A stretch of DNA of 52,401 nucleotides from Escherichia phage vB_EcoM_4HA13. Shown piece after piece: positions 1 through 52,401 of the stretch. The position numbers were made by a program, and so were the translations under genes. Where the stretch lies: sequence record NC_049466.2; one strand, written 5' to 3'. Numbering within the stretch: position 1 is the first letter of the stretch; each line of letters begins with the position of its first letter. The notes below the pieces were generated by a model. That model did not search any database. It saw nothing but the letters and a program-made list of their open reading frames with translations, and was not told where the DNA came from.

Positions 1-117
1 TTAAATACGGTCCCTACTCCAACTTTTTCTAGCCTATCGGCTTAGAACTAACACCAAGTTAGGCGCTTCGCTTATGAGTCAACGTCAACACCACTCGCTG
101 TGAGATTAGCACTGTTC

Positions 118-143
118 TGCTACATTAGTTGGAAATGATTGTG
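118..143 (+). promoter_or_regulatory. Conserved motif copy P0 (ACATTAGTTGGAAATGATTG); candidate phage promoter
   Basis: Matches the motif repeated at 2705, 6090, 10502 and 12635; lies upstream of first genes in window. Confidence 0.45.
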
Positions 144-193
144 AGAAGGCTACGCCAACTTAATCCGTTTCATAAACTACTGGAGATACAATC

Positions 194-361
194 ATGACTT
201 ACTACGATGCAGACTTAGGCTTGGTAATGTGCGAAAGCGAACTGTCCTTAGAGATAGACGCACTTGATTGGGAACACGAGCTACCTAAAGGTGAGCCACA
301 GTGGGGCGACGACGATTACGTTTATGTAGCGCCTACTGACGAATTTGATATCCCATTCTGA
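194..361 (+). CDS. Hypothetical small acidic protein (55 aa)
   Basis: ATG at 194 preceded by GGAGA; open to TGA at 359-361; below the 60-aa cutoff of the supplied ORF track. Confidence 0.35.
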   Translation: MTYYDADLGLVMCESELSLEIDALDWEHELPKGEPQWGDDDYVYVAPTDEFDIPF

Positions 362-398
362 TACTTGTCCTACTACCTGATACACAATCTGTCCTAAC

Positions 399-2363
399 TT
401 GATAAAACTGGAGCTTACAATGACTACTATCACCACTCAAACTATGAAATCTGTTGTCCCATCAATCGCTGCATTGGTATATCGTGCCAAAGAGAAACAG
501 CAATACATGGAGCCGCATACTTGTGCACTGGCTGCACTGGCTATCTTCCACATGATGACAATGTTCACTCGTGACGATGTTATCCCTGCTGTGTCAATGG
601 TTGAACTGGCAAACGCTTCAATTAAGAAGGCGAACTCCAGCAACAACGATATGAAACAATACCACTACGTTGACCCATCAATCAATCTGATTGGTCTGGC
701 TAAGCACTTTGGCTTCCTCAACATGAATGAGGATAAGTCGTTCCAACAAACTGAAGCATGGGTTGAACTGGTTACTACCAAAGATACCAGCATCCCATTC
801 ACGACTCCAGTCACTGCTGAGAATCGTCGTAAGCCTTACGTCAAAGGTGGCAAAGTTAAGCCGTCCAAGTTGTTGCGTAATACCATCAACTTCCTGCAAT
901 CAACCGAGTACCACGTAGATGGGCAAATGGTTGCAGTCATCAAGAAGATGCTCAAAATGAAACAGTTTGCTGGTGAGGTTATGCCAGTTGCTGTGAAACA
1001 AGAGGAACATGTTTGGAATGCGGCATTGAACATGGTGATTCAAGATACTCTGTTCTCTGACTACTTTGCTGACAATCGTGGTCGTTTGTATCACGTAGCT
1101 TGTGCTGGTCCTAATCCACAATCTTCTGACTTTGCTCGTTGCTTGTATTCTCACAACATTGAGAACTTCGTAAACAAGCTGAATGAAGATGGCTCAACCA
1201 CCGAAGCATACAACATGTTCATGGCTGAGCTGGATGATATCTCTGGTGGTGAGTGGAATACTCCACGCTACTTAACTCGTGTTGCTCAGAATCCTGCTGG
1301 TGCATTGGCTCAGATTCTCAACATGAGCAAAGAACAGAATCCACCTAAGAAGCCATTCACTTATGTACGTCTGGCATTAGATTGGTTCCAGTTTGAAACA
1401 ACTGGCAAGTGTGATTCTCGTGTAGGCTTTGGCTTAGATGCTAAATGTTCAGGTACTCAATACTTGGCATTCATTGCTGGCAATATGGAAATGGCTCAAG
1501 CAACTGGCTTAGTTGACAATGAGTCCAAAGCTCGTGACCCGTACCAATTATCTTTGGTGCAACTGATGAAACTGTTGGAGAAATCTAGCATGAATCCAAC
1601 TCAGGAAATCAAGGACGCATTCTTGAATCCGAAAGCTGGACGTAATTTCATCAAGACTCCATACATGGCAGTACAGTATGGTGGTGGTAAAGCAGCACTC
1701 ACTGGTAACAAGGACTTCTGCGATTATGTAGTCAACAATCTTCAAATTGACATTACTAAACTGGAAAACTTCGCTGACCTTTGTGTTGATGCAGTTCATG
1801 CAGCATTAGGTGAAAAGATTAACCTGTTTATTAATAAAGTGCAGGAAGCTGTTCAAGCTAAATGTGCTGCATTAAACAAACCATATTTCACCTACAAGCA
1901 CACTGATGGTCAGGTTGTGCACAAACCTTGCTTCCCATCTCGTGACATTTGTGAGGCATTCAGCATTCGTGTTGACTCTCAAACTCGTGTCATCTTTGGT
2001 CAGCAAATGGAGAACAAGCCTTGGACTATCCGTGAATCAAATCCAACTTGGGAAGAATTTAAACGTACTTTCGTTGTAAACTACATTCAGGGTATTGATG
2101 CACTTGTTGCACGTACTGTTGCAAAGTATGCAGAACTTGAAGGACTTCGTGGGTTCACTTCCATTCACGACTGTTTCCGTTGCTGCTTAGCTGATGCACC
2201 ACGTATGATGGATGTGATTCGTAAGGCGTATATTGAAGTATTTGTTACCAACAATCAGTTTGAGTCTTTGAGCAAACAACTTGGTGGCATTGAGATGTAT
2301 CATGAGAATATCGTAACAGAAGAACTGCTCAACTCTGAGCATGCATATTACTTCTGTCAGTAA
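399..2363 (+). CDS. Single-subunit T7-type RNA polymerase, short form (654 aa)
   Basis: DAKCSGTQY (compare T7 motif A DGSCSGIQH), YMAVQYGG (motif B), VNYIQGIDAL (compare PNFVHSQDGSHL) and IHDCF near C-terminus (compare IHDSFGT). About 230 aa shorter than T7 RNAP, so the N-terminal domain appears absent. Confidence 0.8.
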   Translation: MIKLELTMTTITTQTMKSVVPSIAALVYRAKEKQQYMEPHTCALAALAIFHMMTMFTRDDVIPAVSMVELANASIKKANSSNNDMKQYHYVDPSINLIGLAKHFGFLNMNEDKSFQQTEAWVELVTTKDTSIPFTTPVTAENRRKPYVKGGKVKPSKLLRNTINFLQSTEYHVDGQMVAVIKKMLKMKQFAGEVMPVAVKQEEHVWNAALNMVIQDTLFSDYFADNRGRLYHVACAGPNPQSSDFARCLYSHNIENFVNKLNEDGSTTEAYNMFMAELDDISGGEWNTPRYLTRVAQNPAGALAQILNMSKEQNPPKKPFTYVRLALDWFQFETTGKCDSRVGFGLDAKCSGTQYLAFIAGNMEMAQATGLVDNESKARDPYQLSLVQLMKLLEKSSMNPTQEIKDAFLNPKAGRNFIKTPYMAVQYGGGKAALTGNKDFCDYVVNNLQIDITKLENFADLCVDAVHAALGEKINLFINKVQEAVQAKCAALNKPYFTYKHTDGQVVHKPCFPSRDICEAFSIRVDSQTRVIFGQQMENKPWTIRESNPTWEEFKRTFVVNYIQGIDALVARTVAKYAELEGLRGFTSIHDCFRCCLADAPRMMDVIRKAYIEVFVTNNQFESLSKQLGGIEMYHENIVTEELLNSEHAYYFCQ

Positions 2364-2417
2364 CAACTAGTGCCAAGGATGGCGCATCAGTTGGAATAAA
2401 CTTAATAACAAAATCAA

Positions 2418-2630
2418 TTGGAGCATATAATGAACATTCAGCAAATCAAACAAATCGAAAACTGTTTCAACCCTCACCACGTTTGTAGCATGGACGACTT
2501 GTCCCGACCTACAGTTGATGAGACAAAAGACTTCTTAGAGTTGTTGGCAGAATACAAACAAGATTCGCATGTACTATTGCACGCATTCTTACACAACTCA
2601 GGATATTTTGATACAGAAATACCATTCTAA
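2418..2630 (+). CDS. Hypothetical protein
   Basis: ATG with GGAG RBS; followed directly by a terminator hairpin. Confidence 0.5.
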   Translation: MEHIMNIQQIKQIENCFNPHHVCSMDDLSRPTVDETKDFLELLAEYKQDSHVLLHAFLHNSGYFDTEIPF

Positions 2631-2634
2631 TATT

Positions 2635-2660
2635 GGGAGCTTCGGCTCCCTATTCTTGTT
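2635..2660 (+). terminator. Intrinsic terminator candidate (GGGAGC-UUCG-GCUCCC hairpin then U-rich tract)
   Basis: Perfect 6-bp stem with UUCG tetraloop followed by tattcttgtt. Confidence 0.55.
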
Positions 2661-2700
2661 CCAATTAATCTCAGAGCTGTGTTCAATATTGGAACTCAAC

Positions 2701-2723
2701 TGTGACATTAGTTGAAATTGAAG
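2701..2723 (+). promoter_or_regulatory. Conserved motif copy P1 (GACATTAGTTGAAATTGAAG)
   Basis: Same core ACATTAGTTG as the other copies; about 45 nt after the terminator. Confidence 0.45.
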
Positions 2724-2740
2724 TAACAGAATACGGAGAA

Positions 2741-3624
2741 ATATTCTGCATGTCATTTTTTATTGGTGTACAACAATATTAGCATGACAACTTGAAGCAC
2801 AGTGTGATTATGTTTGGCAACATAGAACTCCCTGAGTTTGGCCGCTCAAAGTTCCCGTCACCATGTAGAGAGTAAGAATAAGATTCGAAACTGTTGTTTC
2901 AACTAAGCATGACTCATCCCTAAAGAAGCTGGGACAGCTCATGTAGTACCCTGCTGTTTCCGAGAGTTGCAACAGGTTAAGCATGTCCAATTGTTCCAAT
3001 ATTGTCACAGTCCTATTATAAAGGCCCACCCACAAGCCGGGACTATTTAGACATGATTGGAACTTTTGGTTCATGCGATTGTAGAGAAAGTAAATTCGGT
3101 AAGAGAGCGAATACCGGACATTGTTCCGATTACAGGTATCGCCTACGCCCCGAAATTGAGCAACAAATATTGTGACAGTATTGCCTCAACAATGGCATGT
3201 GTTGCGTAGCGACAATCGTACAATATCCGCATGTAAGAATGTGCCAAACTGTTAGGGGACTAATCACCTCGAAGATACGGTGAACGTGGCAATCTAGCAT
3301 GTGGATTCGTTACGAAGATTGTGACAATAATCAGCATGTAATATTGTAACAGTATTGTGCTAACCCGCATGAATACTGGCTCTCAGCCAAGCGAAGGCTT
3401 TATCATTGCATGTAATATTGTGACAATATTGGGATTTTTAAAAGATTTATTCTTTTTATTTATTCTTTATTGTCGGTTTACAGCACTTGCTCAGCGAACT
3501 TTGAATGTGCCAAATACGTTCGAAATTGCTGTGAGTGTGGAAACCAATTAGTTATAAATGTGCATGTGATATTGTGACAATATTCTCCATTTGGCGGGGA
3601 GTGAAGTTGCAATATTGCATGTCA
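2741..3624. repeat. Array of related about 25-bp repeats built around the palindrome AATATTGT-G-ACAATATT, often preceded by GCATGT
   Basis: Copies near 2998, 3166, 3318, 3334, 3406-3433, 3560-3587 and 3609; the 3414-3430 copy is a perfect 8-1-8 inverted repeat. No credible ORF in 2631-3837. Confidence 0.6.
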
Positions 3625-3837
3625 TTCTTAGTCTAATTGCATGAAAGATAGGGCTAATTCTGTATGAATATTGGATTCAACAGGTGTCAATGTTGATACA
3701 GAATAAGCTCCAATTTATTCAACTTGATAGTTTGGCACGTATTGTGTCACATACTCCCTGATGCTTTAAGGTGGATTAAGGAACGAAAAAGCCTCCACAA
3801 CCGTCTGACGGAGTTTAATTTAAATTAGGAGTTTAAA

Positions 3838-4092
3838 ATGGCTATTGTAAAACAATGCATGTTCCAAGACCTTCTCGATGGTCAAGTATTTAAGCACAAA
3901 GACAAACGCTGGATTAAAGTTGCAGAATCCGGCGATTACAATGCTGTAAGTTTCCACAATTCAAATCTAACTTGTGATTTTGGATTATCCTGTATTGTTG
4001 AACTTGAAGTTTCGCTTGAGCCATCTGAATGGGATTTAGTTGACGATGAAGAAGTGCAACGTTCAATCGAAGGTTACAAGGAGAATTTCTAA
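3838..4092 (+). CDS. Hypothetical protein
   Basis: ATG with AGGAG RBS; first gene after the repeat region. Confidence 0.55.
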   Translation: MAIVKQCMFQDLLDGQVFKHKDKRWIKVAESGDYNAVSFHNSNLTCDFGLSCIVELEVSLEPSEWDLVDDEEVQRSIEGYKENF

Positions 4093-4331
4093 TGCGCTAT
4101 CAACTTGTTCAACTACCTGTAACTGAGTCCTTATCATCATTTGTTCTTCTGGACAATGTAACAAAGGTTTGCAAACTACGTGACCAATCAATTTACCCAG
4201 AAGATGGTGGCAAATTGGTGTGGAAGAATGCTGCTCATAACGATGCAGTATTAAACCGTGTTATGACCTATGGTGTTGTAGTTGCAGAAGCACAAGACCC
4301 GAAATTCCTTGCTGCTCATGGATTTTCATAA
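4092..4331 (+). CDS. Hypothetical protein
   Basis: Start overlaps upstream stop (translational coupling pattern). Confidence 0.5.
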   Translation: MRYQLVQLPVTESLSSFVLLDNVTKVCKLRDQSIYPEDGGKLVWKNAAHNDAVLNRVMTYGVVVAEAQDPKFLAAHGFS

Positions 4332-4528
4332 TGAAGTGGATTGTGTATTACCGAATCATTGGCGGTATTGATGCAGTTATTCGATACCGCAATCTTGCCA
4401 TTATGCAACATGACATTGAAATGGAAAAGGATAAACAATTCGACTACATTAACGCATGTACAATCTGTGATGATGGTAGTGAAGAGATTGTGTACTCTAG
4501 TGTTGAAGAAATATTAAATGCGAAGTAA
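4331..4528 (+). CDS. Hypothetical protein
   Basis: ATGA overlap with upstream gene. Confidence 0.45.
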   Translation: MKWIVYYRIIGGIDAVIRYRNLAIMQHDIEMEKDKQFDYINACTICDDGSEEIVYSSVEEILNAK

Positions 4529-4574
4529 AGACAAAACTTTCGTGGCTGGGCGTAGTGCTCATTAAGGTAAAATC

Positions 4575-4730
4575 ATGAATGATGACAATCGTTTCACCAA
4601 TCTGTTATTAGGTCAATTAGTTAATCAAGGTGTGAAGCCGAACAAGTTCGACCGTTTCTTCAATAGTTTGGTGAAATGGTTGGTCCTTGGTTTCGTTGCA
4701 TTTATGGCATTTGGAGAATTTCTGAAATGA
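4575..4730 (+). CDS. Hypothetical small membrane protein (51 aa)
   Basis: ATG at 4575; hydrophobic C-terminal segment WLVLGFVAFMAF; below ORF-track cutoff. Confidence 0.3.
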   Translation: MNDDNRFTNLLLGQLVNQGVKPNKFDRFFNSLVKWLVLGFVAFMAFGEFLK

Positions 4731-4948
4731 GTAATCTAGCAGCATTTAAGAATCTGGTTCGTCGTGCTCAAGTTAAAGCTGATAACCAGATTTGCCTGAT
4801 TGAGAATATGCCAATTACAACAAATGTTGGAATAATTCTGTATGCAGATAAGCGCATTAAAGAATTGGAAGCTACAATTCAAGCAATGCTGGAAACAGCA
4901 GAAGGTGCTGGCATTCCACGTTGTCAATTTGACGAGGATTTAAAATGA
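4727..4948 (+). CDS. Hypothetical protein
   Basis: Internal ATG at 4727 preceded by GGAGAA; the track ORF from 4676 overlaps the upstream small gene. Confidence 0.45.
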   Translation: MSNLAAFKNLVRRAQVKADNQICLIENMPITTNVGIILYADKRIKELEATIQAMLETAEGAGIPRCQFDEDLK

Positions 4949-5115
4949 TACTCCTTCGTCATATATCTGGAACCCTTTATGTGTGCACCGATGATTATTA
5001 TTTCGCGCAATATTGGAATTCTACGCAGAAGAAATGGCGAATATCTCAAATATTGCGTTCATCTTTGCAGAATAATTGTGTAAGAATTGGAAACAATTTC
5101 CTACGCAGCAAATAA
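4945..5115 (+). CDS. Hypothetical small protein (56 aa)
   Basis: ATG at 4945 with GAGGA RBS; below ORF-track cutoff. Confidence 0.3.
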   Translation: MILLRHISGTLYVCTDDYYFAQYWNSTQKKWRISQILRSSLQNNCVRIGNNFLRSK

Positions 5116-5131
5116 CAACCGGAGAATTATC

Positions 5132-5389
5132 ATGACTCGTACAGGAATGATGCTTGTTCCGCGTAGTGGTAATTCTCTTGGGGATTTCACTCCGTATAAA
5201 GTGTATACAGTATTATCAGGAACTGGTGAAGCCAATTTGTCACCAGTTGCTTTGCGTTTAGGCCACGTTGTTCACTCAGAACGTTCATGCAATGTTCGTG
5301 ATGACAAAGGAAATATCCGTTTTGTAACTTTGGACTTCTTTCGTGAATTTAGAATGAAATCAGAGTTGGGAGATTTGTTCCATGAGTGA
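5132..5389 (+). CDS. Hypothetical protein, member of a three-gene paralog set
   Basis: Start at internal ATG with GGAGAA RBS; shares a YK-[IV]-[VY]-[AT] segment with the next two genes. Confidence 0.5.
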   Translation: MTRTGMMLVPRSGNSLGDFTPYKVYTVLSGTGEANLSPVALRLGHVVHSERSCNVRDDKGNIRFVTLDFFREFRMKSELGDLFHE

Positions 5390-5451
5390 TTTAAAGACGC
5401 CAAAGTATGTAAAGAAAGTTTGGTACGATTGTCAGACAACAGGAGAGTATT

Positions 5452-5751
5452 ATGTTATTGCGTGACAAGAAGACTGGTCGTTTAAAGAAACAGCCAGCTA
5501 AAATTGGTGACAAAGTTATTGTGTTTGGTAAATATATCCGTACAGGATTGACGGCATATAAACCATACAAAATAGTTGCAACTCAGAACTCAAAGACTGA
5601 GAACCGTAAATCGTTTGGTACGGTTTACCCACTAGAGAAGTCAAATCTTAATCGTGGATTTGGTGTATTCATCATTGATAATGATGGAGACAAAGCATTC
5701 CTGTATCTTGGCGAAGATGTATTCGGCATGACAGTGGAGAAGTTAAAATGA
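5452..5751 (+). CDS. Hypothetical protein, paralog set
   Basis: AGGAG RBS; KPYKIVATQ motif resembles KTYKIVAGR in the next gene. Confidence 0.5.
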   Translation: MLLRDKKTGRLKKQPAKIGDKVIVFGKYIRTGLTAYKPYKIVATQNSKTENRKSFGTVYPLEKSNLNRGFGVFIIDNDGDKAFLYLGEDVFGMTVEKLK

Positions 5752-6050
5752 ACAAAAATTCGGTATTGAAATATGTCGGACACGATTACGTTGCTGGGCG
5801 TCGTCAAGCATTCACCAACAACAAAACGTACAAAATTGTTGCTGGCCGTGGCGATGGTGTTCCTCGTAACAATGGAACACTTGGCGCTTATATTCAATCA
5901 GCCACCAGCTGTGTTGTTATCGATGATGATAAAAAATATCGTCAGATTGAATGCAACCACAATTGGGAACTGGTCTTCGAAAGTGACGATGTAAGTTGGT
6001 ACAAGGATGAAGGTAAATCACCAATCCCAGCGTCCCGCGAGATTTGCTAA
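5748..6050 (+). CDS. Hypothetical protein, paralog set
   Basis: ATGA overlap with upstream paralog. Confidence 0.5.
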   Translation: MNKNSVLKYVGHDYVAGRRQAFTNNKTYKIVAGRGDGVPRNNGTLGAYIQSATSCVVIDDDKKYRQIECNHNWELVFESDDVSWYKDEGKSPIPASREIC

Positions 6051-6085
6051 CATTGCAAGCTGGCAAGCGAGGCCATTAACCCAAC

Positions 6086-6110
6086 TTCAACATTAGTTGG
6101 AATTGATAGG
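6086..6110 (+). promoter_or_regulatory. Conserved motif copy P2 (CAACATTAGTTGGAATTGATAGG)
   Basis: Intergenic, upstream of the gene at 6175. Confidence 0.5.
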
Positions 6111-6174
6111 AACGAATAGTTTAGCAATGACGCTGAAACTTAAACCGTAAATTACTTAAATAAGAGAGCAAACT

Positions 6175-6525
6175 ATGTCAAACGTAAAACAGTACGACGA
6201 TACTAACACTGGTATCATTGGTAAGAATGACTACAAACAGAAAGATACACATCCTGACCAACGTGGTCGTGTGAATATTAAAGGTTTGTGGTTTTGGGTA
6301 AGTGGTTGGGACAAAATGGCAAATGGCCGTCAGTTCACTTCTCTGGCATTCACTGAAATGACTCAGGCAGAAGTTGACACTATGATGGAGAAACGTGCCG
6401 CTAAATCTGCTCCACAGCAGCCTCAACAGCAGCAACAAGCTCAGGCTCCAGCTCAGCAAACTCCACCAGCAGGTCATCCGTCTCAGGAACCGCCGATGGA
6501 CTTTGATGACGATATTCCGTTCTAA
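6175..6525 (+). CDS. Small protein with Q/P-rich linker and a C-terminus identical to the E. coli SSB tail (EPPMDFDDDIPF)
   Basis: C-terminal 12 residues match the SSB tail as I recall it; N-terminal about 75 aa is W/F-rich but not recognisably a full SSB OB domain. Confidence 0.6.
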   Translation: MSNVKQYDDTNTGIIGKNDYKQKDTHPDQRGRVNIKGLWFWVSGWDKMANGRQFTSLAFTEMTQAEVDTMMEKRAAKSAPQQPQQQQQAQAPAQQTPPAGHPSQEPPMDFDDDIPF

Positions 6526-6583
6526 TTGATTTATCGATGCCATTCCACTTCGAGTGGCATCTATTAAACAAACTGGAGGAAAT

Positions 6584-7117
6584 ATGAAAAATGCTATCGT
6601 TTGGCCAGCACTTTGGGCTGAAAACAATGTGGAAATTGGTGACAAAATATACTCTCCGGTGCATGGAAGATGTACTGTAGTCCAACTTGAAGGTGAGCAA
6701 AAGCCAGCCAAGGAGGAAGAAGTTCCAGCTTGGCAACTGAAAGTTGGTGATGAAATTTGGTATGACAATGAGTGGCGCACGGTTTTAAGTGTGTATTGCC
6801 ACATTAAGTCTTGCTACCAGGAACCAAACTTATCTCAATCAAACTCAACGATTCCACTGTCTGTAAGAATGGACAAGAATCTCAAAATCCGTCGAAAAAC
6901 TGAGAACTATATTATGTCAGTTAACCTGTTAACGTCTCACGATTTGGTCAAAGAGTTGCAAGTTAAGCTCATTGACTATTCAGCATTAAATGATGCGCCA
7001 GACCGTATCGAAGCTGTACAGTCAGTTTTCATTGACAAAGTGCCAGTAATGCACGCATTGAAGAAAGAAATTCAAGCGGTGTATGCCAAACTTGGCGAAA
7101 ATATTAAGAAGATTTAA
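6584..7117 (+). CDS. Hypothetical protein
   Basis: First ATG with GGAGG RBS inside the track ORF 6554-7117. Confidence 0.55.
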   Translation: MKNAIVWPALWAENNVEIGDKIYSPVHGRCTVVQLEGEQKPAKEEEVPAWQLKVGDEIWYDNEWRTVLSVYCHIKSCYQEPNLSQSNSTIPLSVRMDKNLKIRRKTENYIMSVNLLTSHDLVKELQVKLIDYSALNDAPDRIEAVQSVFIDKVPVMHALKKEIQAVYAKLGENIKKI

Positions 7118-7172
7118 TTAACAAAGCATCTTCCCACTTCGGAGGGTGCTTGATTAATTAACTGGAGGAGTT

Positions 7173-7385
7173 ATGGAAGTAAGTGTTCATTTACCCGGAG
7201 GCTGCTCCGGCTTAAAGATGCAAGGTGTTGTTTGTCCTGAATGTGGTCATGGTGGTGGTTCAAGCTACCCGTGTTGGTGTAGCCATTGCTACGACAAGGG
7301 TGAGAAAGTATTAATGCTTTCATCTGTGAACAAGTTCACATATATCTCCAACTGGTGTGAATCAGTTAAGAAGCAGCGAGGATAG
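7173..7385 (+). CDS. Cys-rich small protein, putative zinc binding
   Basis: GGAGG RBS; CPECGH...CWCSHC pattern. Confidence 0.5.
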   Translation: MEVSVHLPGGCSGLKMQGVVCPECGHGGGSSYPCWCSHCYDKGEKVLMLSSVNKFTYISNWCESVKKQRG

Positions 7386-7386
7386 C

Positions 7387-7719
7387 ATGTATGTTTACTA
7401 CGAAACTTACAAGTATCCAGGAGCATTCTACACTCACAGAATTACCGTGTATGAAAATGCTAATGGACGTCTACGTGCGGTACTCGAAGCTAAGTATGGA
7501 CATAAAGCTGTGTCTTGGAATAAAAGGACAGGGCGATTCTATGTTCGTGAAACTTTGCGAATTGCCAGAGTACATAAAAACAAGCCACGAAACAGTCGCA
7601 CGAGACACTTCGGTGAGTGGCACTTTGCGACGTCGAGAAACTTTGCCTTATCAATATTTGCATCAATCGACGGAGAATATGGCGAACAAACAATTTCTAG
7701 AACACCAGAGTCCTATTGA
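7387..7719 (+). CDS. Hypothetical basic protein
   Basis: ATG at 7387 after GAGGA; chosen over the overlapping alternative frame 7391-7909 because it fits the downstream gene start. Confidence 0.4.
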   Translation: MYVYYETYKYPGAFYTHRITVYENANGRLRAVLEAKYGHKAVSWNKRTGRFYVRETLRIARVHKNKPRNSRTRHFGEWHFATSRNFALSIFASIDGEYGEQTISRTPESY

Positions 7720-7784
7720 ACGGCACATGAATCAGTTTGGTTGCACACGCCAAGAGGCCAAAGATGCAACATTTGGAGAAAGAT

Positions 7785-8183
7785 ATGGCAGCATTAAAAT
7801 ACTCGAAGGGCGCGAAGCTCCTAATAGTGAGCATATTTATCAGTATTGTGGTCTTGATTTCGGCCATCTGGAACGTCGCCTCAGCGTCTTCTGGATTGAT
7901 GACGTATAAATGTGGCGGATGGACTGCTGTAATTGAGCAGCGAGAAGAAGGCCCACTTGTGGCCTCTTTCCTGCCAGAAGTTGGAACGTGGGTTGAAATT
8001 CCAGTGAACGACCGTAGTGGTGATGACATGAATTTGTACTTCATGAGTATCGAAACTCAGAAACTCGCTGTGATGGGAGTAAACGCAAAGAATCAGATAT
8101 TCTTGCAAACATTCCGCAATCATCAGGCATACAAACTCAACAAACTTGAGCACTCATTGCTCTGTAAGAGAACGCATGGCTAA
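7785..8183 (+). CDS. Hypothetical membrane protein
   Basis: ATG with GGAGAAAG RBS; hydrophobic helix LLIVSIFISIVVLISAIW. Confidence 0.45.
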   Translation: MAALKYSKGAKLLIVSIFISIVVLISAIWNVASASSGLMTYKCGGWTAVIEQREEGPLVASFLPEVGTWVEIPVNDRSGDDMNLYFMSIETQKLAVMGVNAKNQIFLQTFRNHQAYKLNKLEHSLLCKRTHG

Positions 8184-8418
8184 GCAAGCATCAAAAGAAT
8201 TCGCCATTAATGGTGTAAACTACCTGCTTTCGTCAGACTGTGAAAAACAAATCTGGCCAAAGCTGTGTGACCGTGTTGAAAAACACTTAATTTTAATTGG
8301 AAGCGAAGCAGCCAAGTACATGTATGGTCCAGCCTCTGCTACTGGAAAGACCAAAATGTGTAATTCGCTTGTTTCTTTTCAATTAACCATTAATCCAGAA
8401 GGAAATCCGTTCCGATGA
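8176..8418 (+). CDS. Hypothetical protein
   Basis: Internal ATG with AAGAG RBS. Confidence 0.4.
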   Translation: MAKQASKEFAINGVNYLLSSDCEKQIWPKLCDRVEKHLILIGSEAAKYMYGPASATGKTKMCNSLVSFQLTINPEGNPFR

Positions 8419-8705
8419 AATTGGAAGAATTACCGATTGAGCTTAAAGCTGCAACAAAAGCAGCAGAAGCGCAGCAAACTTATGTCAATCAATTGGTGGA
8501 CTTGTTTAACAAAGGCCAAACCACCATTGAGGTGTTCGATAAAAACCTCAATACTTGGACAGAAGTTCCGCTAAGCGAGTTTAATGCAATGCAGAATAAT
8601 CGTTTGACTGAACTGCTGAAACATAAAGACACTCTGCAAGGTTTATATGACCAGTTGCAAAGTCCGCTTGATGAAGCATTCAAAAATGTTCCGAAGACAG
8701 CATAA
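8415..8705 (+). CDS. Hypothetical protein
   Basis: ATGA overlap with upstream gene. Confidence 0.5.
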   Translation: MKLEELPIELKAATKAAEAQQTYVNQLVDLFNKGQTTIEVFDKNLNTWTEVPLSEFNAMQNNRLTELLKHKDTLQGLYDQLQSPLDEAFKNVPKTA

Positions 8706-9103
8706 TGTCTAACGTGAAACTTGGACAACGTTCCTTAGACAGACTCAGTGGAGTGAATAGTAGTCTAGTAGCAGTATTAAAGAAAGCGTGCGAATCCATG
8801 CCTTTTGATATTACTGTACTAGAGGGCGTTCGTTCTTATGAGCGTCAACAGGAACTATTAAAGCAGGGTGCAACAAAAGTAAGTGTTAGTCGGCACATGT
8901 CCGGCAATGCTATTGACATTGCACCATACCCAATCGACTGGAACGACACAGAACGGTTCAAAATTGTAGCGCATCATATGTTTGCTGCTGCAAAAGAGCT
9001 GGGCATTGTTATTCGTTGGGGAGGTAACTGGAGTCGTCAAGACGAAACAGTTAAGCCAACCTCCTCATTCGTTGATATGCCGCACTTCGAACTTCCGGCA
9101 TAA
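8705..9103 (+). CDS. Endolysin, peptidase M15 family (L-alanyl-D-glutamate peptidase type)
   Basis: Size and motifs (SRHMSGNAIDIAPYP, IDWND, GGNW, HFEL) resemble the T5 endolysin family. Confidence 0.6.
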   Translation: MSNVKLGQRSLDRLSGVNSSLVAVLKKACESMPFDITVLEGVRSYERQQELLKQGATKVSVSRHMSGNAIDIAPYPIDWNDTERFKIVAHHMFAAAKELGIVIRWGGNWSRQDETVKPTSSFVDMPHFELPA

Positions 9104-9121
9104 ATTCCAATAGGAGCATCT

Positions 9122-9403
9122 ATGGAATATCACAAACTACCCGAACATATTGAGCATCTAAAGGCAAAACTTGTCAAAGCTCGTGAACTTTATTCAGAAG
9201 TTGCGCACAAAGAAAATCTGCATACGGCTGGGAAGGTTGAAATCACACTCAACGCAGCTGGTTATTATGGTAAATGTTATATTTCTGGTGAAGCATTGCG
9301 TAAGCTTGTTCATGCTGAAATCGCAGAGCTGGAACAGAAACTGGGCAGCGCTGAAGAACAGCACAAAGTTTTGGAAAAGGTTGCTGTCGGGCTTATTAAA
9401 TAA
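9122..9403 (+). CDS. Hypothetical protein
   Basis: AGGAG RBS. Confidence 0.5.
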   Translation: MEYHKLPEHIEHLKAKLVKARELYSEVAHKENLHTAGKVEITLNAAGYYGKCYISGEALRKLVHAEIAELEQKLGSAEEQHKVLEKVAVGLIK

Positions 9404-9469
9404 GTATTAGTATGCCCCATACCTCAGCAAGTAACTCGATTCATGAATGTTTTAAATCTGGAGTAAATC

Positions 9470-10003
9470 ATGGATTCACAAGTAATAATTGACCAGCTTA
9501 ACCGCGAAGTCAAAGATAAAACTCTGCTTATCCGTTTACATAATTTGCAGAATGGGACTGATATTTGGATTGATGGACTGTGTTGGCGTCTGTATGACTT
9601 CGATTTAGTTGATTACTTCAAAGAAGAGTTCGGCATTGAGATTGATTTACCGTTATCTTTCGATGTTTTGAAATCAGACAATGATTTCATTAACGAAGTG
9701 TGTTTCGGCAAGGTGTTTAAGCAACAAGTTTACGATGATGTAAATGGTCTGCTGGTTAACTATTCTGAAGATGCAATCCGTGAAGGTTTAGACTTAGGAG
9801 TTTCGGCAGAAAACTTTGCAGAAGCGTACAAAGGCCATTACGCAAACTTTATTTCGTTTGCAACTGGCATCTTTGACGAACTCGAACGTCCTGAATTGCC
9901 TGAGCGCTATCGAGACTGGATTGATTACGAGAAATATGCTGAGTGTTTGGAACAACAATACTACTTCGCAAATGGACATGTATTCGATGCAACGTATCTT
10001 TAG
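9470..10003 (+). CDS. ArdA-like acidic anti-restriction protein (tentative)
   Basis: Acidic 177-aa protein; C-terminal WIDYEKYA...YYFANGHVF resembles the ArdA C-terminus as recalled from memory. Confidence 0.5.
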   Translation: MDSQVIIDQLNREVKDKTLLIRLHNLQNGTDIWIDGLCWRLYDFDLVDYFKEEFGIEIDLPLSFDVLKSDNDFINEVCFGKVFKQQVYDDVNGLLVNYSEDAIREGLDLGVSAENFAEAYKGHYANFISFATGIFDELERPELPERYRDWIDYEKYAECLEQQYYFANGHVFDATYL

Positions 10004-10253
10004 TGCGGACTGGTTACAGCCCGGTGAAGTAATTTTCCACGAACCCCGTGGGCATTATTATGAATTACTTCATCGAACTTTAATTAAGTCTGACGTAAAA
10101 GGTGGAAGCTGGTCGAAAGGCTGGTGCTACCAAGAAGTGAAATCGGTGGAAGTGTTGAAGAATTGTATTCGACATGAACCACCAGCGGGAGAAGTTTATT
10201 CCCGACCGAACGAATTGTTCGACGAAGATTGGCGACTTGTTACTCCAGTGTAG
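9972..10253 (+). CDS. Hypothetical protein
   Basis: In-frame ATGs overlapping the end of the upstream gene; start uncertain. Confidence 0.35.
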   Translation: MDMYSMQRIFSADWLQPGEVIFHEPRGHYYELLHRTLIKSDVKGGSWSKGWCYQEVKSVEVLKNCIRHEPPAGEVYSRPNELFDEDWRLVTPV

Positions 10254-10383
10254 TTCCAAGCTGGAACCTTGATGTTCCAAGCGGGTTTGTAACTCGTTTG
10301 GGACTTCTTCTGACCCTTCGGCATTAGTAGGAAGTGCATCGGAGAAGTTTCCAAATCAATTAAAGCCACAACTGCATTATACA

Positions 10384-10500
10384 GAATGTGTCAAAATTCT
10401 GTCAAGAAATATTCCAAATATTCCACGCCAAAGGAATAGCGGAATAATAAATAATTTATTCTAATTATTATTAAATTTTGGAATATTGGAATAATATTGA
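10384..10500. repeat. AT-rich iteron-like cluster (AATATTCCA / TGGAATA units)
   Basis: Tandem and inverted copies of AATATTCCA directly upstream of motif copy P3. Confidence 0.5.
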
Positions 10501-10520
10501 AACATTAGTTGGAAGAAAGA
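10498..10520 (+). promoter_or_regulatory. Conserved motif copy P3 (GAAACATTAGTTGGAAGAAAG)
   Basis: Intergenic; followed by a long hairpin. Confidence 0.5.
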
Positions 10521-10526
10521 AACAAC

Positions 10527-10614
10527 ATCTTGAAGCATTCTTGTAACTTGGTAGTCCGTCCGGCGCCGTGACGTGTGAGAATGTTCGAATCATTCTACAA
10601 GAGTGCTTCAAGAT
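10527..10614 (+). ncRNA. Long imperfect hairpin with tRNA T-arm-like apex (GAATG-TTCGAAT-CATTC); candidate RNase III site or tRNA-like element
   Basis: 19-bp inverted repeat 10527-10545 / 10596-10614 with one mismatch; apical 5-bp stem with 7-nt loop TTCGAAT. Confidence 0.4.
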
Positions 10615-11327
10615 GGAATGTTTCCATCAATGTCCCGAGTATCTTGGTATCCGTTAGCAAGAACTCACAACCTAAACTTACAGTATAATCTGGCAGGTTA
10701 TCCACATAGGTTTTACGACATGTAGGGTTATTGATTTAGTTTAGACGCTATATCAATCGAACTTAGTACGAATAAGCAAGCTGATAGGGCTGAATAATTA
10801 GAGGTAATGACCTCATGCTTATGATTGTCGGTTCACAAAATTTGTATGGCTCATGTTAATTGGTTTTGAAGGAAGTTCAACTCACAATTATAGACCTTGA
10901 GCCAACATCAAATTGCTCTTATAGAGATACAGGAGATACGTATCACCGCTATTTGTTTCGCCTGACTAACGAAACAGAGAATGTGACAAAGGCTAGTCAC
11001 TGGAGTGTCGGCCTGTATCACTATAAGGGTAATTCCTGCAAGCCAGCCAGCGCCAGCCAAGCGCTACGGCATAAAGAGTGTGATTATATGGGTGGTGGTT
11101 TGCGTGTCTCAGACGTTACGGTGTTGCGCACAATGGCGCATCCTCAGAGTTCCTGTATCGCTTGAGTTGGGGCGCAAGTCTTCACCCACATAATCATACA
11201 GAATTGGAACAAACGCTTGGCAGTGGCTTGAATTTCGGGCTATTTGTGCAAGTCTGTGGTCTACTTTCAGTGGGCTAAAAGATAGAGAAACGTCACATTA
11301 ATTGAATCGAAAATTGGAGACATTCCT

Positions 11328-11627
11328 ATGATTCGTAAACATTCAGCAAGGGTTATAAAAGCAAAGAATGTACACACCGGAGAGATTGAAGCTTACGCTT
11401 TAATTGGTGGTGTATATTTTCTTGCTGGCTGGGAGAAATCCTATAAAAATCCTGGATTCAGTTTTATCGGACTAAATGACGAAACTGCATCATTGTTCGA
11501 AGAACGTGTTAAGTATTCTGCAAGCTTCTTGGAGTATTCGTTTGGTAAATCCATCAAACAACTGCTTTCCAAATCTTTCATTCACGAGTGGACTACCAAA
11601 CAGGAAGTCTACGGAGTTCCATTTTGA
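11328..11627 (+). CDS. Hypothetical protein
   Basis: ATG with GGAG RBS after about 1 kb of non-coding DNA. Confidence 0.5.
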   Translation: MIRKHSARVIKAKNVHTGEIEAYALIGGVYFLAGWEKSYKNPGFSFIGLNDETASLFEERVKYSASFLEYSFGKSIKQLLSKSFIHEWTTKQEVYGVPF

Positions 11628-11932
11628 AACGCAAAACTTTGAAACAAAAGCTCCGTGCACAGGTTCGTAAAACAAACGAACTTCGTAAGCAGGAGCATGA
11701 ACAAGCCGGAATTACAATCAACTTTGAACTTGCAGCAATGCAGTCAGTTGGTATGGCTCACGGCATCATGGCTACAATGATTCATGCCAAGAATCTGTTG
11801 GGCGAAAATGATTCTAAATATCACGAAATTCGTGACACGGCGCAGGAACGTATTGCACAGTGCGTTGTAGCATTAGTTGGAATGGGTATTCCTGCTGATG
11901 TAGTTAATCAGCGTATTGTGCAAGGTCATTAA
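11588..11932 (+). CDS. Hypothetical protein (start uncertain, GTG)
   Basis: Open frame overlapping upstream gene end; contains an internal promoter-motif-like copy at 11871-11883. Confidence 0.35.
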   Translation: MDYQTGSLRSSILKRKTLKQKLRAQVRKTNELRKQEHEQAGITINFELAAMQSVGMAHGIMATMIHAKNLLGENDSKYHEIRDTAQERIAQCVVALVGMGIPADVVNQRIVQGH

Positions 11933-11934
11933 CT

Positions 11935-12606
11935 ATGGCATTCGAGCAAGATAAAGAAATTGCGCTCGAAACTTGTAAACAGTGGCTTGAAGATAACGAT
12001 GCAGCGTATCTTGCAAAGGAAGATGTTATCATTTTCTGGACGCATTTTAATCCTGAGTCTAAACGTGGCGAGTGGTCACGATATAAGATGAAGGAAGCCT
12101 GTCGAGTTATTAAAGCCACTCGTGCAGGTTTCGCTGCAATGCGATTCATTAAGCCAGAACTGATTATGATGGCGGCTCAGGAAACCGAACGCGCCTACAA
12201 ACAGTCAGTTAAGTCTCGTTCCACAGTTCCATCTGAGTTCTTTAACTTGGAGCGCAGCGGTCACTTCAACAATTTAGAAATGTTGACAATGTGCATGTTG
12301 CAGGAATTAGTTGGAAGGGGATGGAACGTAGAAGCAATTTGCCTTGGAAAGCTTATGAAAAAGCTATTCGAAACAAAAGGCTTTACGTCCCCAAGCCGAA
12401 TGCTACGCTGGAAGCTGCTAAGGGCAGTCGCTGAAGAAGCGGGTGTAGTTATTCGGGATAGAACGAATCGAATCACTGTAACAGGTGTTGGACGGTTTGT
12501 GGCTATTCAAATCGAAGGAGTAAATGACTCCATTAAGGTTGAGTTCACCGTTGAAGAAACGCAGGACTTAATCACCGAATCAGTCAAACGATTTAATTTG
12601 ATTTAA
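11935..12606 (+). CDS. Hypothetical protein (223 aa)
   Basis: ATG 2 nt after upstream stop. Confidence 0.55.
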   Translation: MAFEQDKEIALETCKQWLEDNDAAYLAKEDVIIFWTHFNPESKRGEWSRYKMKEACRVIKATRAGFAAMRFIKPELIMMAAQETERAYKQSVKSRSTVPSEFFNLERSGHFNNLEMLTMCMLQELVGRGWNVEAICLGKLMKKLFETKGFTSPSRMLRWKLLRAVAEEAGVVIRDRTNRITVTGVGRFVAIQIEGVNDSIKVEFTVEETQDLITESVKRFNLI

Positions 12607-12631
12607 TTCGTTTGTAAATAAGAGCAGTTCT

Positions 12632-12654
12632 GAAACATTAGTTGGAATTGATTC
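12632..12654 (+). promoter_or_regulatory. Conserved motif copy P4 (GAAACATTAGTTGGAATTGATTC)
   Basis: Best match to the consensus; intergenic, upstream of the acidic gene. Confidence 0.5.
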
Positions 12655-12729
12655 TTAGAGAAATTCTTCTCAAACTTTTATCGTAAATCGGCAAAAATCG
12701 CCGCCCAATTTATATAAGGTATTAAAGCA

Positions 12730-13089
12730 ATGGCTAAAGTAGTCACAGTAACTCAGTACGAAGCACAAGACGGTTCCCTGTTTCTGACCGAACACGAGTG
12801 TGATGCACACGATTTCAAACTGGAAAACGGTGCGAAAATCGATGTTATGGCTGAAGCGTTCCTGAACACCGTCGGTGCAATCGACCGTTCTCGTAACATG
12901 CAGAAAAATGTAATCGAAGCGTTCCTGGCCTTCACCCTGCCGCGTCTGGCTGCTGGTACTGAGCTGGAACCGGTTGAACGTACCAAGTTCGACACCCCGA
13001 AAGCAGAGAAAGAAGTGGTTGAAGGCGCAGCCGAAGTTGCAGCCGAAGCGGTTGACGGCGCAGTTGGCGACGAACCTTCAGTATTCTAA
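12730..13089 (+). CDS. Highly acidic small protein; candidate host-takeover or DNA-mimic protein
   Basis: Acidic C-terminal tail EVVEGAAEVAAEAVDGAVGDEPSVF; codon choice typical of highly expressed E. coli genes; sits between motif P4 and a hairpin. Confidence 0.6.
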   Translation: MAKVVTVTQYEAQDGSLFLTEHECDAHDFKLENGAKIDVMAEAFLNTVGAIDRSRNMQKNVIEAFLAFTLPRLAAGTELEPVERTKFDTPKAEKEVVEGAAEVAAEAVDGAVGDEPSVF

Positions 13090-13110
13090 ATCGATCTGGT
13101 CGGCGGCGCA

Positions 13111-13134
13111 AGTAGGGTAGATGCCCTACTTTAG
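13111..13134 (+). terminator. Weak terminator-like hairpin (AGTAGGG-loop-CCCTACT)
   Basis: 7-bp stem then a short TTT; U-tract is short. Confidence 0.3.
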
Positions 13135-13471
13135 CAAAGTCACTTTGAATCCCATTCCTAATTGGAGTGGGCTTCAATTTGTGCATAATCCAAACACCAT
13201 TACATGAGCTTTCGACGGTAAGCAATGTTGGGAAATTTGTTGTGTACAAATTGAAGTAGTTTTCTGAGTCTTACGACGGGCCTAAACTGCCTGAAGTTAT
13301 TGTGACTGTTTTATTCATTTAAAATAAATGCAAACGATTCTGAAATGCGTGTAGCAGCTTAATTAAATTTAAGAAGCTCTCCGTGGTCTTTCGATTCCAT
13401 GTAAACAAATTCGACGCATTGTGTCTCCGTGATGTGATTAATAAAACGGAGTTCAAATTAAAGAGGTATCC

Positions 13472-13903
13472 ATGAACAAGTTAACAGCCTATAACATTGC
13501 AAAGTTGAGGTCTGAAATAAATTGGACTGTAGACAAAGATGGCTACAGGTGTGCTACTGTAAATGGGTACACAGTCAGGAGGCATATATTAAACTTTTAC
13601 ATAAAGTTTGGTTGGCTGCCTGAATATGTAGACCATATTGACAATACTCCAGGAAATGATTGGCCTGAAAACTTAAGAGCAGCAACCGCATCACAAAATG
13701 CCTGCAACTCTAAAATAAGGTCAGATAACACTAGCGGTGTTAAAGGAGTATCTTGGGATTCCTCAAGAAACAGATGGAGAGCAAGAGTAAAGGTCAATGG
13801 CCAAACTCAATCAGTGGGAAGATTTGAGACAATCGAAGAAGCCACAGAAGCTATCCATTCTGCAAGAAAGGTTCTACACAAACATTTTGCCCGCTGTGAT
13901 TAA
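13472..13903 (+). CDS. Free-standing HNH homing endonuclease with AP2-like DNA-binding domain
   Basis: HNH core VDHIDNTPGNDWPENL...SQNACN; AP2-like GVKGVSWDSSRNRWRARVKVNG; codon usage is AT-rich compared with neighbours. Confidence 0.65.
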   Translation: MNKLTAYNIAKLRSEINWTVDKDGYRCATVNGYTVRRHILNFYIKFGWLPEYVDHIDNTPGNDWPENLRAATASQNACNSKIRSDNTSGVKGVSWDSSRNRWRARVKVNGQTQSVGRFETIEEATEAIHSARKVLHKHFARCD

Positions 13904-14015
13904 TAATGGGGCATACTTCAATGAGTGTCTTATTATTAGAGTTGGGAGGTAGGTCGATGCCCAAGCTCGTGGCCCAGATAGGGCACTCTTTGAAGTATTC
14001 TAATTTGGAGAAGTT

Positions 14016-14312
14016 ATGAAAGTTGTAGACGATAACAAAGTTGACAAGGTTGACGTTTTAAGCATTGCTTTGGGTGATTGTTTCGAAGCCAACGATATGG
14101 TATTTCTGCGTATTGTGGAAGTTGAAATGATGCATCTGACAGACGGTGTAACATTGCGCAATGTTGTTGGAACTCGAGTGGAAGATGGAACATATTTCTG
14201 CATTCCTGACTACACTCCAGAATCAGTAAATTCAAGAATGGTTAAACCAGTGTGCGCCAACGTGGTAATTACTGGTAATCCTAAACTTGTGGATTTGACA
14301 AAGGTCGAGTAA
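14016..14312 (+). CDS. Hypothetical protein
   Basis: GGAGAAG RBS. Confidence 0.5.
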   Translation: MKVVDDNKVDKVDVLSIALGDCFEANDMVFLRIVEVEMMHLTDGVTLRNVVGTRVEDGTYFCIPDYTPESVNSRMVKPVCANVVITGNPKLVDLTKVE

Positions 14313-14444
14313 GCAAGTTGCCTGAGAAATAGGATATTCTGGACCATCAATCCGCTGGCAATACAGGCACTTAATAAGTGTGTCTATCCTAATTCTACAA
14401 GCCTCGCAGTTTTCAGTCTGCGATATCAAAACTGTCCAAACAAC

Positions 14445-14545
14445 GTCTGCTGGACTCCGAATTGTAGCGGAGGTATTGGGTACGTCCATCTGCCTCGCAG
14501 ACAATACCAATATGTCACCGGGTTCAAGTCCCGGAGCAGGCACCA
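14445..14545 (+). ncRNA. tRNA-like element (acceptor stem, T-arm, encoded ACCA); not a canonical cloverleaf by eye
   Basis: GTCTGCT pairs with AGCAGGC; T-arm CCGGG-TTCAAGT-CCCGG; ends ...AGCAGGC-A-CCA. The region between D-arm and T-arm is about 45 nt, too long for a standard tRNA. Confidence 0.3.
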
Positions 14546-14748
14546 AACAATAGGGATTTCCATGTATGCTGTCAAATGTTGCAACGTTTCTGACAGTGGT
14601 AAGATGGCCTCAGAAAGAAAGTATAAGTATGCAGAACGGTTCGATTCCGTGAATCCCTCCAAATTAGGTGCAGTACCTGTTACGACGACAAGCTCAGATA
14701 ACGCAAAAGGTTCGTATCACACTGCACCATTCTATTACAGGAATTACA

Positions 14749-15003
14749 ATGAGCATTAAATCAATTTTAGTTGGTATTGGTGCATTCATTGCACTTCTGT
14801 TTGCAGCATTCTTCAAGGGACGTTCCAGCGGAAAGCAGGAAGTTCAACGAGAAGTTGTCAAAGAGCAAACGAAAGCTGTTGAGGAGGTTGCTCAAGAGCG
14901 AGTAGAAAATGTTAGGGTGGCTAACCGTGTTCTACAAGAAGTTGTTATATCTAGCGATACAAAAGTTGATAAGGAACTCAACGACGAGTGGACGAGAGGA
15001 TGA
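14749..15003 (+). CDS. i-spanin (Rz-like)
   Basis: N-terminal TM helix then a charged coiled-coil-like region; directly followed by a lipoprotein gene. Confidence 0.5.
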   Translation: MSIKSILVGIGAFIALLFAAFFKGRSSGKQEVQREVVKEQTKAVEEVAQERVENVRVANRVLQEVVISSDTKVDKELNDEWTRG

Positions 15004-15233
15004 AGAAATCTTACGCGCCTATTGTTGGTATTCTTGGTATCCTTTTGATTTCGTGTTCGACACCGAGCGTGCCTCCAAACAAGTTAGTAAATGGATATTG
15101 CGATATTGCAAGTCCAATCCTACTGCTGAAATCCGAAATTCCTTTGCTCTCATTGGGGAGCAAACAACAAGTTCTTGCCCACAATAAAATGTGGAAAGAA
15201 AAGTGTTCGACGGAACTTACCCGACAAAAGTAG
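15000..15233 (+). CDS. o-spanin (Rz1-like outer-membrane lipoprotein)
   Basis: Signal peptide with lipobox LISC, Pro-rich mature part; ATGA overlap with i-spanin. Start could alternatively be the GTG at 14988. Confidence 0.5.
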   Translation: MKKSYAPIVGILGILLISCSTPSVPPNKLVNGYCDIASPILLLKSEIPLLSLGSKQQVLAHNKMWKEKCSTELTRQK

Positions 15234-16117
15234 TGACGTCAACAAATGGTATCAGCTAGACGGTGGTGTAAAAGACTGACCGTGGCGACGACGCCATATT
15301 GCTCTGGGCATAACAGTTGAAATTGCTGCCTCCTAGGATTGGAACGTCCCGCTACACATCGTTAGGGTGAGAAGGTTAGTCCACCGATACAAAGGCTTGC
15401 GGCTTACACCGGCCAAAGAAGAAAACGGTGTGCTTGAGAACGAAGCTCCGATGACCCCGTAAAGTCAACGTAATGAACACGAGACGTTCAGGTGTCCTCT
15501 TCCTAAAACAGAACGACGAGAACAAACTCGTAATCAGTTGCGGCAACGTGGTCCGGTCAAAGAACAATGAGCCACAGGTTTCCAAGCATCCGTAAAAGCA
15601 TGGCGTAGTTGACGCGTTAAGCACGAATAGCCCACGTTACGGGCCACAGAATTTGGAACTTGGTATCTGTAATGCGTCGTATTACGAATCATGAAAGCCG
15701 CACATAAGAGTGTGTAGACACATGGACTTAATAGAGGCAGATAAAATAACCAAGTTCCATACCGAAAACCTCCTGCTGGTTATTCTTCCAGATTAATAAA
15801 AGAAATAAGAAGCGTCTGGCATAGTGTAGCGATACACCTTAGTTGCGCTGATTGTGAAGTGTCGAAAAGGTTTCGGCCTGTTTGGGTTTCTCCTCATCCC
15901 GAAGTTTGAGTAATCGACTACTCAATGTTCCTAATCACATGAAATATGCAAGGCAGGGTTCTTGATAAAGTTTACTAATTCTTTATCAGGCGGGTTTAGC
16001 GATTTTCCCGGAAGGTCTCCCATAATGCGGAATTGTATATTGACTAAGCCGAAATAAATATACTCAGTTTCCAGTCTGAACAAAACTGGAATCAAATTAA
16101 CTTTAACTGGAGTTGTT

Positions 16118-16387
16118 ATGAACAGAAATTACGAACTTGTTATCCCACCTGCACCACAGCCAGAAATGGTATTGCGTGATAAAATTGCTACAATTGTTTA
16201 CGAACAAATACTTGTAGACAATAAAATGCGGGATATTGTGTGTATTGATGAAGCATCTTTGAAACATATCTCAAAGGGTATCGCCAAGATTGCACATGAT
16301 TTTGCCGATGACTTTATGCGCGAACGTTATGAACGTATGTGTGTTAAAGCAACTGGTATTAACCTCGAAGATTTAGTAAAGAAATAA
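16118..16387 (+). CDS. Hypothetical protein
   Basis: GGAG RBS; first gene after the 884-bp non-coding island. Confidence 0.5.
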   Translation: MNRNYELVIPPAPQPEMVLRDKIATIVYEQILVDNKMRDIVCIDEASLKHISKGIAKIAHDFADDFMRERYERMCVKATGINLEDLVKK

Positions 16388-16422
16388 TGTAAAAACAAAT
16401 TTCAGTAGAACTCGTAGACCAT

Positions 16423-17040
16423 ATGGGTTCGGACTTAACAGCAGTTAATGCTGCACGAGTCTCTTATGGTGCGGAGTCTAAAACGCTAACAAAACGCGAC
16501 TCCCACCTTCTGTCGTTTCTGGCAGAACATGAGCACGTAACACCTTTCCGCCACGCAGCAGTAACATTACGCTGCAAAGCGCCAATCTTCTTGGCGCGAC
16601 AATTGGGCAAGCATCAGGTTGGCTTTAGTTGGAACGAGATTTCTCGCCGCTATAAAGATGGTGATGCAATCGAAGTTGAATGCTACGTTCCTGAGTATGT
16701 TATGGCACGTCCTGATAAACTTATGACTCAGTGTGCAAGACATATGCCAGCAGATATTGCCGACGAAATGCGCATGTATATAAACAATGCTGCTAAGTCA
16801 GCAGTTCGCGAATATCAGGCATTAATTGGATTTGGAGTTGCACCAGAGCAAGCTAGAATGGTGTTACCTCAATCAATGATGACTGAATGGATTTGGACTG
16901 GCTCTCTCTATGGTTGGGCATCCATGTACAATCAGCGTTCCACTGAACACGCTCAATATGAAGCTCGCCTGTTTGCAGAAGAAGTTTCAAAAGTCATGTC
17001 AGAACTTTTCCCAATTTGCTGGGCGGAGTTGATTAAATAA
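16423..17040 (+). CDS. thyX: ThyX-like flavin-dependent thymidylate synthase (tentative)
   Basis: N-terminal AARVSYG and an ...S-x-NE-x-S-RRY segment resemble ThyX motifs; the canonical RHR is not intact. Confidence 0.5.
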   Translation: MGSDLTAVNAARVSYGAESKTLTKRDSHLLSFLAEHEHVTPFRHAAVTLRCKAPIFLARQLGKHQVGFSWNEISRRYKDGDAIEVECYVPEYVMARPDKLMTQCARHMPADIADEMRMYINNAAKSAVREYQALIGFGVAPEQARMVLPQSMMTEWIWTGSLYGWASMYNQRSTEHAQYEARLFAEEVSKVMSELFPICWAELIK

Positions 17041-17054
17041 TTTAAGGAATAGAA

Positions 17055-18815
17055 ATGCTAATTAAACAGTGCGTTCTTAAAATGAAGCACGACCATCCCG
17101 ATTGCAAATCCACCAGCGGGAAGTCATTGCAGGTGTGGATTAACGAATCAGAAGATGGAAAGCGTTTCTATTCCGGCTTTTGTTTCGCATGTGGTGTTGC
17201 TGTTCCAAACCCTCTGGGAACTGACGAAACAAAGTTTCCTGAAATTAAAATTAAGACTCCAGAAGAAATTCAGGAAGAACTTAATGAAATTACTGGCTGT
17301 CCAGTATTTGATTTAGAACATCGTTCAATTGAACCGGAATATTGGGGCGCTGCTCGTGTTCGACTGTTATACTCTGAATATGACGGCAAGACTCCATACG
17401 CCCTTGCTCATGGTTTTACAAAAGCTGGCAAACTTGTTCGCTGGAAGATTAAGCTTCTGAACAAGAAAGTTATTTGGTCTGTTGGGGATACTCAGGATAA
17501 CGACCCATATAACTGGGAAGCTGCCAAAGCAATTGGCGGTAGAACATTGTATATCACAGAGGGTGAGGAAGATGCAATTGCACTTCGTCAAATTCTGAAA
17601 ACTGCAAGTGCAGGTGGAGCATATGCTGAGTTAGACTTCCCTATTATCTCATTAACAGATGGGAGTGATTCAGTTCATAAATCTTTGTCTGGCAAAATAG
17701 AGGAAATAAAGCAGCGTTGGGAACAAGTTGTCATTGTATTTGATGACGACGAACCTGGACGTAAGGCAGCAAAAGAAGCTTGCCGTTTAATTCCCGGAGC
17801 AATGATTGCAGCACTGCCAGCAAACGATGCTAACGACTGTCTTCGTCGTGGCATGATTAAGGCAGCACAAGCAGCAGTTGTGTTTCGTGCAGCTCGTCCA
17901 CTTCCTACAGCATTAGTTGATAAAGAACTACTGATGGATGAATTGGATGATGAAGTTGAAGAAGGTGTTGATTATCCGTGGAAGCGATTAACCGAACTCA
18001 TGTATGGCCAACGTCGTGGTGAAGTTATTACACTTGGTGGTTCTGAGGGTGGTGGTAAAACCACAATGGCTCGTCAGAATGCTGAGCATAATATTATTCA
18101 GCATGATTGGAGTGTATTCTCTGCATTTATGGAAGAAACGCCACAAGAAACTTTACGTCGAATGGCTGGATTGCACGACAACCTTCCGTATTGGGAACCA
18201 AACTTTAAATTTGACCCAAGATACGATGAAGAAAAGTTCAAACAAACTTCCCGTCGCATGTTGCAGAACATGGAAATTTGGGACCGTAAACTTGCTGGTG
18301 AAGACCCATATGAAACATGGGAAGGATTGAAGACAATTATTCGTCAGATTGGTCCAGATATTGATATGTTTATTTTGGATAACCTGACTTACTTGTCAGA
18401 AGGTATTTCATCAACTGAGAAGAACGATTTCTTAGGTAAGTTGTATGCGGATATCACCAAACTATCAGACCAATATCAATTCCATTGTCTAGTGTTGTCT
18501 CACTTAAACCCTGTTGCAAAAGGTCAGCGTCCACATGAGGATGGTGGTCGAATCAAGAAGGGTGACTTTACTGGTTCTCGTGCTGCTGCAAAATACTCTC
18601 ATGGTATGTTTGGCTTTGAACGAAACAGTCAGGCAGTTGACCCTAATTGCTCAATCATTCGTTCAATCAAAGCTCGTAAGAGTGGTAAGACCGAAGGTTT
18701 CAAAACGTACTACGATAGTGATTCAGGACGTATTATTCAGCGTAGCTGGGATGATAGCCTGTTCGAAACAAGAGAAATTGTCCAGTTAACCAAGAAGACT
18801 GGACCACATCAATAA
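17055..18815 (+). CDS. DNA primase-helicase (T7 gp4-like)
   Basis: N-terminal Cys cluster, TOPRIM-like TEGEEDAIAL, Walker A GGSEGGGKTT, Walker B-like DMFILDNL. Confidence 0.8.
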   Translation: MLIKQCVLKMKHDHPDCKSTSGKSLQVWINESEDGKRFYSGFCFACGVAVPNPLGTDETKFPEIKIKTPEEIQEELNEITGCPVFDLEHRSIEPEYWGAARVRLLYSEYDGKTPYALAHGFTKAGKLVRWKIKLLNKKVIWSVGDTQDNDPYNWEAAKAIGGRTLYITEGEEDAIALRQILKTASAGGAYAELDFPIISLTDGSDSVHKSLSGKIEEIKQRWEQVVIVFDDDEPGRKAAKEACRLIPGAMIAALPANDANDCLRRGMIKAAQAAVVFRAARPLPTALVDKELLMDELDDEVEEGVDYPWKRLTELMYGQRRGEVITLGGSEGGGKTTMARQNAEHNIIQHDWSVFSAFMEETPQETLRRMAGLHDNLPYWEPNFKFDPRYDEEKFKQTSRRMLQNMEIWDRKLAGEDPYETWEGLKTIIRQIGPDIDMFILDNLTYLSEGISSTEKNDFLGKLYADITKLSDQYQFHCLVLSHLNPVAKGQRPHEDGGRIKKGDFTGSRAAAKYSHGMFGFERNSQAVDPNCSIIRSIKARKSGKTEGFKTYYDSDSGRIIQRSWDDSLFETREIVQLTKKTGPHQ

Positions 18816-18924
18816 CAAAGAACTCCCACTGCATAGAGCTGGCTAACTTAGTAGTCGTCGGTAACTACCAGTGGGATTCTTCCTATTTAACCTGGAGCCT
18901 AAAGTGTTGTATCCGTGGGAAAAT

Positions 18925-20361
18925 ATGCAAGCCAGTGATATTGAAACTACTGGATTGCTGAAACAAATGAAAAAGCAAGCGAGTCCTCGTTTGCACAACT
19001 TTGGTTTCATCGATATGATGACCAAAGAAGAAACCGTTATGGAATGGACGGAACGGAAACGTATTCAAGATTATTTGAATACAGGACCAACACTTATCAT
19101 GCATAACGGCGCAACCTTTGACTTTGAAGCATTAAAGTTCTTAGGTTATGACGTATCTAAATGTACTCTGATTGATACTTTGTATCTAAGTTGGTACTTA
19201 GAACCTCGCAGACCTAAACACGGTTTGGAAAGTTACGGTGAAGAATTTGGTGTGCCTAAACCAGTCATTGAAGATTGGGAAAACCAAACTCAGGAAGAAT
19301 ACAACAATCGTGTACTGGAAGACTGTAAAATTCAGTCTCGCCTGTGGGAACAGCAGTACAGCCAACTGTTGCAAATTTATCGTTCACCACAAGAGGTAAG
19401 ACGTTTCGTAGAATACTTAATGACAAAAGCACGTCAACAAGTTATACAGCAACGCACCAAGTGGAAGTTGAATAAAGAAAAGGCTTACGCATTTAAGGCA
19501 ATGTTGGAACCAATGTTGCTTGAGAAAACTTCTGAACTTGAGAAGTCAATGCCGCGTATTGTTGAATATGCGCTCAAAAGCCAGCCAGCAAAAATGTACA
19601 AAATGGACAGAACTTTGTCTGCCGCTGGTATTAAATGGAAAGCTATTTGTGATGCAAATGGTTTAGATTTCCGTGACCCTGATGTTCAAATTAAGTACAT
19701 CAAAGGTTATAAAGAGCCGAATGCAAACTCTCACGTACAGCTTAAAGAGTGGCTGTTCAGTTTGGGTTGGGTTCCTCAAACATTTAAGTTTGACCGTAAT
19801 AAGGAAACTGGCGAAACTCGTCAGATTCCACAAATAACAATTAAGGATGAAGATGGTAATCCTGAGATTTGTCAAAGTCTTCATGACTTGGCTGAATCGA
19901 ATCCCGGAAAAGGTATTGAACATCTTATTGGCTTGGGCGTTTATAAACATCGTCTTAGTGTTGTCAACGGGTTTCTGCGCGATGTTGATGATGAAGGTTT
20001 CCTTACTGCACGTTGTGGTGGCCTTACTAACACTTTACGTCTCAAGCATCGTGAACTCGTTAACCTGCCTTCTATTCGTGTGTTTGGTGGTGCGGAACTC
20101 CGAGGAATGCTTGAAGCGCATTCAGAAGAATACGAACAACTAGGTTCGGATTTGTGTTCTCTGGAAGACCGTTGTAAGCACCATTATCAGTGGGCGTATG
20201 ACCCTGAATATGTTAAGAAGCAGTTAGCTGATGACTATGATGCACACTTAGCAATCGGTGTTATCGGTGGATTCATTACTGAGAAAGAATCTCAGGACCA
20301 CAAAGACGGGATTGCAAAATGTAAGCAACGTCCAATGTTCAAAACAACAAACTATGCGTAA
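18925..20361 (+). CDS. DNA polymerase, family A (T7 gp5-like), N-terminal part ending inside motif B
   Basis: Starts MQASDIETTGLL (compare T7 MIVSDIEANALL, Exo I); Exo II HNGATFDFEAL; ends ...KTTNYA at a stop inside motif B. Confidence 0.8.
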   Translation: MQASDIETTGLLKQMKKQASPRLHNFGFIDMMTKEETVMEWTERKRIQDYLNTGPTLIMHNGATFDFEALKFLGYDVSKCTLIDTLYLSWYLEPRRPKHGLESYGEEFGVPKPVIEDWENQTQEEYNNRVLEDCKIQSRLWEQQYSQLLQIYRSPQEVRRFVEYLMTKARQQVIQQRTKWKLNKEKAYAFKAMLEPMLLEKTSELEKSMPRIVEYALKSQPAKMYKMDRTLSAAGIKWKAICDANGLDFRDPDVQIKYIKGYKEPNANSHVQLKEWLFSLGWVPQTFKFDRNKETGETRQIPQITIKDEDGNPEICQSLHDLAESNPGKGIEHLIGLGVYKHRLSVVNGFLRDVDDEGFLTARCGGLTNTLRLKHRELVNLPSIRVFGGAELRGMLEAHSEEYEQLGSDLCSLEDRCKHHYQWAYDPEYVKKQLADDYDAHLAIGVIGGFITEKESQDHKDGIAKCKQRPMFKTTNYA

Positions 20362-21014
20362 ATTGATGCGCATATAAAATCCCTTTAATTCGGTGGAACT
20401 CTCTACCGCAGAGACAATACCGAGCGAAGCATGAAAAGAAATTACTCACCAAAGAAATGTCCTTGTGGAAATGTATTTATTCCGACAGGGCCAAGAAGTT
20501 CCAAGTGCAAACCGTGCTCTAAGATTGTTGAACAGGAATCGAGAGATAGGTCGTACATAAAACATTGCCTCAATACAGGTATTAACTGTGGTGCTGGCAC
20601 AGGAAACTTCGAACACGCAAAAGGTTCAGAAAGCAAGTGCTACTCTTCTGGCAAAGGAAATTATGTCCGTGCTAGAAAGGAAATGCTTGAAGACCTCAAG
20701 TGTTGTGAAAGGTGTGGAAAGAATCTAATAAACGTTCACTATACAAAGCGTGTGATTCATCATCGGGACCATGACAGAAGCAATAACGTAAGAAGTAACT
20801 TTGAGTTACTTTGCAAACGTTGTCACCAACTTCATCACGATTGTCACGATGCTTTCATGAACGTGTAACGACTAGCCGTAAGGCGTACATCCAAGTGGAT
20901 GGAAACGGGGGACCCGACGTTTGTCGGTGATGATATAGTCTGCTCTGCATGGTGACATGCAGCTGGATGAAATTCCGGCATAAGATTAACGAACTTATGT
21001 GAACAATGTAAATG
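20360..21014 (+). mobile_element. Probable group I intron carrying an HNH endonuclease ORF, inserted in DNA polymerase motif B
   Basis: Flanking ORFs split motif B (KTTNYA / QYGAG); GACTA at 20870-20874 can pair with TAGTC at 20936-20940 (P7-like); hairpins with GNRA loops (GCC-GTAA-GGC, TGCATG-GTGA-CATGCA). Exact splice sites are inferred. Confidence 0.55.
20431..20868 (+). CDS. HNH homing endonuclease (intron-encoded)
   Basis: Cys-rich zinc-finger segments plus HHRDHDRSNN...LLCKRCHQLHH. Confidence 0.7.
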   Translation: MKRNYSPKKCPCGNVFIPTGPRSSKCKPCSKIVEQESRDRSYIKHCLNTGINCGAGTGNFEHAKGSESKCYSSGKGNYVRARKEMLEDLKCCERCGKNLINVHYTKRVIHHRDHDRSNNVRSNFELLCKRCHQLHHDCHDAFMNV

Positions 21015-21493
21015 GTCAATATGGTGCTGGTGTTGCAACTGTAACTCGTTCTGCTAAATGCGATTTGGCAACTGGTGCACGACTGCATAAAGCATATTGG
21101 GACTTGAACTGGTCCATCAAAGAGATTGCAGCTAATACAGTTGTTAAGACAGTTGATGGTCAGATGTGGCAGCAGAATCCAGTAAATAAATTCTGGTATT
21201 CACTCCGCACTGAGAAAGACCGATTCTCTACTCTGTGTCAGGGCACTGGCGCATATGTGTTTGATATCTGGTGTAACAATATTATCGCAATCTGCAACGA
21301 ACGTTATGGATGCGACCCACTCCTTTCTGGTCAGTTCCACGATGAATTGATTTTGCAAGTGAAGAAAGGGTATCGTGAATTGTGGACGGCACTGTTGCAT
21401 GAAGCGATGGAACGTACCAACAAACAACTTAAACTCAACCGTGATTGTGCATGTGATGTTCAATTCGGTGATAATTATTCAGAGATTCACTAA
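20999..21493 (+). CDS. DNA polymerase, family A, C-terminal part (motif B second half and motif C)
   Basis: Begins ...NGQYGAGV and contains FHDELILQV. GTG start with no obvious RBS, consistent with being an exon that in a spliced model would begin near 21015. Confidence 0.75.
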   Translation: MNNVNGQYGAGVATVTRSAKCDLATGARLHKAYWDLNWSIKEIAANTVVKTVDGQMWQQNPVNKFWYSLRTEKDRFSTLCQGTGAYVFDIWCNNIIAICNERYGCDPLLSGQFHDELILQVKKGYRELWTALLHEAMERTNKQLKLNRDCACDVQFGDNYSEIH

Positions 21494-21747
21494 TGGCACA
21501 GAAAGTTTTTGCGTTTTATGACGTGCAAGAAAACCGCCTACATATGTTTGTAGCAAATGCTGAACAAGCTGAAAATGATGCTGTAAACCAATTTATCGCA
21601 GCAAATGTAGATGAATTCTTTACTACTTCAAATCTGGAACAGGCTGAGAAATTGCAGTCTGTTATTTCTGAAACAACCTCCACCGACGAGCTGAAATCAG
21701 CATTAGTTGGATGGGACTTCCAACTTGAAATGATTCAAGTGGATTAA
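21493..21747 (+). CDS. Hypothetical acidic protein
   Basis: ATGA overlap with polymerase end; contains a promoter-motif-like copy at 21701-21711. Confidence 0.45.
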   Translation: MAQKVFAFYDVQENRLHMFVANAEQAENDAVNQFIAANVDEFFTTSNLEQAEKLQSVISETTSTDELKSALVGWDFQLEMIQVD

Positions 21748-21773
21748 TTAACTGTAACTCAAAGGTAACTAAA

Positions 21774-22637
21774 ATGGCATTTGATGCTCCTACTCTGGCC
21801 TCCAACAAAGCCCCTTCTGCTGCGCCATTACTGGAAGCGGGTGGCTATCCTGCTCGCGTTTGTCGTATCATCGACTTAGGCTGGCAACCGGGTTCTGCAA
21901 AGTATCCACAACCTCAGCTTAAATTGCTGGTGACTTTCGAACTTCTGAATGAGTACATGAAAGAAGTTGATGGTGAAGGCAAAATCATCATGGTCCAAGA
22001 CCCGGACGAAGATGACGGTGTTCTGATGGGCAAGAACTTGGAAGACAAGCCACGTTGGTTTGACTTTGAGTTCAGTTACAACTCCGATGGCTACATGGGT
22101 GACAACTCTCACATCTACAAATTTGCGAAAGCAATTGATGCAATGGAAGTTGCGCCAAATCTGGAACAAGGTGTTCAAGGTCATCCGGCTAAGAAACTTA
22201 TTGAATGGCTTGGCGAACCACTGACCGTTGGTCTTGACCAGTACCAGAGAAAGTCTGGTAAGAATGCCGGACAAATGGCAAACAAAATTATTACGTTTGC
22301 ACCAATGAAGTCCAAAGAGAAGCGCGAAGCGAAAGAACTGGTTAACCCAACTGTGTTCTTCGACATGAGCAACCCTGACCTTGAAGTGTTCAACAAACTT
22401 CCAGGCGGTGAGTCTCCATTTGCAATCAAGAACCGTATCACCACTGGTCCGAAGTTTGCCGAATCAAAACTGTCTGCATTGATTGGCGGTAAGCCAGTTG
22501 ATACTGCAACGCCGAATCAGGCGTCAGAAGAACAGGTTGACGAAGCGATGCAAGCAGAGTTGGAAGCACAGAAGCAAGCTCGTGAAGCAAATGCTGCTGC
22601 AAATGCAGAAGGTGCCACAAGCAACATTCCGTTCTAA
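21774..22637 (+). CDS. Putative ssDNA-binding or replication accessory protein with acidic C-terminus ending IPF
   Basis: Sits in the replication module; acidic tail ending ...SNIPF like SSB-family tails. Confidence 0.4.
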   Translation: MAFDAPTLASNKAPSAAPLLEAGGYPARVCRIIDLGWQPGSAKYPQPQLKLLVTFELLNEYMKEVDGEGKIIMVQDPDEDDGVLMGKNLEDKPRWFDFEFSYNSDGYMGDNSHIYKFAKAIDAMEVAPNLEQGVQGHPAKKLIEWLGEPLTVGLDQYQRKSGKNAGQMANKIITFAPMKSKEKREAKELVNPTVFFDMSNPDLEVFNKLPGGESPFAIKNRITTGPKFAESKLSALIGGKPVDTATPNQASEEQVDEAMQAELEAQKQAREANAAANAEGATSNIPF

Positions 22638-22644
22638 TTAAGTT

Positions 22645-22670
22645 GGCTCCTTCGGGAGCCCATTTTGTAT
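22645..22670 (+). terminator. Intrinsic terminator candidate (GGCUCC-UUCG-GGAGCC then U-rich tract)
   Basis: Perfect 6-bp stem, UUCG tetraloop, followed by cattttgtat. Confidence 0.55.
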
Positions 22671-22757
22671 AAATAGGAACGAATATGAACAAATACACCC
22701 ATCATACAAACCAACACTTTTCACCGTTTCCAAAACTAGCTCATCCTTGAGGTAAAC

Positions 22758-23306
22758 ATGTCAGAACTTAAACAGTACCAAAGCCATAAACTGGTGTGGG
22801 CAGCACCGATGACTCTAGGTGAGTTCAAAGAACACGCCAATAAACCAGATCTAATTGGTGACCAAGGCAGTGAAGGCTATCTGGTGGTGTACTCCAAAGA
22901 CACCCCGGAAGAGTATCACTCCTGGTCACCGAAAGGTGTGTTCGATGCCGGTAATACCGAAGTCGAACCATATCTGGTAGAGCTTATCAGCCGTGCTGCA
23001 CACTCTGCTAATCGTGGTTACTGCCAGTCGCTGGGTGACTTCTCTCAAGTTTCCTGGGACGAAGCACCGGAATGGCAGAAAGAGTCTGCCCGTGCTGGCG
23101 TCCGTTTCCATCTGGCAAACGACGTTACCCCGGAGCAATCCCACGAAAGCTGGCTGGCTGCTAAAGAAGCCGATGGCTGGAAGTATGGCCCGGTCAAAGA
23201 CGCAGAGAAGAAAGAGCATCCTTGCTTCCTGCCTTATGCCGACCTACCAGCCTATCAGAAAGCGAAAGATTTTATCTTTAAGTCTGTCGTAGACGGCTTT
23301 AAGTAA
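22758..23306 (+). CDS. RyR-domain-like protein (tentative)
   Basis: C-terminal GWKYGPVKDAEKKEHPCFLPYADLPAYQKAKD resembles the RyR repeat consensus. Confidence 0.45.
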   Translation: MSELKQYQSHKLVWAAPMTLGEFKEHANKPDLIGDQGSEGYLVVYSKDTPEEYHSWSPKGVFDAGNTEVEPYLVELISRAAHSANRGYCQSLGDFSQVSWDEAPEWQKESARAGVRFHLANDVTPEQSHESWLAAKEADGWKYGPVKDAEKKEHPCFLPYADLPAYQKAKDFIFKSVVDGFK

Positions 23307-23346
23307 TAACGAGCGGAAGCTCGTTGGATAAATGGAGAAGCATTAA

Positions 23347-24375
23347 ATGGCAAGTAAGAAAAGAAAACTTCTGCTTATTGATGGTGACATGATTGCTTTT
23401 AGTCACTGCGCTGCAGAAGAATATGGAAAGGAGTCTGAGGATATCAGTTTCTCCAAAATACAAATGTCAATGGACTCCAAAATGAAGTTCTTGACAGAAC
23501 GACTTGGCGCAACTGATATAATCACATTTATTTCCGGTGATGAAAACATGCGCCACGTAATCTTCCCTGAATACAAGTCAAACCGTGATGGTGTTTGGCG
23601 TCCAGAGAACTTGAGAAATGCGAAAGCTCACCTTCTTGTTGCATGGAATGGTATGAAGGTTGAAGGTTTGGAAGCAGATGACTTACTTGCATGTTTCGCC
23701 CGTCATAAATACGAAATCGAAATGGGCAAACGTAATGTTGTCAAATCTTTAATTGATATTGGACCATGTGATTACGATGAAGTCATCATTGCCTCTCTGG
23801 ATAAAGACCTTCGTCAACTCAGCCAATTCGGGACAAACGGTCCGGTCATTAAGCACTACCAATGGGAACGTGAGTCTCAGGGTATTGGTGAGAAAATTGT
23901 AATTCCAAAAGATTACGGTGAACTCAAATGCATTATCAAAGATACTGGCAAAACGAAGAAGAAAGAAGTTAAGGGCGATGGTCCTAAATTCTTCCTGCAT
24001 CAACTCTTAATTGGTGACAGCACTGATGGAGTTTTGGGGTGCGGTATTCGTGAACTTAAGGTTTATAAATCTGGTGCCAAATGTGGTCAAGAGTATTATA
24101 AACGTGATGGTGTCGGTGCTGTTGAATCATTCGAACTTCTTGACAAAACAACTTCATATCCCGAAGGTTTGAAGAAAGTTATCGGCGCATACATTATACG
24201 ATTCGGTGACGCTTGGGAAGAAGAACTTCTCAAGAATGGACGACTTGTTTACATGCACCATCAAATTGATGAAGGTCGTTACGTTCGACTGTGGCATTAC
24301 AAAGGTGGAATCATTGACCGATTCGACCTGAAAGAGAAACGTGTTATTCCTCATGCAGAGTATCTCCAAAAGTAA
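23347..24375 (+). CDS. 5'-3' exonuclease, FEN family (T7 gp6-like)
   Basis: LLLIDGDMIAF, YKSNRDG, IASLDKDLRQL and IGDSTDGVLGCG align with T7 gp6 segments as recalled. Confidence 0.75.
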   Translation: MASKKRKLLLIDGDMIAFSHCAAEEYGKESEDISFSKIQMSMDSKMKFLTERLGATDIITFISGDENMRHVIFPEYKSNRDGVWRPENLRNAKAHLLVAWNGMKVEGLEADDLLACFARHKYEIEMGKRNVVKSLIDIGPCDYDEVIIASLDKDLRQLSQFGTNGPVIKHYQWERESQGIGEKIVIPKDYGELKCIIKDTGKTKKKEVKGDGPKFFLHQLLIGDSTDGVLGCGIRELKVYKSGAKCGQEYYKRDGVGAVESFELLDKTTSYPEGLKKVIGAYIIRFGDAWEEELLKNGRLVYMHHQIDEGRYVRLWHYKGGIIDRFDLKEKRVIPHAEYLQK

Positions 24376-24386
24376 TTGGAGCATCA

Positions 24387-24905
24387 ATGTACGGATATTG
24401 CGGAACGGAAGCCAAGTTTACAGCATGGCTTCAATCGGCATTGAGGGCTGTTTGGACTAAACATCCAAGCAAGCTCTCGTTAGTACAGAGCAGACGTGTT
24501 GCATTGAAAGTGGGACCAAAGGCCAAGCCAATCTTCCATATTCAATGCTTCCATTGCAAGAAATTGTATAAGTTGAAAGAGATTGAAGTTAACCACAAGA
24601 CGCAAGTTGGTGGTCTACTCAAGCTCGAAGACCGTTACAGATTTCTTGACAACCTGCTACTGGTTCAGCCGGAAGATTTGGAATTACTTTGTCATGAATG
24701 TCATGGTATTGTCACGTACATGGAACGTTATGGCGTATCCAGACGTGAAGCAATTATCGAGAAGAAGTGCATTGCCTTCTCGAAATTAACAGATGCTCAG
24801 CAGATTGCCAAGTGCAAAGAAGCAAAGTTTGCTGAGATTCCCAAAACCAAAATCGGACGCAAGAATATGGTTCGAGAATATTTAAGAAAGGTTCTACCAC
24901 AGTGA
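24387..24905 (+). CDS. HNH-family endonuclease-like protein
   Basis: CFHCKK...EVNHK...LLCHECH pattern. Confidence 0.45.
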   Translation: MYGYCGTEAKFTAWLQSALRAVWTKHPSKLSLVQSRRVALKVGPKAKPIFHIQCFHCKKLYKLKEIEVNHKTQVGGLLKLEDRYRFLDNLLLVQPEDLELLCHECHGIVTYMERYGVSRREAIIEKKCIAFSKLTDAQQIAKCKEAKFAEIPKTKIGRKNMVREYLRKVLPQ

Positions 24906-25663
24906 CAATTAAAACTTTGGCTGACGGAACTTCTTACACGAAGGCGCATGCCCATGATTGGGAAGACCCGGACTGTACAATTAAAGGCCGTGTCAAAATC
25001 TACCGAAAGATTGACGGCATTCGAGCTATTCGTAATAAAATTGGTGATGTATGGAGTCGCAATTCTAAACCTCTCCCGCACTGTGACCATCTCAACTTCC
25101 AAGATGCCGAAATCTTTCGCAATTCTTGGAACGAGACTTCATCTATCCTTGGACGTATTGACGCACCGACAGTTGCGTTAACCCAAGAAAACGTTTACGA
25201 ACTTCGTGACGGTTTTATAGACCCACGTCTGTACATCGGTTGGGCAGATAATCCAAGCAATGAAAACTTGGAGGCTCTTATGCACAAGTACATTGCGCAA
25301 GGTGATGAAGGTCTGATAGTAAGGGTGGAGCATAAAGGCAAAGTCCTCTGGTGGAAAATAGTTCCGTATAAATATGCCGATGTTATTATAACAGGTTTCA
25401 AAGAAGGGACCAATAAGAACAAAGGTAAATGCGGTTCAATTGCTTCCAATTGGGGCAGTGCTGGCTCTATGGTAGAAGATTGTTTGCAAGACCATAATAT
25501 TAAAGGTGATGCAAACATTCGTACATGGCTATGGCAAAACCGTAACTCATTGATTGGTAAAGTAATGCAGGTTCGCTACCGTGAAAAGACGGAAGCTGGC
25601 AAGTTACGTTTCCCGTCTTTAGTTCGATTGAGAACCGATAAGAATGAAGAGTCATTCGATTAA
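24902..25663 (+). CDS. ATP-dependent DNA ligase
   Basis: Motif I KIDGIR at a T7-ligase-like position; GTG start. Confidence 0.65.
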   Translation: MTIKTLADGTSYTKAHAHDWEDPDCTIKGRVKIYRKIDGIRAIRNKIGDVWSRNSKPLPHCDHLNFQDAEIFRNSWNETSSILGRIDAPTVALTQENVYELRDGFIDPRLYIGWADNPSNENLEALMHKYIAQGDEGLIVRVEHKGKVLWWKIVPYKYADVIITGFKEGTNKNKGKCGSIASNWGSAGSMVEDCLQDHNIKGDANIRTWLWQNRNSLIGKVMQVRYREKTEAGKLRFPSLVRLRTDKNEESFD

Positions 25664-26255
25664 CAATGTGGCCGTTATCCTTAACGGTCCTCCCGGTTGT
25701 GGCAAAGATACCATCGCAAACAAAATAGTTGAAGGTGGTGCTTTCGTTAAACATCAATTTAAGGATGCGCTCTATGAGCACACTGCTAAACATTTTGAAG
25801 TTGATTTGGATAAGTTTATCCATTTCGCCTCTGACCGCGAACTTAAAGATTCCAAATCTTTGGCGGGCCTCGGTAATCGCACTCCTCGCGAAGCACTCAT
25901 TCATGTCAGCGAAGAAGTTTACAAACCTCGCTACGGTACTGATTACTTTGGCAAAGCTGAGGCTGCTCGTGTCAGTGAACATAAGGGGCGTTTGGGTGGC
26001 ACTCTTAATGTCATTTACCCCGATGGTGGTTTCGAATCCGAAATTCCTCCAATTGAATCTGAGTTCGACCTTGTTATTATTGTCCGTCTGCATCGTGATG
26101 GTTTTGATTTCAAAGGCGATTCTCGAAATTACATCAACCTGCCAAACACTGAAACTCGCGTCACAGTTGACGAGTACCTTGTAGAAGGCAAAATCGAAGA
26201 TGCAGTCTGGAAAGTCCAGAACTGGATTGAACGTATTATCTGGAATTTAATCTAA
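25644..26255 (+). CDS. P-loop nucleotide kinase (dNMP kinase-like)
   Basis: Walker A GPPGCGKDT near the N-terminus; about 200 aa. Confidence 0.5.
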   Translation: MKSHSINNVAVILNGPPGCGKDTIANKIVEGGAFVKHQFKDALYEHTAKHFEVDLDKFIHFASDRELKDSKSLAGLGNRTPREALIHVSEEVYKPRYGTDYFGKAEAARVSEHKGRLGGTLNVIYPDGGFESEIPPIESEFDLVIIVRLHRDGFDFKGDSRNYINLPNTETRVTVDEYLVEGKIEDAVWKVQNWIERIIWNLI

Positions 26256-26770
26256 TGTCATGCAAAGATGAAAAACAAACTGTTAAAGTTTTACGAATCC
26301 GCCCCGATGCAAAACTTCCTGCGTATGCTTCTGTTGGTGCCGCTGCTGCTGACGTTTGCACAATTTCCGATTGTAGCGTTGCTATCAATCCTGGCTGCTC
26401 TCAGCTTTTCCGCACTGGACTCAAGTTCGAAATACCAGTGGGTTGGGAAATCAAAGTGCATAGCCGTAGCGGTCACGGTTTTAAGCATGGCATTCGCCTT
26501 AGTAATTGTACCGGAATACTGGACAGCGACTACACTGGTGAGCTTATGGTCAAACTCACTAATGATTCAGAAACCGTTTACAAGGTGCAGCCATTTGAGC
26601 GAATCTGCCAAATCCAAGTTTGTCGGGCTGTACAACATGATTTCGTTGAAACTTTGGGCGAACTCAAAGTAACTGAACGTGGTGAAGCTGGCTTCGGTTC
26701 AACTGGAACTACTGAACTTGGTTCGCACAATCACCCGTTGGGTGTGGACGCATTTATCAAAAACATGTAA
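26255..26770 (+). CDS. dut: dUTPase (trimeric dUTP pyrophosphatase)
   Basis: ILDSDYTGEL and ERGEAGFGSTG motifs. Confidence 0.8.
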   Translation: MSCKDEKQTVKVLRIRPDAKLPAYASVGAAAADVCTISDCSVAINPGCSQLFRTGLKFEIPVGWEIKVHSRSGHGFKHGIRLSNCTGILDSDYTGELMVKLTNDSETVYKVQPFERICQIQVCRAVQHDFVETLGELKVTERGEAGFGSTGTTELGSHNHPLGVDAFIKNM

Positions 26771-26778
26771 CAACATCA

Positions 26779-27009
26779 ATGGAGCAACCGATGTTAGAAT
26801 TATATAGTCAACTTCTCTCGCACCTTAATGCGGAAGAAAATGATATGGCCTTGGAGTTTGAGGCCAAGTTGATTGAGTTGTTAAGCCAACAAGACCAACT
26901 GAATGAAGATAGTCAATTCCTGCAATGTTTGAAGAATGCTGGTGTTGATGATTGGGATGGGTACAGTTTTGCCCAAGAAGAAATGTGGCCGGAGGATGAT
27001 GATGAATAA
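26779..27009 (+). CDS. Hypothetical acidic protein
   Basis: Ends in WPEDDDE. Confidence 0.45.
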   Translation: MEQPMLELYSQLLSHLNAEENDMALEFEAKLIELLSQQDQLNEDSQFLQCLKNAGVDDWDGYSFAQEEMWPEDDDE

Positions 27010-27406
27010 GATTTCAAAATACGGCAATGTCGTAACCCCCGTTCAGTTCGGTTCCCTTATCCGCAGTATCTTCGAAGACCCTTTTGAAATCTCAGAAGAC
27101 TTCATGAAGCATTCCGAATGTCGTTGTGAGTTTGGTCAAGAAATTGATTTGGAATTAGCCAAAGAGATTCTTGATTCTTACAAAGGAGTGAACATTGAGC
27201 CGAAAGACTTGGTGGGCACTTGGATGATGGAATGTTCTCGCGACTACAGTAATGGTATTTACTGGGATGAAGTTTCTGAGATTGTCAAAGTTGAAAAAGT
27301 AACTGAAACAATAACTGTCACCAAATGGAAACCAATTATCGATGAAAATGTCCCAGCCTGTCGTCCTCAACAACCGCAAAGTAAAGTTTGCTTACCTCAA
27401 CAGTAA
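27002..27406 (+). CDS. Hypothetical protein
   Basis: Third of three consecutive ATGs, 6 nt after GGAGG. Confidence 0.45.
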   Translation: MNKISKYGNVVTPVQFGSLIRSIFEDPFEISEDFMKHSECRCEFGQEIDLELAKEILDSYKGVNIEPKDLVGTWMMECSRDYSNGIYWDEVSEIVKVEKVTETITVTKWKPIIDENVPACRPQQPQSKVCLPQQ

Positions 27407-27671
27407 AGTAACTTCCACTGGCGGTGGTACATATCTCACTCGTGCTCTTGCTTGTCGCAATGAAACGAATGCGGATGTGATTGTGTTCATGCTTCCTCAT
27501 GGAGAGAACACTTTAAAGAACGTCGAACGTATTAAGCGTGGGCGCGAAGATTTAATGTCGGCTGTGAAGCCGTTAATTCTGCCATTTAAGATTGTGGTAG
27601 TGGTTGGCACTTGCCAAGCATATCTGGAAGATTTCTACAAAGATATGAATTGGAGTGATATTAAGTATTAA
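27342..27671 (+). CDS. Hypothetical protein
   Basis: Overlaps upstream gene by 65 nt; start uncertain. Confidence 0.35.
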   Translation: MKMSQPVVLNNRKVKFAYLNSKVTSTGGGTYLTRALACRNETNADVIVFMLPHGENTLKNVERIKRGREDLMSAVKPLILPFKIVVVVGTCQAYLEDFYKDMNWSDIKY

Positions 27672-27688
27672 GCGACACGCAATTGTTG

Positions 27689-27715
27689 GGAGGTCTTCTG
27701 GCCTCCTATCTTAAT
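27689..27715 (+). terminator. Terminator-like hairpin (GGAGGUC-UUCU-GGCCUCC)
   Basis: 7-bp stem including one G-U pair; weak U-tract. Confidence 0.4.
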
Positions 27716-27728
27716 TGGAGTTTCGCCT

Positions 27729-27908
27729 ATGCGTACTATCACTTGTAATCACTGTGGGCATGAAATTGCAGAAGATGATTTCATTGTTCAGCAATGCCCA
27801 ATCTGTGACTCTTACATGGAAGTCAATCGTTTAAATCTTAAAGTAGATTCCGAACTTGGCACCATCATTCGTGTCAATCCTGTGCACACCTCTACATTAG
27901 TAGAATAA
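27729..27908 (+). CDS. Small zinc-ribbon protein (59 aa)
   Basis: GGAG RBS; CNHC...CPIC; below ORF-track cutoff; its 3' end holds a degenerate promoter-motif copy. Confidence 0.4.
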   Translation: MRTITCNHCGHEIAEDDFIVQQCPICDSYMEVNRLNLKVDSELGTIIRVNPVHTSTLVE

Positions 27909-27933
27909 GATTTAAAACAAAGAGAACGAATCA

Positions 27934-29958
27934 ATGTCAAAGACAGACGATTTAGGTCCAGAGTTTAACAGTAGCGTAGCCGCCTATCTTGTTAAAAACT
28001 ATGGCGACGTATTGAAAGTCTCCAGAGAAAGATTCTGCATCATATCTTTGCCATTGCTCCGTAAATACATTGCCGATAACCAAGACATTGTAGACTCATA
28101 CGAAGAACAAATTAAGGCAGAGATTGAAGGCCAGGGACTTGAAGGTAACGCTGTATTGCGTTCCGTATTCAAAGCTCAACTGGAACGTCTCCGCTCTGGT
28201 GATAAGAAAGATTCAACTGCGTATGCCGACGAGCTGAAGAAGTCGATTCAAGCAGGTGTTACAGACCGTGTTGCGGGTTCAACTTTGGAAGAGCCAACTT
28301 CCGAGCACGACAATACGGCAGAGCTTATCGACAAGATTTTGCACGACCCTCATAATGTTGACCCAACGGTTATTCCGAAGAAGGTTGCAGACGGGGTTCG
28401 TAAAATACTGATGAAAAGTTTCAAGAAGTTTGGTAAGTGGGCATTCCATATTCAAATGGGATTTCCATTCCAGTCTCAGGATTTTCACGATGTTATATTC
28501 GATGTTGGGCAAAAGATTGTGGACGGTGAAATCGACCGTGTAATTATAACAATCCCTCCACGACATTCGAAAACTCAGTTAATGAGTATTGCACTCCCAC
28601 TGTATTCATTCTGCCACAATGAAAACAGCCACAACATTATTACCTCGTATGCTGAGGACGTTGTGTTGGAATCCTCTGGTTATATTCGAGCAGTAATGCT
28701 TGACCCATTATTCCAGCGCATATTCCCTAAAGTTCGAATCGACCCAAACAAACGTTCTCTTGAGCGTTGGGGTACGACGAAAGCAGGTGTAATGCACGCT
28801 GTTCCTACTGGTGGTAAACTTACTGGTAAGGGTGCAGGACTTCTTGTCGTAAACTATGCTGGATGTTTTGTTGTCGATGACGTTATCAAACCAAAAGATG
28901 CGTACTCAGACACAGTTCGAGCAGAAATTAACGACCGCTTTGATAACACATTCATGTCGCGTTTAGCCAACGATGGATGTGTAACAGATGCCAAAGGTAA
29001 TCAGGTTAAATGCCCTCGTACACCAATGGTTATCATCATGCAGCGAGTACACGACCAAGATTTGGTTGGGTATATTCTGCGTGGTGGTTCTTCTGATAAA
29101 TACCACTACCTAAACATTCCAGCAATTATTGAGCCGGGAGTTGGTGGCAAAGAATGGTATCAGAAGTTAATTAATAAACAAGGTTACTCTCATGCAATAC
29201 CAATCTACTACGATTTGAAACGTGGTGAAGGTAAATCTGCATTGTGGCCTTCTCGTAAGAGTTTGGAATCCTTAGAAGCAATGCAGGATGCAAACCCTTA
29301 TACATACAACTCTCAGTATGCTGGCGACCCGTCTGCACAAGGTCATGGCCTTATCCAAGAAGATTGGTGGCAGGAATATGACACTGAATCATTCGACCGT
29401 AGACGTATTGTTCGTTCGTTTATTACGGCAGATACGGCATCAACTGAGAAGACATACTCAGACTACTCTGTGTTGAAGCATTGGGGCGTCACGAAAGAAC
29501 GTGATGTTTACTGCCTTGATATCATGCTGGGTAAATTTGAAATCCCAAAACTCAAGGAAGAAGTAGTTGCGTTTTGGAAGAAGTGCACCAAACTAGATAT
29601 GCGTTGGCCCGCTTGTATTCCAATGGCTGTATTCATGGAAGATAAATCAGCAGGGCAATTCCTGAACCAACAATTCATTAAAGATGGAACCGTTCGTGTT
29701 CGTCCTGTCCCTCGTGATGGTACAAATGCGAATAACAAAGTAACACGATTCATGAACGCAGTGCCGTACTTTGCTCAAAGGAGAATATATTTCCCAGCAG
29801 ACCACGAGCATTTGCCTCATGTTAAGCGTGAGATACTTGGATTTACTTCAATGGGTAGTGGGACTGGTCACGACGATTGCGTCGATAACGTATCTGATAT
29901 GGTTGCAATTGAGTTCTCTGGCCCAAGTGCCAACTACGAAGCATGGGTAAATGAATAA
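27934..29958 (+). CDS. terL: Terminase large subunit
   Basis: Walker A-like TIPPRHSKTQ, Walker B-like FVVDDV, C-terminal nuclease-like acidic motifs. Confidence 0.8.
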   Translation: MSKTDDLGPEFNSSVAAYLVKNYGDVLKVSRERFCIISLPLLRKYIADNQDIVDSYEEQIKAEIEGQGLEGNAVLRSVFKAQLERLRSGDKKDSTAYADELKKSIQAGVTDRVAGSTLEEPTSEHDNTAELIDKILHDPHNVDPTVIPKKVADGVRKILMKSFKKFGKWAFHIQMGFPFQSQDFHDVIFDVGQKIVDGEIDRVIITIPPRHSKTQLMSIALPLYSFCHNENSHNIITSYAEDVVLESSGYIRAVMLDPLFQRIFPKVRIDPNKRSLERWGTTKAGVMHAVPTGGKLTGKGAGLLVVNYAGCFVVDDVIKPKDAYSDTVRAEINDRFDNTFMSRLANDGCVTDAKGNQVKCPRTPMVIIMQRVHDQDLVGYILRGGSSDKYHYLNIPAIIEPGVGGKEWYQKLINKQGYSHAIPIYYDLKRGEGKSALWPSRKSLESLEAMQDANPYTYNSQYAGDPSAQGHGLIQEDWWQEYDTESFDRRRIVRSFITADTASTEKTYSDYSVLKHWGVTKERDVYCLDIMLGKFEIPKLKEEVVAFWKKCTKLDMRWPACIPMAVFMEDKSAGQFLNQQFIKDGTVRVRPVPRDGTNANNKVTRFMNAVPYFAQRRIYFPADHEHLPHVKREILGFTSMGSGTGHDDCVDNVSDMVAIEFSGPSANYEAWVNE

Positions 29959-30170
29959 TGGCAGTAATAACCCGTATTGATGCCCGCTCGCGTAAGAACA
30001 ATTCCCTACAGATTCAAGATTTGGAGGGGAACATTCTGTGCACGATTGAGGCAGTTTCAAACACAGAAGTTGACAAGGGCAAGTTAGGCCACGAAGCAAC
30101 TTTGCGCCTACACACCTCAAGCAATGTTCAAATTGTTAAAGGTAATGGTGTTGTATTAAGGAAGAAATAA
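29958..30170 (+). CDS. Hypothetical small protein between terminase and portal
   Basis: ATGA overlaps at both ends. Confidence 0.4.
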   Translation: MAVITRIDARSRKNNSLQIQDLEGNILCTIEAVSNTEVDKGKLGHEATLRLHTSSNVQIVKGNGVVLRKK

Positions 30171-31510
30171 TGGCTTCCCATGATGCACATGTTTTAAAAC
30201 AAGCTGGCTTCCAAAAGAAGAAGCTGGCTGATGGTCTTGAGAATTTCGTATCGGGGTTAGGCGGTGCAAAGGATAAGTCCTCGCACAACATTTGGACATT
30301 TTCCAATAAGAATGCCAACTACCATGAACTCATGAATCGCTTTCGCGAAGATTGGGTATCACAAAAGATATGTTCTATTATCCCTCAAGACATGACACGT
30401 AAATGGCGACACATTGATACAGAAGAAGGACGCAAAGCTGATAAGAAGTTACGACTTCGTAAGCTGTTCCGTGAAGCGTATCAATGGGCTAGACTATATG
30501 GAACATCTTTTGTCCTCCTTGATATTAAAGGCACTGGCAAATTAGATACACCATTGCGTCTGGATAACTTGAAGAAGGGATGTATCAGGTCCATGAGAGT
30601 TATTGACCGTTCACGTATGTGGGCCGCTGGTGCAATAGTGCTGGATGCTTTGAGTCCCCATTATGGTATGCCGGAGTTTTATACTCTGTCAGGCTATTCT
30701 GGAATGATTCACCATTCCCGTTTTGTGCGTTTCGAAGGAACAGAACTTCCGTTGTTCGAATTCCAACGAAACATGTGGTATTCTGATTCAGTGTTGATAC
30801 CGCTGTTGAAAACCATAGACCAGTTCTACACGACTGCTGCCGCTGCCGCAAACTTGGCGCAGGAAGCAACCATCGATGTAGTTTCTGTTGCAGGATTCCA
30901 ATCACTTCTGACAAGTCCAGAAGGGGAAGCTGCTGTCCTCAAACGTTTCAAACTCATGAAACAAGCTAAGAGCATTTATAACGTTCTTATCCTTGATGAC
31001 ACTGAAAAGTATGACACCAAGTCCATCGCCTTGTCAGGCGTTAAAGATTTAATTTGGGAATACCTGAAAATTGTAGCTGCGGCTGTTGGTATTCCGGCAA
31101 CACGTTTCTTATCTGCATCACCTGATGGTATGAATGCTACGGGCGAATCTGACCTCGTAAACTATATCGACTTGCTGACAGGCTTGCAAACTAACATCTT
31201 CGAACCTCGTTTAGATGTGTTCGATGCTTTAGTTCAAGCGCACTTTGGTATTGAGGAATATACATACGAATGGTGTGATATATTCCCTGAATCAAATGTT
31301 GAGAGAGCGAAACGTGCAGTGGATGTTGCTACTGCATTGGACCTATTAATTGCTAATGGGACAATCACTACCAAAACTGCGAACTGCATTATTGCACACT
31401 CGAAAGTATTTGGTGAATGTGATGTAGGCGAAGCAAATCCCAATCCTCCAAACATGCAGAAAGGTAATGCAGACAATGCGAAACCATCCAGCACCAGTAA
31501 GTCTAAATGA
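30170..31510 (+). CDS. Portal protein (putative)
   Basis: Size and position directly after terminase. Confidence 0.6.
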   Translation: MASHDAHVLKQAGFQKKKLADGLENFVSGLGGAKDKSSHNIWTFSNKNANYHELMNRFREDWVSQKICSIIPQDMTRKWRHIDTEEGRKADKKLRLRKLFREAYQWARLYGTSFVLLDIKGTGKLDTPLRLDNLKKGCIRSMRVIDRSRMWAAGAIVLDALSPHYGMPEFYTLSGYSGMIHHSRFVRFEGTELPLFEFQRNMWYSDSVLIPLLKTIDQFYTTAAAAANLAQEATIDVVSVAGFQSLLTSPEGEAAVLKRFKLMKQAKSIYNVLILDDTEKYDTKSIALSGVKDLIWEYLKIVAAAVGIPATRFLSASPDGMNATGESDLVNYIDLLTGLQTNIFEPRLDVFDALVQAHFGIEEYTYEWCDIFPESNVERAKRAVDVATALDLLIANGTITTKTANCIIAHSKVFGECDVGEANPNPPNMQKGNADNAKPSSTSKSK

Positions 31511-32543
31511 CGAGGAAACTGTATCTGTCGTAATGTTCGCTGACCGACAAACGATTCAGTCTGCTCGTGTATTACGAGACTCTGGCGAAATGATTGCGCC
31601 TGTTACGATTGCTCGTACTGGCGACATGCTATACAAAGCCAAGGAGCTTGGTCCAGATTTTGCTGACCTTCCTCCTGACCAAGTTGTTCGAGTTAATACT
31701 CCAGCAGAAGTTTTATTTGATGAAGCAACCATTAACCTTTGCCGTTCAATGGCAGTTACTGTTGGTCATCCTGCAAAAGATATTGACCTGTCGAACAACA
31801 AAGAGTTGCAGAAAGGTTTCCTTGAAGGTGCTCCCTCTGCTGACGGCTCTCACCTCAGCGGCTACGTCGTCTTGAATGATGCAGCAACTATTAAATTAGT
31901 TGATTCTGGTGTTGACCAGACTTCATGGGGACATGATGCAGTTCTGAAACGTGTTGAAGAAAACGGTATTGTGTCTGCTGTTAAGACCAAAATCACTGCT
32001 GTCAACCATTTGGCTATCGTTCGTCGTGGCCGTGCTCAGACAACTCGTATCGGCGATTCCGGCGAAGAAATTGAAATTGTTGATAAAGCAACTTTCGATT
32101 CTGTTGAAGCTGAACGTGATGATGCTCTGGCAAAGATTGGCGTACTCACTCAGAAACTTTCTGATGCAGCATCTGCCAAACTTTCCGACGAAGAGATTCA
32201 GAATATTGTTGACGAGCGTGTAGTTGCTCGCACCGAACTTCTGATTGAAGTTGCCAAGCTTGGTGACGAATATGTCAAAATGGATTTCAAGGGCAAGTCT
32301 GAATCTGAAATTAAACGTGAAGTTGTTTCCAAACTGCATGACAAAGATTTCAGCGACAAGAGCGATGACTATATCGCTGCCCGATTCGATACCGCGCTGG
32401 AAGATTGTGAATCTGTTTCACTCAGTGATGCTTTGAATCAGTCTGTTGTTGATGCTGCTAATAAGGCTGCACAATCCCAGGAACGTAAACCAAATGCGCG
32501 TGATGAAGCATTAGCTCGTCGTGCTGCCCGTTATAATAAATAA
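31467..32543 (+). CDS. Head scaffold / prohead protease-like protein (putative)
   Basis: Position between portal and capsid; acidic coiled-coil-like C-terminal half. Confidence 0.45.
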   Translation: MQTMRNHPAPVSLNDEETVSVVMFADRQTIQSARVLRDSGEMIAPVTIARTGDMLYKAKELGPDFADLPPDQVVRVNTPAEVLFDEATINLCRSMAVTVGHPAKDIDLSNNKELQKGFLEGAPSADGSHLSGYVVLNDAATIKLVDSGVDQTSWGHDAVLKRVEENGIVSAVKTKITAVNHLAIVRRGRAQTTRIGDSGEEIEIVDKATFDSVEAERDDALAKIGVLTQKLSDAASAKLSDEEIQNIVDERVVARTELLIEVAKLGDEYVKMDFKGKSESEIKREVVSKLHDKDFSDKSDDYIAARFDTALEDCESVSLSDALNQSVVDAANKAAQSQERKPNARDEALARRAARYNK

Positions 32544-32552
32544 GGTCTGATA

Positions 32553-33026
32553 ATGCCAAAGCAAGATTGGAACATTAACACTGGTGAAGCATACGCTGGC
32601 GAACAGTATGGCTTGGCCACCACAAACTCTCAGCGTCTTACTTACAGCACCGAAGTAGCAATGGCTCACTTTGGTCTGGCTGTTCAGCCGGGCGCTAAGT
32701 ATAATACCTGTAAGCCGGGCCACGACGCTGGCAAAATTCTCGGCGTTGTCATGCGCCAGAACATTCTGGAATCTAAAACTCGTCCGGGCGATGGCACCAT
32801 TAACATTCCGGTTGGTCAGCCGTTGGGCATCATGCTCGAAGGTCCAGTCATGGTTAAGCTGATTACTGCAATCACTGATTCTAAAGTTGGCGTATCTGCT
32901 ACTGGTGAATTTGGTGGCGTAGCTGCTGGTGCTTATACTGAATGTACCAATGCTGTTGCACTGAAATACCCAGCTGCTGCTGGCGACGTTATCCCAATTA
33001 TGATTAACGTCATCCCAAAGCCGTAA
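32553..33026 (+). CDS. Head structural protein (decoration or minor capsid), frame-0 product
   Basis: Between scaffold and major capsid; carries slippery heptamer CCCAAAG two codons before its stop. Confidence 0.55.
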   Translation: MPKQDWNINTGEAYAGEQYGLATTNSQRLTYSTEVAMAHFGLAVQPGAKYNTCKPGHDAGKILGVVMRQNILESKTRPGDGTINIPVGQPLGIMLEGPVMVKLITAITDSKVGVSATGEFGGVAAGAYTECTNAVALKYPAAAGDVIPIMINVIPKP

Positions 33027-33322
33027 CGCCGCCGCCTACAGCCCCGACTGTAACTCCGGTTGCAGGTACAGTAACTGCTAATGCTTCAACTGCTAATGCA
33101 ACTGTAACTGTAGACAAGCTGTTTACGTTCGGTAACTCTGCGGCAACGGATTACAACTTCTCTGTTGACCCTGCTGTAACTGGCGTGTCTGTGGCGGCAA
33201 ATGGTACTGTGACTGTTGCAACTGCAACGATTGGTACTGCAACGACTGCAACAATCAAAGCTGTTAACAAAACGACTGCAAGTGTAACTGCTTCCAAAGC
33301 GATTACAATCACGCATCCGTAA
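33008..33322 (+). CDS. -1 frameshift extension of the 32553 gene: Pro/Thr linker plus Ig-like domain, no start codon of its own
   Basis: -1 frame is open from 33008 to TAA at 33320-33322 with no ATG; CCCAAAG at 33014-33020 fits X XXY YYZ in the upstream frame. Confidence 0.55.
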   Translation, partial: RHPKAVTPPPTAPTVTPVAGTVTANASTANATVTVDKLFTFGNSAATDYNFSVDPAVTGVSVAANGTVTVATATIGTATTATIKAVNKTTASVTASKAITITHP

Positions 33323-33367
33323 TTAATTTCAGGCGTAGCAATGGTGTTGCGCCTAAAGGAATAAGAA

Positions 33368-34381
33368 ATGCCAAAGATTATCAAACTGGCTGACGGTACT
33401 GATTTCGAACTGGACGAAGCACTTGTCCGTATTCAGGATTCCGGTACTGTAACTCTGTCCGATGACGATGCTGTATATTTCCAGCGTCAACTTGAGTTCA
33501 TTGAAGCTCAAACTTACGATACCCTGTATCCTGACTTGGAGGCTCGTGACGCTTTCGGTGTTGATACAACTGGTGGTCCGGGTGCTCAAACTCTGACGTA
33601 TCGTTCGTACAACCATGTTGGTAAAGCACAAGTAATCAACGCTCGTGCAACTGACCTGCCAAAGCCAAACATTTCCGGTAAGGAATATTCTGTTACCGTT
33701 AAATCTGTTGGTACTGCATACGACTATGATGTTGACGAGATTGCTGCTGCCTCTATGGTAACTGGCATGTCTCTGGAAACTCGTAAAGCGAATGCTGCTA
33801 TTCGTGGTTACGAACAGTACGTTAACGCGACCGCATGGTACGGCGATGCTGCAAACGGTTTCGTTGGTTTCTTCGAAGACCCGGATATCACTCGTGCTGA
33901 CGTTGCCCCGACTCAGGGTGGCTCTGATACTGAGTGGGCGAAGAAGAAGCCGTCAGAAGTTATCGCTGACCTGACTTCTGCTACGTCTGCAATGTATGCA
34001 ACCACGTTAAAGATTATGCGTCCTGAAGAAATTTGGATGCCTGTTGAACACGAACAGTATATCTTCAACACCCCACGTTCTGACCAGTCTGATATGTCAA
34101 TCGGTAACTGGTTCTTGGCTAACAACCAGTTCATTAAGTCCCGCGAGAAAATCAAAGGTCTGAACGCAATCAAAGGTCACGGTAAAGCTGGCGCTGATTG
34201 TTTCGTTGTTGTTTGCCGCACTGCACAAGGCAACAAGACTTTCCGTCTGCGTGAACCACTGGCACTGACTTGGATGCCAGTTCAGTTACATGGTCTGGTG
34301 TATGAAATTCCTGGCCGTGGTCGTTTCGCTGGTTTCCAAACCATGTATCCGGCAGCACTGTCCATTAACTCTGGTATTTAA
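33368..34381 (+). CDS. Major capsid protein (putative)
   Basis: 337 aa, strong RBS, E. coli-like high-expression codons, follows scaffold gene. Confidence 0.6.
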   Translation: MPKIIKLADGTDFELDEALVRIQDSGTVTLSDDDAVYFQRQLEFIEAQTYDTLYPDLEARDAFGVDTTGGPGAQTLTYRSYNHVGKAQVINARATDLPKPNISGKEYSVTVKSVGTAYDYDVDEIAAASMVTGMSLETRKANAAIRGYEQYVNATAWYGDAANGFVGFFEDPDITRADVAPTQGGSDTEWAKKKPSEVIADLTSATSAMYATTLKIMRPEEIWMPVEHEQYIFNTPRSDQSDMSIGNWFLANNQFIKSREKIKGLNAIKGHGKAGADCFVVVCRTAQGNKTFRLREPLALTWMPVQLHGLVYEIPGRGRFAGFQTMYPAALSINSGI

Positions 34382-34432
34382 TGGAACTTGGGCTGGAGCA
34401 ATCTGGCCCTCTTACTTTTAAAGAGAATAAAG

Positions 34433-34876
34433 ATGCAGCTCAAGAACAACCAAACACGTAATGCTCAATTCTACTTCTGGAAAGAAGGTAAGAACAAGAA
34501 AGTCTCTCTGGAGTACGTGCATATTCCCGGTGGCGCTACTGTTGAAATTGATGATGATGTGTTCAAAGCACTGTGTGCATCCCGTACCGAAGTTCGTGTC
34601 ATGAAGGAGGTCGAAACTAAACTCGACGAATCCAACATTGGCGCAGATATCAAAACGGGCAAAGAAGCCCTCACCATCAAAGAGTTTTACGAAACTGGTG
34701 AATCCCGTAGTGTTAACCTGCTGAAAGAGGCAATCAAAGATGGTGACTTCACTATCATTGAACGTGCCAAAGTTGGTATGGAAGTTGTTAACGAAGTTCT
34801 GGCTAAACATGGTATTCCGGGTATTAAAGATATGCCGGAAGATGCAAAACTGGCCCTCTACGATAAGTTGGCATAA
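34433..34876 (+). CDS. Head or neck protein (hypothetical)
   Basis: Internal ATG after GAGAATAAAG; structural-module position. Confidence 0.45.
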   Translation: MQLKNNQTRNAQFYFWKEGKNKKVSLEYVHIPGGATVEIDDDVFKALCASRTEVRVMKEVETKLDESNIGADIKTGKEALTIKEFYETGESRSVNLLKEAIKDGDFTIIERAKVGMEVVNEVLAKHGIPGIKDMPEDAKLALYDKLA

Positions 34877-35250
34877 TGCTTACACTAGCTGATTTGGTGA
34901 AACGTTATCCAGCAATGGCACTCATGAGTCAAGACTTGTTCGACGTTCACCAAAGCGATGCCAAGTTAATCATGGGAACGGATGAATCACGTTGGCTAGG
35001 TTGGTATAATCCAGCAATGGCGGCATTAATCGCGCATATGTCTGTCTTAACTGATAGCCTTGCGCCCGATGATGCCCCTATGCCTGCTCTACCTGTATCA
35101 CGAACTGATGTTGATGATGTTCAGGTGGAGTTCAGTGACCGAATTATTTCGGAAATTCCGTACATTGAAGCCTCGTGGTATTCGTCTGTCTACGGACAGC
35201 AATATGTCATGTGGCGACGTATGGCCTTTGCAGGACCGAGGGTGGCGTAA
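34876..35250 (+). CDS. Head-tail joining protein (hypothetical)
   Basis: Overlapping start and stop with neighbours. Confidence 0.45.
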   Translation: MLTLADLVKRYPAMALMSQDLFDVHQSDAKLIMGTDESRWLGWYNPAMAALIAHMSVLTDSLAPDDAPMPALPVSRTDVDDVQVEFSDRIISEIPYIEASWYSSVYGQQYVMWRRMAFAGPRVA

Positions 35251-35612
35251 TGATTAATCAAAGACGTGCCTTCAATCAGTACACAACTGCCCGTCATTTT
35301 ATCCAACTGTATCAAGATGGACATTACGACGATAAAAATAATTGGGTTGGTGAAGGATACTCCAACCCCATTCCTTTCCGTTGCACTCCAATTGCCTATG
35401 GCGATAGAGACAGTGGCGTATCTGGACAAACTTTAAAGGCAACGGAAGTTGGTGAACGTCAACCTGCATTCATGCAAGTTCATTCCACCAGAGAAATGCC
35501 GATGAAATCATTGCTGACCATTTATGGATTTAGATACAAGGTTGTGTCAATTTCTGACTACACGGATGCTGGCTTTTATAAAGTAATTGTTGCAAAGGAG
35601 TTGGAGACTTAA
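35250..35612 (+). CDS. Head-tail joining or tail completion protein (hypothetical)
   Basis: TAATG overlap; start taken at MINQRRAF. Confidence 0.45.
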   Translation: MINQRRAFNQYTTARHFIQLYQDGHYDDKNNWVGEGYSNPIPFRCTPIAYGDRDSGVSGQTLKATEVGERQPAFMQVHSTREMPMKSLLTIYGFRYKVVSISDYTDAGFYKVIVAKELET

Positions 35613-36128
35613 ATGGATATTCGACAAGAAGAAATTCAAGCAATGAAGGAAATTGTCGACGTATGTGTTGGCATTCCTCAATTCACATATGCAATGCAGT
35701 TGAATGCTGAAAGACCTAAAGGGGATTATGCAGCAATCAAATGTGTTTCATCTTTGAATCCAGGATTTGATGAAAACAGAATAATTGAAATTAATGGTGT
35801 TGACCATTATCGTACTCGCGGTATTCGCGTGTTAACTTTTTATATTCTGTTCTCTCGCGAGGGCGATGAGTTTATCAAGTTTGATAACTCATTCTATCGT
35901 CCAGATGTACAAGCTAAGTTGAAGCAAACTGGATTTGCTGCTCTTGGCAAAACGACTTTGGATTTATCATCCGTTACACTTGAAACAAATTGGGAAATCC
36001 GTCAGGGTGTTAAGATGCAATTTAATATTCTGCGCGAAGATATCTCACCAATCGATGTAATGACTGGTGCAAGTGTAGGTGGTAAGTTTATCGATGGCGA
36101 CCAAGTCATCACTATTAAGGGAATCTAA
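35613..36128 (+). CDS. Neck or tail completion protein (hypothetical)
   Basis: Position before sheath gene. Confidence 0.45.
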   Translation: MDIRQEEIQAMKEIVDVCVGIPQFTYAMQLNAERPKGDYAAIKCVSSLNPGFDENRIIEINGVDHYRTRGIRVLTFYILFSREGDEFIKFDNSFYRPDVQAKLKQTGFAALGKTTLDLSSVTLETNWEIRQGVKMQFNILREDISPIDVMTGASVGGKFIDGDQVITIKGI

Positions 36129-37576
36129 TGTCTATTTCCATTTCCGATATCATTCAAGTTAGCATCGCCGTTGCTCCCAACGCTGTTGCAACTGATGGGT
36201 TCGGCCCACTGCTCTTTATGAGCAAAGAGTTTGTACCGACTGTTGATGTGTATCCTGTTCGTTCATACTCAAGTCTGAAAGAAGTGTCGGCAGATTTCCC
36301 TTCTGGTGAAATCAACAAAGCTGCAACCGCATGGTACAGCCAGAAGCCAACTCCGAAGACTTTTCTCGTTGGTGCATTGCAGCACGATACTCTGGTTCCT
36401 GCAACCTCTGGTACTTACACTGCAACTGTAGCTGGCGTACTTGCAACAATCAAAGCAGAAACTGCCGCTGACCTTACTCTGTCTGTAGATGGTGTGATGA
36501 AAACTGTCAATGGTTTAGACTTCTCTGCTGCTGCTGACTTGGCCGCTTGTGCTGCTGTAGTTGATGCTGCATTGTCTGCTGCAAACATCGGTGCACATTG
36601 TACTCAAACGGCTGGCAAGTTCAAACTGGAAACTATCTCTACTGGCTCCAAAGCAACTGTACAAAACATATCTGGTAAAGCTGCGGAAGTTATGAAGTGG
36701 CTTCCTGCCGATAATCCACAAGTCTTTGCTGGCGCTGATGAACAATCAATCGCTCTAGATTTGGCAAAGATTGCCGAAGCTCCATTCAACTTCTTCTATG
36801 TTGGCCTTGACCGTCAATATCGTGGTAAAGTTGCCCCTACCGATAACCAAATGACCGTTGCAGAATGGTGCGAAGGCATGAGCAAAGTGTTTGGTTGGGC
36901 TGACACCGACCCGAACATTCTGGTCAACGGTATGGACTCCAGCTTCAAACGTGCGAAGAATCAAAACCTTCGTAACACTCTTTGTGTATTTGATGCGTCC
37001 GCAAACGGCGATGAATATCCAGAAGTGTCTATCTTAGGTCGTGCAGCAACTGTAAACTTCAACGTTGCAAACTCTGCTTTGATTCTTGCATATAAGAAAG
37101 GTCCGGGCGTTGCAACTGCTGACCTGTCCTCCGGTCAAGTTACTGCTCTGCAATCTGTAAATGGTAACGCATTCATTTCAGTTGATGGAAACGTCATGTT
37201 CTGGAATGGTAAAATGGCTGACGGTACTTGGTTCGATACGGTTCAGGGTGTTGAATGGTTGACTCAGAAAGTACGTAACAACGTATTCAATCTATTCTAT
37301 CAATCCACCACCAAGATTCCGTGGACTGAAACTGGCGTTGCACTTGTAAACCAGCAAATTACTTTAGCTCTGGAACTGGCTGTTACAAACGGTCTGATTG
37401 CCCCTGGCTACGATAATGAAGGTGTGTTCTACCCTGATGGTTACAAAGTAATGTCTACCGATTTGTCGCTTCTGCAATCTCAGAAGGGTGAGCGTATTTG
37501 GGAAGGCTCTTCCTTCATCGCCATTGGTTCTGGTGCCCTGCAAGGTGCACAGATTTCCGGCAACTTCGTACAGTAA
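36128..37576 (+). CDS. Tail sheath protein (putative)
   Basis: 482 aa, directly upstream of tube and chaperone genes. Confidence 0.5.
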   Translation: MSISISDIIQVSIAVAPNAVATDGFGPLLFMSKEFVPTVDVYPVRSYSSLKEVSADFPSGEINKAATAWYSQKPTPKTFLVGALQHDTLVPATSGTYTATVAGVLATIKAETAADLTLSVDGVMKTVNGLDFSAAADLAACAAVVDAALSAANIGAHCTQTAGKFKLETISTGSKATVQNISGKAAEVMKWLPADNPQVFAGADEQSIALDLAKIAEAPFNFFYVGLDRQYRGKVAPTDNQMTVAEWCEGMSKVFGWADTDPNILVNGMDSSFKRAKNQNLRNTLCVFDASANGDEYPEVSILGRAATVNFNVANSALILAYKKGPGVATADLSSGQVTALQSVNGNAFISVDGNVMFWNGKMADGTWFDTVQGVEWLTQKVRNNVFNLFYQSTTKIPWTETGVALVNQQITLALELAVTNGLIAPGYDNEGVFYPDGYKVMSTDLSLLQSQKGERIWEGSSFIAIGSGALQGAQISGNFVQ

Positions 37577-37587
37577 GGATGCGCTAA

Positions 37588-38043
37588 GTGAAGCAATATT
37601 CGTTTTATAATACTGACCTGATTATCGACGGCGCTCGCGTCGAAGGTTTTACGGCAGGTCAGGCAATCATTACCGCGCGTCGTAACGTTCCTCAACATCT
37701 TCCTGTGGTTGATGCTTATGGTAAGTTGGCAGTTGCTACAACTGCTGACTTGTCAGGTACAATTACTTTCCCTCTGCTGCAAACAGCAGACTGGAACGAA
37801 ATTCTGTACTCCAAAGCTCAACTAACTCAAGCAACTGGTCTGTCTGGCAACAAGTCTCTTTGGCCGCCAATTCAGATTCAGATTGTTGACAAGATGGGTG
37901 ACGTTCTGGTCAACGGTGTCAATGGTTGTATTCTGCAGCAGCCTGCAATTCAGCGTGGTGTTTCTTTCACGTCGAACCTGTGGGCTATTTATGTAGAACG
38001 TCTGCAAATCAAGACGGGTTCATACCCTGAGATTGGCGTTTAA
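37588..38043 (+). CDS. Tail tube protein (putative)
   Basis: 151 aa between sheath and chaperone; GTG start with AAGGA RBS. Confidence 0.5.
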   Translation: MKQYSFYNTDLIIDGARVEGFTAGQAIITARRNVPQHLPVVDAYGKLAVATTADLSGTITFPLLQTADWNEILYSKAQLTQATGLSGNKSLWPPIQIQIVDKMGDVLVNGVNGCILQQPAIQRGVSFTSNLWAIYVERLQIKTGSYPEIGV

Positions 38044-38055
38044 TTGGAGTAAGCA

Positions 38056-38514
38056 ATGGCTTGTGAATTACTACAACGTGAATTCACAAACTCCAAAGGT
38101 GAGAAAGTGCTGGTGGTTGTTCGTCAAATGGCGGCAGCCTCAGCACTTGACTTACACGTGGAGTTAGTCGGAAAGCTAGGCACAAGGATTTTCCCTTTCA
38201 TCGAAGATAAGTATACCTTTGGTGATATCATCTTCCTAATGCAGCAACAAGAGCATCCGGTATTCACAGAATTATTCAAACGCGTAATCAGCATTAATGT
38301 GCAGCTAGAGGGTCAGGAAGTTAAACCGGCCCTATTTAACATGCAGTTCAATGGTGAACTGATGCTGGCCTGTAAAGTCTTTGGTTTGGTATTGGAAGCA
38401 AACTTCTTGAGTTTTTTCAAGCAAGGGCTCGAAATCAACGAACAGAGACGGTTGGAGGCGGTCGAAGCATCCAAGCTGGCAGAGCAGAAGAATTCGAGTC
38501 CGGAGACGATTTAA
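38056..38514 (+). CDS. Tail assembly chaperone G
   Basis: Directly upstream of the tape-measure gene; contains slippery TTTTTTC with a -1 frame open to the tape-measure start. Confidence 0.55.
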   Translation: MACELLQREFTNSKGEKVLVVVRQMAAASALDLHVELVGKLGTRIFPFIEDKYTFGDIIFLMQQQEHPVFTELFKRVISINVQLEGQEVKPALFNMQFNGELMLACKVFGLVLEANFLSFFKQGLEINEQRRLEAVEASKLAEQKNSSPETI

Positions 38515-38690
38515 GTTCCCTGTTCCCGGATATAAGATACTTCCTGCATCGTCCATTAATCGAGGACAGTTCTCTTTGTCGTTTATGTGAACTTCAAGAT
38601 GGAACTTACTCGGTTATGGACCTTTTAACATTCCATGATATCCTCGACCTTCGTGAGAAACTCAAACCAGTAGAAGAAGATAATGGCTAA
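38412..38690 (+). CDS. -1 frameshift extension of tail chaperone (GT product)
   Basis: -1 frame is open from 38376 to TAA at 38688-38690; slippery TTTTTTC at 38412-38418; stop overlaps the tape-measure ATG. Confidence 0.5.
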   Translation, partial: FFQARARNQRTETVGGGRSIQAGRAEEFESGDDLSSLFPDIRYFLHRPLIEDSSLCRLCELQDGTYSVMDLLTFHDILDLREKLKPVEEDNG

Positions 38691-41600
38691 TCAAAAAGAA
38701 TTAATGCGCCTTACAGCTCAAGAATTAATTGGGATGGGAGCGCAATACGGTCTCACCTTCCATGCTGGAATGAAGAAGTCGCACATGGTTCAGCAACTTA
38801 GTGCAAGCGCTGCTTCTGGATGGATGGATGTTAATGCAGGATTGACGTCTGGAGTTCCAGAGGATGATGGTATTACTTCATCCTTTGGTGGCTCTTCAAT
38901 GATTTCAGATGCTGCTCACGTAGCACAAATGTTGTCAGGTGCTGGATTCACCGAAACTTTCCATGCTGCAATGAATGGCCCTTCACATCATGTTGAAGCT
39001 ATTCACAACTATATGCAGCAACTTGGCGTAAGCTCTGACGATGTTTGGATGCATATGCCGCACGCTAATCCAAATGTACCTGCTGGTCATTTCGGTATGT
39101 TGAATAACTACATGCGAGATACTTTGCAAGGTCATCAAGATATTATGCCTGAGATTGCTGGTCATTATTCTGGCGATATCATGGGCGAGTACGCTACAGA
39201 CAAAGGTGGCATTTCTGCGTCGTATGAACATTTAGCTCATATGTATGTTGATAAGTCCCAATACAGTAGCGAACATTTATATGGTGCAGACGTATCTCGT
39301 GTTGCATCAAGACTTGCAATTGGTATGGGAAGCAAATTCTCTGAGGTGGCATTCTCTGCTGCACAGGGAGCACATGTTTCTTACATGTCAGCACTTCCTA
39401 ATCTCGGAGACCCATCAATAGTTGGTGGTGTATCTCACCCTCGCGCTGCTTTAAATGCCTCTGGTCTTCCAATGGGTGCGATTGGTTCTGGTATTAATCC
39501 AGAATATTCTTTAGCTGCTTCTCTCACTGGAACTCCTGGATGGAGTCCTTCAAGTAAAGAAGTATATTCCAACGTATCAGATACTGTAAAGTCTTTGGCT
39601 GGAGTATATCGTGGCGAAACTGGAATGGAAGGTCGTCGTCATATTACTTCTGAACGTGATATGATTATGGATTCTGCTTCTCGTTATGCAGATATCTCTG
39701 ATGTACGTTCTGGCTATGCAAACTTGACCAGAGAGTTGACAGATGACCCACACTATTCTGCAACAAACATTCGTGCAATAATTGATAATAATTATGACCG
39801 CATGGATGCAGAGTCAATGGCAGCCCCGAGTGGAGTTGCTAATCCAGATTTGCGACTACCAACGATAGCAGAAACTGGAACTGCTTTCACCACAGATATT
39901 AGCGAGCCAACAAGTTGGAACTCCGCTCGTGCTCGTCGTGAAAGTATCGCTATATCTAACATGGATTCTATTCCGTGGTCTGATATAGAAAATAATTCTG
40001 GCCCAGTTAAGTTCCATAATCTTGAACAAGGTAGTCAAGAGTGGCTGGACTTCCGAAAGAACTACGACATAACAGGTTCTACTGTTGGCGGGTTCCTCGG
40101 TAATAATGCCTACACTCGTCCGTGGGCGGAAATGGTTGACAAGATTGGCTTATCAAGAAGTAAAGAGCCGAGTGCATTTCAACAAAGAATGTTTGATGCT
40201 GGTCATAAAACAGAGGACGAAGCACGTATCAGAGTTGCTAAACAACTCGGTACTGATATCCAGCAAACTGGTGCAATAACCAATGACAATTATCCATCAT
40301 TCATGTATTCGCCGGATGGTCTCATTGGTGATGATGCGATTTGGGAACATAAGAATCCTGAACGTGCTGGCAAATTTGCTAACTTATCTGCTGGCGACCA
40401 TCCAGACTATATGGACCAAGTGCAATTTGGTATGCTTGTATCTGGTCGTTCTCGTGCACTGTTCTCACAAACCATCGGTAGTGAAACCAAATCTCAATGG
40501 ATTGAGAAAGATGAAGGTTGGTACGAAAGAAACAGAAACCGACTAGATTCTACTCTTGGTCGTCTTGATGCTGGTCGAGCATTTGTTCGCGAGAATAATG
40601 ATTTACCTCCAGATGAATTAATTAAAGGCGCTCGTGCAGCAATGATGGGAGAGGGCATCTGGAAAGATGTTTCTCAGAAATCAAATCGTGGATACTCCGC
40701 ATCTGCGGGTACTTCTGCTGACCCATTTATTGCAACCGACACTTCCGCAATAACTCCAGAGTCTATGGCAATGTCTGTCAAGACTGGTATCTTGGCTGCA
40801 CAAGAAGACAATCGTCAGAAAGCTGGAGCTGGACTGCCTTCTGGAAATACCGACCCGTTCGAAATGCAACGTGAAAGTGCTGATGAAGCATTTGATACAA
40901 TGATGCGTCGTGCTGGATATAATAATTTCGGTGGAGGTGGTGGCGGTGGTGGAAGACCACCCAGCAATGGTGGAAGTTTCTACGATGACTTTGGTCGTGC
41001 TGGTGGTGCTCTTGCTGCTGGTGTTGCTGGTGGAAGCATATCGTCTTTAAGTAGTGGTGCAATGCAAGCACTTATGGCTACACCAATGGGCCGTATGATT
41101 GGAATGGGAATTGGTGCAATTCAAATTGGTAACGAAGCTGCGGAAGGGTTGAACGACTTTGTCGGTAATGCTCTTGATGCTGGTTTAGTTAATCCAAATG
41201 AATACTCGTCAATGTCTCAGGGCATGGAAATGTTGGGACTCAATTCTCAACAAGCCGGAAGATTAAATCAAACGACACATAGTGCCTACAACACCCTGCT
41301 AAATGGCGACCCAAGCGGCGCTATCCGCATCGTTCAGGGAACCCGTGGTCTTATCAACATAGGCGACATTCGTGCAACTGAGGGCGACCCAGTGGCCCTA
41401 GCTCGCATTATGCGTGAACGTGGACAGGAGCGGGGATGGAGTCAGGCGCGGATAGCTGGCGCAACTCAAATGGCAGGACTCGACGGCATGGCAAGAGCCT
41501 TTGACCGTGGAGAATACAGCCAGAGCCAAGCGGAGCAGGTCGTTCAGGCTGGACGTGACTCAGACTATGCACAAGGAACAAGTGAGCTAGAAATGTTGCA

Positions 41601-42297
41601 GGGAGAGCGAGCGAGGGCATTGCCCGGCTACAACCTTCCGCAAGCTGCTGTCACATATGGTGGTCCGATTTTCGGTGCTGCTAGTGATGCTGTACTTCAA
41701 GCTCGTGTTGCTGGTGGTCAGGTTGCTTCTGGTGCTCGCTCAGTTTATGACTTTATCATGGGTGAAGAATCTGGTGGTCGTGATTACAATGCTGATGGTA
41801 GTGTTGTAACAAGCAGGACTGGTGCACAAGGAAGAATGCAAGTTCTAAACTCCACCAACCGTGACCCAGGGTTTGATGTGCGTCCTGCCCAAAATGACTC
41901 TCTTGATGAACGTGCTCGTGTAGGTCGCGATTACTTTGATGCGATGTTGAAGCGTTATGGTGATTACGATAAAGCAATGGCTGCGTACACTGATGGACCG
42001 GGAACTGTAGACAGAGCAGTCCAAGAGCATGGCACTGACTGGCTTAATGCCGTCCCAGCACAAGCACAAAACAGAGTTAAAGCGTTCCACGATTGGCAAC
42101 AAAATGGTGGACAGCTTACTGATGGTGCTGGTGGATTTACTCGTAATGGTGTTTCATATGGACAGACTACAGTCGTTCAAGTGAACATTAATGCTAAAGT
42201 AAATGGACAAAGTGCATCAGCAACTGTATCAACTCCAAATGGTGCTTCTGCCTCTCAGCAGATTAACGTTGGAAATGGTGCAATGCAGAAAAGATAA
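38683..42297 (+). CDS. Tail tape measure protein with embedded YqaJ-like PD-(D/E)XK nuclease domain and C-terminal lytic transglycosylase domain
   Basis: 1204 aa after the chaperone; Gly-rich hydrophobic segments; QGSQEWLDFRK...ITGSTV...SPDGL...WEHKNP is a YqaJ-like pattern; C-terminal GEESGGRDYN...AQGRMQV is SLT-like. Confidence 0.7.
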   Translation: MANQKELMRLTAQELIGMGAQYGLTFHAGMKKSHMVQQLSASAASGWMDVNAGLTSGVPEDDGITSSFGGSSMISDAAHVAQMLSGAGFTETFHAAMNGPSHHVEAIHNYMQQLGVSSDDVWMHMPHANPNVPAGHFGMLNNYMRDTLQGHQDIMPEIAGHYSGDIMGEYATDKGGISASYEHLAHMYVDKSQYSSEHLYGADVSRVASRLAIGMGSKFSEVAFSAAQGAHVSYMSALPNLGDPSIVGGVSHPRAALNASGLPMGAIGSGINPEYSLAASLTGTPGWSPSSKEVYSNVSDTVKSLAGVYRGETGMEGRRHITSERDMIMDSASRYADISDVRSGYANLTRELTDDPHYSATNIRAIIDNNYDRMDAESMAAPSGVANPDLRLPTIAETGTAFTTDISEPTSWNSARARRESIAISNMDSIPWSDIENNSGPVKFHNLEQGSQEWLDFRKNYDITGSTVGGFLGNNAYTRPWAEMVDKIGLSRSKEPSAFQQRMFDAGHKTEDEARIRVAKQLGTDIQQTGAITNDNYPSFMYSPDGLIGDDAIWEHKNPERAGKFANLSAGDHPDYMDQVQFGMLVSGRSRALFSQTIGSETKSQWIEKDEGWYERNRNRLDSTLGRLDAGRAFVRENNDLPPDELIKGARAAMMGEGIWKDVSQKSNRGYSASAGTSADPFIATDTSAITPESMAMSVKTGILAAQEDNRQKAGAGLPSGNTDPFEMQRESADEAFDTMMRRAGYNNFGGGGGGGGRPPSNGGSFYDDFGRAGGALAAGVAGGSISSLSSGAMQALMATPMGRMIGMGIGAIQIGNEAAEGLNDFVGNALDAGLVNPNEYSSMSQGMEMLGLNSQQAGRLNQTTHSAYNTLLNGDPSGAIRIVQGTRGLINIGDIRATEGDPVALARIMRERGQERGWSQARIAGATQMAGLDGMARAFDRGEYSQSQAEQVVQAGRDSDYAQGTSELEMLQGERARALPGYNLPQAAVTYGGPIFGAASDAVLQARVAGGQVASGARSVYDFIMGEESGGRDYNADGSVVTSRTGAQGRMQVLNSTNRDPGFDVRPAQNDSLDERARVGRDYFDAMLKRYGDYDKAMAAYTDGPGTVDRAVQEHGTDWLNAVPAQAQNRVKAFHDWQQNGGQLTDGAGGFTRNGVSYGQTTVVQVNINAKVNGQSASATVSTPNGASASQQINVGNGAMQKR

Positions 42298-42302
42298 TGG
42301 AG

Positions 42303-42328
42303 CCGGGATTCGTCCCGGTCTTCGTTTT
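42303..42328 (+). terminator. Intrinsic terminator candidate (CCGGGA-UUCG-UCCCGG then UCUUCGUUUU)
   Basis: Perfect 6-bp stem, UUCG loop, U-rich tail; followed by a degenerate promoter-motif copy at 42332-42342. Confidence 0.5.
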
Positions 42329-42370
42329 AATATTAGTTGAACGTGTATTAATTTCAATAGGTATATCGCA

Positions 42371-43510
42371 ATGCCGTGGATACGCAAGGTTGAGATAATT
42401 GCCTCCCGAAAGGATGACCCAAGCAGGCAAACTGTTTTCACAAAACATAGAATCGACTTTGAAGTTCGTTCGCTTGTTGGGTGGCCCGCCGATACAGCCA
42501 ACATATCGCTATTCAACCTTTCAATTGATGAAGTCAAGTTCTTGCAAAGCAAGGCTTATGGCGATATGTATATCGAAATTCGTGCAGGGTATGTAGAAGA
42601 TGAACGTGGAGTTTCGAGTGGTGGTGTTAATCAACATGCTGTAGACAAGCCAAGTCAGGCAAGGATAGAAGTAAATGGTACACTGCCGACAATCTTCTCT
42701 GGAATAATTACTAATGCCATTGGATTCAGAAGACCACCTGAGCACGTAACTCAGTTGTTTTGTATTTCTAGGGCATATGGTGCATCAACTGATTTCAAAC
42801 AAATGAAATCAATCCCAGCCAAAACTAAACTCATTGACGCAATTCGCTCAATGTGTTCTGACTATGGCTTCGGAACTATTGCAACTTACGGTGTCGAAGA
42901 TGCTGTAATGCAATCTGTATTATCTCGCCCAAGAACTTTCCAAGATACATTCTTGGTTGAATTTAAAAAACTTCTTGGTGAATATAATTTATTATTCACG
43001 ATGACGACTGCTGAAATACAAGTTTTCCCTGATACATTTGGGGATAAAGATGCAGTTAATAGAATGTCAAAGAGCAGGGAACCAATCAAACTTGATGTAA
43101 ACCAAGTGATAGGAAATCCGGTTGCAGGTATATGTACTTACCAACTTTCAACATTCTTAAATCCATCCTTCCAGCCCGGAATGATTCTTGATGTTTCACC
43201 ATTAATAAAAAGCAGCCACAGAAATCCAGATAACACTGTATCCTATGTTGATGATGGTTCTATAATGGTTAACGGTGCTACTTCTGTAACTGGTCAAGGT
43301 CTTGTTTTAAATACCGACCAATCTGTTTTCAGATGGTTAATGGAAGATAAATATTTCATTACAGAAATTGTGCATCATGGTTCCACACACGCACAAGACT
43401 TCCAAACCTCTGCAACAGCACTTCTCGGTGGTAACACCATGATGGGTGCACGTGAAGCAGTTTGGCAAGAAATGTATGCCAATAGTGGAATGGCAATGGA
43501 GTCTTTCTAA
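42371..43510 (+). CDS. Tail/baseplate protein (Mu-like module, putative)
   Basis: Position after tape measure. Confidence 0.45.
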   Translation: MPWIRKVEIIASRKDDPSRQTVFTKHRIDFEVRSLVGWPADTANISLFNLSIDEVKFLQSKAYGDMYIEIRAGYVEDERGVSSGGVNQHAVDKPSQARIEVNGTLPTIFSGIITNAIGFRRPPEHVTQLFCISRAYGASTDFKQMKSIPAKTKLIDAIRSMCSDYGFGTIATYGVEDAVMQSVLSRPRTFQDTFLVEFKKLLGEYNLLFTMTTAEIQVFPDTFGDKDAVNRMSKSREPIKLDVNQVIGNPVAGICTYQLSTFLNPSFQPGMILDVSPLIKSSHRNPDNTVSYVDDGSIMVNGATSVTGQGLVLNTDQSVFRWLMEDKYFITEIVHHGSTHAQDFQTSATALLGGNTMMGAREAVWQEMYANSGMAMESF

Positions 43511-44388
43511 TGTCAATGTTTGATACAGACTTGTTGGGTGAAGGACTTAATAAGTTAAACAAGTTCCATTACGGACACCATCCATCTGTTGTTATGTGGT
43601 CCAATGGTCCAGCACCAGAAAAGAAGGAACAAGGTTTCTTTGGTGGAACTGCACAAGCTCTTGAGTCTCTTGTAACGTCAGAAATTCCAGAAAGTTTTAG
43701 CTCTTTTAAATTTGATGCTATGGTTAGTGAGGAGCATGAAGCTCAATCTATCGTAACCAAATTTCCTGTAAGTTCTGGCTTCTTAGTCAGCGACCATGTA
43801 ATTAATCAAAACCGTGTATTGAAGTTAACTGCTGTGGCAACAAACATGCAGAACTCCTCAATCTGGTCTGCATCTGTTCAGGGCTTGTCTGTAGCAACTG
43901 GTGCAATTTTCAATAGCCCAATCATACCAATCATTGGTGGCATTGCTGGCGGTATTGCATCTGCGTTTGAAACAAGTGACCGAGTGCAATCTACCTACAA
44001 TCTGTTTAACAGTTTCAGGGTTACTGGAAAGAGACTTTATATTTCCACAATACTGGGACCATACTTAAACTGTGTTGTAACTTCTATTAAAACTAAGCAT
44101 GATAAAATGACTTCTGCCATTTTGTCTGTGGAAATCTTATTGGAAGAATTGCAAGTAATTGGGCAGAATGCTCTGGCCGATGAAGCACGTAAGGCAATGG
44201 AATCAATGTATGATTATTCTGAGTTTGCAAAAATGGCTCAGAGTATTGGAATTGGTGTTCTCGGTGGTGCTACACTTCCGGGACTTGGTGCTCTTGGAGA
44301 TTCTCCAACTAAGCAGCTCTCAACACTGAAAGGTAAGTTGGCTGACTTGGCTTCACCAATTTCTTCTGTCAAAGGACGTTTGGTATGA
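43510..44388 (+). CDS. Baseplate protein (putative)
   Basis: ATGA-coupled gene in the baseplate block. Confidence 0.45.
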   Translation: MSMFDTDLLGEGLNKLNKFHYGHHPSVVMWSNGPAPEKKEQGFFGGTAQALESLVTSEIPESFSSFKFDAMVSEEHEAQSIVTKFPVSSGFLVSDHVINQNRVLKLTAVATNMQNSSIWSASVQGLSVATGAIFNSPIIPIIGGIAGGIASAFETSDRVQSTYNLFNSFRVTGKRLYISTILGPYLNCVVTSIKTKHDKMTSAILSVEILLEELQVIGQNALADEARKAMESMYDYSEFAKMAQSIGIGVLGGATLPGLGALGDSPTKQLSTLKGKLADLASPISSVKGRLV

Positions 44389-44747
44389 TTCAAGAAGAAC
44401 AACAAGCGTTAAAAGAAATATGCAATCTGTTGCCTACAGGTTATGTAAAAAGCATCCCTTACGATATTTCAAGGGATGTTTCGTTTGAGTTCAATGGCGT
44501 GACTGTAAAAATGTCTGCATTGTATTTAAATGAATACTTAAACTGCTACATGTTTGATTTAGCTTGGGGTGCCACAGACAAGATTTATGGTATCCCGATT
44601 AAAGGTGGAATAGATATTCTTAAACAATATTCCACACCACTACCAAACATGTATGCAGCTAACACTGTATTCTCGGAACAAGATGTTTCGAGTTGGCGGC
44701 AACTTTATTTATTCACTATAGATGCGAGTGTACTAGAACGTGGCTAG
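44385..44747 (+). CDS. Baseplate assembly protein (hypothetical)
   Basis: ATGA overlap with upstream gene. Confidence 0.45.
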   Translation: MIQEEQQALKEICNLLPTGYVKSIPYDISRDVSFEFNGVTVKMSALYLNEYLNCYMFDLAWGATDKIYGIPIKGGIDILKQYSTPLPNMYAANTVFSEQDVSSWRQLYLFTIDASVLERG

Positions 44748-45534
44748 CCATAACAACAATCAAGAAGCTCCAGATATAAACACTAGTTATCCGGGGCATA
44801 TTTATAATTTTGATGCAGAGTCCCAAACTTGTGAAGTAAAGCTGGCTATTGAGCATTTGTTTGTTGGCTATAAAGAGGCTTACACACTTGAGCCTAATCA
44901 ACGTTTGGAAGGAGTTCCAGTTCAATTCATACAGGGTGGTGGTTGGAGTTTAACACATCCTGTACCAGACGGAACTCCTTGTTACGTCCACTTCTCACAA
45001 CGTGGTATCGACCATTGGATTGCTGAGAATAAAGAAGAAGCAGGGATGCTTAATGGTAGGCCCGCCCCAGCATTTAGCCAGCTGTTTTCACATAACGCTG
45101 CTGTATGCACAATTGGGACTCAACCAATACCTAAAGCGATTGGTGGATTTGCTGGTGATGTATTTGAACTTCGCAATGCAGACAGAAGTCAGAGGCATAC
45201 ATTCCATGGTGATGGTACTGTTGAGATAATTACAGGCGAAGCCAAAATTGTCATCCAAAAGGATTCGGAGATTTCAATTGAAGTTACATCGAAGGCAACA
45301 ATTAAAGCGCCGCAAATCCTTTTGGATGGTGACACGACTGTTACCAAATCCTTAACAGTGATGGGCGGTATGGCAGTGTCTGGTGGCTCTGGTGAATCAA
45401 TGTCTGTTACTGGTAATATTAAATATACTGGTGATATGGTTCAGAATGGTACATTCACATTGAATGGTATTGCTGTCAATACTCACAAACACTCTAACCC
45501 AGAAGGCGGCGATGTTGGGCCGATGAAAGCATAA
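44740..45534 (+). CDS. Baseplate central spike protein (gpV-like, putative)
   Basis: C-terminal NTHKHSNPEGG (HxH tip-like); GTG start. Confidence 0.5.
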   Translation: MASHNNNQEAPDINTSYPGHIYNFDAESQTCEVKLAIEHLFVGYKEAYTLEPNQRLEGVPVQFIQGGGWSLTHPVPDGTPCYVHFSQRGIDHWIAENKEEAGMLNGRPAPAFSQLFSHNAAVCTIGTQPIPKAIGGFAGDVFELRNADRSQRHTFHGDGTVEIITGEAKIVIQKDSEISIEVTSKATIKAPQILLDGDTTVTKSLTVMGGMAVSGGSGESMSVTGNIKYTGDMVQNGTFTLNGIAVNTHKHSNPEGGDVGPMKA

Positions 45535-45905
45535 TGGCTGGAAACTTAGCACTTGATTCCAACCACGACATTATAATTGGGCGTGGCGCTACTCGAATAG
45601 AGGGTGCAGCCCAAGTTGCGCAGTTGGTTAAATGCCGACTGCTAACATTGCTTGGGGAGTGGAAGTTAGATACTTCTCTTGGCTTGCCGTGGTTTGATGC
45701 AATCTTTACAAAGCAAGTTCGTCCTGCCGATATTGAGGCAGCGCTTGCAAATATTATTCGTGGGACTGCCGGAGTTCAGCAGTTGATATCAATTGATATT
45801 AGCCCAGACTTCCGTGAAAGAACCCTCAGTATTTCATTCATTGCCATATCTGATTATGGTGACATTTCGGAATATTTGACATGGCAACAATCCAGTACGG
45901 CGTAA
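45534..45905 (+). CDS. Baseplate wedge small protein (Mu gp46-like, putative)
   Basis: About 120 aa, follows the spike gene. Confidence 0.45.
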   Translation: MAGNLALDSNHDIIIGRGATRIEGAAQVAQLVKCRLLTLLGEWKLDTSLGLPWFDAIFTKQVRPADIEAALANIIRGTAGVQQLISIDISPDFRERTLSISFIAISDYGDISEYLTWQQSSTA

Positions 45906-47041
45906 CTACAAACGGTTTTGTCCGTAAACCTATCAATGCAATACTTACCAGTTTAAATAACAAGTTTATTGCAGCGTTTGGTACAAACTTTGATGTAAGT
46001 CCCGAATCCCCAGATGGTCAGGTTATCGGTATCATAACTGATGAAGTTGACCAATGCTGGAATCAATCTCAGCAAGTATTCAATGCGTATAGGCCAGGTG
46101 CAATGAGTGGTGTCGGTTTGGACAACATTTGTGAATTAACTGGTGTAGTGCGATACGTAAATACCAAAACCCGAGTTACAGTTTACTGCGATGGTACTAG
46201 TGGAAGTATTGTTCCTGCTGGTTCTGTAGTTGGCGATGGTACGATGACGTTCACTTTGGATACTGATGTTGTACTTCCGGGCGATGTGACTGCTGTTGCA
46301 GATGTTGCTGGTGCATACTATGTTGCTCCGGGAACAATAAACAAAATCATTACCGAAGGTATTTCTGGTTGGACTTCCGTAACAAATGCCGATAGTGGTA
46401 CTACTGGTGTAACCTACGAAACCGACCCAGAGTTCAGGGCACGTCGTGACAAAACAACGGCAATCTTGAGTTCAGCAACAGTCGAATCAATCTATGCTGC
46501 ATTGTCTGACCTCAATCTTACTTACATTCGTATTCGTGATAATGATTCCGGCGCTGCTATTGGTGCTCAGCCAGCAGGTACTGTCTTTGTTGTAGTTGAT
46601 GGTGGTTCTAAGAATGATATTGCCAGACGCATTTATAGTGTTAAAACTGGTGGTGTCCCGACTTTCGGAACGGAGTCAATAACAATAATGGATAGTAAAG
46701 GTTATCCGCATCCGATTAATTTTAGCCGCTCAAGCAATACTGAAATATTTGTAACTGGTACATTCAAACGTCGTGCTAGTGCAAACATAAGTTCGAACGA
46801 TGCTGCCAAAACTTTGCAAGAAGTAATGATTAATTATCTAAACTCCTTGCAGCCGGGCGAAGATGTTATTTGGTCTGAGTTGTTTAAACCACTCATGGAT
46901 GCCACATCTTATATCGAAATCGATTCTTTGTTTATCGGTACTACTGCCAACCCAACTGGTATTGCATCTATCGAACTTGATATCGATAAGCGTGCTCATG
47001 GCATTGAAGCCAATATCAAATTTACTGATGTAACAACGTGA
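45881..47041 (+). CDS. Baseplate J-like protein (putative)
   Basis: 386 aa in the conserved baseplate position. Confidence 0.5.
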   Translation: MATIQYGVTTNGFVRKPINAILTSLNNKFIAAFGTNFDVSPESPDGQVIGIITDEVDQCWNQSQQVFNAYRPGAMSGVGLDNICELTGVVRYVNTKTRVTVYCDGTSGSIVPAGSVVGDGTMTFTLDTDVVLPGDVTAVADVAGAYYVAPGTINKIITEGISGWTSVTNADSGTTGVTYETDPEFRARRDKTTAILSSATVESIYAALSDLNLTYIRIRDNDSGAAIGAQPAGTVFVVVDGGSKNDIARRIYSVKTGGVPTFGTESITIMDSKGYPHPINFSRSSNTEIFVTGTFKRRASANISSNDAAKTLQEVMINYLNSLQPGEDVIWSELFKPLMDATSYIEIDSLFIGTTANPTGIASIELDIDKRAHGIEANIKFTDVTT

Positions 47042-47049
47042 GATAAATA

Positions 47050-47691
47050 ATGGCTGGAAAGCATGGTGTTAACATGCTTCTTTCTCAGTATAAGAATTCT
47101 GAGAATTTAAAGAAGTATGTTTCTATTATTGTTTCTGAGTTTGAAGAAGTTCGTAAAGCTCAAGAAGATTCTATCAAGTATCGCTATCTGGCCGATTCCT
47201 TTGGTGTCATGGTTGACGATATAGCATACTTGGTTGGAGCAAGTCGAGTTATCTATGGTGCTGTTGCACTTGGATATTTTGGCTTCTACAGTAACCCAGG
47301 CGCACACCCTGCTGGTGATGACAACAACCCTAATATTGGTGGTATTCTTAAATCAGATTCTGACAAAGATTCTGGTGACTTTGTTCGTACAGATACTCAG
47401 CTTAAGCAAGCTATACGTGCTCGTATAATCAAAATTATGGGCAACTGTAATGTTGAGCAATTGATTACATACACTGAGTTAGTCCTTGGACGAACTATTG
47501 ACCTCGAAGTAAGAGAGGGACACCAAACAATCGATTACATTGTTCACGGAACTTTGTCAGTTGATGACAAAGTATTGTTGTCATACATGTTGCCAGACTT
47601 CAAGCCAGCTGGTATTGCAATAACTCTTGCAGATAATTCTGGTGACATTGCTTTGGTATATGTTTCCAAAATATATCCACCGGAGAAATAA
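47050..47691 (+). CDS. Baseplate/tail protein (Mu gp48-like, putative)
   Basis: 213 aa before the tail fibre genes. Confidence 0.45.
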   Translation: MAGKHGVNMLLSQYKNSENLKKYVSIIVSEFEEVRKAQEDSIKYRYLADSFGVMVDDIAYLVGASRVIYGAVALGYFGFYSNPGAHPAGDDNNPNIGGILKSDSDKDSGDFVRTDTQLKQAIRARIIKIMGNCNVEQLITYTELVLGRTIDLEVREGHQTIDYIVHGTLSVDDKVLLSYMLPDFKPAGIAITLADNSGDIALVYVSKIYPPEK

Positions 47692-48857
47692 TGACTAAGC
47701 GCTTACAATACCCAACTTATTGGGCATCTGGCGGCACAGCAACTGACCCTGACTTGGACACAACTGCACCAAGTTATGAAGCAAACCGCTACAAACAACA
47801 TGGCTGGCACGCTGAAAAGCCTCCAAATTTTTGGCAAAACTTCTTGTCTCAGATAACTGACGAGAAGATTATTGCTCGCATGGTTGATGGGTTTCAGTTG
47901 TTTGACTCAAGTGTTACTTATTCAGAAGGTGCAGTTTACCGAAAGGGTGACAAGTTTTACAAAATTGAGTCTGGTGTTGAGCAGGAAATTCTGGAAGTTA
48001 AGTTGGCTGTGTACCAGTCCCTTATTGATGGAATGGATAGACTCCTTAGTGACCACCTATCGGCAGACAACCCACACCAAATCACTGTTGATAAATTAGT
48101 TGGTGGTGGATACATCAAGACGGATGTGGATAAGTTCTTTGGCGACCCAAACGACCCACAAACCATTGTGTTCCACAAAGCACAGAAGGGTGCTGGTGTT
48201 CATGGTGAAACTGCTACATCAACTGGTACACTTCCTGCTGCAACTGGCGGGACTTTCACTGGTGATGTTATATTCTTGGATGGTGTGATTATCCAAGTAA
48301 CACCGTCGAAATCTATTCATATGAATAAGGCAACAGCTTTATTTGAAATTGTGAATGGGACATATTCCATTGGTGTTGATGCCAACGGGAATGGGTACAT
48401 TGTAGGTACGTCTGGCACTGCGTTAATTATCTCAGAGTTAAATCTGGATACATTGACGATGAAGTATAACAACTCATATGCCCTTCCTCCCCCATTTATT
48501 AGAGCAAATATGTGCTCAGGTTTGAGTGATGGCAGTGGCATTGGTGTGTGGACTTTGGACACTCCAGCAGACCCAGTATTTGCTGACGGATTGCAAGTTG
48601 ACAATAACGCCGCAGTTCTCACGTTTGAGAGTATCGCCGGAATTCCGGTAACAGTTCATTTGTTAGTAACATTGGCAGATGGAACAAAGCAGTCTATTGT
48701 AAAAGACTTTGCTGACTGGAACTCACACCCACAAACTGGGAGCTTACAGACAGTTGTCGGCAAAGCGTTTGGTGGAACTGACCCTAAATACTTCCGTGAA
48801 TATACGGTGTATCCAACTCTGACAGCTCGACAGAAAACAATGTTGGTGAATAAATAA
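47691..48857 (+). CDS. Tail fibre protein (paralog 1)
   Basis: Shares an HG-x-TAT-x-TG...TGGT-x-GDVIF block with the next gene. Confidence 0.55.
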   Translation: MTKRLQYPTYWASGGTATDPDLDTTAPSYEANRYKQHGWHAEKPPNFWQNFLSQITDEKIIARMVDGFQLFDSSVTYSEGAVYRKGDKFYKIESGVEQEILEVKLAVYQSLIDGMDRLLSDHLSADNPHQITVDKLVGGGYIKTDVDKFFGDPNDPQTIVFHKAQKGAGVHGETATSTGTLPAATGGTFTGDVIFLDGVIIQVTPSKSIHMNKATALFEIVNGTYSIGVDANGNGYIVGTSGTALIISELNLDTLTMKYNNSYALPPPFIRANMCSGLSDGSGIGVWTLDTPADPVFADGLQVDNNAAVLTFESIAGIPVTVHLLVTLADGTKQSIVKDFADWNSHPQTGSLQTVVGKAFGGTDPKYFREYTVYPTLTARQKTMLVNK

Positions 48858-50233
48858 TGCTAAGACCAAAGCTCAACCGTATTTGGACTTCTACAAATGC
48901 GAACTTGCGTCGTGACCCAGGCGATGCCAAATACATTCAAGGTTGGATTTCAGAGATTCCAACTTACCAAGTATTGAACTATCTGCAATACAAGGTGGAT
49001 ACCACACTGTTGGCTTTGGCTGAACGTGGTATCTTTGAATGGGGCAGCGATGTAACATATGGCCTTGCTTCTGTTGTTTGGGATGAAACCGATAAACGAA
49101 TTTACGTTTCGACTGTTGGTGCTCCAGATAAAACAAAAGCTCCGTCAGCAAACTCTGCACATTGGACTCCAAGTTCAATCCAAGTTTCTCGTGCTTCGTA
49201 TGACTCCATTGTAGCAGCAATTAATGCGCACATTGCAGACGTGACAGGCAACCCACATAAGCTAACTGCTGGTCGGTTGAATGCATACAACAAGAACGAG
49301 ACAGATGCAATTGTTGCACAATATCGTGCACTTGTTCTTGCCCACAGTTCTGATAAGAATAATCCGCATGGTGTTACTGCAACTCAAACTGGTGCTGTCC
49401 CTTCCACTGGTGGTACATATTCTGGTGACGTAATCTTCAATGCTGGAGTCTTCTTTGATTCTGGCAAGGTCAACAAGATTAATAAGTCTGGTGGACTGTT
49501 CTTGCAGAATGGTGCAGGACAAATTGGTATCAACGATTCTGGCGTAGGGATGGTTGGTCCAACTAACTCTATGTCCAAGATTGTTACTGAGGCTTCATAT
49601 CCGGGGCTTAAGTCTGCACAAGAACCAGATTATGCAGTGCCGATGCCAAACTTCCAGATGAACTGTGTTCGTGATATTAGTATCCAAACAGGTAGTGGGT
49701 ATGTGGATTCTAACTTCAATCCAATATTCTCTGCTGCCAATGGTTCTTTGGAAATTACCAATACCACGCAGGCAGTTAAATACTCAATTACAGGTTCTGA
49801 GACACTTGGCTCTAGCCAAGAGTGGACTATCAGTTTTGATATTCTTGAAGTAACTCCAAGGATTCCGACAGATGATAATGTAACGATATTAATTGGGATG
49901 GTTAACACCTTCATATATCTTACTGGTTCGAGCTTAATTAGAGCTTGGCGTAGTAATGGTTCTATAAGTGACCTAGTTCAATACCGGTTAACTGGACCAA
50001 TCAATACTTGGTATAAGGTTTCTGCAACATTCAAAGGTAATAACATTACCTTGTTCGTTAATGGTGTTCAAGTGGCACAAGTTACCAATGCGTCTGAAAC
50101 TTCTACTGTGGGTGGTGGACCATTTAGGTTCGACAGCTACACTAAGAGTGCCGATAGTATTCGTACTCTTGATGTTCGCAACATCCGTTTGTGGTCCCAG
50201 ACCCTCACCAACAAACAAGTATCAAATCTGTAA
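48857..50233 (+). CDS. Tail fibre protein with C-terminal LamG/ConA-like lectin domain (paralog 2)
   Basis: N-terminal similarity to upstream fibre; C-terminal ...ITLFVNGVQVA... pattern. Confidence 0.55.
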   Translation: MLRPKLNRIWTSTNANLRRDPGDAKYIQGWISEIPTYQVLNYLQYKVDTTLLALAERGIFEWGSDVTYGLASVVWDETDKRIYVSTVGAPDKTKAPSANSAHWTPSSIQVSRASYDSIVAAINAHIADVTGNPHKLTAGRLNAYNKNETDAIVAQYRALVLAHSSDKNNPHGVTATQTGAVPSTGGTYSGDVIFNAGVFFDSGKVNKINKSGGLFLQNGAGQIGINDSGVGMVGPTNSMSKIVTEASYPGLKSAQEPDYAVPMPNFQMNCVRDISIQTGSGYVDSNFNPIFSAANGSLEITNTTQAVKYSITGSETLGSSQEWTISFDILEVTPRIPTDDNVTILIGMVNTFIYLTGSSLIRAWRSNGSISDLVQYRLTGPINTWYKVSATFKGNNITLFVNGVQVAQVTNASETSTVGGGPFRFDSYTKSADSIRTLDVRNIRLWSQTLTNKQVSNL

Positions 50234-50242
50234 GGAATAACA

Positions 50243-50881
50243 ATGGCTCGTGGATATTCACTTGGTGGACTAATTAATGATTTGTATAAGTTAGTCTACC
50301 CTGTTGGAATTTGCATCGATTTCGATAATGCAACAAATCCAAACACAACTTTCCCAGGAACTACTTGGGTACAGATAACTGATAACAGGGTTGTGCGAAC
50401 TTCAACAAGCGCTACAGTTGGAACCAGTCCGGGGCAGATTGGTGCTATAGCTGGTAATGACACCATAACCTTAGTTGAAGCCAACCTACCTAAGCACGTC
50501 CATTGGATTGACCATTCACACGGAATATATTTTAACTCCGGTGGTGGTGGTGTTCACCAACATACAGTATCAGGAACTACCTCCGATAATGGGTGGCATG
50601 CACACGGCATTGCAATGAAGGGGCAGAACTATGGTGGCTCCAACGGTATTACCGCTTCCAACTCTGCCGCAGCGAAAGGATACATGGATACAAATGGTGC
50701 AGGTACACACAACCACTGGTGGAGTGGTGATAGTTCGTGGAGTGGTGACCACGTACATCTAATTTCAGGCAATACTGGTGGTGCATCTATGGCAAACTCT
50801 GGTGACGGCAATGGTTCAAGTGCTTCAATCAATGCTGCCAACTCCTGTCACTACTATGCAAGATGGAAACGCACTGCATAA
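50243..50881 (+). CDS. Gly/His-rich tail fibre or collar-domain protein
   Basis: Gly-rich repeats with repeated His pairs. Confidence 0.45.
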   Translation: MARGYSLGGLINDLYKLVYPVGICIDFDNATNPNTTFPGTTWVQITDNRVVRTSTSATVGTSPGQIGAIAGNDTITLVEANLPKHVHWIDHSHGIYFNSGGGGVHQHTVSGTTSDNGWHAHGIAMKGQNYGGSNGITASNSAAAKGYMDTNGAGTHNHWWSGDSSWSGDHVHLISGNTGGASMANSGDGNGSSASINAANSCHYYARWKRTA

Positions 50882-50893
50882 CATGGAAACAAA

Positions 50894-51235
50894 ATGGAAA
50901 GAATTTCGTTCCAAATGCTGTGGGATTTAATGCACCAATATGGAGTTCTTCATGGACTCCTTGCTGGAGTTACTGCACTAATTCGTGGTGCATATGAAAG
51001 TGAAGGGCTTGCGAAAGCTCTTCTTGATGCCATGCTTTGTTGCGTTATTGGTGTATTTGCTTTTCAAGTTGCTGGAACGTTTGATACTTTCCAAAGCAAT
51101 ATTACTATGCAGTTGATTCTTGCAATGGTGATTGGGGTTGTCGGAGCTAATCTGATTATAACTTCTGTTCGCGATTGCTTTACATCTGCATTGAAACAGC
51201 TTAATCCGCTTACATGGTTTAAGAAGGCCAAATGA
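50894..51235 (+). CDS. Holin-like membrane protein
   Basis: Three hydrophobic segments and a basic C-terminus; directly upstream of a cell-wall hydrolase gene. Confidence 0.45.
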   Translation: MERISFQMLWDLMHQYGVLHGLLAGVTALIRGAYESEGLAKALLDAMLCCVIGVFAFQVAGTFDTFQSNITMQLILAMVIGVVGANLIITSVRDCFTSALKQLNPLTWFKKAK

Positions 51236-51247
51236 ATAAAGGTGCCC

Positions 51248-51802
51248 ATGATTTCAATCAAAGCACTTGTAATCCTGTTGGCATCTTTCAGTACTCAAGT
51301 CCCAGCTTCGGTTGGGACTCTGAACGATTCGCTTACAGATTTTGCAAGTCATTCCTATTTAAATGGAAGTCTCAAACTATCTTCTTCACAACGGAAAGAG
51401 CTAGATTGTTTAACTAAAGTTATCTGGTTTGAAGCTCGTGGTGAGAGCAAACACGGAAAGATTCTTGTAGCTAATGTCGTTCAAAATCGAATGAACTTCG
51501 GAAAGCCATTCGCTACAACCGTTTGTGGTGTTGTCTATCAACGCAGCCAATTCTCTTGGACACTTGAGTCTAAGAAGAAGCATGCTCGCTTCAAAGATGT
51601 TGCTAAGAAGCATTGGAAAACCGAGCAGAAGCAAATAGAAGATACGATTAGTGTTGCAATGAATGTAATATTGTTCGACGCAAAACCAATCACAGAGGCT
51701 ACTCACTTCTGTACCGCTACGGAACGTTGCAGTTTCAAAAATGTAACTAAACTTGGTCGGTATGGAAATCATAAACTGTACAAGTATAAGGGCAATTCAT
51801 GA
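51248..51802 (+). CDS. SleB-type cell wall hydrolase with N-terminal signal sequence
   Basis: WFEARGE...ANVVQNR...VCGVVYQRSQFS pattern; hydrophobic N-terminus; ATG at 51248 with AAAGG RBS. Confidence 0.55.
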   Translation: MISIKALVILLASFSTQVPASVGTLNDSLTDFASHSYLNGSLKLSSSQRKELDCLTKVIWFEARGESKHGKILVANVVQNRMNFGKPFATTVCGVVYQRSQFSWTLESKKKHARFKDVAKKHWKTEQKQIEDTISVAMNVILFDAKPITEATHFCTATERCSFKNVTKLGRYGNHKLYKYKGNS

Positions 51803-52210
51803 ACGGGTTGACAAAGAATATGTGGAAGGAAGTTGGCTTCTTTACCACTGTAATAGGCCTACTGATTGCCCTAACTTATCTGTAATTTTCGCCAATAAGT
51901 TGCGAGAAATGAGTGGATTTCGTTAGAAATACATCCATTTTGAAGCAGAAATTTATAGAATTCCCTATAAAATAAGTCAAAATATTCTCAATATTGTAGC
52001 AATATTAGGAGTATAAATGGCTTATTCTAGAGGAAATTTAAGCCGAAAAGCTTACTCACTACGTTCGTTTAATCGCTTCTCGCCGTCTTTAAGGTCAAGG
52101 GCATGCTGTAAACTTCTTAATATTTAGCTAATATCGGTTGACTGTTGCTACAATATTTATCTACATAGTCGGTCAACTGTACCAAATTTATTTCAATTTG
52201 AGGGTGGAAT

Positions 52211-52315
52211 ATGAAACCAAATTATGTGGCCATTCGAAAAAGCAAGGAAGCAATGTTTCACAGATTTATAGAAGCAAAGAGGAAGGCGGAATTGGAAGGC
52301 AAGGTTGTAATTTAA
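52211..52315 (+). CDS. Hypothetical small basic protein (34 aa)
   Basis: ATG with GAGGGTGG RBS in the terminal non-coding region; too short to be confident. Confidence 0.25.
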   Translation: MKPNYVAIRKSKEAMFHRFIEAKRKAELEGKVVI

Positions 52316-52401
52316 GTCGGTAAGCGATTCGATTGTTGTGCCAATATTTAAATTTATTTTTTCGGGCAAGCGAGGAGGGAGTGTCCAACGTCCTATCGGA
52401 C

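What the first reader, a model, noticed from the sequence alone, without database searches (positions are those of the whole stretch)
15234..16117. 884-bp non-coding island between the spanin genes and the replication module
No + strand ORF of 60 aa or more and only an implausible low-complexity minus-strand ORF. Base composition looks GC-richer than flanking genes and there are several short hairpins. A stretch this long in a compact phage genome suggests a structured RNA, an origin, or a degraded mobile element.
Basis: seen in the sequence. Interest (0 to 1): 0.5.

Follow-up and report, generated by a model that had tools for sequence, protein, structure and literature searches.

The report
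Conserved pseudoknotted RNA in phage gap
The 884-base "empty" stretch between the lysis and replication genes of this phiEcoM-GJ1-like phage encodes an elaborately folded, previously undescribed RNA that is conserved across a whole phage subfamily; its function is unknown.

Summary
The gap is real: there is no + strand ORF above 40 aa, and the 82-aa minus-strand ORF is broken in relatives. It is not a spacer. The window is a Chaseviridae (Cleopatravirinae) phage, and every sampled relative has a non-coding gap (about 0.5-1.5 kb) at this position.

The 3' 280 nt (15783-16063, "E") is a single-copy, + strand RNA domain with about 11 helices and at least one pseudoknot. In the core, 97% of pair cells are paired (25-45% when partners are slid) and 26 of 35 pairs show compensatory changes. 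A helix left out of the model (P2a) also covaries. Held-out divergent genera are recovered.

The 5' 550 nt is a string of shorter conserved hairpin modules. Relatives shuffle or exchange these, and some have a tRNA gene there.

There is no Rfam family, tRNA, repeat, promoter motif or AT-rich tract in the gap, and no match in E. coli genomes or other ThyX phages. Folding energy alone is unremarkable.

Best reading: a new structured RNA family. It resembles GOLLD/ROOL in context and layout (conserved 3' half, variable 5' half, tRNAs in between) but is not a member of either. A cis-acting leader for the replication operon is the main rival. Origin and decayed mobile element are not supported.

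The parts
15234..16117 (+). Whole non-coding gap between the o-spanin stop and the start of the 89-aa ORF
   Evidence: ORF list; syntenic gap in all sampled Cleopatravirinae
15254..15291 (+). Module F: hairpin ACGGU (15260-64) / ACCGU (15279-83)
   Evidence: 87-97% identical copies in PYps3T, L100 and Bp10, with compensatory variants AUGGU/ACCAU and UUGGU/ACCAA. In L100 it lies after module A, so the module order is not fixed.
15295..15347 (+). Module A: hairpin GGCA (15307-10) / UGCC (15327-30), followed by an exposed CCUCC (15329-33)
   Evidence: 84-98% identical in 17 of the 25 relatives' loci searched, against about 70-75% for flanking genes. Variants GACA/UGUC (L106) and GGUA/UGCC (L004).
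15336..15481 (+). Module B: variable insert, shared only with Bp10, TH37 and SKA49 at 92-96% identity
   Evidence: Other lineages carry a different, covarying and apparently pseudoknotted module (B') at this place. The structure of B itself is not resolved.
15482..15538 (+). Module C: CU-rich stretch GUCCUCUUCCUAAAACAG, then hairpin ACGAG (15516-20) / CUCGU (15527-31)
   Evidence: 80-96% identical in L100, L106, Faunus, phiA050, L108, L004 and pEa_SNUABM_27, with shorter or partial matches in five more loci. Compensatory variant AGAG/CUCU.
15604..15653 (+). Module D: hairpin GCCC (15630-33) / GGGC (15641-44)
   Evidence: 85-94% identical over 46-50 nt in L108, phiA050, L007 and L004, with shorter exact partial matches in L106 and L100. 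In L004 a tRNA-Cys starts one base after it.
15654..15759 (+). 11-bp perfect long-range stem (15654-64 / 15749-59) enclosing two small hairpins; window-specific except for its 3' part
   Evidence: Inverted repeat I6; present in the MFE fold; the 3' part aligns with L004. No covariation data.
15783..16063 (+). Element E: conserved multi-helix, pseudoknotted RNA domain (H1, P2a, P2, H3, P3, H4, H5, H6, H7, H8, S2)
   Evidence: Covariance models R1 and R2 find exactly one significant copy per genome, + strand only, always in this gap. Pair statistics. Independent RNAalifold prediction.
15783..15804 (+). H1 hairpin UUCUU / AAGAA
   Evidence: Variants GCCU/AGGC, GUCU/AGGC, UGCAU/AUGCA and UACGU/ACGUA. 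Not included in the covariance models.
15812..15848 (+). P2a: GCGU (15812-15) pairs with GCGC (15845-48); it crosses P2, so this is a pseudoknot
   Evidence: 98.6% of cells paired; 3 of 4 pairs compensatory; tested on columns that were unpaired in the model.
15816..15952 (+). P2 long-range helix CUGGCAUA (15816-23) / UAUGCAAG (15945-52), closing the core
   Evidence: 100% paired. Compensatory GGUAUA/UAUAC in the phiA050 clade and GGAAUA/UAUUC in Myduc.
15824..15837 (+). H3 hairpin GUGUA-GCGA-UACAC (GNRA tetraloop)
   Evidence: Five stem variants; 4 of 5 pairs compensatory.
15853..15939 (+). P3 helix UGUGA (15853-57) / UCACA (15935-39), enclosing H4-H6
   Evidence: Variants UGGG/CCCA, UUAAUAC/GUAUUAA, UGUUGCG/CGCAACA and UAAAUG/CAUUUA.
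15863..15879 (+). H4: short variable hairpin with two possible registers in the window (CGAAA/UUUCG or AGG/CCU)
   Evidence: More than 10 different stems at this position in relatives, including UUCG and GAAA tetraloops; 5 of 5 pairs compensatory.
15881..15903 (+). H5: stem UUUGGG / CCCGAA with an 11-nt loop presenting an invariant CUCCU(C/U) (15890-95), which resembles an anti-Shine-Dalgarno sequence
   Evidence: 99% paired; 5 of 6 pairs compensatory; the commonest pair at one position is U.G, which fixes the strand.
15907..15924 (+). H6: variable hairpin UGAGUA / UACUCA
   Evidence: 7 of 7 model pairs compensatory; absent in L004.
15925..15961 (+). Near-invariant 37-nt core AUGUUCCUAAUCACAUGAAAUAUGCAAGGCAGGGUUC (includes the 3' strands of P3 and P2)
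   Evidence: 95% identical even in Pectobacterium phages PM1 and PP101.
15963..15988 (+). H7: variable hairpin UGAUAAAG / CUUUAUCA
   Evidence: 95% paired; 7 of 7 pairs compensatory.
15991..16010 (+). H8: hairpin CGGG / CCCG
   Evidence: CGGG/CCCG against CAGG/CCUG by eye. Only 74% paired in the Infernal alignment because of a register shift.
16035..16063 (+). S2: hairpin GUAUAUU / AAUAUAC with conserved loop motif GCCGAAAU
   Evidence: 6 of 6 pairs compensatory. In 8 of 10 lineages its loop pairs with upstream bases to form an H-type pseudoknot (S1), but not in the window or L004.
16069..16091 (+). H10: hairpin UUCCAGU / ACUGGAA between E and the ribosome-binding site
   Evidence: Covarying counterpart GUUGGU/ACCAAC in L004. 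Not followed by a U-run, so it does not look like an intrinsic terminator.
16109..16120 (+). Shine-Dalgarno GGAG (16109-12) and ATG (16118-20) of the 89-aa ORF
   Evidence: Read from the sequence; ORF list.

Best explanation
The gap encodes structured non-coding RNA on the + (gene) strand. Its fixed unit is a ~280-nt multi-helix, pseudoknotted domain (E, 15783-16063). E is single-copy and is present in every sampled genus of Cleopatravirinae, with near-invariant unpaired nucleotides. It is preceded by a variable set of shorter conserved hairpin or pseudoknot modules (F, A, B, C, D), which in some relatives are joined or replaced by tRNA genes.

Shown: the conservation, the base-pairing constraint, the strand, the single copy and the taxonomic range.

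Inferred: no promoter-like motif lies between 12633 and the weak site at 16817, and no terminator lies in the gap. The RNA is therefore probably made as part of the long phage-polymerase transcript that runs from the lysis genes into the replication genes.

Most likely mechanism (speculative): host RNases cut out E, alone or with its 5' modules. RNase P, E and III would be expected to process the neighbouring tRNAs and hairpins. E then acts as a stable, compact RNA particle, the same kind of thing as the GOLLD and ROOL RNAs of other phages. Its constantly exposed CUCCUC loop, together with further CU-rich anti-Shine-Dalgarno-like motifs in A, C and before H1, suggests that its partner is a purine-rich Shine-Dalgarno-type sequence or a ribosomal component. 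That would mean it acts on translation during the shift to replication.
For: - Core covariation: 97.2% of pair cells paired against 25-45% when partners are slid; 26 of 35 pairs have changes on both sides; 0 of 500 shuffles reach any observed measure.
- 3' domain: 86.5% paired against 25-55% slid; every pair of H7 and S2 is compensatory.
- P2a pseudoknot helix, on columns not fitted by the model: 98.6% paired, 3 of 4 pairs compensatory.
- RNAalifold recovers the same six core helices on its own.
- Sequences held out of the seed are found full-length at the expected place: L007 E=1e-10, Navette 7e-5, pEa_SNUABM_27 4e-4, Y2-type loci about 1e-5 to 1e-6. Myduc is marginal but carries its own compensatory P2 variant.
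- One significant copy per genome, + strand only.
- A predominant U.G pair, plus GNRA, UUCG and GAAA loops, point to RNA of the + strand.
- Blocks are 84-98% identical where flanking genes are about 66-75% identical at the nucleotide level.
- tRNAs lie inside the homologous gap in L004, PM1, Myduc and (weakly) Navette.
- Module order and content differ between lineages.
- The published description of GOLLD (PMC12286853) has the same layout: conserved 3' region, variable 5' region, tRNAs in the linker, phage-encoded.
- The downstream neighbour is not constant: no small ORF in L007, and an extra 196-aa ORF in Navette.
Against: - There are no transcript data, so the ends, processing and stability of the RNA are unknown.
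- No dedicated promoter or terminator was found.
- Folding energy is not better than shuffled sequence: z = -0.43 for the gap and -0.41 for E. The single-sequence MFE fold does not reproduce the long-range helices.
- The main pair counts come from alignments fitted to the model. This is mitigated by the P2a test, the slid controls, RNAalifold and the held-out sequences.
- tRNAs adjoin the element in only a minority of lineages.
- E always sits 54-143 nt upstream of the next ORF at the head of the replication module, which fits a cis-acting leader equally well.
- The proposed Shine-Dalgarno or ribosome interaction rests only on sequence resemblance.
- The S1 pseudoknot is absent from the window's own copy.
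Confidence: 0.45

Rival explanations
1. E is a cis-acting leader of the replication operon. It stays attached to the mRNA for the 89-aa ORF, ThyX, primase/helicase and DNA polymerase, and it controls their translation, stability or processing. It could do this as a riboswitch-like sensor (of a nucleotide, a folate or a flavin), as the binding site of a phage protein (autoregulation, as at the T4 gene 32 pseudoknot), or as a protective 5' structure left after cleavage.
For: E is always on the gene strand, directly upstream (54-143 nt) of the first ORF of the replication module, in every genus. No promoter motif or terminator separates it from those genes. It has multi-way junctions with near-invariant unpaired bases and pseudoknots, as in aptamers. 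Most lineages have an H-type pseudoknot just 5' of the ribosome-binding region. The CUCC of the H5 loop is complementary to the GGAG Shine-Dalgarno sequence. In the window, the 5' strand of H10 (UUCCAGU) can pair either with ACUGGAA or with the Shine-Dalgarno ACUGGAG (read from the sequence).
Against: The distance to the next ORF and the intervening sequence vary, and there is no conserved alternative pairing: the H10/Shine-Dalgarno option is absent in L004. The next gene differs between lineages (none within 209 nt in L007, a 196-aa ORF in Navette, other genes in Myduc). At about 280 nt with about 11 helices, E is large for a known riboswitch class. No riboswitch or leader family matches, even at E<=10. 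In L004 and PM1, and possibly Navette where the tRNA call is weak, a tRNA lies upstream of E; its processing would cut the transcript there. That is compatible with a leader but does not argue for one.
Confidence: 0.3
2. The gap is the replication origin, or its transcript is a structured pre-primer (in the manner of the T7 primary origin or ColE1 RNA II). Transcription through the region would give an RNA whose fold lets it prime DNA synthesis next to the replication genes.
For: It lies immediately upstream of the replication module. The phage has a T7-like RNA polymerase, primase/helicase and DNA polymerase. A folded transcript is needed in the ColE1 system (own knowledge).
Against: There is no phage promoter-like motif in the gap, no AT-rich unwinding tract (GC 0.445 against 0.428), and no iterons or tandem repeats. 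Pseudoknots and about 11 covarying helices are far more than priming needs. The gap at 10254-10859, with two tandem promoter-like motifs (10319 and 10500), looks more like a T7-type origin.
Confidence: 0.07
3. The constraint is on single-stranded DNA hairpins of the + strand (for example a primosome or packaging signal) rather than on RNA.
For: Covariation alone cannot tell RNA from DNA of the same strand.
Against: G.U (G.T) pairs are common and one is the majority state. GNRA and UUCG tetraloops are RNA-stabilising motifs (own knowledge). The strand is the transcribed one. The genome is double-stranded with terminal repeats (PMC12842549), and the element is about 16 kb from the window's start.
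Confidence: 0.03
4. The gap holds missed small protein genes or the remains of a mobile element, and the conservation is at the protein level or a relic.
For: Some records annotate small ORFs here: Mangalitsa gp39 and Faunus gp33 on the minus strand, PYps3T ORF039 and ORF040. A 52-55-aa ORF 'MVPINK...' starts inside E in Carltongylesvirus, and in Bp10 it is fused to the small downstream ORF. Module B shows recent lateral exchange.
Against: No ORF is conserved across lineages. The window has no ATG at the MVPINK position. The 82-aa minus-strand ORF is broken in close relatives. Substitutions keep base pairs rather than codons. Homing endonuclease genes in these phages are intact and lie elsewhere.
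Confidence: 0.03

Closest known systems
GOLLD RNA (Rfam RF01998)
   Same: Encoded by phages. Large and elaborately folded, with pseudoknots. [quoted passage not shown] Function unknown (PMC12286853).
   Different: No match to the Rfam model, even at E<=10. The conserved domain is about 280 nt (the whole gap is 884 nt) against more than 800 nt. Found in virulent enterobacterial myoviruses, not in Lactobacillales, marine or mycobacterial prophages. tRNAs adjoin it in only a minority of lineages. Oligomerisation is untested.
ROOL RNA (Rfam)
   Same: A complex, multi-pseudoknot RNA from phages and prophages, often near tRNA islands, with no known protein partner or function.
   Different: No match to the Rfam model; different size and helices; different hosts.
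Phage T4 stable RNAs C and D (species 1 and 2) in the T4 tRNA cluster (own knowledge)
   Same: Small stable RNAs of unknown function, encoded by a virulent coliphage beside tRNA genes and processed from the same precursor.
   Different: No sequence relationship was tested or is known. The T4 RNAs are about 120-140 nt and are not known to be pseudoknotted. Here a tRNA is absent from the window itself.
T4 gene 32 mRNA leader pseudoknot (translational operator; own knowledge)
   Same: An H-type pseudoknot some tens of nucleotides upstream of a ribosome-binding site at the head of DNA-metabolism genes. The S1/S2 pseudoknot in most relatives lies 50-170 nt before the next ORF.
   Different: The downstream 89-aa ORF matches no family and is not a known single-strand DNA-binding protein. 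The pseudoknot is only the last part of a 280-nt domain, and S1 is missing in the window.
T7 intercistronic RNase III processing hairpins (own knowledge)
   Same: Structured RNA between genes of long transcripts made by a T7-like phage polymerase.
   Different: The T7 sites are single hairpins of about 50-60 nt with an internal loop. They are not multi-way junctions with pseudoknots and invariant cores.

Membership tests
GOLLD RNA | Match to the family covariance model (sequence plus structure of the conserved 3' half) | tested here: not met
   No hit at gathering score over the window, nor at E<=10 over 15100-16250. None in relatives.
GOLLD RNA | Phage or prophage location with a conserved 3' region, a variable 5' region, and tRNAs in or next to it | tested here: met
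   against the description in PMC12286853. This is a resemblance in layout only, and the tRNAs occur in a minority of lineages.
GOLLD / ROOL RNA | Homo-oligomeric RNA-only cage | not testable with these tools
   Needs in vitro transcription followed by native gel or cryo-EM.
ROOL RNA | Match to the family covariance model | tested here: not met
tRNA / tmRNA | Cloverleaf detected by ARAGORN or by the Rfam tRNA model | tested here: not met
   No tRNA or tmRNA in the window. No tRNA-clan hit in the gap at E<=10.
Known riboswitch, ribozyme or intron classes (Rfam 15) | Match to any of the 4227 covariance models | tested here: not met
   only four chance-level hits (a miRNA, two snoRNA-type RNAs and a Neisseria sRNA) at E 0.17-5.4.
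Riboswitch (generic) | A conserved aptamer coupled to a conserved expression platform (a terminator, or alternative pairing that hides the Shine-Dalgarno sequence) | tested here: inconclusive
   The core looks like an aptamer. There is no terminator. The alternative H10/Shine-Dalgarno pairing in the window is not conserved in L004. Ligand binding cannot be tested here.
T7-type primary replication origin | Phage promoter(s) followed by an AT-rich tract | tested here: not met
   No promoter-like motif in the gap. GC is at or above the genome mean.
Iteron / DnaA-box origin | Clustered direct repeats | tested here: not met
   Only short two-copy matches and no tandem arrays inside the gap.
New family: Cleopatravirinae E RNA (defined here) | P2/P2a pseudoknot, P3, an H5 loop with CUCCU(C/U), and the core AUGAAAUAUGCAAG..AGGGUU | tested here: met
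   The window copy scores 164 bits with R1 and 87 bits with R2. All of these helices can form in the window.

The most novel reading that the evidence does not exclude
E, with its 5' modules, is a new class of ornate phage RNA. It would be an enterobacterial-phage counterpart of GOLLD/ROOL that forms a defined three-dimensional particle, possibly an oligomer. It might carry a biochemical activity of its own: binding ribosomes or Shine-Dalgarno sequences through its displayed anti-Shine-Dalgarno-like loops, sensing a metabolite, or catalysis. It would be tractable in E. coli with a 52-kb virulent phage.
Probability: 0.4. Interest if true: 0.8.

Novelty: new variant of a known kind. Interest (0 to 1): 0.66.

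Why it matters
Large, intricately folded RNAs of unknown function are rare, and those known from phages (GOLLD, ROOL) still have no assigned role. One reason is that their hosts and phages are hard to manipulate. This is a comparably elaborate RNA, conserved across a whole subfamily of virulent phages that infect E. coli, Yersinia, Erwinia, Pectobacterium and Proteus. It is single-copy, sits at a defined locus, and has a covariation-backed structural model and an obvious handle, the invariant CUCCUC loop. It can therefore be tested directly by phage genetics with compensatory mutations, end mapping, pull-downs and structure determination. It also corrects annotation: several GenBank records place doubtful small genes across it, some with misleading names. 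It shows too that the roughly 3 kb between the early genes and the replication genes of these phages is an island of non-coding RNA rather than spacer.

Tried and rejected
- Rfam at gathering score on the window and on 12 relatives, and at permissive E-values on the gap and on four relatives: only tRNAs in relatives and chance-level hits.
- ARAGORN: no tRNA or tmRNA in the window.
- Repeats and tandem repeats: nothing iteron-like.
- Sigma-70 promoter and intrinsic terminator scans: fewer promoter-like sites than in shuffles, and no plausible + strand terminator in the gap.
- A position weight matrix built from the phage promoters annotated in phiEcoM-GJ1: hits elsewhere in the window but none in the gap, and none between E and the next gene in relatives.
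- Self-BLAST of each conserved block: all are single-copy, so they are not repeated regulatory sites.
- The conserved block after E in GJ1, Faunus and phiA050 (TAAYGUUCGU..ACGUCAGG): also single-copy, so it is not a promoter class.
- Folding-energy z-scores: not significant on either strand, so thermodynamics gives no support either way.
Model R1, run on the first 100 of those loci, scored none convincingly, including the Citrobacter MAG contig.
- No match in E. coli complete genomes, nor next to ThyX in 75 other phage contigs.
- The full-length 290-position covariance model could not be calibrated within the time limit, so the element was modelled in two parts; H1 is in neither model.
- The S1 pseudoknot: only moderate support (combined p about 0.02, under an independence assumption that is not strictly valid), and it is not formed in the window.
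- Module B: the few substitutions among its four copies do not settle a structure, and one double substitution breaks a predicted pair.
- The 2008 phiEcoM-GJ1 genome paper could not be read. Literature searches found no description of this RNA.
Full report
**Identity of the window and check of the observation.** The window is a phiEcoM-GJ1-like myovirus of the family Chaseviridae, subfamily Cleopatravirinae. All its genes are on the + strand. Its closest relative in the collections searched is an IMG/VR contig (L004; ThyX 85% identical at the protein level). Faunus, phiA050 and the Carltongylesvirus phages are at about 70-74%.

The ORFs ending at 15003 and 15233 are Rz-like spanins. An 89-aa ORF with no family match starts at 16118, and ThyX follows at 16423. 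Between 15234 and 16117 the longest + strand ORF is 40 aa. The 82-aa minus-strand ORF (15376-15624) is interrupted by stop codons and a frameshift in the three phages that share that stretch at 92-96% identity, so it is not a gene.

GC content is 0.445 for the gap against 0.428 for the window. Only the 5' half is richer (0.479); the 3' part is 0.399.

**The gap is syntenic and partly better conserved than the genes around it.** Every Cleopatravirinae phage examined has a gap of about 520-1520 nt with no + strand genes, after the spanin genes and before the small ORF/ThyX (or the equivalent gene) and primase/helicase. These phages are phiEcoM-GJ1, Bp10, SKA49, Mangalitsa, PYps3T, PYps23T, Faunus, PM1, pEa_SNUABM_27, Navette and Myduc. 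The Nefertitivirinae phage BUCT696 is densely coding there.

BLAST of the window against these loci shows a mosaic:

| Block | Window coordinates | Shared with | Identity |
|---|---|---|---|
| F | 15254-15291 | PYps3T, Bp10 (L100 added) | 87-97% |
| A | 15295-15347 | most relatives | 84-97% (up to 98%) |
| B | up to 15511 | Bp10, TH37, SKA49 only | 92-96% |
| C | 15482-15538 | Faunus, L004, phiA050 (more loci) | 84-89% (80-96%) |
| D | 15604-15653 | L004, L007, phiA050 (L108 added) | 85-94% |
| E | about 15800-15966 | most relatives | about 79% |

A 37-nt core of E (15925-15961) is 95% identical even in Pectobacterium phages. The flanking coding sequences are only about 66-75% identical at the nucleotide level. 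None of the blocks recurs elsewhere in the window.

**What the gap is not.**
- Rfam 15 gives no hit at gathering score in the window, and only four chance-level hits at E<=10 in the gap.
- ARAGORN finds no tRNA or tmRNA.
- There are no iterons or tandem repeats.
- The sigma-70/terminator scan finds nothing above shuffled expectation, and no + strand terminator inside the gap.
- The 20-nt motif annotated in the phiEcoM-GJ1 record as 'putative phage promoter' (CATTAGTTGGA...) does recur in the window, at about 11 sites, all on the + strand. The nearest are at 12633 upstream and a weak one at 16817 inside ThyX. None lies in the gap, and in twelve relatives' loci none lies between the E element and the next gene.

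Together with the GC content, this leaves no support for a T7-type or iteron-type origin.

**The 3' 280 nt is a structured RNA.** Aligning the gap of the window with L004, phiA050 and Faunus, and then with twelve and seventeen sequences, shows invariant single-stranded segments separated by hairpins. The stems of these hairpins differ completely between phages but lie at the same places. Cutting sixteen lineages (46-88% pairwise identity among the distinct ones) at the invariant anchors gave this model, in window coordinates:

| Helix | Window coordinates | Variants in relatives |
|---|---|---|
| H1 | 15783-87 / 15800-04 | GCCU/AGGC, UGCAU/AUGCA, UACGU/ACGUA |
| P2a | 15812-15 / 15845-48 | CGC/GCG, CGC/GUG, UGC/GUA |
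| P2 | 15816-23 / 15945-52 | GGUAUA/UAUAC, GGAAUA/UAUUC |
| H3 | 15824-37, GCGA loop | CCGUA/UACGG, CUGGU/ACCAG, CCGG/CCGG, CUGGA/UCCAG |
| P3 | 15853-57 / 15935-39 | UGGG/CCCA, UUAAUAC/GUAUUAA, UGUUGCG/CGCAACA, UAAAUG/CAUUUA |
| H4 | 15863-79 | more than ten different stems |
| H5 | 15881-86 / 15898-903 | stem covaries; loop always presents CUCCU(C/U) |
| H6 | 15907-24 | variable stem; absent in L004 |
| H7 | 15963-88 | variable stem |
| H8 | 15991-94 / 16007-10 | CAGG/CCUG |
| S2 | 16035-41 / 16057-63 | TGATTC/GAATCA, GGTC/GACC and others |

The near-invariant core AUGAAAUAUGCAAGgcAGGGUU lies between H6 and H7.

**Formal tests.** A covariance model of the core (R1, 161 positions, 35 pairs) was built from twelve sequences, without L007, Navette or pEa_SNUABM_27. 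It finds exactly one hit per genome, always on the + strand and always in this gap. It recovers the held-out sequences full-length: L007 E=1.4e-10, Navette 6.6e-5, pEa_SNUABM_27 4.4e-4, and Y2-type loci at 2e-6 to 2e-5. The marginal Myduc hit (E=0.11) has its own compensatory P2 variant and the CUCCUC loop, so I take it to be a true homologue.

On the Infernal alignment of the core:
- 97.2% of the 646 pair cells are standard pairs, against 25-45% when the 3' partners are slid by 1-3 columns.
- 26 of 35 pairs show changes on both sides.
- No shuffle out of 500 reaches any observed measure.

That alignment is fitted to the model, so three checks matter:
- RNAalifold run on the same alignment predicts the same six helices on its own, and 27 of its 35 pairs are compensatory.
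- Helix P2a, whose columns were unpaired in the model, is 98.6% paired, with 3 of 4 pairs compensatory (4-71% when slid).
- The stems can be read directly from unaligned sequences.

P2a crosses P2, so the core contains a pseudoknot.

A second model for the 3' domain (R2) gives 86.5% paired against 25-55% slid, with all pairs of H7 and S2 compensatory. H8 is only 74% paired there because of a register shift.

In eight of ten lineages the first bases of the S2 loop pair with bases just upstream (CAAG/CUUG, GGAAU/AUUCC, CGGU/ACCG, CAAAG/CUUUG, GAAAG/CUUUC). This forms an H-type pseudoknot. Support is moderate (combined p about 0.02), and the window and L004 lack it, having a longer S2 instead.

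**Strand and molecule.** The commonest pair at one H5 position is U.G, which would be an unpairable C.A on the other strand, and G.U pairs are frequent. Hairpin loops include GCGA, UUCG and GAAA tetraloops. Every hit is on the coding strand. This points to RNA made from the + strand.

**A caveat on energy.** The predicted folding energy is no better than that of shuffled sequence: z = -0.43 for the gap, -1.14 for its complement and -0.41 for E. The single-sequence MFE fold recovers several of the hairpins but misses the long-range helices. The case for structure rests on comparative evidence.

**The 5' 550 nt.** Blocks F, A and C are hairpins with compensatory variants, and D is an invariant hairpin. 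Their order is A, variable sequence, C, D, then variable sequence or a tRNA, then E in most lineages. In L100, however, F follows A, whereas in the window it precedes A.

Between A and C the window carries module B. Faunus, L004, L100 and L106 carry a different module there, with covarying stems and, by eye, a pseudoknot. RNAalifold on those four sequences gives 9 of 52 predicted pairs as compensatory.

A tRNA-Cys lies between D and E in L004 and between the C-like block and E in PM1. A weak tRNA call ends 12 nt before E in Navette, and a tRNA-Arg lies in Myduc's gap. Most other lineages have no tRNA there.

The 5' part therefore behaves as a set of exchangeable RNA modules, and E is the constant unit. 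The 92-96% identity of module B to three coliphages whose genes are only about 72% identical to the window's suggests recent lateral exchange.

**Distribution.**
- E is absent from two Nefertitivirinae loci.
- It is absent from 75 IMG/VR contigs that carry a related ThyX.
- It is absent from 5,426 complete E. coli genomes.
- A loose pattern scan of bacterial genomes returned only chance matches, which R1 rejects among the first 100 loci.

On present evidence E is confined to Cleopatravirinae.

**Transcription context (inferred).** The only promoter-type motif known for these phages is absent between 12633 and 16817, and there is no terminator in the gap. The gap is therefore probably transcribed by read-through from 12633. 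That transcript would run through a 119-aa ORF, a homing endonuclease gene, a 98-aa ORF and the spanins, and would continue into the replication genes. Physically, E is an intercistronic part of that precursor. Whether it is cut out is unknown.

**What it most likely does.** Two readings remain.

The first, which I prefer (about 0.45), is a processed, stable RNA particle acting in trans. The layout matches the published description of GOLLD point for point: phage-encoded, a universally conserved 3' region, a less conserved 5' region, and tRNAs sometimes in the linker (PMC12286853). The 5' modules are shuffled as independent units. Where tRNAs are present, their processing would free E. The gene downstream of E is not constant.

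The invariant CUCCU(C/U) in the H5 loop resembles the anti-Shine-Dalgarno end of 16S rRNA. Further exposed CU-rich motifs lie at 15329-33, 15496-503 and 15769-73. Together they suggest a partner that is a Shine-Dalgarno-type purine tract or a ribosomal component. This step is speculation from sequence alone.

The second reading (about 0.30) is a cis-acting leader of the replication operon: a riboswitch-like sensor, a protein-binding operator or a stabiliser. In its favour are the constant position 54-143 nt before the first ORF of the module, the absence of an intervening promoter or terminator, the aptamer-like junctions, and the pseudoknot just upstream of the ribosome-binding region. Against it are the variable spacer and the lack of a conserved alternative pairing: the H10/Shine-Dalgarno alternative seen in the window is not conserved in L004.

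Origin or primer RNA, single-stranded DNA structure, and missed coding sequence are each unlikely, for the reasons given above.

**Comparison with known families.** The element is not a member of GOLLD, ROOL or any other Rfam family, because the defining models were tested and do not match. It resembles GOLLD and ROOL in genomic context and in architecture, and it resembles the T4 stable RNAs C and D in being an orphan RNA beside tRNA genes in a virulent coliphage (own knowledge). I found no description of it in the searchable literature. The ICTV profile of the family does not mention non-coding RNAs other than tRNAs. The original phiEcoM-GJ1 paper could not be consulted. I therefore rate it a new family of a known kind, a large structured phage RNA of unknown function, with a substantial chance that it is a new functional class.

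**Verdict.** The evidence is unusually strong for a purely computational case. The function remains open, but it is directly testable in an E. coli phage.

Noticed in passing
window 13255-13418 (gap 13090-13471): Weak hits to permuted tmRNA / alpha_tmRNA (E=0.036 and 0.13). Similar weak hits occur at the syntenic place in L007 (1660-1839), PYps23T L088 (1050-1195) and Navette L092 (112-259). Four divergent genomes giving the same weak family at the same locus suggests a conserved tRNA-like or tmRNA-like RNA there. ARAGORN reports none.
   Followed up: partly
window 14313-14667: A second conserved non-coding gap, just upstream of the spanins: 88% identical to Faunus over about 260 nt, with a 46-nt core 96-98% identical to PM1 and phiA050. 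In phiEcoM-GJ1, Bp10, ST32 and SKA49 the equivalent region holds a 95-97-nt tRNA, annotated as Arg 'may contain an intron' and called Leu(CAG) by ARAGORN. The window has no tRNA there. The whole 13.1-16.1 kb region looks like an island of non-coding RNA.
   Followed up: partly
window 120, 2703, 6088, 10319, 10500, 11868, 12302, 12633, 16817, 21698, 42328 (all + strand): The motif annotated as 'putative phage promoter' in the phiEcoM-GJ1 record (consensus about ACATTAGTTGGAWNTGA) recurs here, only on the gene strand and mostly in intergenic positions. The ICTV profile says that Chaseviridae promoters have not been identified.
   Followed up: partly
window 2631-3837 and 10254-10859: Two more large + strand gaps (1207 and 606 nt), matching gaps in phiEcoM-GJ1. 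The second carries two tandem promoter-like motifs (10319, 10500), so it resembles the T7 primary origin layout more than the gap studied here does.
   Followed up: no
window 15336-15481 (module B): 92-96% identical to Bp10, TH37 and SKA49, whose flanking genes are only about 72% identical to the window. This is a sign of recent lateral exchange of a non-coding cassette between otherwise divergent phages.
   Followed up: partly
L087 3452-3827, L088 2911-3286, L090 2593-2787, L003 3378-3509: GenBank records place small CDSs over the structured RNA or next to it. They include a 55-aa 'MVPINK...' ORF that starts inside the 3' domain of E, minus-strand ORFs, and the small downstream ORF labelled 'tail tape measure protein' in the PYps phages. 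These are probably mis-annotations.
   Followed up: partly
L093 (Proteus phage Myduc) 3928-4497: At the position ThyX holds in the other phages, Myduc has a gene annotated as a putative nucleotidyl transferase (CCA-adding type). It lies directly after the E-like element, with a tRNA-Arg in the same gap.
   Followed up: no
window 16097-16106: UUAACUUUAA lies just before the Shine-Dalgarno sequence of the 89-aa ORF. It is the same sequence as the 'epsilon' translational enhancer of the T7 gene 10 leader (own knowledge; sequence).
   Followed up: no
window 13472-13903: A free-standing HNH-AP2 homing endonuclease gene (Pfam HNH_3 plus AP2) sits inside the non-coding RNA island. Relatives have HNH genes at other positions, for example between ThyX and primase in phiEcoM-GJ1.
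   Followed up: no
phage records PP952070.1 and PP763568.1: 'Staphylococcus phage Pel53' (host given as S. hyicus) carries Chaseviridae sequence that is closely related to the coliphages in this gap. That host label looks doubtful. 'Aeromonas phage phiA050' also carries the Cleopatravirinae-type gap, but it has no family-level taxonomy in its record.
   Followed up: no

What the first reader, a model, noticed from the sequence alone, without database searches (positions are those of the whole stretch)
16423..51802. Mosaic genome: T7-like replication genes joined to a Mu-like contractile-tail module
The gp4-like primase-helicase, gp5-like polymerase, gp6-like exonuclease, ligase and single-subunit RNAP are typical of T7-type podoviruses. 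The structural block has terminase before portal, sheath, tube, G/GT chaperone, tape measure and a Mu/P2-style baseplate. I cannot place this combination in a known genus from memory.
Basis: inference. Interest (0 to 1): 0.5.

Follow-up and report, generated by a model that had tools for sequence, protein, structure and literature searches.

The report
Known chasevirus genome: phage vB_EcoM-4HA13
The window is the complete, already published genome of Escherichia phage vB_EcoM-4HA13, and its mix of T7-type transcription and replication genes with a contractile tail is the known hallmark of the phage family Chaseviridae, so the finding is real but ordinary.

Summary
The RNA polymerase lies outside the given coordinates, at 399-2363.

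The combination is not new. Four proteins (large terminase, capsid, sheath, primase-helicase) are residue-for-residue identical to those of Escherichia phage vB_EcoM_4HA13. Each sits on a 52,401-bp contig, which is the window length. G+C is 42.8%, there are no tRNAs and all genes are on one strand, as published.

4HA13 is the exemplar of genus Sabourvirus, family Chaseviridae. ICTV describes that family as myoviruses with an Autographiviridae-like single-subunit RNA polymerase. The first member, phiEcoM-GJ1, was described in 2008.

"T7-like" holds at family level: all five proteins share their best PHROG with the T7 counterpart. "Mu-like" does not hold. tblastn against the Mu late region gave no hit, and only the baseplate-J protein shares a family with Mu. 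The tail is of the DUF3383-sheath class (Pam3, XM1, phi92, Felix O1-like phages), and the head is T1-like.

Seen in passing:
- a probable group I intron with an HNH gene splits the DNA polymerase gene;
- a conserved promoter-like 20-bp motif;
- a lambda-exonuclease-like domain inside the tape measure protein.

The parts
399..2363 (+). Single-subunit RNA polymerase (654 aa, T7 family). It lies outside the finding's coordinates.
   Evidence: Pfam RNA_pol PF00940, 50.3 bits against a cut-off of 22. phrog_414 at 5e-88, the same best PHROG as T7 gp1. Motifs DAKCSGTQ, KTPYMAVQYGG and IHDC are present. 77% aa identity to the Mangalitsa RNAP.
16423..17040 (+). ThyX thymidylate synthase
   Evidence: Pfam Thy1, 6e-40.
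17055..18815 (+). T7 gp4-type primase-helicase
   Evidence: PDB hits to T7 gp4 (5ikn, 6n7i, 1q57), E 7e-31 to 7e-29. tblastn to T7 gene 4: 25.5% over 416 aa, 4e-29. phrog_239 is shared with T7 gp4.
18871..20359 (+). DNA polymerase (family A), exon 1
   Evidence: 83% aa identity to the uninterrupted Mangalitsa polymerase; ends at ...KTTNYA. phrog_17 at 8e-64, shared with T7 gp5.
20360..21014 (+). Probable group I intron (655 nt) in polymerase motif B, carrying an HNH endonuclease ORF at 20431-20868
   Evidence: Rfam RF00028 full-length match 20350-20962, 26.3 bits, E 1.6e-4, below the gathering score of 50. A P1 helix with U.G at the 5' splice site, and a G at 21014. Joining 20359 to 21015 gives a 655-aa ORF reading TNYACQYGAG, as in Mangalitsa. 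The blastn alignment to Mangalitsa breaks at 20357/21015. The same insert occurs in phage BSBP01, with non-coding parts better conserved than the ORF and one compensatory pair. HNH Pfam hits are weak.
21015..21493 (+). DNA polymerase, exon 2
   Evidence: Pfam DNA_pol_A, C-terminal part, 32.4 bits. 90% aa identity to Mangalitsa.
23347..24375 (+). 5'-3' exonuclease (FEN / T7 gp6 family)
   Evidence: Pfam 5_3_exonuc_N, 6.7e-11. phrog_107 at 2e-57, the same PHROG as T7 gp6.
24902..25663 (+). Small ATP-dependent DNA ligase (253 aa)
   Evidence: phrog_114 at 9e-37, shared with T7 gp1.3. Pfam DNA_ligase_OB_2, 28.4 bits against a cut-off of 28. KIDG motif at residue 36.
25644..26770 (+). dNMP kinase and dUTPase
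   Evidence: phrog_139 at 8e-42 and phrog_135 at 5e-55.
27934..29958 (+). Terminase large subunit (T1-like lineage)
   Evidence: phrog_38 at 5e-99. Identical to QEM43024.1 of 4HA13. 86.6% aa identity to Faunus and 85% to ST32; about 30% to T1-like phages outside the family.
30170..34381 (+). Portal, head maturation protease, a structural protein and the major capsid protein
   Evidence: Pfam Phage_portal_3 7e-76, DUF2213 4e-24, Major_capside 1e-41. PHROGs 146, 530, 563 and 264. Capsid protein is 27.5% identical to the T1 capsid, E 2e-25.
34388..36128 (+). Head-tail connector and tail completion/terminator genes
   Evidence: PHROGs 14310, 302, 11887 and 12771. Pfam Phage_tail_terminator_9.
36128..38043 (+). 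Contractile tail sheath (DUF3383 class) and tail tube
   Evidence: Pfam DUF3383 2.4e-57, and KPP10_Orf10 weak. phrog_205 and phrog_280. PDB sheath hits: Pam3 8hdr, XM1 7kh1, phi92 gp130. tblastn outside the family gives 21-27% to Felix O1-like, Pakpunavirus-like and Jedunavirus-like phages.
38056..38690 (+). Tail assembly chaperone with a G/GT-type -1 frameshift: slippery T_TTT_TTC at 38412-38418, and a -1 ORF open to 38690
   Evidence: Pfam Phage_TAC_15, 1e-12. The -1 frame was read. The heptamer and the 91-aa -1 extension are conserved in Mangalitsa; the whole GT product is 80% identical.
38683..42297 (+). Tape measure protein (1204 aa) with an embedded lambda-exonuclease/YqaJ-like domain (aa about 440-630) and a C-terminal SLT lytic transglycosylase domain
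   Evidence: Pfam YqaJ 7e-10 and SLT 2e-7. phrog_19855, 1686 bits; phrog_434 RecE-like 4e-20. PDB 3syy exonuclease at 8e-7, with the SPDG...EhK motif aligned.
42371..47691 (+). Simple baseplate: hub, Dit-like tube initiator, plug, central spike, gp25-like wedge, baseplate-J-like wedge, DUF2612 protein
   Evidence: Pfam: E217_GP41 (weak), Dit_like 7.5e-20, Pam3_gp18 (weak), PF18352 spike N-terminal domain 3e-17, Baseplate_J 1.6e-10, DUF2612. PHROGs 196, 17031, 16481, 120, 6 and 587.
47691..50881 (+). Three tail fibre genes
   Evidence: phrog_8147 (twice) and phrog_5717/4277. Only 37-45% aa identity to Mangalitsa.
50894..51802 (+). Holin and endolysin
   Evidence: phrog_126 and phrog_938.

Best explanation
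The window is the whole genome of the lytic myovirus Escherichia phage vB_EcoM-4HA13 (genus Sabourvirus, subfamily Cleopatravirinae, family Chaseviridae).

Its layout is the standard chasevirus layout, and every gene is on one strand:
- a T7-family single-subunit RNA polymerase at the left end;
- a block of small early genes;
- a T7-style replication and nucleotide-metabolism block (ThyX, gp4-type primase-helicase, family A polymerase, FEN-type exonuclease, small ATP ligase, dNMP kinase, dUTPase);
- a T1-type packaging and head module;
- a contractile tail of the DUF3383-sheath class with a simple baseplate;
- fibres and lysis genes.

Mechanistically (inferred from the T7 paradigm and the ICTV description), host RNA polymerase would start transcription and the phage polymerase would take over. 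Phage enzymes replicate the linear, terminally redundant DNA. A T1-like terminase fills a T1-like capsid, to which a sheath/tube tail is attached.

The 'mosaic' is therefore an old, stably inherited family architecture shared by dozens of isolates. It is not a recent join and not a new kind of phage.
For: - Identity: large terminase, capsid, sheath and primase-helicase are exact matches to 4HA13 proteins QEM43024.1, QEM43033.1, QEM43038.1 and QEM43009.1, each on a 52,401-bp contig.
- Published properties: the window is 52,401 bp, 42.82% G+C, has no tRNA and has all long ORFs on the + strand. The paper reports 52,401 bp, 42.8%, no tRNA and all CDS on the sense strand (PMC9699118).
- Virion: the same paper shows myovirus electron micrographs and virion mass spectrometry of sheath, tube and tape measure.
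- Family description: the ICTV profile describes the family as myoviruses of 52-56 kb with an Autographiviridae-like RNA polymerase, a phage DNA polymerase and a helicase/primase. It names 4HA13 as exemplar.
- Collinearity: 38 of 41 window proteins have collinear tblastn matches in Mangalitsa, at 37-91% aa identity. Nucleotide similarity is about 52% over 71% coverage, matching the published 50-53%.
- T7 link: the window and T7 proteins share their best PHROGs 414, 239, 17, 107 and 114.
- Head link to T1.
Against: - The GenBank record itself could not be aligned, because MN136198 is absent from the 'phages' collection. Identity rests on four exact proteins, the contig length and the published statistics, not on a base-by-base comparison.
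- The temporal transcription scheme is inferred by analogy. The ICTV profile says the phage promoters have not been identified.
- The direct terminal repeat (3,120 bp in the paper) is present only once in the window, so it cannot be seen here.
Confidence: 0.97

Rival explanations
1. A novel, unclassified mosaic phage formed by a recent join of a T7-like podovirus replication module and a Mu-like myovirus tail module.
For: The replication and transcription proteins fall in the same PHROGs as T7 gp1, gp4, gp5, gp6 and gp1.3. The tail gene order (sheath, tube, chaperone, tape measure, hub, spike, gp25-like, J-like, fibres) parallels Mu genes L to S.
Against: - Exact protein identity to a published, ICTV-classified phage.
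- The same architecture is found in Carltongylesvirus, Faunusvirus, Suwonvirus and others, so the join is ancient.
- No composition break occurs between the modules; G+C is 0.39-0.48 throughout and GC skew is uniformly positive from 2 kb on.
- No tblastn hit to the Mu late region, and only one shared PHROG, phrog_6.
- Similarity to T7 itself is remote: gp4 25% identity, RNAP E 0.017, nothing for polymerase, exonuclease or ligase by BLAST.
Confidence: 0.02
2. A chimeric assembly artefact joining contigs of a podovirus and a myovirus.
For: None beyond the superficially mixed gene content.
Against: Many independently isolated and sequenced phages from several host genera have the same order across the putative junction. 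Metagenomic contigs of 51-64 kb carry the same protein clusters. The virion proteome and electron microscopy of a plaque-purified isolate are published.
Confidence: 0.01

Closest known systems
Escherichia phage vB_EcoM-4HA13 (MN136198), Sabourvirus sv4HA13, Chaseviridae
   Same: Four proteins tested are identical.
   Different: Nothing detected. The publication does not mention an intron, homing endonuclease, promoter or frameshift.
Carltongylesvirus (phiEcoM-GJ1, ST32, Mangalitsa) and Faunusvirus (Erwinia phage Faunus), Chaseviridae: Cleopatravirinae
   Same: Gene order is the same from RNA polymerase to lysis genes. Core proteins are 63-91% identical. Large terminase is 85-87% identical. The promoter-like motif and the chaperone frameshift site are conserved.
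   Different: Only about 52% intergenomic nucleotide similarity, below the 70% genus threshold cited in the 4HA13 paper. The polymerase is uninterrupted in Mangalitsa and Faunus. Fibres are 37-45% identical. GJ1 and ST32 carry a tRNA-Arg; the window has none.
Escherichia phage T7 (Autographiviridae)
   Same: Single-subunit RNA polymerase, gp4-type primase-helicase, family A polymerase, FEN-type exonuclease and ATP ligase fall in the same PHROG families. Transcription is unidirectional, with the RNA polymerase gene near the left end.
   Different: - Very distant sequences.
- The RNA polymerase is 654 aa against 883 aa.
- No T7-type head, tail or core proteins.
- Contractile tail.
- 52 kb against 40 kb.
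- About 3 kb terminal repeat in the paper; T7's is 160 bp (from my own knowledge).
Escherichia phage Mu / P2-type contractile tails
   Same: The tail and baseplate genes are in an analogous order, and both use a simple baseplate with a J-like wedge protein (phrog_6 and Pfam Baseplate_J are shared).
   Different: Sheath, tube, chaperone, hub, gp25-like wedge, I-like protein and large terminase all fall in different PHROGs from Mu's. There is no BLAST similarity. The phage is strictly lytic per the paper, which also found no integrase gene; the window's early ORFs were not scanned here for a transposase.
DUF3383-sheath myoviruses with solved tails (cyanophage Pam3, Vibrio phage XM1, phi92) and Felix O1-like, Pakpunavirus and Jedunavirus phages
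   Same: Sheath family DUF3383, tube KPP10_Orf10, and weak matches to the Pam3 gp18 plug and the E217 gp41 hub.
   Different: Only 21-31% sheath identity. Those phages lack the T7-type RNA polymerase and replication block.
Group I introns with HNH endonuclease genes in phage DNA polymerase genes (T7-like phages; Bacillus SPO1 group; recalled from my own knowledge, not checked here)
   Same: The insert sits in conserved polymerase motif B, has an HNH ORF inside the ribozyme and U/G splice-site signatures.
   Different: The Rfam score is below gathering. Splicing is untested. It is not annotated as an intron in BSBP01 and is not mentioned in the 4HA13 paper.

Membership tests
Chaseviridae (ICTV profile) | Myovirus virion, i.e. 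contractile tail genes | tested here: met
   Sheath, tube, chaperone, tape measure and baseplate genes are present. Electron micrographs of 4HA13 show a contractile-tailed virion (PMC9699118).
Chaseviridae (ICTV profile) | dsDNA genome of 52-56 kb with G+C 39.3-52.5% | tested here: met
   52,401 bp and 42.82% G+C.
Chaseviridae (ICTV profile) | Large single-subunit RNA polymerase related to Autographiviridae | tested here: met
   Pfam RNA_pol above its cut-off. phrog_414 is shared with T7 gp1. Catalytic motifs are present.
Chaseviridae (ICTV profile) | Phage-encoded DNA polymerase and helicase/primase | tested here: met
Chaseviridae (ICTV profile) | Long direct terminal repeats of about 3 kb | not testable with these tools
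   The window holds the repeat once. The paper reports 3,120 bp, and Mangalitsa has 3,234 bp annotated.
Chaseviridae (ICTV profile) | Groups with family members on core genes (RNA polymerase, large terminase) | tested here: met
   Large terminase is 86.6% identical to Faunus, 85% to ST32, 65% to Myduc and 59% to Aeromonas PVN02, against about 30% outside the family. RNA polymerase is 77% identical to Mangalitsa. No tree was built here.
Genus Sabourvirus / species sv4HA13 | More than 95% nucleotide identity to the exemplar over the genome | tested here: inconclusive
   The record is not in the searchable collection.
Genus Sabourvirus / species sv4HA13 | Less than 70% nucleotide similarity to other genera | tested here: met
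   About 52% to Mangalitsa. The best megablast hits are about 75% identical over 50-68% of the query.
Autographiviridae (T7-like podoviruses) | Short non-contractile tail and T7-type head, core and tail proteins | tested here: not met
   tblastn of the window's structural proteins against T7 gives no hit. Sheath and tube genes are present.
Mu-like phages | Tail and baseplate proteins homologous to Mu L, M, gp41 and gp43-48, and large terminase homologous to gp28 | tested here: not met
   No tblastn hit at E below 0.05. Only phrog_6 (J-like) is shared out of ten proteins compared.
Mu-like phages | Transposase-based replication (MuA/MuB) | not tested
   The early small ORFs were not scanned for transposases. 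The replication block is T7-type, and the paper reports no integrase.
Group I intron (Rfam RF00028) | Covariance-model match at the gathering score | tested here: inconclusive
   Not found at gathering. A full-length match of 26.3 bits, E 1.6e-4, appears in a local search. The 438-nt ORF insertion is expected to lower the score.
Group I intron (Rfam RF00028) | 5' exon ends in U paired to G in P1; intron ends in G; exon ligation restores the reading frame | tested here: met
   TATGCGT (20353-20359) pairs with GCGCATA (20368-20374), and there is a G at 21014. The spliced ORF is 655 aa and reads TNYACQYGAG, as in Mangalitsa.
Group I intron (Rfam RF00028) | Self-splicing | not testable with these tools
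   Needs RT-PCR or in vitro splicing.

The most novel reading that the evidence does not exclude
The finding itself has no novel reading left. The most novel thing the evidence allows concerns a motif seen in passing.

The + strand motif cTTca-ACATTAGTTGGAA-nTGA lies in front of gene blocks throughout the genome. It is conserved at syntenic intergenic sites in three chasevirus genera. It could be the promoter of the chasevirus single-subunit RNA polymerase, which the 2022 ICTV profile says had not been identified.
Probability: 0.4. Interest if true: 0.4.

Novelty: already known. Interest (0 to 1): 0.08.

Why it matters
As a discovery it matters little. A myovirus with a T7-like RNA polymerase was reported in 2008 (phiEcoM-GJ1), was made a family in 2021, and this very genome was published in 2022. 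The useful outcomes are a correct label for the window and a correction of 'Mu-like': the tail is of the DUF3383-sheath class and the head is T1-like. Three annotation-level leads in a reference genome may also interest phage biologists: an unannotated group I intron in the polymerase gene, a candidate phage promoter, and a nuclease domain inside the tape measure protein.

Tried and rejected
- MN136198 could not be fetched from the phage collection, so no base-by-base check was possible.
- The phiEcoM-GJ1 genome paper (PMC2223254) is not held. What it says about promoters could not be checked.
- phmmer against PDB found nothing for the RNA polymerase or the N-terminal part of the polymerase. 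These proteins are too diverged from T7 for single-sequence search, so PHROG profiles were used instead.
- Rfam at gathering thresholds found nothing in the whole window. The intron appeared only in a local E-value search.
- tblastn of all window proteins against the Mu late region gave no hits, so I rejected 'Mu-like'.
- I considered a recent mosaic join or an assembly chimera. Both were rejected on conserved synteny across genera and uniform composition.
- I considered that the many 90-95% short hits marked a recently transferred gene. They lie in or near the HNH/intron region. Apart from noting BSBP01 they were not resolved.
- A literature search for a YqaJ domain in tape measure proteins gave only coincidental co-occurrences, judged from titles and abstracts.
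Full report
**Observation**

The window has about 80 genes, all on the + strand, and no tRNA.

Transcription, replication and nucleotide metabolism:
- ThyX at 16423-17040.
- A primase-helicase at 17055-18815. It matches solved T7 gp4 structures at E about 1e-30.
- A family A DNA polymerase in two pieces, 18871-20361 and 20999-21493.
- A FEN-type 5'-3' exonuclease at 23347-24375.
- A 253-aa ATP-dependent ligase with a KIDG motif.
- dNMP kinase and dUTPase.

Head, tail and lysis:
- Large terminase, portal, protease and capsid.
- Connector proteins, then a DUF3383-type sheath, tube, assembly chaperone and a 1204-aa tape measure.
- A simple baseplate made of hub, Dit-like protein, plug, spike, gp25-like and J-like proteins.
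- Three fibre genes, holin and endolysin.

The G/GT chaperone call also holds. A T_TTT_TTC heptamer at 38412-38418 leads into a -1 frame that stays open to 38690, overlapping the tape-measure ATG. Both the heptamer and the 91-aa extension are conserved in phage Mangalitsa.

**What it is**

An exact-sequence look-up shows that large terminase, capsid, sheath and primase-helicase are identical to proteins of Escherichia phage vB_EcoM_4HA13. Each is recorded on a contig of 52,401 bp, which is the window length.

The published description of 4HA13 gives 52,401 bp, 42.8% G+C, no tRNA and all CDS on one strand (PMC9699118). The window has 42.82% G+C. The paper also reports a myovirus morphology by electron microscopy, a 3,120-bp direct terminal repeat, and virion mass spectrometry that detects sheath, tube, tape measure and baseplate proteins.

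The ICTV profile names 4HA13 as the exemplar of genus Sabourvirus in the family Chaseviridae. [quoted passage not shown] The 4HA13 record itself is missing from the searchable phage collection. This is why megablast found only about 75% identity over 50-68% of the query. My own blastn gives about 52% intergenomic similarity to Mangalitsa with fully collinear alignments, in line with the published 50-53%. Of 41 window proteins, 38 have collinear matches in Mangalitsa.

**How T7-like and how Mu-like**

At family level the T7 comparison holds. The window's RNA polymerase, primase-helicase, polymerase, exonuclease and ligase have the same best PHROG as T7 gp1, gp4, gp5, gp6 and gp1.3. These are phrog_414, 239, 17, 107 and 114.

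The relationship is remote, though. By tblastn only gp4 (25% identity, 4e-29) and marginally the RNA polymerase (E 0.017) are detectable. The RNA polymerase is 654 aa against 883 aa in T7.

The Mu comparison does not hold:
- No window protein hits the Mu late region by tblastn.
- Of Mu L, M, gp41 and gp43-48 plus the large terminase gp28, only gp47 shares a PHROG with its window counterpart. That is phrog_6, the baseplate-J family.
- The sheath is DUF3383 and matches solved sheaths of cyanophage Pam3, Vibrio phage XM1 and phi92.
- Outside the family its nearest relatives, at 21-31% identity, include Felix O1-like, Pakpunavirus-like and Jedunavirus-like myoviruses.
- The head module is T1-like. 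Large terminase is about 30% identical to T1-like siphoviruses, and the capsid is 27.5% identical to T1's.

What is shared with Mu and P2 is only the generic order and logic of a simple contractile-tail baseplate.

**Verdict on the finding**

Uniform composition across the genome and conserved synteny in several genera with different hosts show an old, stable family architecture, not a recent join or an assembly artefact. Novelty: already known.

**Noticed in passing**

1. *Probable intron in the polymerase gene.*
   - The gene is interrupted exactly in motif B (…KTTNYA | CQYGAG…) by a 655-nt insert, 20360-21014, carrying an HNH ORF.
   - The 5' exon ends in a U. That U pairs with a G in a 7-bp P1 helix formed by TATGCGT and GCGCATA. 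The insert ends in G.
   - Joining 20359 to 21015 recreates the codon TGT and a 655-aa polymerase colinear with Mangalitsa's.
   - Rfam's group I intron model matches full-length in a local search: 26.3 bits, E 1.6e-4, below the gathering score.
   - Phage BSBP01 has the same insert. Its non-coding parts are nearly identical while the ORF has diverged, and one hairpin shows a compensatory change, CATCC/GGATG to CACCC/GGGTG.
   - The 4HA13 paper does not mention an intron.
   - This is a known kind of element, but it appears to be unannotated here.

2. *Promoter-like motif.*
   - ACATTAGTTGGAA occurs 14 times within two mismatches, against 2.3 expected and 0 of 100 shuffles reaching 14. Twelve of the 14 are on the + strand.
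   - It recurs at syntenic intergenic sites in Mangalitsa (13 against 1.8 expected) and in Erwinia phage Faunus (11 against 1.2 expected).
   - A weight matrix gives the consensus cTTcaACATTAGTTGGAAnTGA. It also picks up sites just upstream of the large terminase gene (27894) and the baseplate hub gene (42330).
   - The ICTV profile states that chasevirus promoters had not been identified. A 2021 review asserts similar promoters through the genome but gives no sequence.
   - This is a candidate phage-polymerase promoter and is untested.

3. *Nuclease domain in the tape measure protein.*
   - The protein contains an apparently intact lambda-exonuclease/YqaJ-like PD-(D/E)XK domain. Support is Pfam YqaJ 7e-10, phrog_434 4e-20, and PDB 3syy 8e-7 with SPDG…EhK aligned.
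   - It also has a C-terminal SLT domain.
   - The domain is conserved in the family: phrog_19855 matches, and Mangalitsa aligns over the full length.

4. *Split terminase in relatives.* Some metagenomic members of the large-terminase cluster are 294-334 aa. This hints at split terminase genes in relatives. It was not followed up.

Noticed in passing
window 20360-21014 (HNH ORF 20431-20868); exons 18871-20359 and 21015-21493: The DNA polymerase gene is split in motif B by a probable group I intron carrying an HNH homing endonuclease gene. Supporting points: U/G splice-site signatures, a P1 helix, a sub-threshold full-length Rfam RF00028 match, and an exon join that restores TNYACQYGAG. The same insert occurs in phage BSBP01 with one compensatory change. 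The 4HA13 paper does not mention it, and in BSBP01 the pieces are annotated as separate CDSs.
   Followed up: partly
window + strand: 122, 2384, 2705, 6090, 10321, 10502, 11870, 12304, 12635, 16819, 21700, 27894, 42330. Also L001 (Mangalitsa) and L006 (Faunus).: A conserved motif of about 20 bp, cTTcaACATTAGTTGGAAnTGA, is strongly over-represented. It is almost only on the coding strand, is mostly intergenic just upstream of gene blocks, and is conserved at syntenic sites in three chasevirus genera. It is a candidate promoter of the phage single-subunit RNA polymerase, which ICTV (2022) says had not been identified.
   Followed up: partly
window 38683-42297, domain at about nt 39925-40602 (aa about 415-640): The tape measure protein carries an embedded lambda-exonuclease/YqaJ-like nuclease domain with catalytic motifs apparently intact, plus a C-terminal SLT lytic transglycosylase domain. 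I found no description of a nuclease domain in a tape measure protein in the papers searched. Subtracting the two domains leaves roughly 780 aa, which fits the 116-nm tail at about 0.15 nm per residue (inference).
   Followed up: partly
window 38412-38690; L001 36868-37146: A conserved -1 slippery heptamer T_TTT_TTC and a conserved 91-aa -1 ORF give a G/GT-type chaperone pair. The -1 ORF ends at the tape-measure start. This implies that the Mangalitsa tape measure starts near 37139, not at the annotated 37361.
   Followed up: yes
protein cluster of window 27934-29958: Many metagenomic members of the 90%-identity large-terminase cluster are only 294-334 aa, on contigs of 30-64 kb. This suggests that the terminase gene is split in close relatives, possibly by another intron or homing endonuclease.
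   Followed up: no
window 3318, 3417, 3571: Three copies of ATTGTGACAATA lie within 250 bp, just beyond the published 3,120-bp terminal-repeat boundary. Their function is unknown.
   Followed up: no
window 22758-23306: A 182-aa ORF with a RyR domain (Pfam PF02026, 1.9e-10) sits between the polymerase and exonuclease genes. It has no tblastn counterpart in Mangalitsa, which has an endonuclease gene at that position.
   Followed up: no

What the first reader, a model, noticed from the sequence alone, without database searches (positions are those of the whole stretch)
20360..21014. Probable group I intron with HNH endonuclease in DNA polymerase motif B
The polymerase is split into two ORFs exactly within motif B (...KTTNYA stop, then ...QYGAG). 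The intervening 655 bp has an HNH ORF, a P7-like pairing (GACTA at 20870 with TAGTC at 20936, inside GATATAGTC, an S-element-like sequence) and three GNRA-loop hairpins. A splice joining U20359 to 21015 restores frame and gives ...NYACQYGAG with correct motif B spacing. The second ORF has a GTG start and no RBS.
Basis: partly seen in the sequence, partly recalled or inferred. Interest (0 to 1): 0.65.

Follow-up and report, generated by a model that had tools for sequence, protein, structure and literature searches.

The report
Self-splicing intron in phage DNA polymerase
The 655-base insert that splits this coliphage's DNA polymerase gene is a typical T4 td-like mobile group I intron carrying its own HNH homing endonuclease, a well-known kind of selfish element found here in a phage family and at a polymerase site (motif B) where it had not been described.

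Summary
Window 20360-21014 (655 nt) interrupts a family A DNA polymerase. Removing it gives a 644-aa protein colinear with the uninterrupted polymerase of phage Mangalitsa, with ...KTTNYACQYGAG... identical. The insert has every sequence-level hallmark of a subgroup IA2 group I intron:
- P1 with a U20359·G20368 wobble, a terminal G21014 and a 6-bp P10
- P3-P9.2, including P7.1/P7.2 and the P/Q/R/S elements

Its 3' part is 92% identical over 74 nt to the T4 td intron. Rfam's group I model matches full length but below its cut-off (27.3 vs 50 bits, E 9e-5). A purpose-built model of P7-P9 finds one site in the window, and 19 of its 23 pairs covary across 16 related introns. P3, P4, P6, P6a, P1 and P10 also show compensatory changes.

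The 145-aa ORF sits in the P6a loop. It keeps all invariant HNH and zinc residues of a small family whose members, in every case examined, lie in introns within polymerase motif B. One such intron, in Pectobacterium phage CB7, is published as spliced in vivo.

Verdict: a new member of a known kind, of modest interest. Splicing and endonuclease activity are inferred, not shown.

The parts
18904..20359 (+). DNA polymerase exon 1. It covers the 3'-5' exonuclease region, the N-terminal polymerase region and the first half of motif B, and ends ...KTTNYA plus the first base of the Cys codon.
   Evidence: Colinear with Mangalitsa QEG07845 from its first residue. The start is GTG 18904, with GGAG 6 nt upstream. 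The mechanical ORF call begins at GTG 18871.
20360..21014 (+). Group I intron, subgroup IA2, 655 nt
   Evidence: Absent from about 17 related polymerase genes and present in BSBP01. Boundaries. Rfam RF00028 matches full length at E 8.9e-5. Structure verified.
20353..20374 (+). P1 hairpin: 5' exon UAUGCGU (20353-59) pairs with the internal guide GCGCAUA (20368-74). U20359·G20368 is the 5' splice-site wobble pair. Loop bases AUUGAU (20362-67) form P10.
   Evidence: All 7 pairs are standard and are recovered in the MFE fold. Compensatory change in L010: UAUUCGU/GCGAAUA.
20380..20426 (+). 5' half of the catalytic core: P3 5' strand (20380-85), J3/4, P4 (20390-94 / 20419-23), P5 (20400-04 / 20410-14), J5/4 CAAU, and P6 5' strand (20424-26)
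   Evidence: Pairs verified. P3, P4 and P6 covary across 10 related introns. Aligns to the td intron.
20431..20868 (+). HNH homing endonuclease gene (145 aa) in the loop closed by P6a. P6a pairs 20430-36 with 20853-59, so its 5' strand contains the AUG. The UAA stop lies in J6/7.
   Evidence: phrog_25862 E 3.7e-24. Invariant CxxC/HH/N/N/CxxCH residues are all present. The AlphaFold model's best fold matches include HNH nucleases, but weakly. P6a covaries.
20853..20999 (+). 3' half of the core and peripheral helices: P6a/P6 3' strands, J6/7, P7 (20870-74 / 20936-40), P7.1 (20875-84, GUAA loop), P7.2 (20888-20901), P3 3' strand (20907-12), P8 (20914-27), J8/7, P9 (20945-62, GUGA loop), P9.1 (20963-78) and P9.2 (20979-99)
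   Evidence: Model R1 gives 112.8 bits, the only hit in the window. 96% of cells are paired and 19 of 23 pairs show double changes. 74 nt are 91.9% identical to T4 td.
21014..21020 (+). Terminal G (omega-G 21014) and the P10 partner GUCAAU (21015-20) at the 3' splice site
   Evidence: 6 standard pairs with 20362-67. Compensatory pair in L007: ACUGAU/GUCAGU.
21015..21493 (+). DNA polymerase exon 2: the rest of motif B (C)QYGAG, motif C and the C-terminus
   Evidence: Pfam DNA_pol_A matches profile positions 259-381 of 381. Colinear with Mangalitsa.

Best explanation
Window 20360-21014 is a mobile, self-splicing group I intron of subgroup IA2. It is a close structural relative of the T4 td intron. 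It sits inside the motif B codons (K-x3-Y-x3-Y-G, the O-helix) of the phage's family A DNA polymerase gene.

Inferred mechanism:
1. The polymerase gene is transcribed through the intron.
2. The RNA folds into P1-P10 around a P3/P7 pseudoknot.
3. An external guanosine attacks after U20359, which is held in P1 by the guide GCGCAUA.
4. The freed 5' exon, kept next to the 3' exon by P10 (AUUGAU/GUCAAU), attacks after G21014.
5. The ligated mRNA encodes a 644-aa polymerase with an intact motif B. Unspliced RNA stops at the UAA that spans the junction, which would give a truncated protein lacking half of motif B and all of motif C.

The P6a loop carries a 145-aa zinc-ribbon plus HNH endonuclease. 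By analogy with I-HmuI, I-BasI and I-PfoP3I, this enzyme nicks or cuts intronless polymerase alleles near the insertion site during mixed infection. Repair then copies the intron in (homing). The endonuclease AUG lies inside the P6a stem, so the folded ribozyme probably limits its translation.

Shown here: the boundaries, the fold, the covariation, the homology and the patchy distribution. Inferred: the catalysis, the endonuclease activity and target, and the translational control.
For: Boundaries
- DNA and protein alignment to intronless Mangalitsa gives an exact 655-nt insertion and the identical peptide KTTNYACQYGAG.
- The spliced CDS is 644 aa, the same length as the homologue.

Ribozyme structure
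- RF00028 matches positions 1-253 of 253 at E 8.9e-5.
- All 13 helices plus P10 form with standard pairs. The MFE fold of the ORF-deleted RNA recovers P1, P4, P5, P7.1, P7.2, P8, P9, P9.1 and P9.2.
- P7.1 and P7.2 are joined by GUA, the IA2 signature as described in PMC3428280.

Covariation
- Model R1 gives a single window hit at 112.8 bits. The T4 td intron scores 84.8 and the CB7 intron 102.7.
- Across 16 related introns, 96.1% of cells are paired and 19 of 23 pairs have changes on both sides. No shuffle out of 500 reached these values, and slid controls reach at most 43%.
- P3 pairs across the ORF in 10 of 10 introns using 7 different sequences (for Klebsiella phage DP).
- P4, P6 and P6a also covary.
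- P1 and P10 show compensatory changes in L010 and L007.

Similarity to a proven ribozyme
- 91.9% identity to T4 td over 74 nt, with the core alignable throughout.

Endonuclease
- The HNH and zinc ligands are invariant across 19 homologues and all present in the window protein.
- All 19 genomic contexts read lie between two PolA halves.

Mobility
- Of about 19 related Carltongylesvirus-like isolates, only BSBP01 carries the intron.

Precedent
- The homologous CB7_52 intron at the same motif is reported as spliced by RT-PCR (PMC7344957 Table 3, read).
Against: - There is no RNA or protein data for this phage.
- The Rfam score (27.3 bits) is below the gathering score (50), and the whole-window scan at gathering threshold found nothing.
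- The HNH domain is below Pfam's cut-offs. No PDB relative was found by sequence, and fold matches to HNH nucleases are all above E 0.01.
- The endonuclease has only a weak Shine-Dalgarno-like sequence (GAGCGAAGC before the AUG).
- Some phage genes split by an HNH gene do not splice: Aeh1 nrdA, and one CB7 insertion, as cited in PMC7344957.
- The intron is about as diverged between carriers as the flanking exons, so recent homing is not demonstrated.
- The alignment used for pair counts was fitted to the model structure, which biases it towards that structure.
Confidence: 0.92

Rival explanations
1. Split polymerase without splicing. In this reading the insert is a decayed intron remnant, or a free-standing HNH gene that landed in the polymerase gene. 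The two halves would be translated separately, exon 2 from GTG 20999, and would assemble after translation, as reported for Aeh1 NrdA split by mobE.
For: An in-frame GTG at 20999 precedes exon 2. Rfam's gathering score is not reached. Non-splicing HNH insertions are described in PMC7344957.
Against: - The ribozyme core is intact and under selection: compensatory changes occur in nearly every helix, including P1 and P10, which exist only to define splice sites.
- No Shine-Dalgarno sequence precedes GTG 20999, which lies inside helix P9.2.
- The break falls inside the O-helix, between the motif B Lys and Tyr residues that act together, so two fragments are unlikely to reconstitute it.
- The homologous CB7 intron is reported to splice.
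Confidence: 0.04
2. A splicing-competent intron whose endonuclease is no longer active or mobile. The intron would then be a fixed, vertically inherited passenger in this lineage rather than an active homing element.
For: - Intron divergence between carriers (72-92% per 100 nt) is similar to that of the flanking exons.
- The endonuclease has a weak ribosome-binding site and its AUG is buried in P6a.
- The HNH domain scores below Pfam's thresholds.
Against: - The ORF is intact in every carrier.
- All 24 invariant and most near-invariant family positions are kept, including the catalytic His/Asn residues and both CxxC pairs.
- The patchy distribution among close relatives, and the presence of the same HNH family in unrelated phage lineages at the same motif, argue for ongoing lateral movement.
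Confidence: 0.15
3. A different kind of intervening element: an intein or a group II intron.
For: All three kinds of element target conserved motifs of phage replication genes.
Against: - Stop codons separate the insert from both exons. TAA spans the junction at 20359-61, and exon 2 is in another frame.
- There is no reverse transcriptase or maturase.
- No group II or other Rfam match was found, even at E 10.
Confidence: 0.005

Closest known systems
Phage T4 td intron (subgroup IA2, encodes I-TevI)
   Same: - Same ribozyme architecture: P1, P3-P9.2 with P7.1/P7.2.
- The ORF sits in the P6a loop and its stop codon lies in J6/7 (UAACGACUA).
- J8/7, P7, P9, P9.1 and P9.2 are 91.9% identical over 74 nt.
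- T4 td scores 84.8 bits with the model built from the window's relatives.
   Different: - The host gene differs: thymidylate synthase in T4, DNA polymerase here.
- td has a P2 helix, which the window intron lacks.
- The td ORF is a GIY-YIG enzyme (I-TevI, 245 aa), while this one is a 145-aa HNH enzyme. The ribozyme and its endonuclease therefore have separate histories.
DNA polymerase intron of Pectobacterium phage CB7 carrying CB7_52 (also Klebsiella phage DP, Escherichia phage Av-05; Vequintavirinae)
   Same: - Homologous HNH protein, 35-39% identical.
- Homologous IA2 core, 102.7 bits.
- Insertion in the same PolA motif B: KGVTYG|IMYGAQ, one base upstream of the window's site.
- Splicing in vivo is reported by RT-PCR (PMC7344957).
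   Different: - A different phage family with a very different polymerase.
- That intron has a P2 helix and a longer P6a.
- Its insertion point follows the codon boundary (offset 18 rather than 19).
- The CB7 paper gives no motif-level position and no RNA structure.
HNH-bearing IA2 introns in PolA genes of T7-like phages PhiI and W31 (I-TslI), cyanophage Pf-WMP3 (I-PfoP3I), and Bacillus phages SPO1, SP82 and Bastille (I-HmuI, I-HmuII, I-BasI)
   Same: - Same kind of element: an IA2 group I intron in a family A polymerase gene, an HNH gene in P6a, and often no P2.
- In Pf-WMP3 a stop codon also lies right at the 5' splice site.
- The characterised enzymes of this group are nicking endonucleases (PMC3428280).
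   Different: - The published insertion sites are E. coli Pol I positions 674, 676 and 881, which are the PNLQNIP region and motif C. The window's site corresponds to about position 764, in motif B.
- PhAPEC5, read here, is in the PNLQ region.
- The window's HNH protein belongs to a different small family (phrog_25862) with an N-terminal CxC...CxxC zinc ribbon.
Escherichia phage BSBP01 (PQ231202.1, Chaseviridae)
   Same: The same intron at the same site, 86.9% identical, with an HNH protein 85.5% identical.
   Different: The GenBank record annotates it only as 'DNA polymerase', 'HNH protein' and 'hypothetical protein'. No intron is annotated.

Membership tests
Group I intron | An insertion in a gene that is continuous in homologues, whose removal restores the reading frame | tested here: met
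   Exact 655-nt insertion relative to Mangalitsa. The spliced product is 644 aa and colinear with it.
Group I intron | The 5' splice site follows a U that forms a U·G wobble at the end of P1 with an internal guide sequence | tested here: met
   U20359·G20368 in a 7-bp P1. Compensatory change in L010.
Group I intron | The intron ends in G (omega-G), and P10 pairs the guide sequence with the 3' exon | tested here: met
   G21014, with a 6-bp P10 between 20362-67 and 21015-20. Compensatory U-A to C-G change in L007.
Group I intron | Conserved core P3-P8 with the P3/P7 pseudoknot and the P, Q, R and S sequence elements | tested here: met
   All helices form. Covariation is seen in P3, P4, P6, P7, P7.1, P7.2, P8 and P9. 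AAUUCGGUGGAA, CAAUACCGAGC, UAACGACUA and GAUGAUAUAGUC align to the Rfam and td consensus.
Group I intron | Rfam RF00028 curated gathering score (50 bits) | tested here: not met
   27.3 bits at E 8.9e-5, full-length match. Nothing was reported at gathering threshold. The model has to bridge a 437-nt ORF. PMC11878797 notes the same problem for ORF-bearing phage introns.
Group I intron | Guanosine-dependent self-splicing in vitro, or ligated exons in vivo | not testable with these tools
   Needs RT-PCR or an in vitro splicing assay.
Subgroup IA2 | Extra helices P7.1 and P7.2 between P7 and the 3' strand of P3, linked by G-U-A | tested here: met
   P7.1 at 20875-84, GUA at 20885-87, P7.2 at 20888-20901. 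Both helices covary at 100% paired. The criterion is as stated in PMC3428280.
HNH homing endonuclease | HNH beta-beta-alpha metal finger with catalytic His and Asn residues, usually with two CxxC zinc ligand pairs | tested here: met
   C92xxC95, H110 H111, N119, N123, C128xxC131 H132 and H136 are invariant in 19 homologues. PHROG HNH family E 3.7e-24. Pfam HNH E 0.0035, below cut-off. Fold matches to Cap5, McrA and Gme HNH are weak.
HNH homing endonuclease | Encoded in a peripheral loop of a self-splicing intron, with patchy distribution among close relatives | tested here: met
   The ORF lies in the loop closed by P6a. The intron is present in 1 of about 19 related isolates. All 19 contexts read for the family are PolA motif B introns.
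HNH homing endonuclease | Site-specific nicking or cleavage of the intronless allele near the insertion site, and intron homing | not testable with these tools
   Needs protein expression plus a cleavage assay on the Mangalitsa or ST32 allele, and mixed infections.
Intein | One continuous reading frame through host protein and insert | tested here: not met
   TAA at 20359-61, and exon 2 is in a different frame.

The most novel reading that the evidence does not exclude
The window's endonuclease belongs to a small HNH family (phrog_25862; 17 clusters among 5.8 billion proteins, plus 26 isolate phages). In all 19 contexts read, its members lie in IA2 introns within the roughly 30 nt that encode polymerase motif B.

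The inferred insertion point varies between phage lineages. Counted in nucleotides from the first base of the motif B Lys codon, the offsets are 8, 13, 17, 18, 19, 21 and 22. These lineages include Chaseviridae, Vequintavirinae, and Xanthomonas and Aeromonas phages.

This would make motif B a fourth homing hotspot in family A polymerases that, in the papers read here, has not been mapped. It would also be a natural series for studying how an endonuclease's target and its intron's insertion point drift apart.

In addition, the endonuclease start codon is buried in the covarying P6a stem. That suggests ribozyme folding and endonuclease translation are mutually exclusive.
Probability: 0.45. Interest if true: 0.4.

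Novelty: new member of a known kind. Interest (0 to 1): 0.27.

Why it matters
For annotation: this genome (IMG/VR UViG 2974699376_000001), BSBP01 and several metagenomic relatives should carry one spliced 644-aa DNA polymerase, not two fragments plus a 'hypothetical protein'.

For biology: it extends td-type mobile introns to Chaseviridae. Together with the Vequintavirinae, Xanthomonas and Aeromonas phage examples, it points to the O-helix/motif B codons as a recurrent target of one dedicated HNH family. The enzyme is small (145 aa) and probably a sequence-specific nickase, which could be of modest practical interest.

None of this changes how group I introns or homing are understood.

Tried and rejected
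- Rfam at gathering threshold over the whole window found nothing. The group I match appears only in the permissive scan of 901 nt. The two other hits there, a snoRNA and a lncRNA fragment at E above 1, are chance.
- PDB sequence searches with the HNH protein and with its family profile gave only noise: an IscB HNH at E 0.3 and ZBTB17 zinc fingers.
- Foldseek on the AlphaFold model (pLDDT 80.5) gave no match below E 0.01. The top hits were DotN, a zinc protein, followed by HNH nucleases. I use this only as weak support.
- NCBIfam gave only a sub-threshold YajD-family HNH match.
- The promoter and terminator scan of 18700-21800 found no more sites than shuffled sequence, and nothing that would give the endonuclease its own promoter.
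- The identity profile along the gene against other intron carriers shows no clear co-conversion tract, so recent homing is not demonstrable.
- A second intron or further homing endonucleases: model R1 finds a single site in the window. The extra ORF relative to Mangalitsa at 26936-27406 has unknown function and is not a recognisable nuclease. There are no tRNAs.
- The Bonocora and Shub 2004 paper on PhiI/W31 is not in the library. Its content is cited only through PMC3428280.
- One Pfam call failed because I gave wrong coordinates.
- The intein and group II intron readings were rejected on the sequence.
Full report
**What is there**

The window is a complete 52,401-bp phage contig, IMGVR_UViG_2974699376_000001 (identified by its length and the pattern hit). 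It belongs to the Chaseviridae/Cleopatravirinae group of coliphages. The polymerase region is 81.5% identical to Escherichia phage BSBP01 and about 79% identical to Mangalitsa, ST32 and relatives. The genome is colinear with Mangalitsa.

The family A DNA polymerase gene lies downstream of the primase/helicase gene and is interrupted:
- An ORF ends ...KTTNYA, with its TAA stop at 20359-61.
- A 145-aa ORF lies at 20431-20868.
- An ORF from GTG 20999 carries the C-terminal third of the Pfam DNA_pol_A profile (positions 259-381 of 381).

**Boundaries**

About 17 related isolates match the query in two pieces that abut in their own genomes. They therefore lack the insert. Only BSBP01 matches straight through it.

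Mangalitsa reads ...AACTATGCTTGTCAATATGGTGCTGG.... The window reads ...AACTATGCGT [655 nt] GTCAATATGGTGCTGG.... The only frame-restoring placement is intron = 20360-21014. The joined product aligns end to end with the 644-aa Mangalitsa polymerase, and KTTNYACQYGAG is identical in both.

The real start is GTG 18904, 6 nt downstream of GGAG. From there the spliced CDS is 1935 nt / 644 aa, exactly the length of the Mangalitsa gene.

**The insert is a group I ribozyme**

Rfam's group I model aligns over its full length (positions 1-253) to 20350-20962 with E 8.9e-5. At 27.3 bits this is under the curated 50-bit cut-off, and nothing passes at gathering threshold. That is the usual outcome when a long ORF sits in a loop, as PMC11878797 also notes.

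I drew the structure by hand and checked every pair:

| Element | Coordinates | Note |
|---|---|---|
| P1 | 20353-59 / 20368-74 | U20359·G20368 wobble at the 5' splice site |
| P3 | 20380-85 / 20907-12 | spans the ORF |
| P4 | 20390-94 / 20419-23 | |
| P5 | 20400-04 / 20410-14 | |
| P6 | 20424-26 / 20862-64 | spans the ORF |
| P6a | 20430-36 / 20853-59 | closes the ORF loop |
| P7 | 20870-74 / 20936-40 | |
| P7.1 | 20875-84 | GUAA loop |
| P7.2 | 20888-20901 | |
| P8 | 20914-27 | |
| P9 | 20945-62 | GUGA loop |
| P9.1 | 20963-78 | |
| P9.2 | 20979-99 | |
| omega-G | 21014 | |
| P10 | 20362-67 / 21015-20 | 6 bp |

All pairs are standard. The MFE fold of an ORF-deleted construct recovers nine of these helices. 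It cannot show both P3 and P7, because they form a pseudoknot.

P7.1 and P7.2 joined by GUA place the intron in subgroup IA2 (criterion as given in PMC3428280). There is no P2.

**Similarity to known introns**

The last 150 nt or so match 528 phage records, most of them introns in T-even thymidylate synthase genes. Others lie in rV5-type terminase genes, N4-like and T4-like polymerase genes and jumbo-phage genes.

Window 20932-21005 is 91.9% identical to the T4 td intron. The two cores align throughout: J3/4, P4-P5, J5/4 GACAAU, UAACGACUA, GUA, L7.2, J8/7, P7 and P9-P9.2. Self-splicing of the T4 td intron is established knowledge.

**Covariation**

I built a covariance model of P7-P9 from nine related introns (R1).
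- It finds exactly one site in the window: 20862-20966, 112.8 bits.
- It also scores T4 td at 84.8 bits and the CB7 polymerase intron at 102.7 bits.
- On the 16-sequence alignment, 96.1% of cells are standard pairs and 19 of 23 pairs change on both sides. No shuffle out of 500 reached any measure, and partners slid by 1-3 columns give only 31-43% pairing. The alignment was fitted to the model, so the absolute numbers lean towards the structure, but the margin is large.

The long-range helices, which no local model can favour, also covary:
- P3 pairs perfectly in all ten introns using seven different sequence pairs: UCCCUU/GGGGGA, CCUCUU/GGGAGG, CCGAUU/GGUCGG, UCCAUU/GGUGGA, CCCGGU/GCCGGG, CUGUGU/GCACAG and CAAUGC/GCAUUG.
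- P4 and P6 covary as well.
- P6a, which closes the ORF loop, is CAUGAAA/UUUCAUG here. It is CUUAAGAU/AUCUUAAG, CUUGACUA/UAGUCAGG and CAAAGGCUUCCC/GGGAAGCCUUUG in relatives.

The two helices that exist only to define splice sites also show compensatory changes:
- P1 is UAUGCGU/GCGCAUA here and UAUUCGU/GCGAAUA in L010.
- P10 is AUUGAU/GUCAAU here and ACUGAU/GUCAGU in L007, where the exon change is a synonymous CAA to CAG.

This is strong evidence that splicing is selected for.

**The ORF**

The 145-aa protein matches PHROG 25862 ('HNH endonuclease', E 3.7e-24). It matches Pfam HNH and HNH_3 only below threshold.

It has just 17 homologous clusters among 5.8 billion proteins, the best 86% identical, and appears in 26 isolate phage records.

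The family alignment shows these invariant positions, all present in the window protein: C92-E-R-C95, H110 H111, D113 H114, N119, N123, E-L-L-C128-K-R-C131-H132-Q and H136. An N-terminal CxC...CxxC zinc ribbon is nearly invariant.

An AlphaFold model (mean pLDDT 80.5) gives only weak fold matches: DotN, then the HNH domains of Cap5, McrA, Gme and Cas9, all above E 0.01.

The ORF's AUG (20431-33) lies in the 5' strand of P6a, and its UAA stop is in J6/7, as with I-TevI in td. The Shine-Dalgarno-like sequence is weak. I infer that a folded ribozyme restricts translation of the endonuclease. This is untested.

**Context of the family**

Every homologue whose neighbourhood I read lies between two halves of a family A polymerase gene. 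These are 13 metagenomic loci and isolate phages DP, CB7, Av-05, NR08, DES1 and HJ05.

In each case I worked out the splice junction from the reading frame, the U/G rule, P1/P10 and the K-x3-[YF]-x3-Y-G spacing of motif B. All insertions fall within motif B, at different offsets counted from the first base of the Lys codon:

| Offset (nt) | Loci |
|---|---|
| 8 | L011, L018 |
| 13 | L014 |
| 17 | L012 |
| 18 | DP, CB7, Av-05 |
| 19 | window, BSBP01, L007, L019, L010, L020, HJ05 |
| 21 | L016, NR08 |
| 22 | DES1 |

These junctions outside the window are inferences.

The published PolA intron sites summarised in PMC3428280 are E. coli positions 674, 676 and 881. The window's site corresponds to about position 764, so motif B is a separate site.

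It is not unprecedented, however. CB7_52 is a homologue (39%) in an intron at KGVTYG|IMYGAQ. The CB7 paper lists that intron as spliced by RT-PCR, without mapping it to a motif.

**Rivals**

- A non-splicing split gene is unlikely, for three reasons. The splice-site helices covary. GTG 20999 has no ribosome-binding site and lies within P9.2. The break also falls inside the O-helix.
- An intein or a group II intron is excluded by the stop codons and by the absence of the corresponding features.
- A splicing intron with a dead endonuclease cannot be excluded. The intron is about as diverged as its flanks between carriers. Against this, the intact invariant residues and the patchy distribution argue for activity.

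**Verdict**

The element is a td-type IA2 group I intron with an HNH homing endonuclease, which is a classic phage element.

What is new:
- The host lineage. Two searches for Chaseviridae or Vequintavirinae intron papers found no description of an intron in a Chaseviridae gene, and BSBP01's copy is not annotated as an intron.
- The recognition that one small HNH family is dedicated to polymerase motif B.

Interest is modest.

Noticed in passing
window 2980-3584: Five copies of a 24-nt direct repeat (TGCATGTAATATTGTGACAATATT; 75-100% identical), spaced 74-179 nt apart. They lie in an ORF-poor stretch that corresponds to the terminal-repeat/early region of Mangalitsa. They may be early promoters or operator sites.
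   Followed up: no
window 117-139, 2700-2722, 6085-6107, 12630-12652: Four copies of CTGNNACATTAGTTGGAAWTGAT in intergenic positions. They may be promoters for the phage-encoded single-subunit RNA polymerase (ORF 399-2363).
   Followed up: no
window 26707-27342 (ORF 26936-27406): About 600 nt are present here but absent from Mangalitsa, between the dUTPase and terminase genes. The stretch carries a 156-aa ORF of unknown function (phrog_24684) that is not a recognisable nuclease.
   Followed up: partly
L001 828-1226 (BSBP01); L007 and L009 491-997: Relatives that carry the same intron also have a free-standing endonuclease gene between the primase/helicase and polymerase genes. In the metagenomic contigs it gives weak HNH_3 and AP2 Pfam hits. 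The window has only a 55-nt spacer there (18816-18870).
   Followed up: no
L016 and L017 (P0017), L020 (P0013), P0016: In some relatives the HNH ORF reads on through P7, P3' and P8 into J8/7-P7. The C-terminal ...GDDIV is the translation of GGUGAUGAUAUAGUC. The same bases therefore encode both protein and catalytic core.
   Followed up: no
L006 1506-1615 and 2798-2910 (phage rV5 terminase); L143 4427-4533 (CB7 polymerase, second intron): The P7-P9 model also detects two td-like cores in the rV5 large terminase gene and a second, weaker one (48.7 bits) in the CB7 polymerase gene. Related IA2 cores are therefore spread over several essential genes of Vequintavirinae.
   Followed up: no
window 15188-16420: A stretch of about 1.2 kb has no ORF of 90 aa or more on either strand, just upstream of the thymidylate synthase and primase genes. 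Mangalitsa has only small ORFs there, one of them on the minus strand.
   Followed up: no

What the first reader, a model, noticed from the sequence alone, without database searches (positions are those of the whole stretch)
32553..33322. Candidate -1 frameshift adding an Ig-like domain to a head protein
The 157-aa ORF ends at 33026, but the -1 frame is open from 33008 to 33322 with no start codon and encodes a Pro/Thr linker followed by a Thr/Ala/Val-rich Ig-like segment. The heptamer CCCAAAG at 33014-33020 fits X XXY YYZ in the upstream frame, two codons before its stop. This layout is known from other phage structural proteins with Ig-like decorations.
Basis: partly seen in the sequence, partly recalled or inferred. 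Interest (0 to 1): 0.7.

Follow-up and report, generated by a model that had tools for sequence, protein, structure and literature searches.

The report
Frameshift adds Ig domain to capsid cement
The capsid "cement" (decoration) gene of E. coli phage vB_EcoM-4HA13 almost certainly uses a programmed -1 ribosomal frameshift at C_CCA_AAG to give a minority of its copies a linker plus an immunoglobulin-like domain; the trick is known from other phages, but no database record or paper examined here reports it for this phage family.

Summary
The 157-aa ORF (32553-33026) ends ...AT C_CCA_AAG CCG TAA. The -1 frame is open from 33008 to 33322 and contains no ATG. The window is the complete 52,401-bp genome of Escherichia phage vB_EcoM-4HA13 (Chaseviridae). 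The 157-aa protein is a capsid cement/decoration protein: it matches Pfam Phage_cement, its predicted fold matches the Pam3, T1, XM1 and TW1 cement proteins, and published virion MS covers it 100%. The 100-aa extension is predicted with confidence (pLDDT 91) as an Ig-like beta-sandwich.

Comparative evidence is strong. About 19 distinct relatives carry a -1 extension, and all have a shift site at the same place: C_CCA_AAG in nearly all, C_CCA_AAA, G_GGA_AAA or only A_AAG in one each. The residue before the site varies (I/V/G/A/S), but its codon always ends in C. Six relatives without an extension have no heptamer. In the -1 frame dN/dS is 0.09-0.16. No conserved start codon or Shine-Dalgarno site exists. 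Different Ig-like domain families, and a tandem duplication, sit behind the same site.

No stimulatory RNA structure or upstream SD-like element is found in this phage, so the shift is probably infrequent. The trans-frame protein has not been detected directly. Verdict: a real, unannotated -1 frameshift and a new member of a known kind.

The parts
32553..33026 (+). 0-frame gene for the capsid cement/decoration protein (157 aa, 16.4 kDa; AC4HA13_0057 of phage 4HA13)
   Evidence: ORF. Pfam PF22758 Phage_cement at E=7e-19, 68.8 bits against a cut-off of 27, and PF23982 XM1_gp53. PHROG 563 'virion structural protein'. AF2 pLDDT 86, with top Foldseek PDB hits to the Pam3, T1, HFTV1, FCWL1, Sf11, XM1, Pa193 and TW1 cement/decoration proteins. 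Published virion LC-MS/MS lists a 16.5-kDa AC4HA13_0057 with 100% coverage (PMC9699118 Table S2).
33014..33020 (+). Slippery heptamer C_CCA_AAG (X_XXY_YYZ in the 0 frame): tRNA-Pro shifts from CCA to CCC and tRNA-Lys from AAG to AAA
   Evidence: Sequence. CCCAAA is invariant in 15 aligned relatives, although the codon before it encodes I, V, G, A or S and always ends in C. It is the only CCCAAAG on the coding strand of the genome. It is the most efficient -1 heptamer in E. coli (PMC4066793; PMC5009743).
33024..33026 (+). 0-frame stop codon TAA, one sense codon after the heptamer
   Evidence: In the Cleopatravirinae-type relatives that carry an extension, the stop lies 0-1 codon after the shift site. 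In the distant metagenomic relative L022 it is five codons after.
33020..33322 (+). -1 frame extension: 100 sense codons plus TAA (33320-33322). The predicted trans-frame product is join(32553..33020,33020..33322), 256 aa, 25.95 kDa, with junction ...MINVIPK-AVTPPP...
   Evidence: Translation. dN/dS 0.09-0.16 in this frame against 1.3-2.9 in the other two phases, with substitutions concentrated at third positions. No ATG and no conserved start.
33020..33046 (+). Pro/Thr-rich linker (AVTPPPTAP; approximate boundary)
   Evidence: Lower pLDDT (mean 71) and no secondary structure for extension residues 1-9. A Pro-rich linker (V/A-V-T/A-P-P/A/S-P/A...) directly follows the junction in most relatives with an extension, whatever domain follows. 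Myduc has a Pro-rich variant and L022 has NGSGS instead.
33047..33319 (+). Ig-like beta-sandwich domain (about 90 aa)
   Evidence: AF2 mean pLDDT 90.9, nine beta strands. Foldseek PDB hits: the T5 pb6 tail-tube protein (E=6.5e-4, TM 0.61), invasin, SraP and the phi29 capsid protein gp8. PHROG 13745 'Ig domain containing protein', E=2.8e-5. No Pfam hit.
33368..34381 (+). Major capsid protein gene (context: binding partner of the cement protein)
   Evidence: Pfam PF09950 at E=1e-41. The peptide IKGLNAIK at residue 262 matches the 4HA13 major capsid protein.
31467..32543 (+). DUF2213 prohead protease/scaffold gene (context)
   Evidence: Pfam PF09979. PHROG 530 'head maturation protease'.

Best explanation
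The window is the genome of E. coli phage vB_EcoM-4HA13 (Chaseviridae, Cleopatravirinae-like). Gene 32553-33026 encodes its capsid cement/decoration protein. [quoted passage not shown]

Most ribosomes terminate at TAA 33024-33026 and make the 157-aa protein. A minority slip back one nucleotide while CCA and AAG occupy the P and A sites: tRNA-Pro re-pairs with CCC and tRNA-Lys(UUU) with AAA. They then read GCC GTA ACG CCG... in the -1 frame and make a 256-aa protein. This protein consists of the cement domain, a roughly 9-residue Pro/Thr linker and a roughly 90-residue Ig-like beta-sandwich.

The long form would co-assemble with the short form, so that a sub-stoichiometric number of Ig-like domains project from the capsid surface. 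These domains probably give weak adhesion to carbohydrates on the host surface or in mucus.

Shown by computation: the anatomy, the conservation, the coding signature, the folds, and the absence of a start. Taken from the literature: the shiftiness of C_CCA_AAG in E. coli, and the presence of the short form in virions. Inferred: that the shift occurs, its frequency (probably about 0.3% to a few percent, because no stimulator is detectable here), that the long form is incorporated into capsids, and the adhesive role.
For: 1. The anatomy is exactly as required.

2. Across about 19 distinct relatives that carry a -1 extension (67-74% nucleotide identity or less), a shift site sits at the same place. 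It is C_CCA_AAG in nearly all, C_CCA_AAA in L019 and G_GGA_AAA in the 42%-identical L022. Proteus phage Myduc keeps only A_AAG-TAA. The preceding codon is ATC, GTC, GGC, GCC or TCC: five amino acids, always ending in C.

3. Six relatives without an extension have no in-frame heptamer anywhere in the gene. These are L008, Aeromonas pAh6.2TG, BUCT696 and ZPAH14, Shewanella Spp001 and Vibrio VPs20.

4. The -1 frame is under purifying selection. dN/dS is 0.09-0.16 and differences fall at codon positions in ratios such as 16/6/45. The same alignment read in the other two phases gives 1.3-2.9.

5. There is no independent initiation site. 15 of 17 extensions have no ATG. GTG/TTG codons lie at non-conserved, mostly mid-domain positions with weak SD matches. 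In PM1, L018 and L019 the only candidate is at codon 32, 58 and 51 respectively. Gene callers chose six different starts. The CPT annotators of Myduc found an RBS for every neighbouring gene but none for this ORF.

6. The conserved linker lies upstream of every candidate start.

7. Different Ig-like domain families sit behind the same site, including one that passes the Pfam Ig_2 cut-off. Phage flopper has two tandem copies in one 193-codon -1 ORF.

8. The folds fit: a cement protein and an Ig-like domain.

9. C_CC.A_AA.G is the most efficient -1 heptamer measured in E. coli (PMC4066793). Frameshift-added Ig-like domains on phage structural proteins are an established phenomenon (PMC5009743).

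10. The short form is an abundant virion protein with 100% MS coverage (PMC9699118).
Against: - The 256-aa protein has never been detected directly. The published 4HA13 proteome lists only proteins with at least 50% coverage of annotated ORFs.
- No stimulator is found in this phage. The downstream 75 nt fold no better than shuffles (z=0.06), RNAalifold finds no conserved structure, and there is no upstream SD-like element. Without a stimulator this heptamer gave only about 0.3% frameshifting in reporters, and up to about 3.7% with the best 3' context. The product could therefore be very rare.
- The extension matches no Pfam Ig family, and the structural matches are modest (best E=6.5e-4, TM 0.61).
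- No natural in-frame cement-Ig fusion was found among 76 family representatives.
- Myduc lacks a canonical heptamer. An A_AAG-TAA ending also occurs in pAh6.2TG, which has no extension.
- The relatives are not phylogenetically independent.
Confidence: 0.88

Rival explanations
1. The -1 ORF is an independent small gene, translated from its own non-canonical start. Several GenBank records annotate it this way: Y2 gp67 'Ig domain containing protein', MLP1 gp04, Faunus gp52 and Myduc 056.
For: Gene callers and annotators-91-aa ORFs here. GTG/TTG codons do occur inside the frame.
Against: In the window the first start-like codon is GTG at extension codon 56, which would give only half an Ig domain. 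The called starts fall at six different alignment columns. SD matches are weak. PM1, L018 and L019 have a single mid-domain candidate. The Pro-rich linker and the first beta strands lie upstream of all candidates yet are conserved as protein. This model explains neither the invariant heptamer nor its loss together with the ORF.
Confidence: 0.04
2. The same trans-frame product is made by a different slippage mode: single-tRNA (P-site) -1 slippage of tRNA-Lys on A_AAG while the next codon (CCG, TCG or a stop) is decoded slowly, rather than tandem P/A-site slippage on the full heptamer.
For: Myduc retains only G_GCA_AAG followed directly by TAA. In Y2 and SSEM1 the stop also directly follows AAG. 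A_AAG is by far the shiftiest tetramer in E. coli (PMC4066793).
Against: The CCC part of the heptamer is invariant in every other lineage with an extension, at the cost of fixing a synonymous position across five different amino acids. That argues that P-site re-pairing of tRNA-Pro matters. Both modes yield the same protein sequence.
Confidence: 0.06
3. The open -1 frame is a decaying remnant or a chance ORF, or the frame change is a sequencing or assembly error in a gene that is really in frame.
For: A 100-codon open frame arises by chance at about 0.8% in this composition. The reverse-strand frames of the same stretch are also nearly stop-free.
Against: The same frame arrangement appears in about 20 independently sequenced genomes and metagenomic contigs. 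dN/dS of about 0.1 excludes a pseudogene. The predicted fold is confident. Virion MS covered 100% of the 157-aa 0-frame product, which argues that termination at 33024 is real.
Confidence: 0.01

Closest known systems
Frameshift-derived capsid protein extensions: Lactobacillus phage A2 gp5A/5B and the T3 coat protein (-1 frameshift, Ig-like extension), the T7 coat protein extension (-1, not Ig-like), and the Listeria phage A118, A500 (-1) and PSA (+1) coat protein products
   Same: A slippery site near the 3' end of an abundant capsid gene produces a minor, C-terminally extended form that co-assembles with the major form. In T3 and A2 the extension is Ig-like (PMC5009743). From my own knowledge, not checked here: the A2 site is C_CCA_AAA, which is the variant seen in relative L019.
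   Different: Here the recoded gene is the separate cement/decoration protein, not the HK97-fold major capsid protein. No stimulatory stem-loop is detectable in this phage. The case is not described in the papers searched.
Ig-like domains on tailed phages (described in PMC5009743 as mobile modules that land in or out of frame); T4 Hoc and T5 pb10 as decoration proteins with in-frame Ig-like domains
   Same: A capsid-binding module is joined to surface-exposed Ig-like domain(s). The Ig modules are exchangeable: at least three barely related domain groups and a tandem duplication occur behind the same site in this family.
   Different: Hoc and pb10 carry their Ig domains in frame, on every copy, and bind at hexamer centres. 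Here the Ig domain would be on a minority of copies of a 3-fold cement protein. The window's domain passes no Pfam Ig model.
Cement/decoration proteins of Pfam PF22758/PF23982: E217 gp24, Pam3 gp6, XM1 gp53, TW1 Dec and the T1 decoration protein
   Same: The sequence matches the family above the curated cut-off. The predicted fold matches solved members. The gene lies immediately upstream of the major capsid gene, as XM1 gene 53 lies before gene 54.
   Different: Among 76 detectable family representatives almost all are 145-187 aa and none has a C-terminal Ig domain. I found no report of recoding in these solved members.
Phage lambda G/GT tail assembly chaperone frameshift (G_GGA_AAG)
   Same: A V_VVA_AAG-type heptamer. 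From my own knowledge: it works at a low, fixed percentage without a strong RNA stimulator and sets a stoichiometric ratio of two products. G_GGA_AAG and C_CCA_AAG are grouped as the most shift-prone E. coli heptamers.
   Different: It acts on a different gene and has a different purpose (an assembly chaperone, not a virion surface display). This genome seems to have its own chaperone-type candidate, T_TTT_TTC at 38412.

Membership tests
Programmed -1 ribosomal frameshift site (tandem slippage, X_XXY_YYZ) | Slippery heptamer in the correct register of the upstream frame, allowing A- and P-site tRNA re-pairing | tested here: met
   AT C_CCA_AAG CCG TAA at 33014-33020. This is the most efficient heptamer in E. 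coli.
Programmed -1 ribosomal frameshift site (tandem slippage, X_XXY_YYZ) | Overlapping -1 ORF that encodes a conserved protein and lacks its own initiation signal | tested here: met
   dN/dS 0.09-0.16. No ATG and no conserved GTG/TTG or SD.
Programmed -1 ribosomal frameshift site (tandem slippage, X_XXY_YYZ) | Shift site conserved beyond what the amino-acid sequence requires, and co-occurring with the -1 ORF | tested here: met
   CCCAAA is invariant in 15 aligned relatives, with five different preceding amino acids all encoded by NNC codons. The heptamer is absent in all 6 relatives that lack the extension.
Programmed -1 ribosomal frameshift site (tandem slippage, X_XXY_YYZ) | Cis-acting stimulator (downstream hairpin or pseudoknot 5-9 nt away, or upstream SD-like element). 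Common but not obligatory. | tested here: not met
   Window: z=-0.98 and 0.06. No consensus structure. Upstream SD duplex +0.6 kcal/mol. Some relatives (L018, L019, L009/L015, GJ1) have lineage-specific stable stem-loops with z from -2.6 to -3.8.
Programmed -1 ribosomal frameshift site (tandem slippage, X_XXY_YYZ) | Trans-frame protein observed (junction peptide or larger band) and dependent on the slip site | not testable with these tools
   Published 4HA13 MS reports only the 157-aa form. Raw data are not available here.
Phage cement/decoration protein (Pfam PF22758 Phage_cement; PF23982 XM1_gp53) | Profile match above the curated cut-off | tested here: met
   PF22758 at 68.8 bits (cut-off 27), E=7e-19. 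PF23982 at 46.5 bits (cut-off 27). The 256-aa fusion query gave no hit.
Phage cement/decoration protein (Pfam PF22758 Phage_cement; PF23982 XM1_gp53) | Fold shared with solved cement proteins | tested here: met
   AF2 pLDDT 86. Foldseek: Pam3 8hdt_G (E=1.7e-6, TM 0.71), T1 9kzj_I, XM1 7kmx_a, TW1 5wk1_K, Pa193 9b40_K.
Phage cement/decoration protein (Pfam PF22758 Phage_cement; PF23982 XM1_gp53) | Virion component encoded next to the major capsid gene | tested here: met
   Gene order is portal, protease, this gene, major capsid protein. The virion MS coverage of 100% is literature evidence.
Phage cement/decoration protein (Pfam PF22758 Phage_cement; PF23982 XM1_gp53) | Trimers at icosahedral and quasi-3-fold axes of the capsid | not testable with these tools
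   Known for XM1 gp53 and TW1 (PMC10457771). No 4HA13 capsid structure exists.
Phage virion Ig-like domains (Pfam Big_2, I-set, Ig_2 and related) | Match to a Pfam Ig-type profile | tested here: not met
   No Pfam hit at E<=1 for the window's extension. PHROG 13745 'Ig domain containing protein' at E=2.8e-5. The extension of relative L009 passes Ig_2 (28.2 bits against 27).
Phage virion Ig-like domains (Pfam Big_2, I-set, Ig_2 and related) | Beta-sandwich of about 90-100 residues resembling solved Ig-like domains | tested here: met
   AF2 pLDDT 90.9, nine strands. Foldseek: T5 pb6 (E=6.5e-4, TM 0.61), invasin, SraP, phi29 gp8 and many Ig-superfamily proteins. The scores are modest.

The most novel reading that the evidence does not exclude
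The invariant C_CCA_AAG site at the end of the cement gene acts as a fixed translational 'socket' across the Cleopatravirinae. Unrelated Ig-like modules (types a/b, c/e, d and f, and tandem duplicates) have been repeatedly swapped in behind it by recombination. The frameshift itself is retained, rather than resolved into an in-frame fusion, because only sub-stoichiometric display is compatible with packing the cement protein as trimers on the capsid. In 4HA13 no RNA stimulator is detectable, so this would mean only a handful of Ig domains per virion, yet these remain under strong purifying selection.
Probability: 0.4. Interest if true: 0.55.

Novelty: new member of a known kind. Interest (0 to 1): 0.45.

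Why it matters
- **Annotation.** A recoded gene is missing or mis-annotated in the Chaseviridae records inspected. The search found 107 phage records with a homologue of the cement gene, and about 66 of them are close, Cleopatravirinae-type relatives. The extension is either left as an intergenic gap or called as a truncated 'hypothetical protein' or 'Ig domain containing protein'. The correct annotation here would be join(32553..33020,33020..33322) with /ribosomal_slippage.
- **Biology.** It extends frameshift-mediated Ig display from major capsid and tail-tube proteins to a cement/decoration protein. It also offers a natural series for studying how display level is tuned: the same slip site with different Ig modules, with or without downstream stem-loops.
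- **Application.** Phages of this family are being developed for biocontrol (4HA13 against STEC; other family members infect Erwinia amylovora or Pectobacterium). Surface Ig-like domains may affect adherence to host surfaces or mucus. [quoted passage not shown]

Tried and rejected
- **Pfam scan of the 256-aa fusion and of the extension:** no hits at all. The 157-aa part alone does hit Phage_cement, so the empty result for the fusion was probably a filter or composition artefact, not real absence.
- **Sequence searches of the PDB:** nothing useful, either with the fusion (phmmer) or with a family profile. Fold search was needed.
- **Search for a stimulatory element:** no conserved structure. 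There is none in the window and only lineage-specific hairpins in some relatives. There is no upstream SD-like element.
- **Search for 'Rosetta-stone' in-frame cement-Ig fusions:** none among 95 close homologues and 76 distant representatives. P0171 and P0172 are longer because of internal insertions. P0153 has only an in-frame Pro-rich tail.
- **Length of the -1 frame past the stop of every long ORF, intended as a null:** uninformative, because overlapping downstream genes dominate the distribution. It was replaced by the genome-wide heptamer scan.
- **Literature searches for a prior description in the Chaseviridae:** nothing relevant. One search was badly designed and returned unrelated papers.
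- **Transcriptional slippage:** rejected, because the site has a run of only three A.
- **Stop-codon readthrough:** rejected, because the extension is not in the 0 frame.
- **Termination-reinitiation:** rejected, because no start codon lies near the stop.
- **Promoter and terminator scan of 32300-33600:** nothing found.
Full report
**1. What is in the sequence**

- The ORF 32553-33026 (157 aa) ends ...ATG ATT AAC GTC ATC CCA AAG CCG TAA.
- CCCAAAG (33014-33020) is therefore in the X_XXY_YYZ register. One sense codon (CCG) lies between it and the stop.
- The -1 frame is open from 33008 to 33322 and reads RHPK AVTPPPTAPTVTPVAGTVTANAS...AITITHP*. The +1 frame closes after 25 codons.
- The -1 ORF has no ATG. 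Its first start-like codons are GTGs at extension codons 56, 58 and 64, with poor Shine-Dalgarno complementarity.

**2. Identity of the window**

- Nucleotide searches place the window in the Chaseviridae. The nearest records (Erwinia phage Faunus, E. coli phages MLP1 and TH23) are only 72-74% identical.
- The paper describing Escherichia phage vB_EcoM-4HA13 (PMC9699118) reports a 52,401-bp genome (MN136198.2) with all genes on one strand, and names Faunus and Mangalitsa as its closest relatives.
- It also reports the peptides 262-IKGLNAIK-269 (major capsid protein) and 37-GDYAAIKCVSSLNPGFDENR-56 (tail completion protein).
- The window is 52,401 bases long and encodes both peptides at exactly those positions. 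It is the 4HA13 genome.
- That paper mentions neither a frameshift nor an Ig-like domain.

**3. What the two parts are**

- The gene order is portal (PF06381), DUF2213 protease/scaffold, the 157-aa gene, then the major capsid protein (PF09950).
- The 157-aa protein:
  - It matches Pfam PF22758 'Structural cement protein (E217 gp24/Pam3 gp6)' at 68.8 bits (cut-off 27), and PF23982 'XM1 gp53 minor capsid protein'.
  - Its AlphaFold model (pLDDT 86) matches solved cement/decoration proteins best: Pam3, T1, HFTV1, FCWL1, Sf11, XM1, Pa193 and TW1, plus the base of the phi29 head fibre.
  - In CsCl-purified 4HA13 virions the 16.5-kDa AC4HA13_0057 protein tops the table with 100% coverage. It follows the 38.8-kDa 'head subunit precursor' in accession order.
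  - So the 'head protein' is an abundant cement/decoration protein.
- The 100-aa extension:
  - It has no Pfam match but matches PHROG 13745 'Ig domain containing protein'.
  - It folds confidently (pLDDT 90.9) into a nine-strand beta-sandwich after a linker of about 9 residues.
  - Its best structural matches are the T5 tail-tube protein pb6, invasin, SraP, the phi29 capsid protein gp8 and many Ig-superfamily proteins. The scores are modest (best E=6.5e-4, TM 0.61).

**4. Comparative test**

I collected the locus from annotated phages and IMG/VR contigs.

- Conservation of the shift site:
  - Every Cleopatravirinae-type relative that has a -1 ORF of 94-193 codons after the cement gene also has a shift site at the same position.
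  - It is C_CCA_AAG in nearly all, C_CCA_AAA in L019 and G_GGA_AAA in the distant L022 (42% identity). Proteus phage Myduc retains only A_AAG followed directly by TAA.
  - In a 15-sequence DNA alignment with 66% mean column identity, CCCAAA is invariant. The codon before it is ATC, GTC, GGC, GCC or TCC: five different amino acids, always ending in C.
- Absence where the extension is absent:
  - The six relatives with no extension have no in-frame X_XXY_YYZ heptamer anywhere in the gene. They are metagenomic L008 and the Aeromonas, Shewanella and Vibrio phages, in which the capsid gene follows within 15-75 nt.
- Coding signature:
  - In the -1 frame dN/dS is 0.09-0.16 and differences fall mainly at third positions (for example 16/6/45). 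The same columns read in the other two phases give 1.3-2.9.
- No independent start:
  - 15 of 17 extensions contain no ATG. GTG/TTG codons lie at non-conserved positions. In PM1, L018 and L019 the only candidate is deep inside the domain.
  - Gene callers chose six different 'starts', giving truncated 70-91-aa proteins.
  - The Myduc annotators marked a ribosome-binding site for each neighbouring gene but none for this ORF.
- The linker:
  - A Pro-rich linker starts at the junction in most relatives, upstream of every candidate start. Myduc has a Pro-rich variant and L022 has a Gly/Ser stretch instead.
- Domain modularity:
  - The domain behind the linker differs between lineages. Types a and b are homologous at about 42% identity.
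  - Type c passes the Pfam Ig_2 cut-off and also hits Ig_3 and I-set. Myduc's type e is weakly related to it.
  - Types d and f stand apart.
  - Phage flopper has two tandem type-a domains in one 193-codon -1 ORF.
- None of the 13 annotated records I inspected annotates ribosomal slippage.

**5. Mechanism**

- C_CC.A_AA.G is the most efficient of all 64 heptamers tested in E. coli. It gave 54% frameshifting with the IS3 pseudoknot, about 0.3% without a stimulator, and up to about 3.7% with an optimal 3' context (PMC4066793; also PMC5009743).
- In the 4HA13 genome CCCAAAG occurs only once on the coding strand.
- A genome-wide scan finds only three in-frame slippery heptamers whose -1 frame extends more than 50 codons past the stop:
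  - this one;
  - T_TTT_TTC at 38412 in the ORF just before the tape-measure gene, the position of the classical tail-chaperone frameshift;
  - a probable trivial gene overlap at 4939.
- I found no stimulator in 4HA13:
  - downstream folding is no better than shuffles (z=-0.98 and 0.06);
  - RNAalifold finds no conserved structure;
  - there is no upstream SD-like sequence.
- Some relatives do have significantly stable stem-loops:
  - L018, starting 6 nt after the site;
  - L019, starting 7 nt after the site;
  - L009/L015, starting about 17 nt downstream;
  - GJ1.
  - Efficiency may therefore be tuned lineage by lineage.
- For 4HA13 I infer a low shift frequency. If its capsid is T=7 with 420 cement subunits (my assumption), this means roughly one to fifteen Ig-bearing subunits per capsid.
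- A single-tRNA slip on A_AAG is a possible variant, and is the only option in Myduc. It gives the same protein.

**6. Rivals**

- An independent gene, a pseudogene or chance ORF, and a sequencing error are each contradicted by sections 4 and 5 and by the 100% MS coverage of the 0-frame product.
- Transcriptional slippage is implausible with a run of three A.
- Readthrough is excluded, because the extension is not in the 0 frame.
- Reinitiation is excluded, because no start codon lies near the stop.

**7. Comparison with what is known**

- Adding C-terminal Ig-like domains to phage structural proteins by frameshifting is established. Examples are the T3 coat protein and Lactobacillus phage A2 by -1 frameshifting. 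The Listeria phages A118, A500 and PSA also frameshift in their coat and tail genes (PMC5009743).
- This locus works in the same way.
- It differs in three respects:
  - the recoded gene is a PF22758-type cement protein;
  - 76 detectable representatives of that family otherwise lack C-terminal Ig domains;
  - it has not been described for the Chaseviridae in the literature I could search.

**8. Verdict**

- It is a new member of a known kind.
- Confidence is about 0.88. The remaining gap is direct detection of the 26-kDa product.
- Interest is moderate (0.45). It is unsurprising in principle, but cleanly supported, family-wide, relevant to annotation, and useful as a natural system for studying modular, sub-stoichiometric capsid display.

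Noticed in passing
window 38412-38418 (within ORF 38056-38514, upstream of the 1204-aa ORF 38683-42297): An in-frame T_TTT_TTC heptamer whose -1 frame stays open for 90 codons, 57 of them beyond the 0-frame stop, and runs up to the start of the tape-measure gene. It looks like the canonical tail-assembly-chaperone (G/GT-type) -1 frameshift.
   Followed up: no
whole window (1-52401): The window is the complete 52,401-bp genome of Escherichia phage vB_EcoM-4HA13 (MN136198.2). The length matches, and so do two published peptides at their published positions. The record was not among the hits in the 'phages' collection, where the best match is 72-74% identical.
   Followed up: yes
relatives L009:2969-3043, L015:2969-3043, L018:2969-3043, L019:2969-3043, L003:782-856: Some relatives have significantly stable stem-loops downstream of the slip site (z from -2.6 to -3.8). 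In L018 and L019 they start 6-7 nt after the heptamer, the classical spacing. L009 and L015 seem to keep the same hairpin through paired changes (CUACAG/CUGUGG against CAACUG/CAGUUG). The window, MLP1, PP101, Myduc and L022 have none.
   Followed up: partly
L005:769-1362 (Escherichia phage flopper; the JL1 match is also about 290 nt longer): The -1 extension holds two tandem copies of the linker plus Ig-like domain in a single 193-codon frame entered through the same C_CCA_AAG site. GenBank annotates only a 142-aa fragment of it.
   Followed up: partly
window 32553-33322 (hmmscan behaviour): The 256-aa fusion sequence returned no Pfam family at all. The 157-aa part alone scores 68.8 bits on Phage_cement. 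The Thr/Ala/Val-rich extension apparently triggers HMMER's composition filters, so searches with the fused product can give a false negative.
   Followed up: partly
protein P0153 (184 aa, metagenomic representative related to L022): The cement domain ends ...VENHLGK and continues in frame with APPTVTPPALEAV... This is a Pro-rich tail resembling the post-frameshift linker, but no Ig domain follows. It could be a resolved or decayed version of the same arrangement, or an indel in the assembly.
   Followed up: no
window 33086-33316 (-) and 33151-33384 (-): Two reverse-strand ORFs of 76-77 aa overlap the extension, and two reverse-complement frames there have a single stop each. These are most likely shadows of the biased ACT/GCT/GTA-rich codon content, since all 4HA13 genes are reported on one strand.
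   Followed up: partly
L025:1501-2010 (Aeromonas phage pAh6.2TG): This cement gene ends ...GAA AAG TAA, an A_AAG tetramer directly before the stop as in Myduc. However, the -1 frame closes after 28 codons and there is no domain. The bare tetramer before a stop is therefore not diagnostic on its own.
   Followed up: yes
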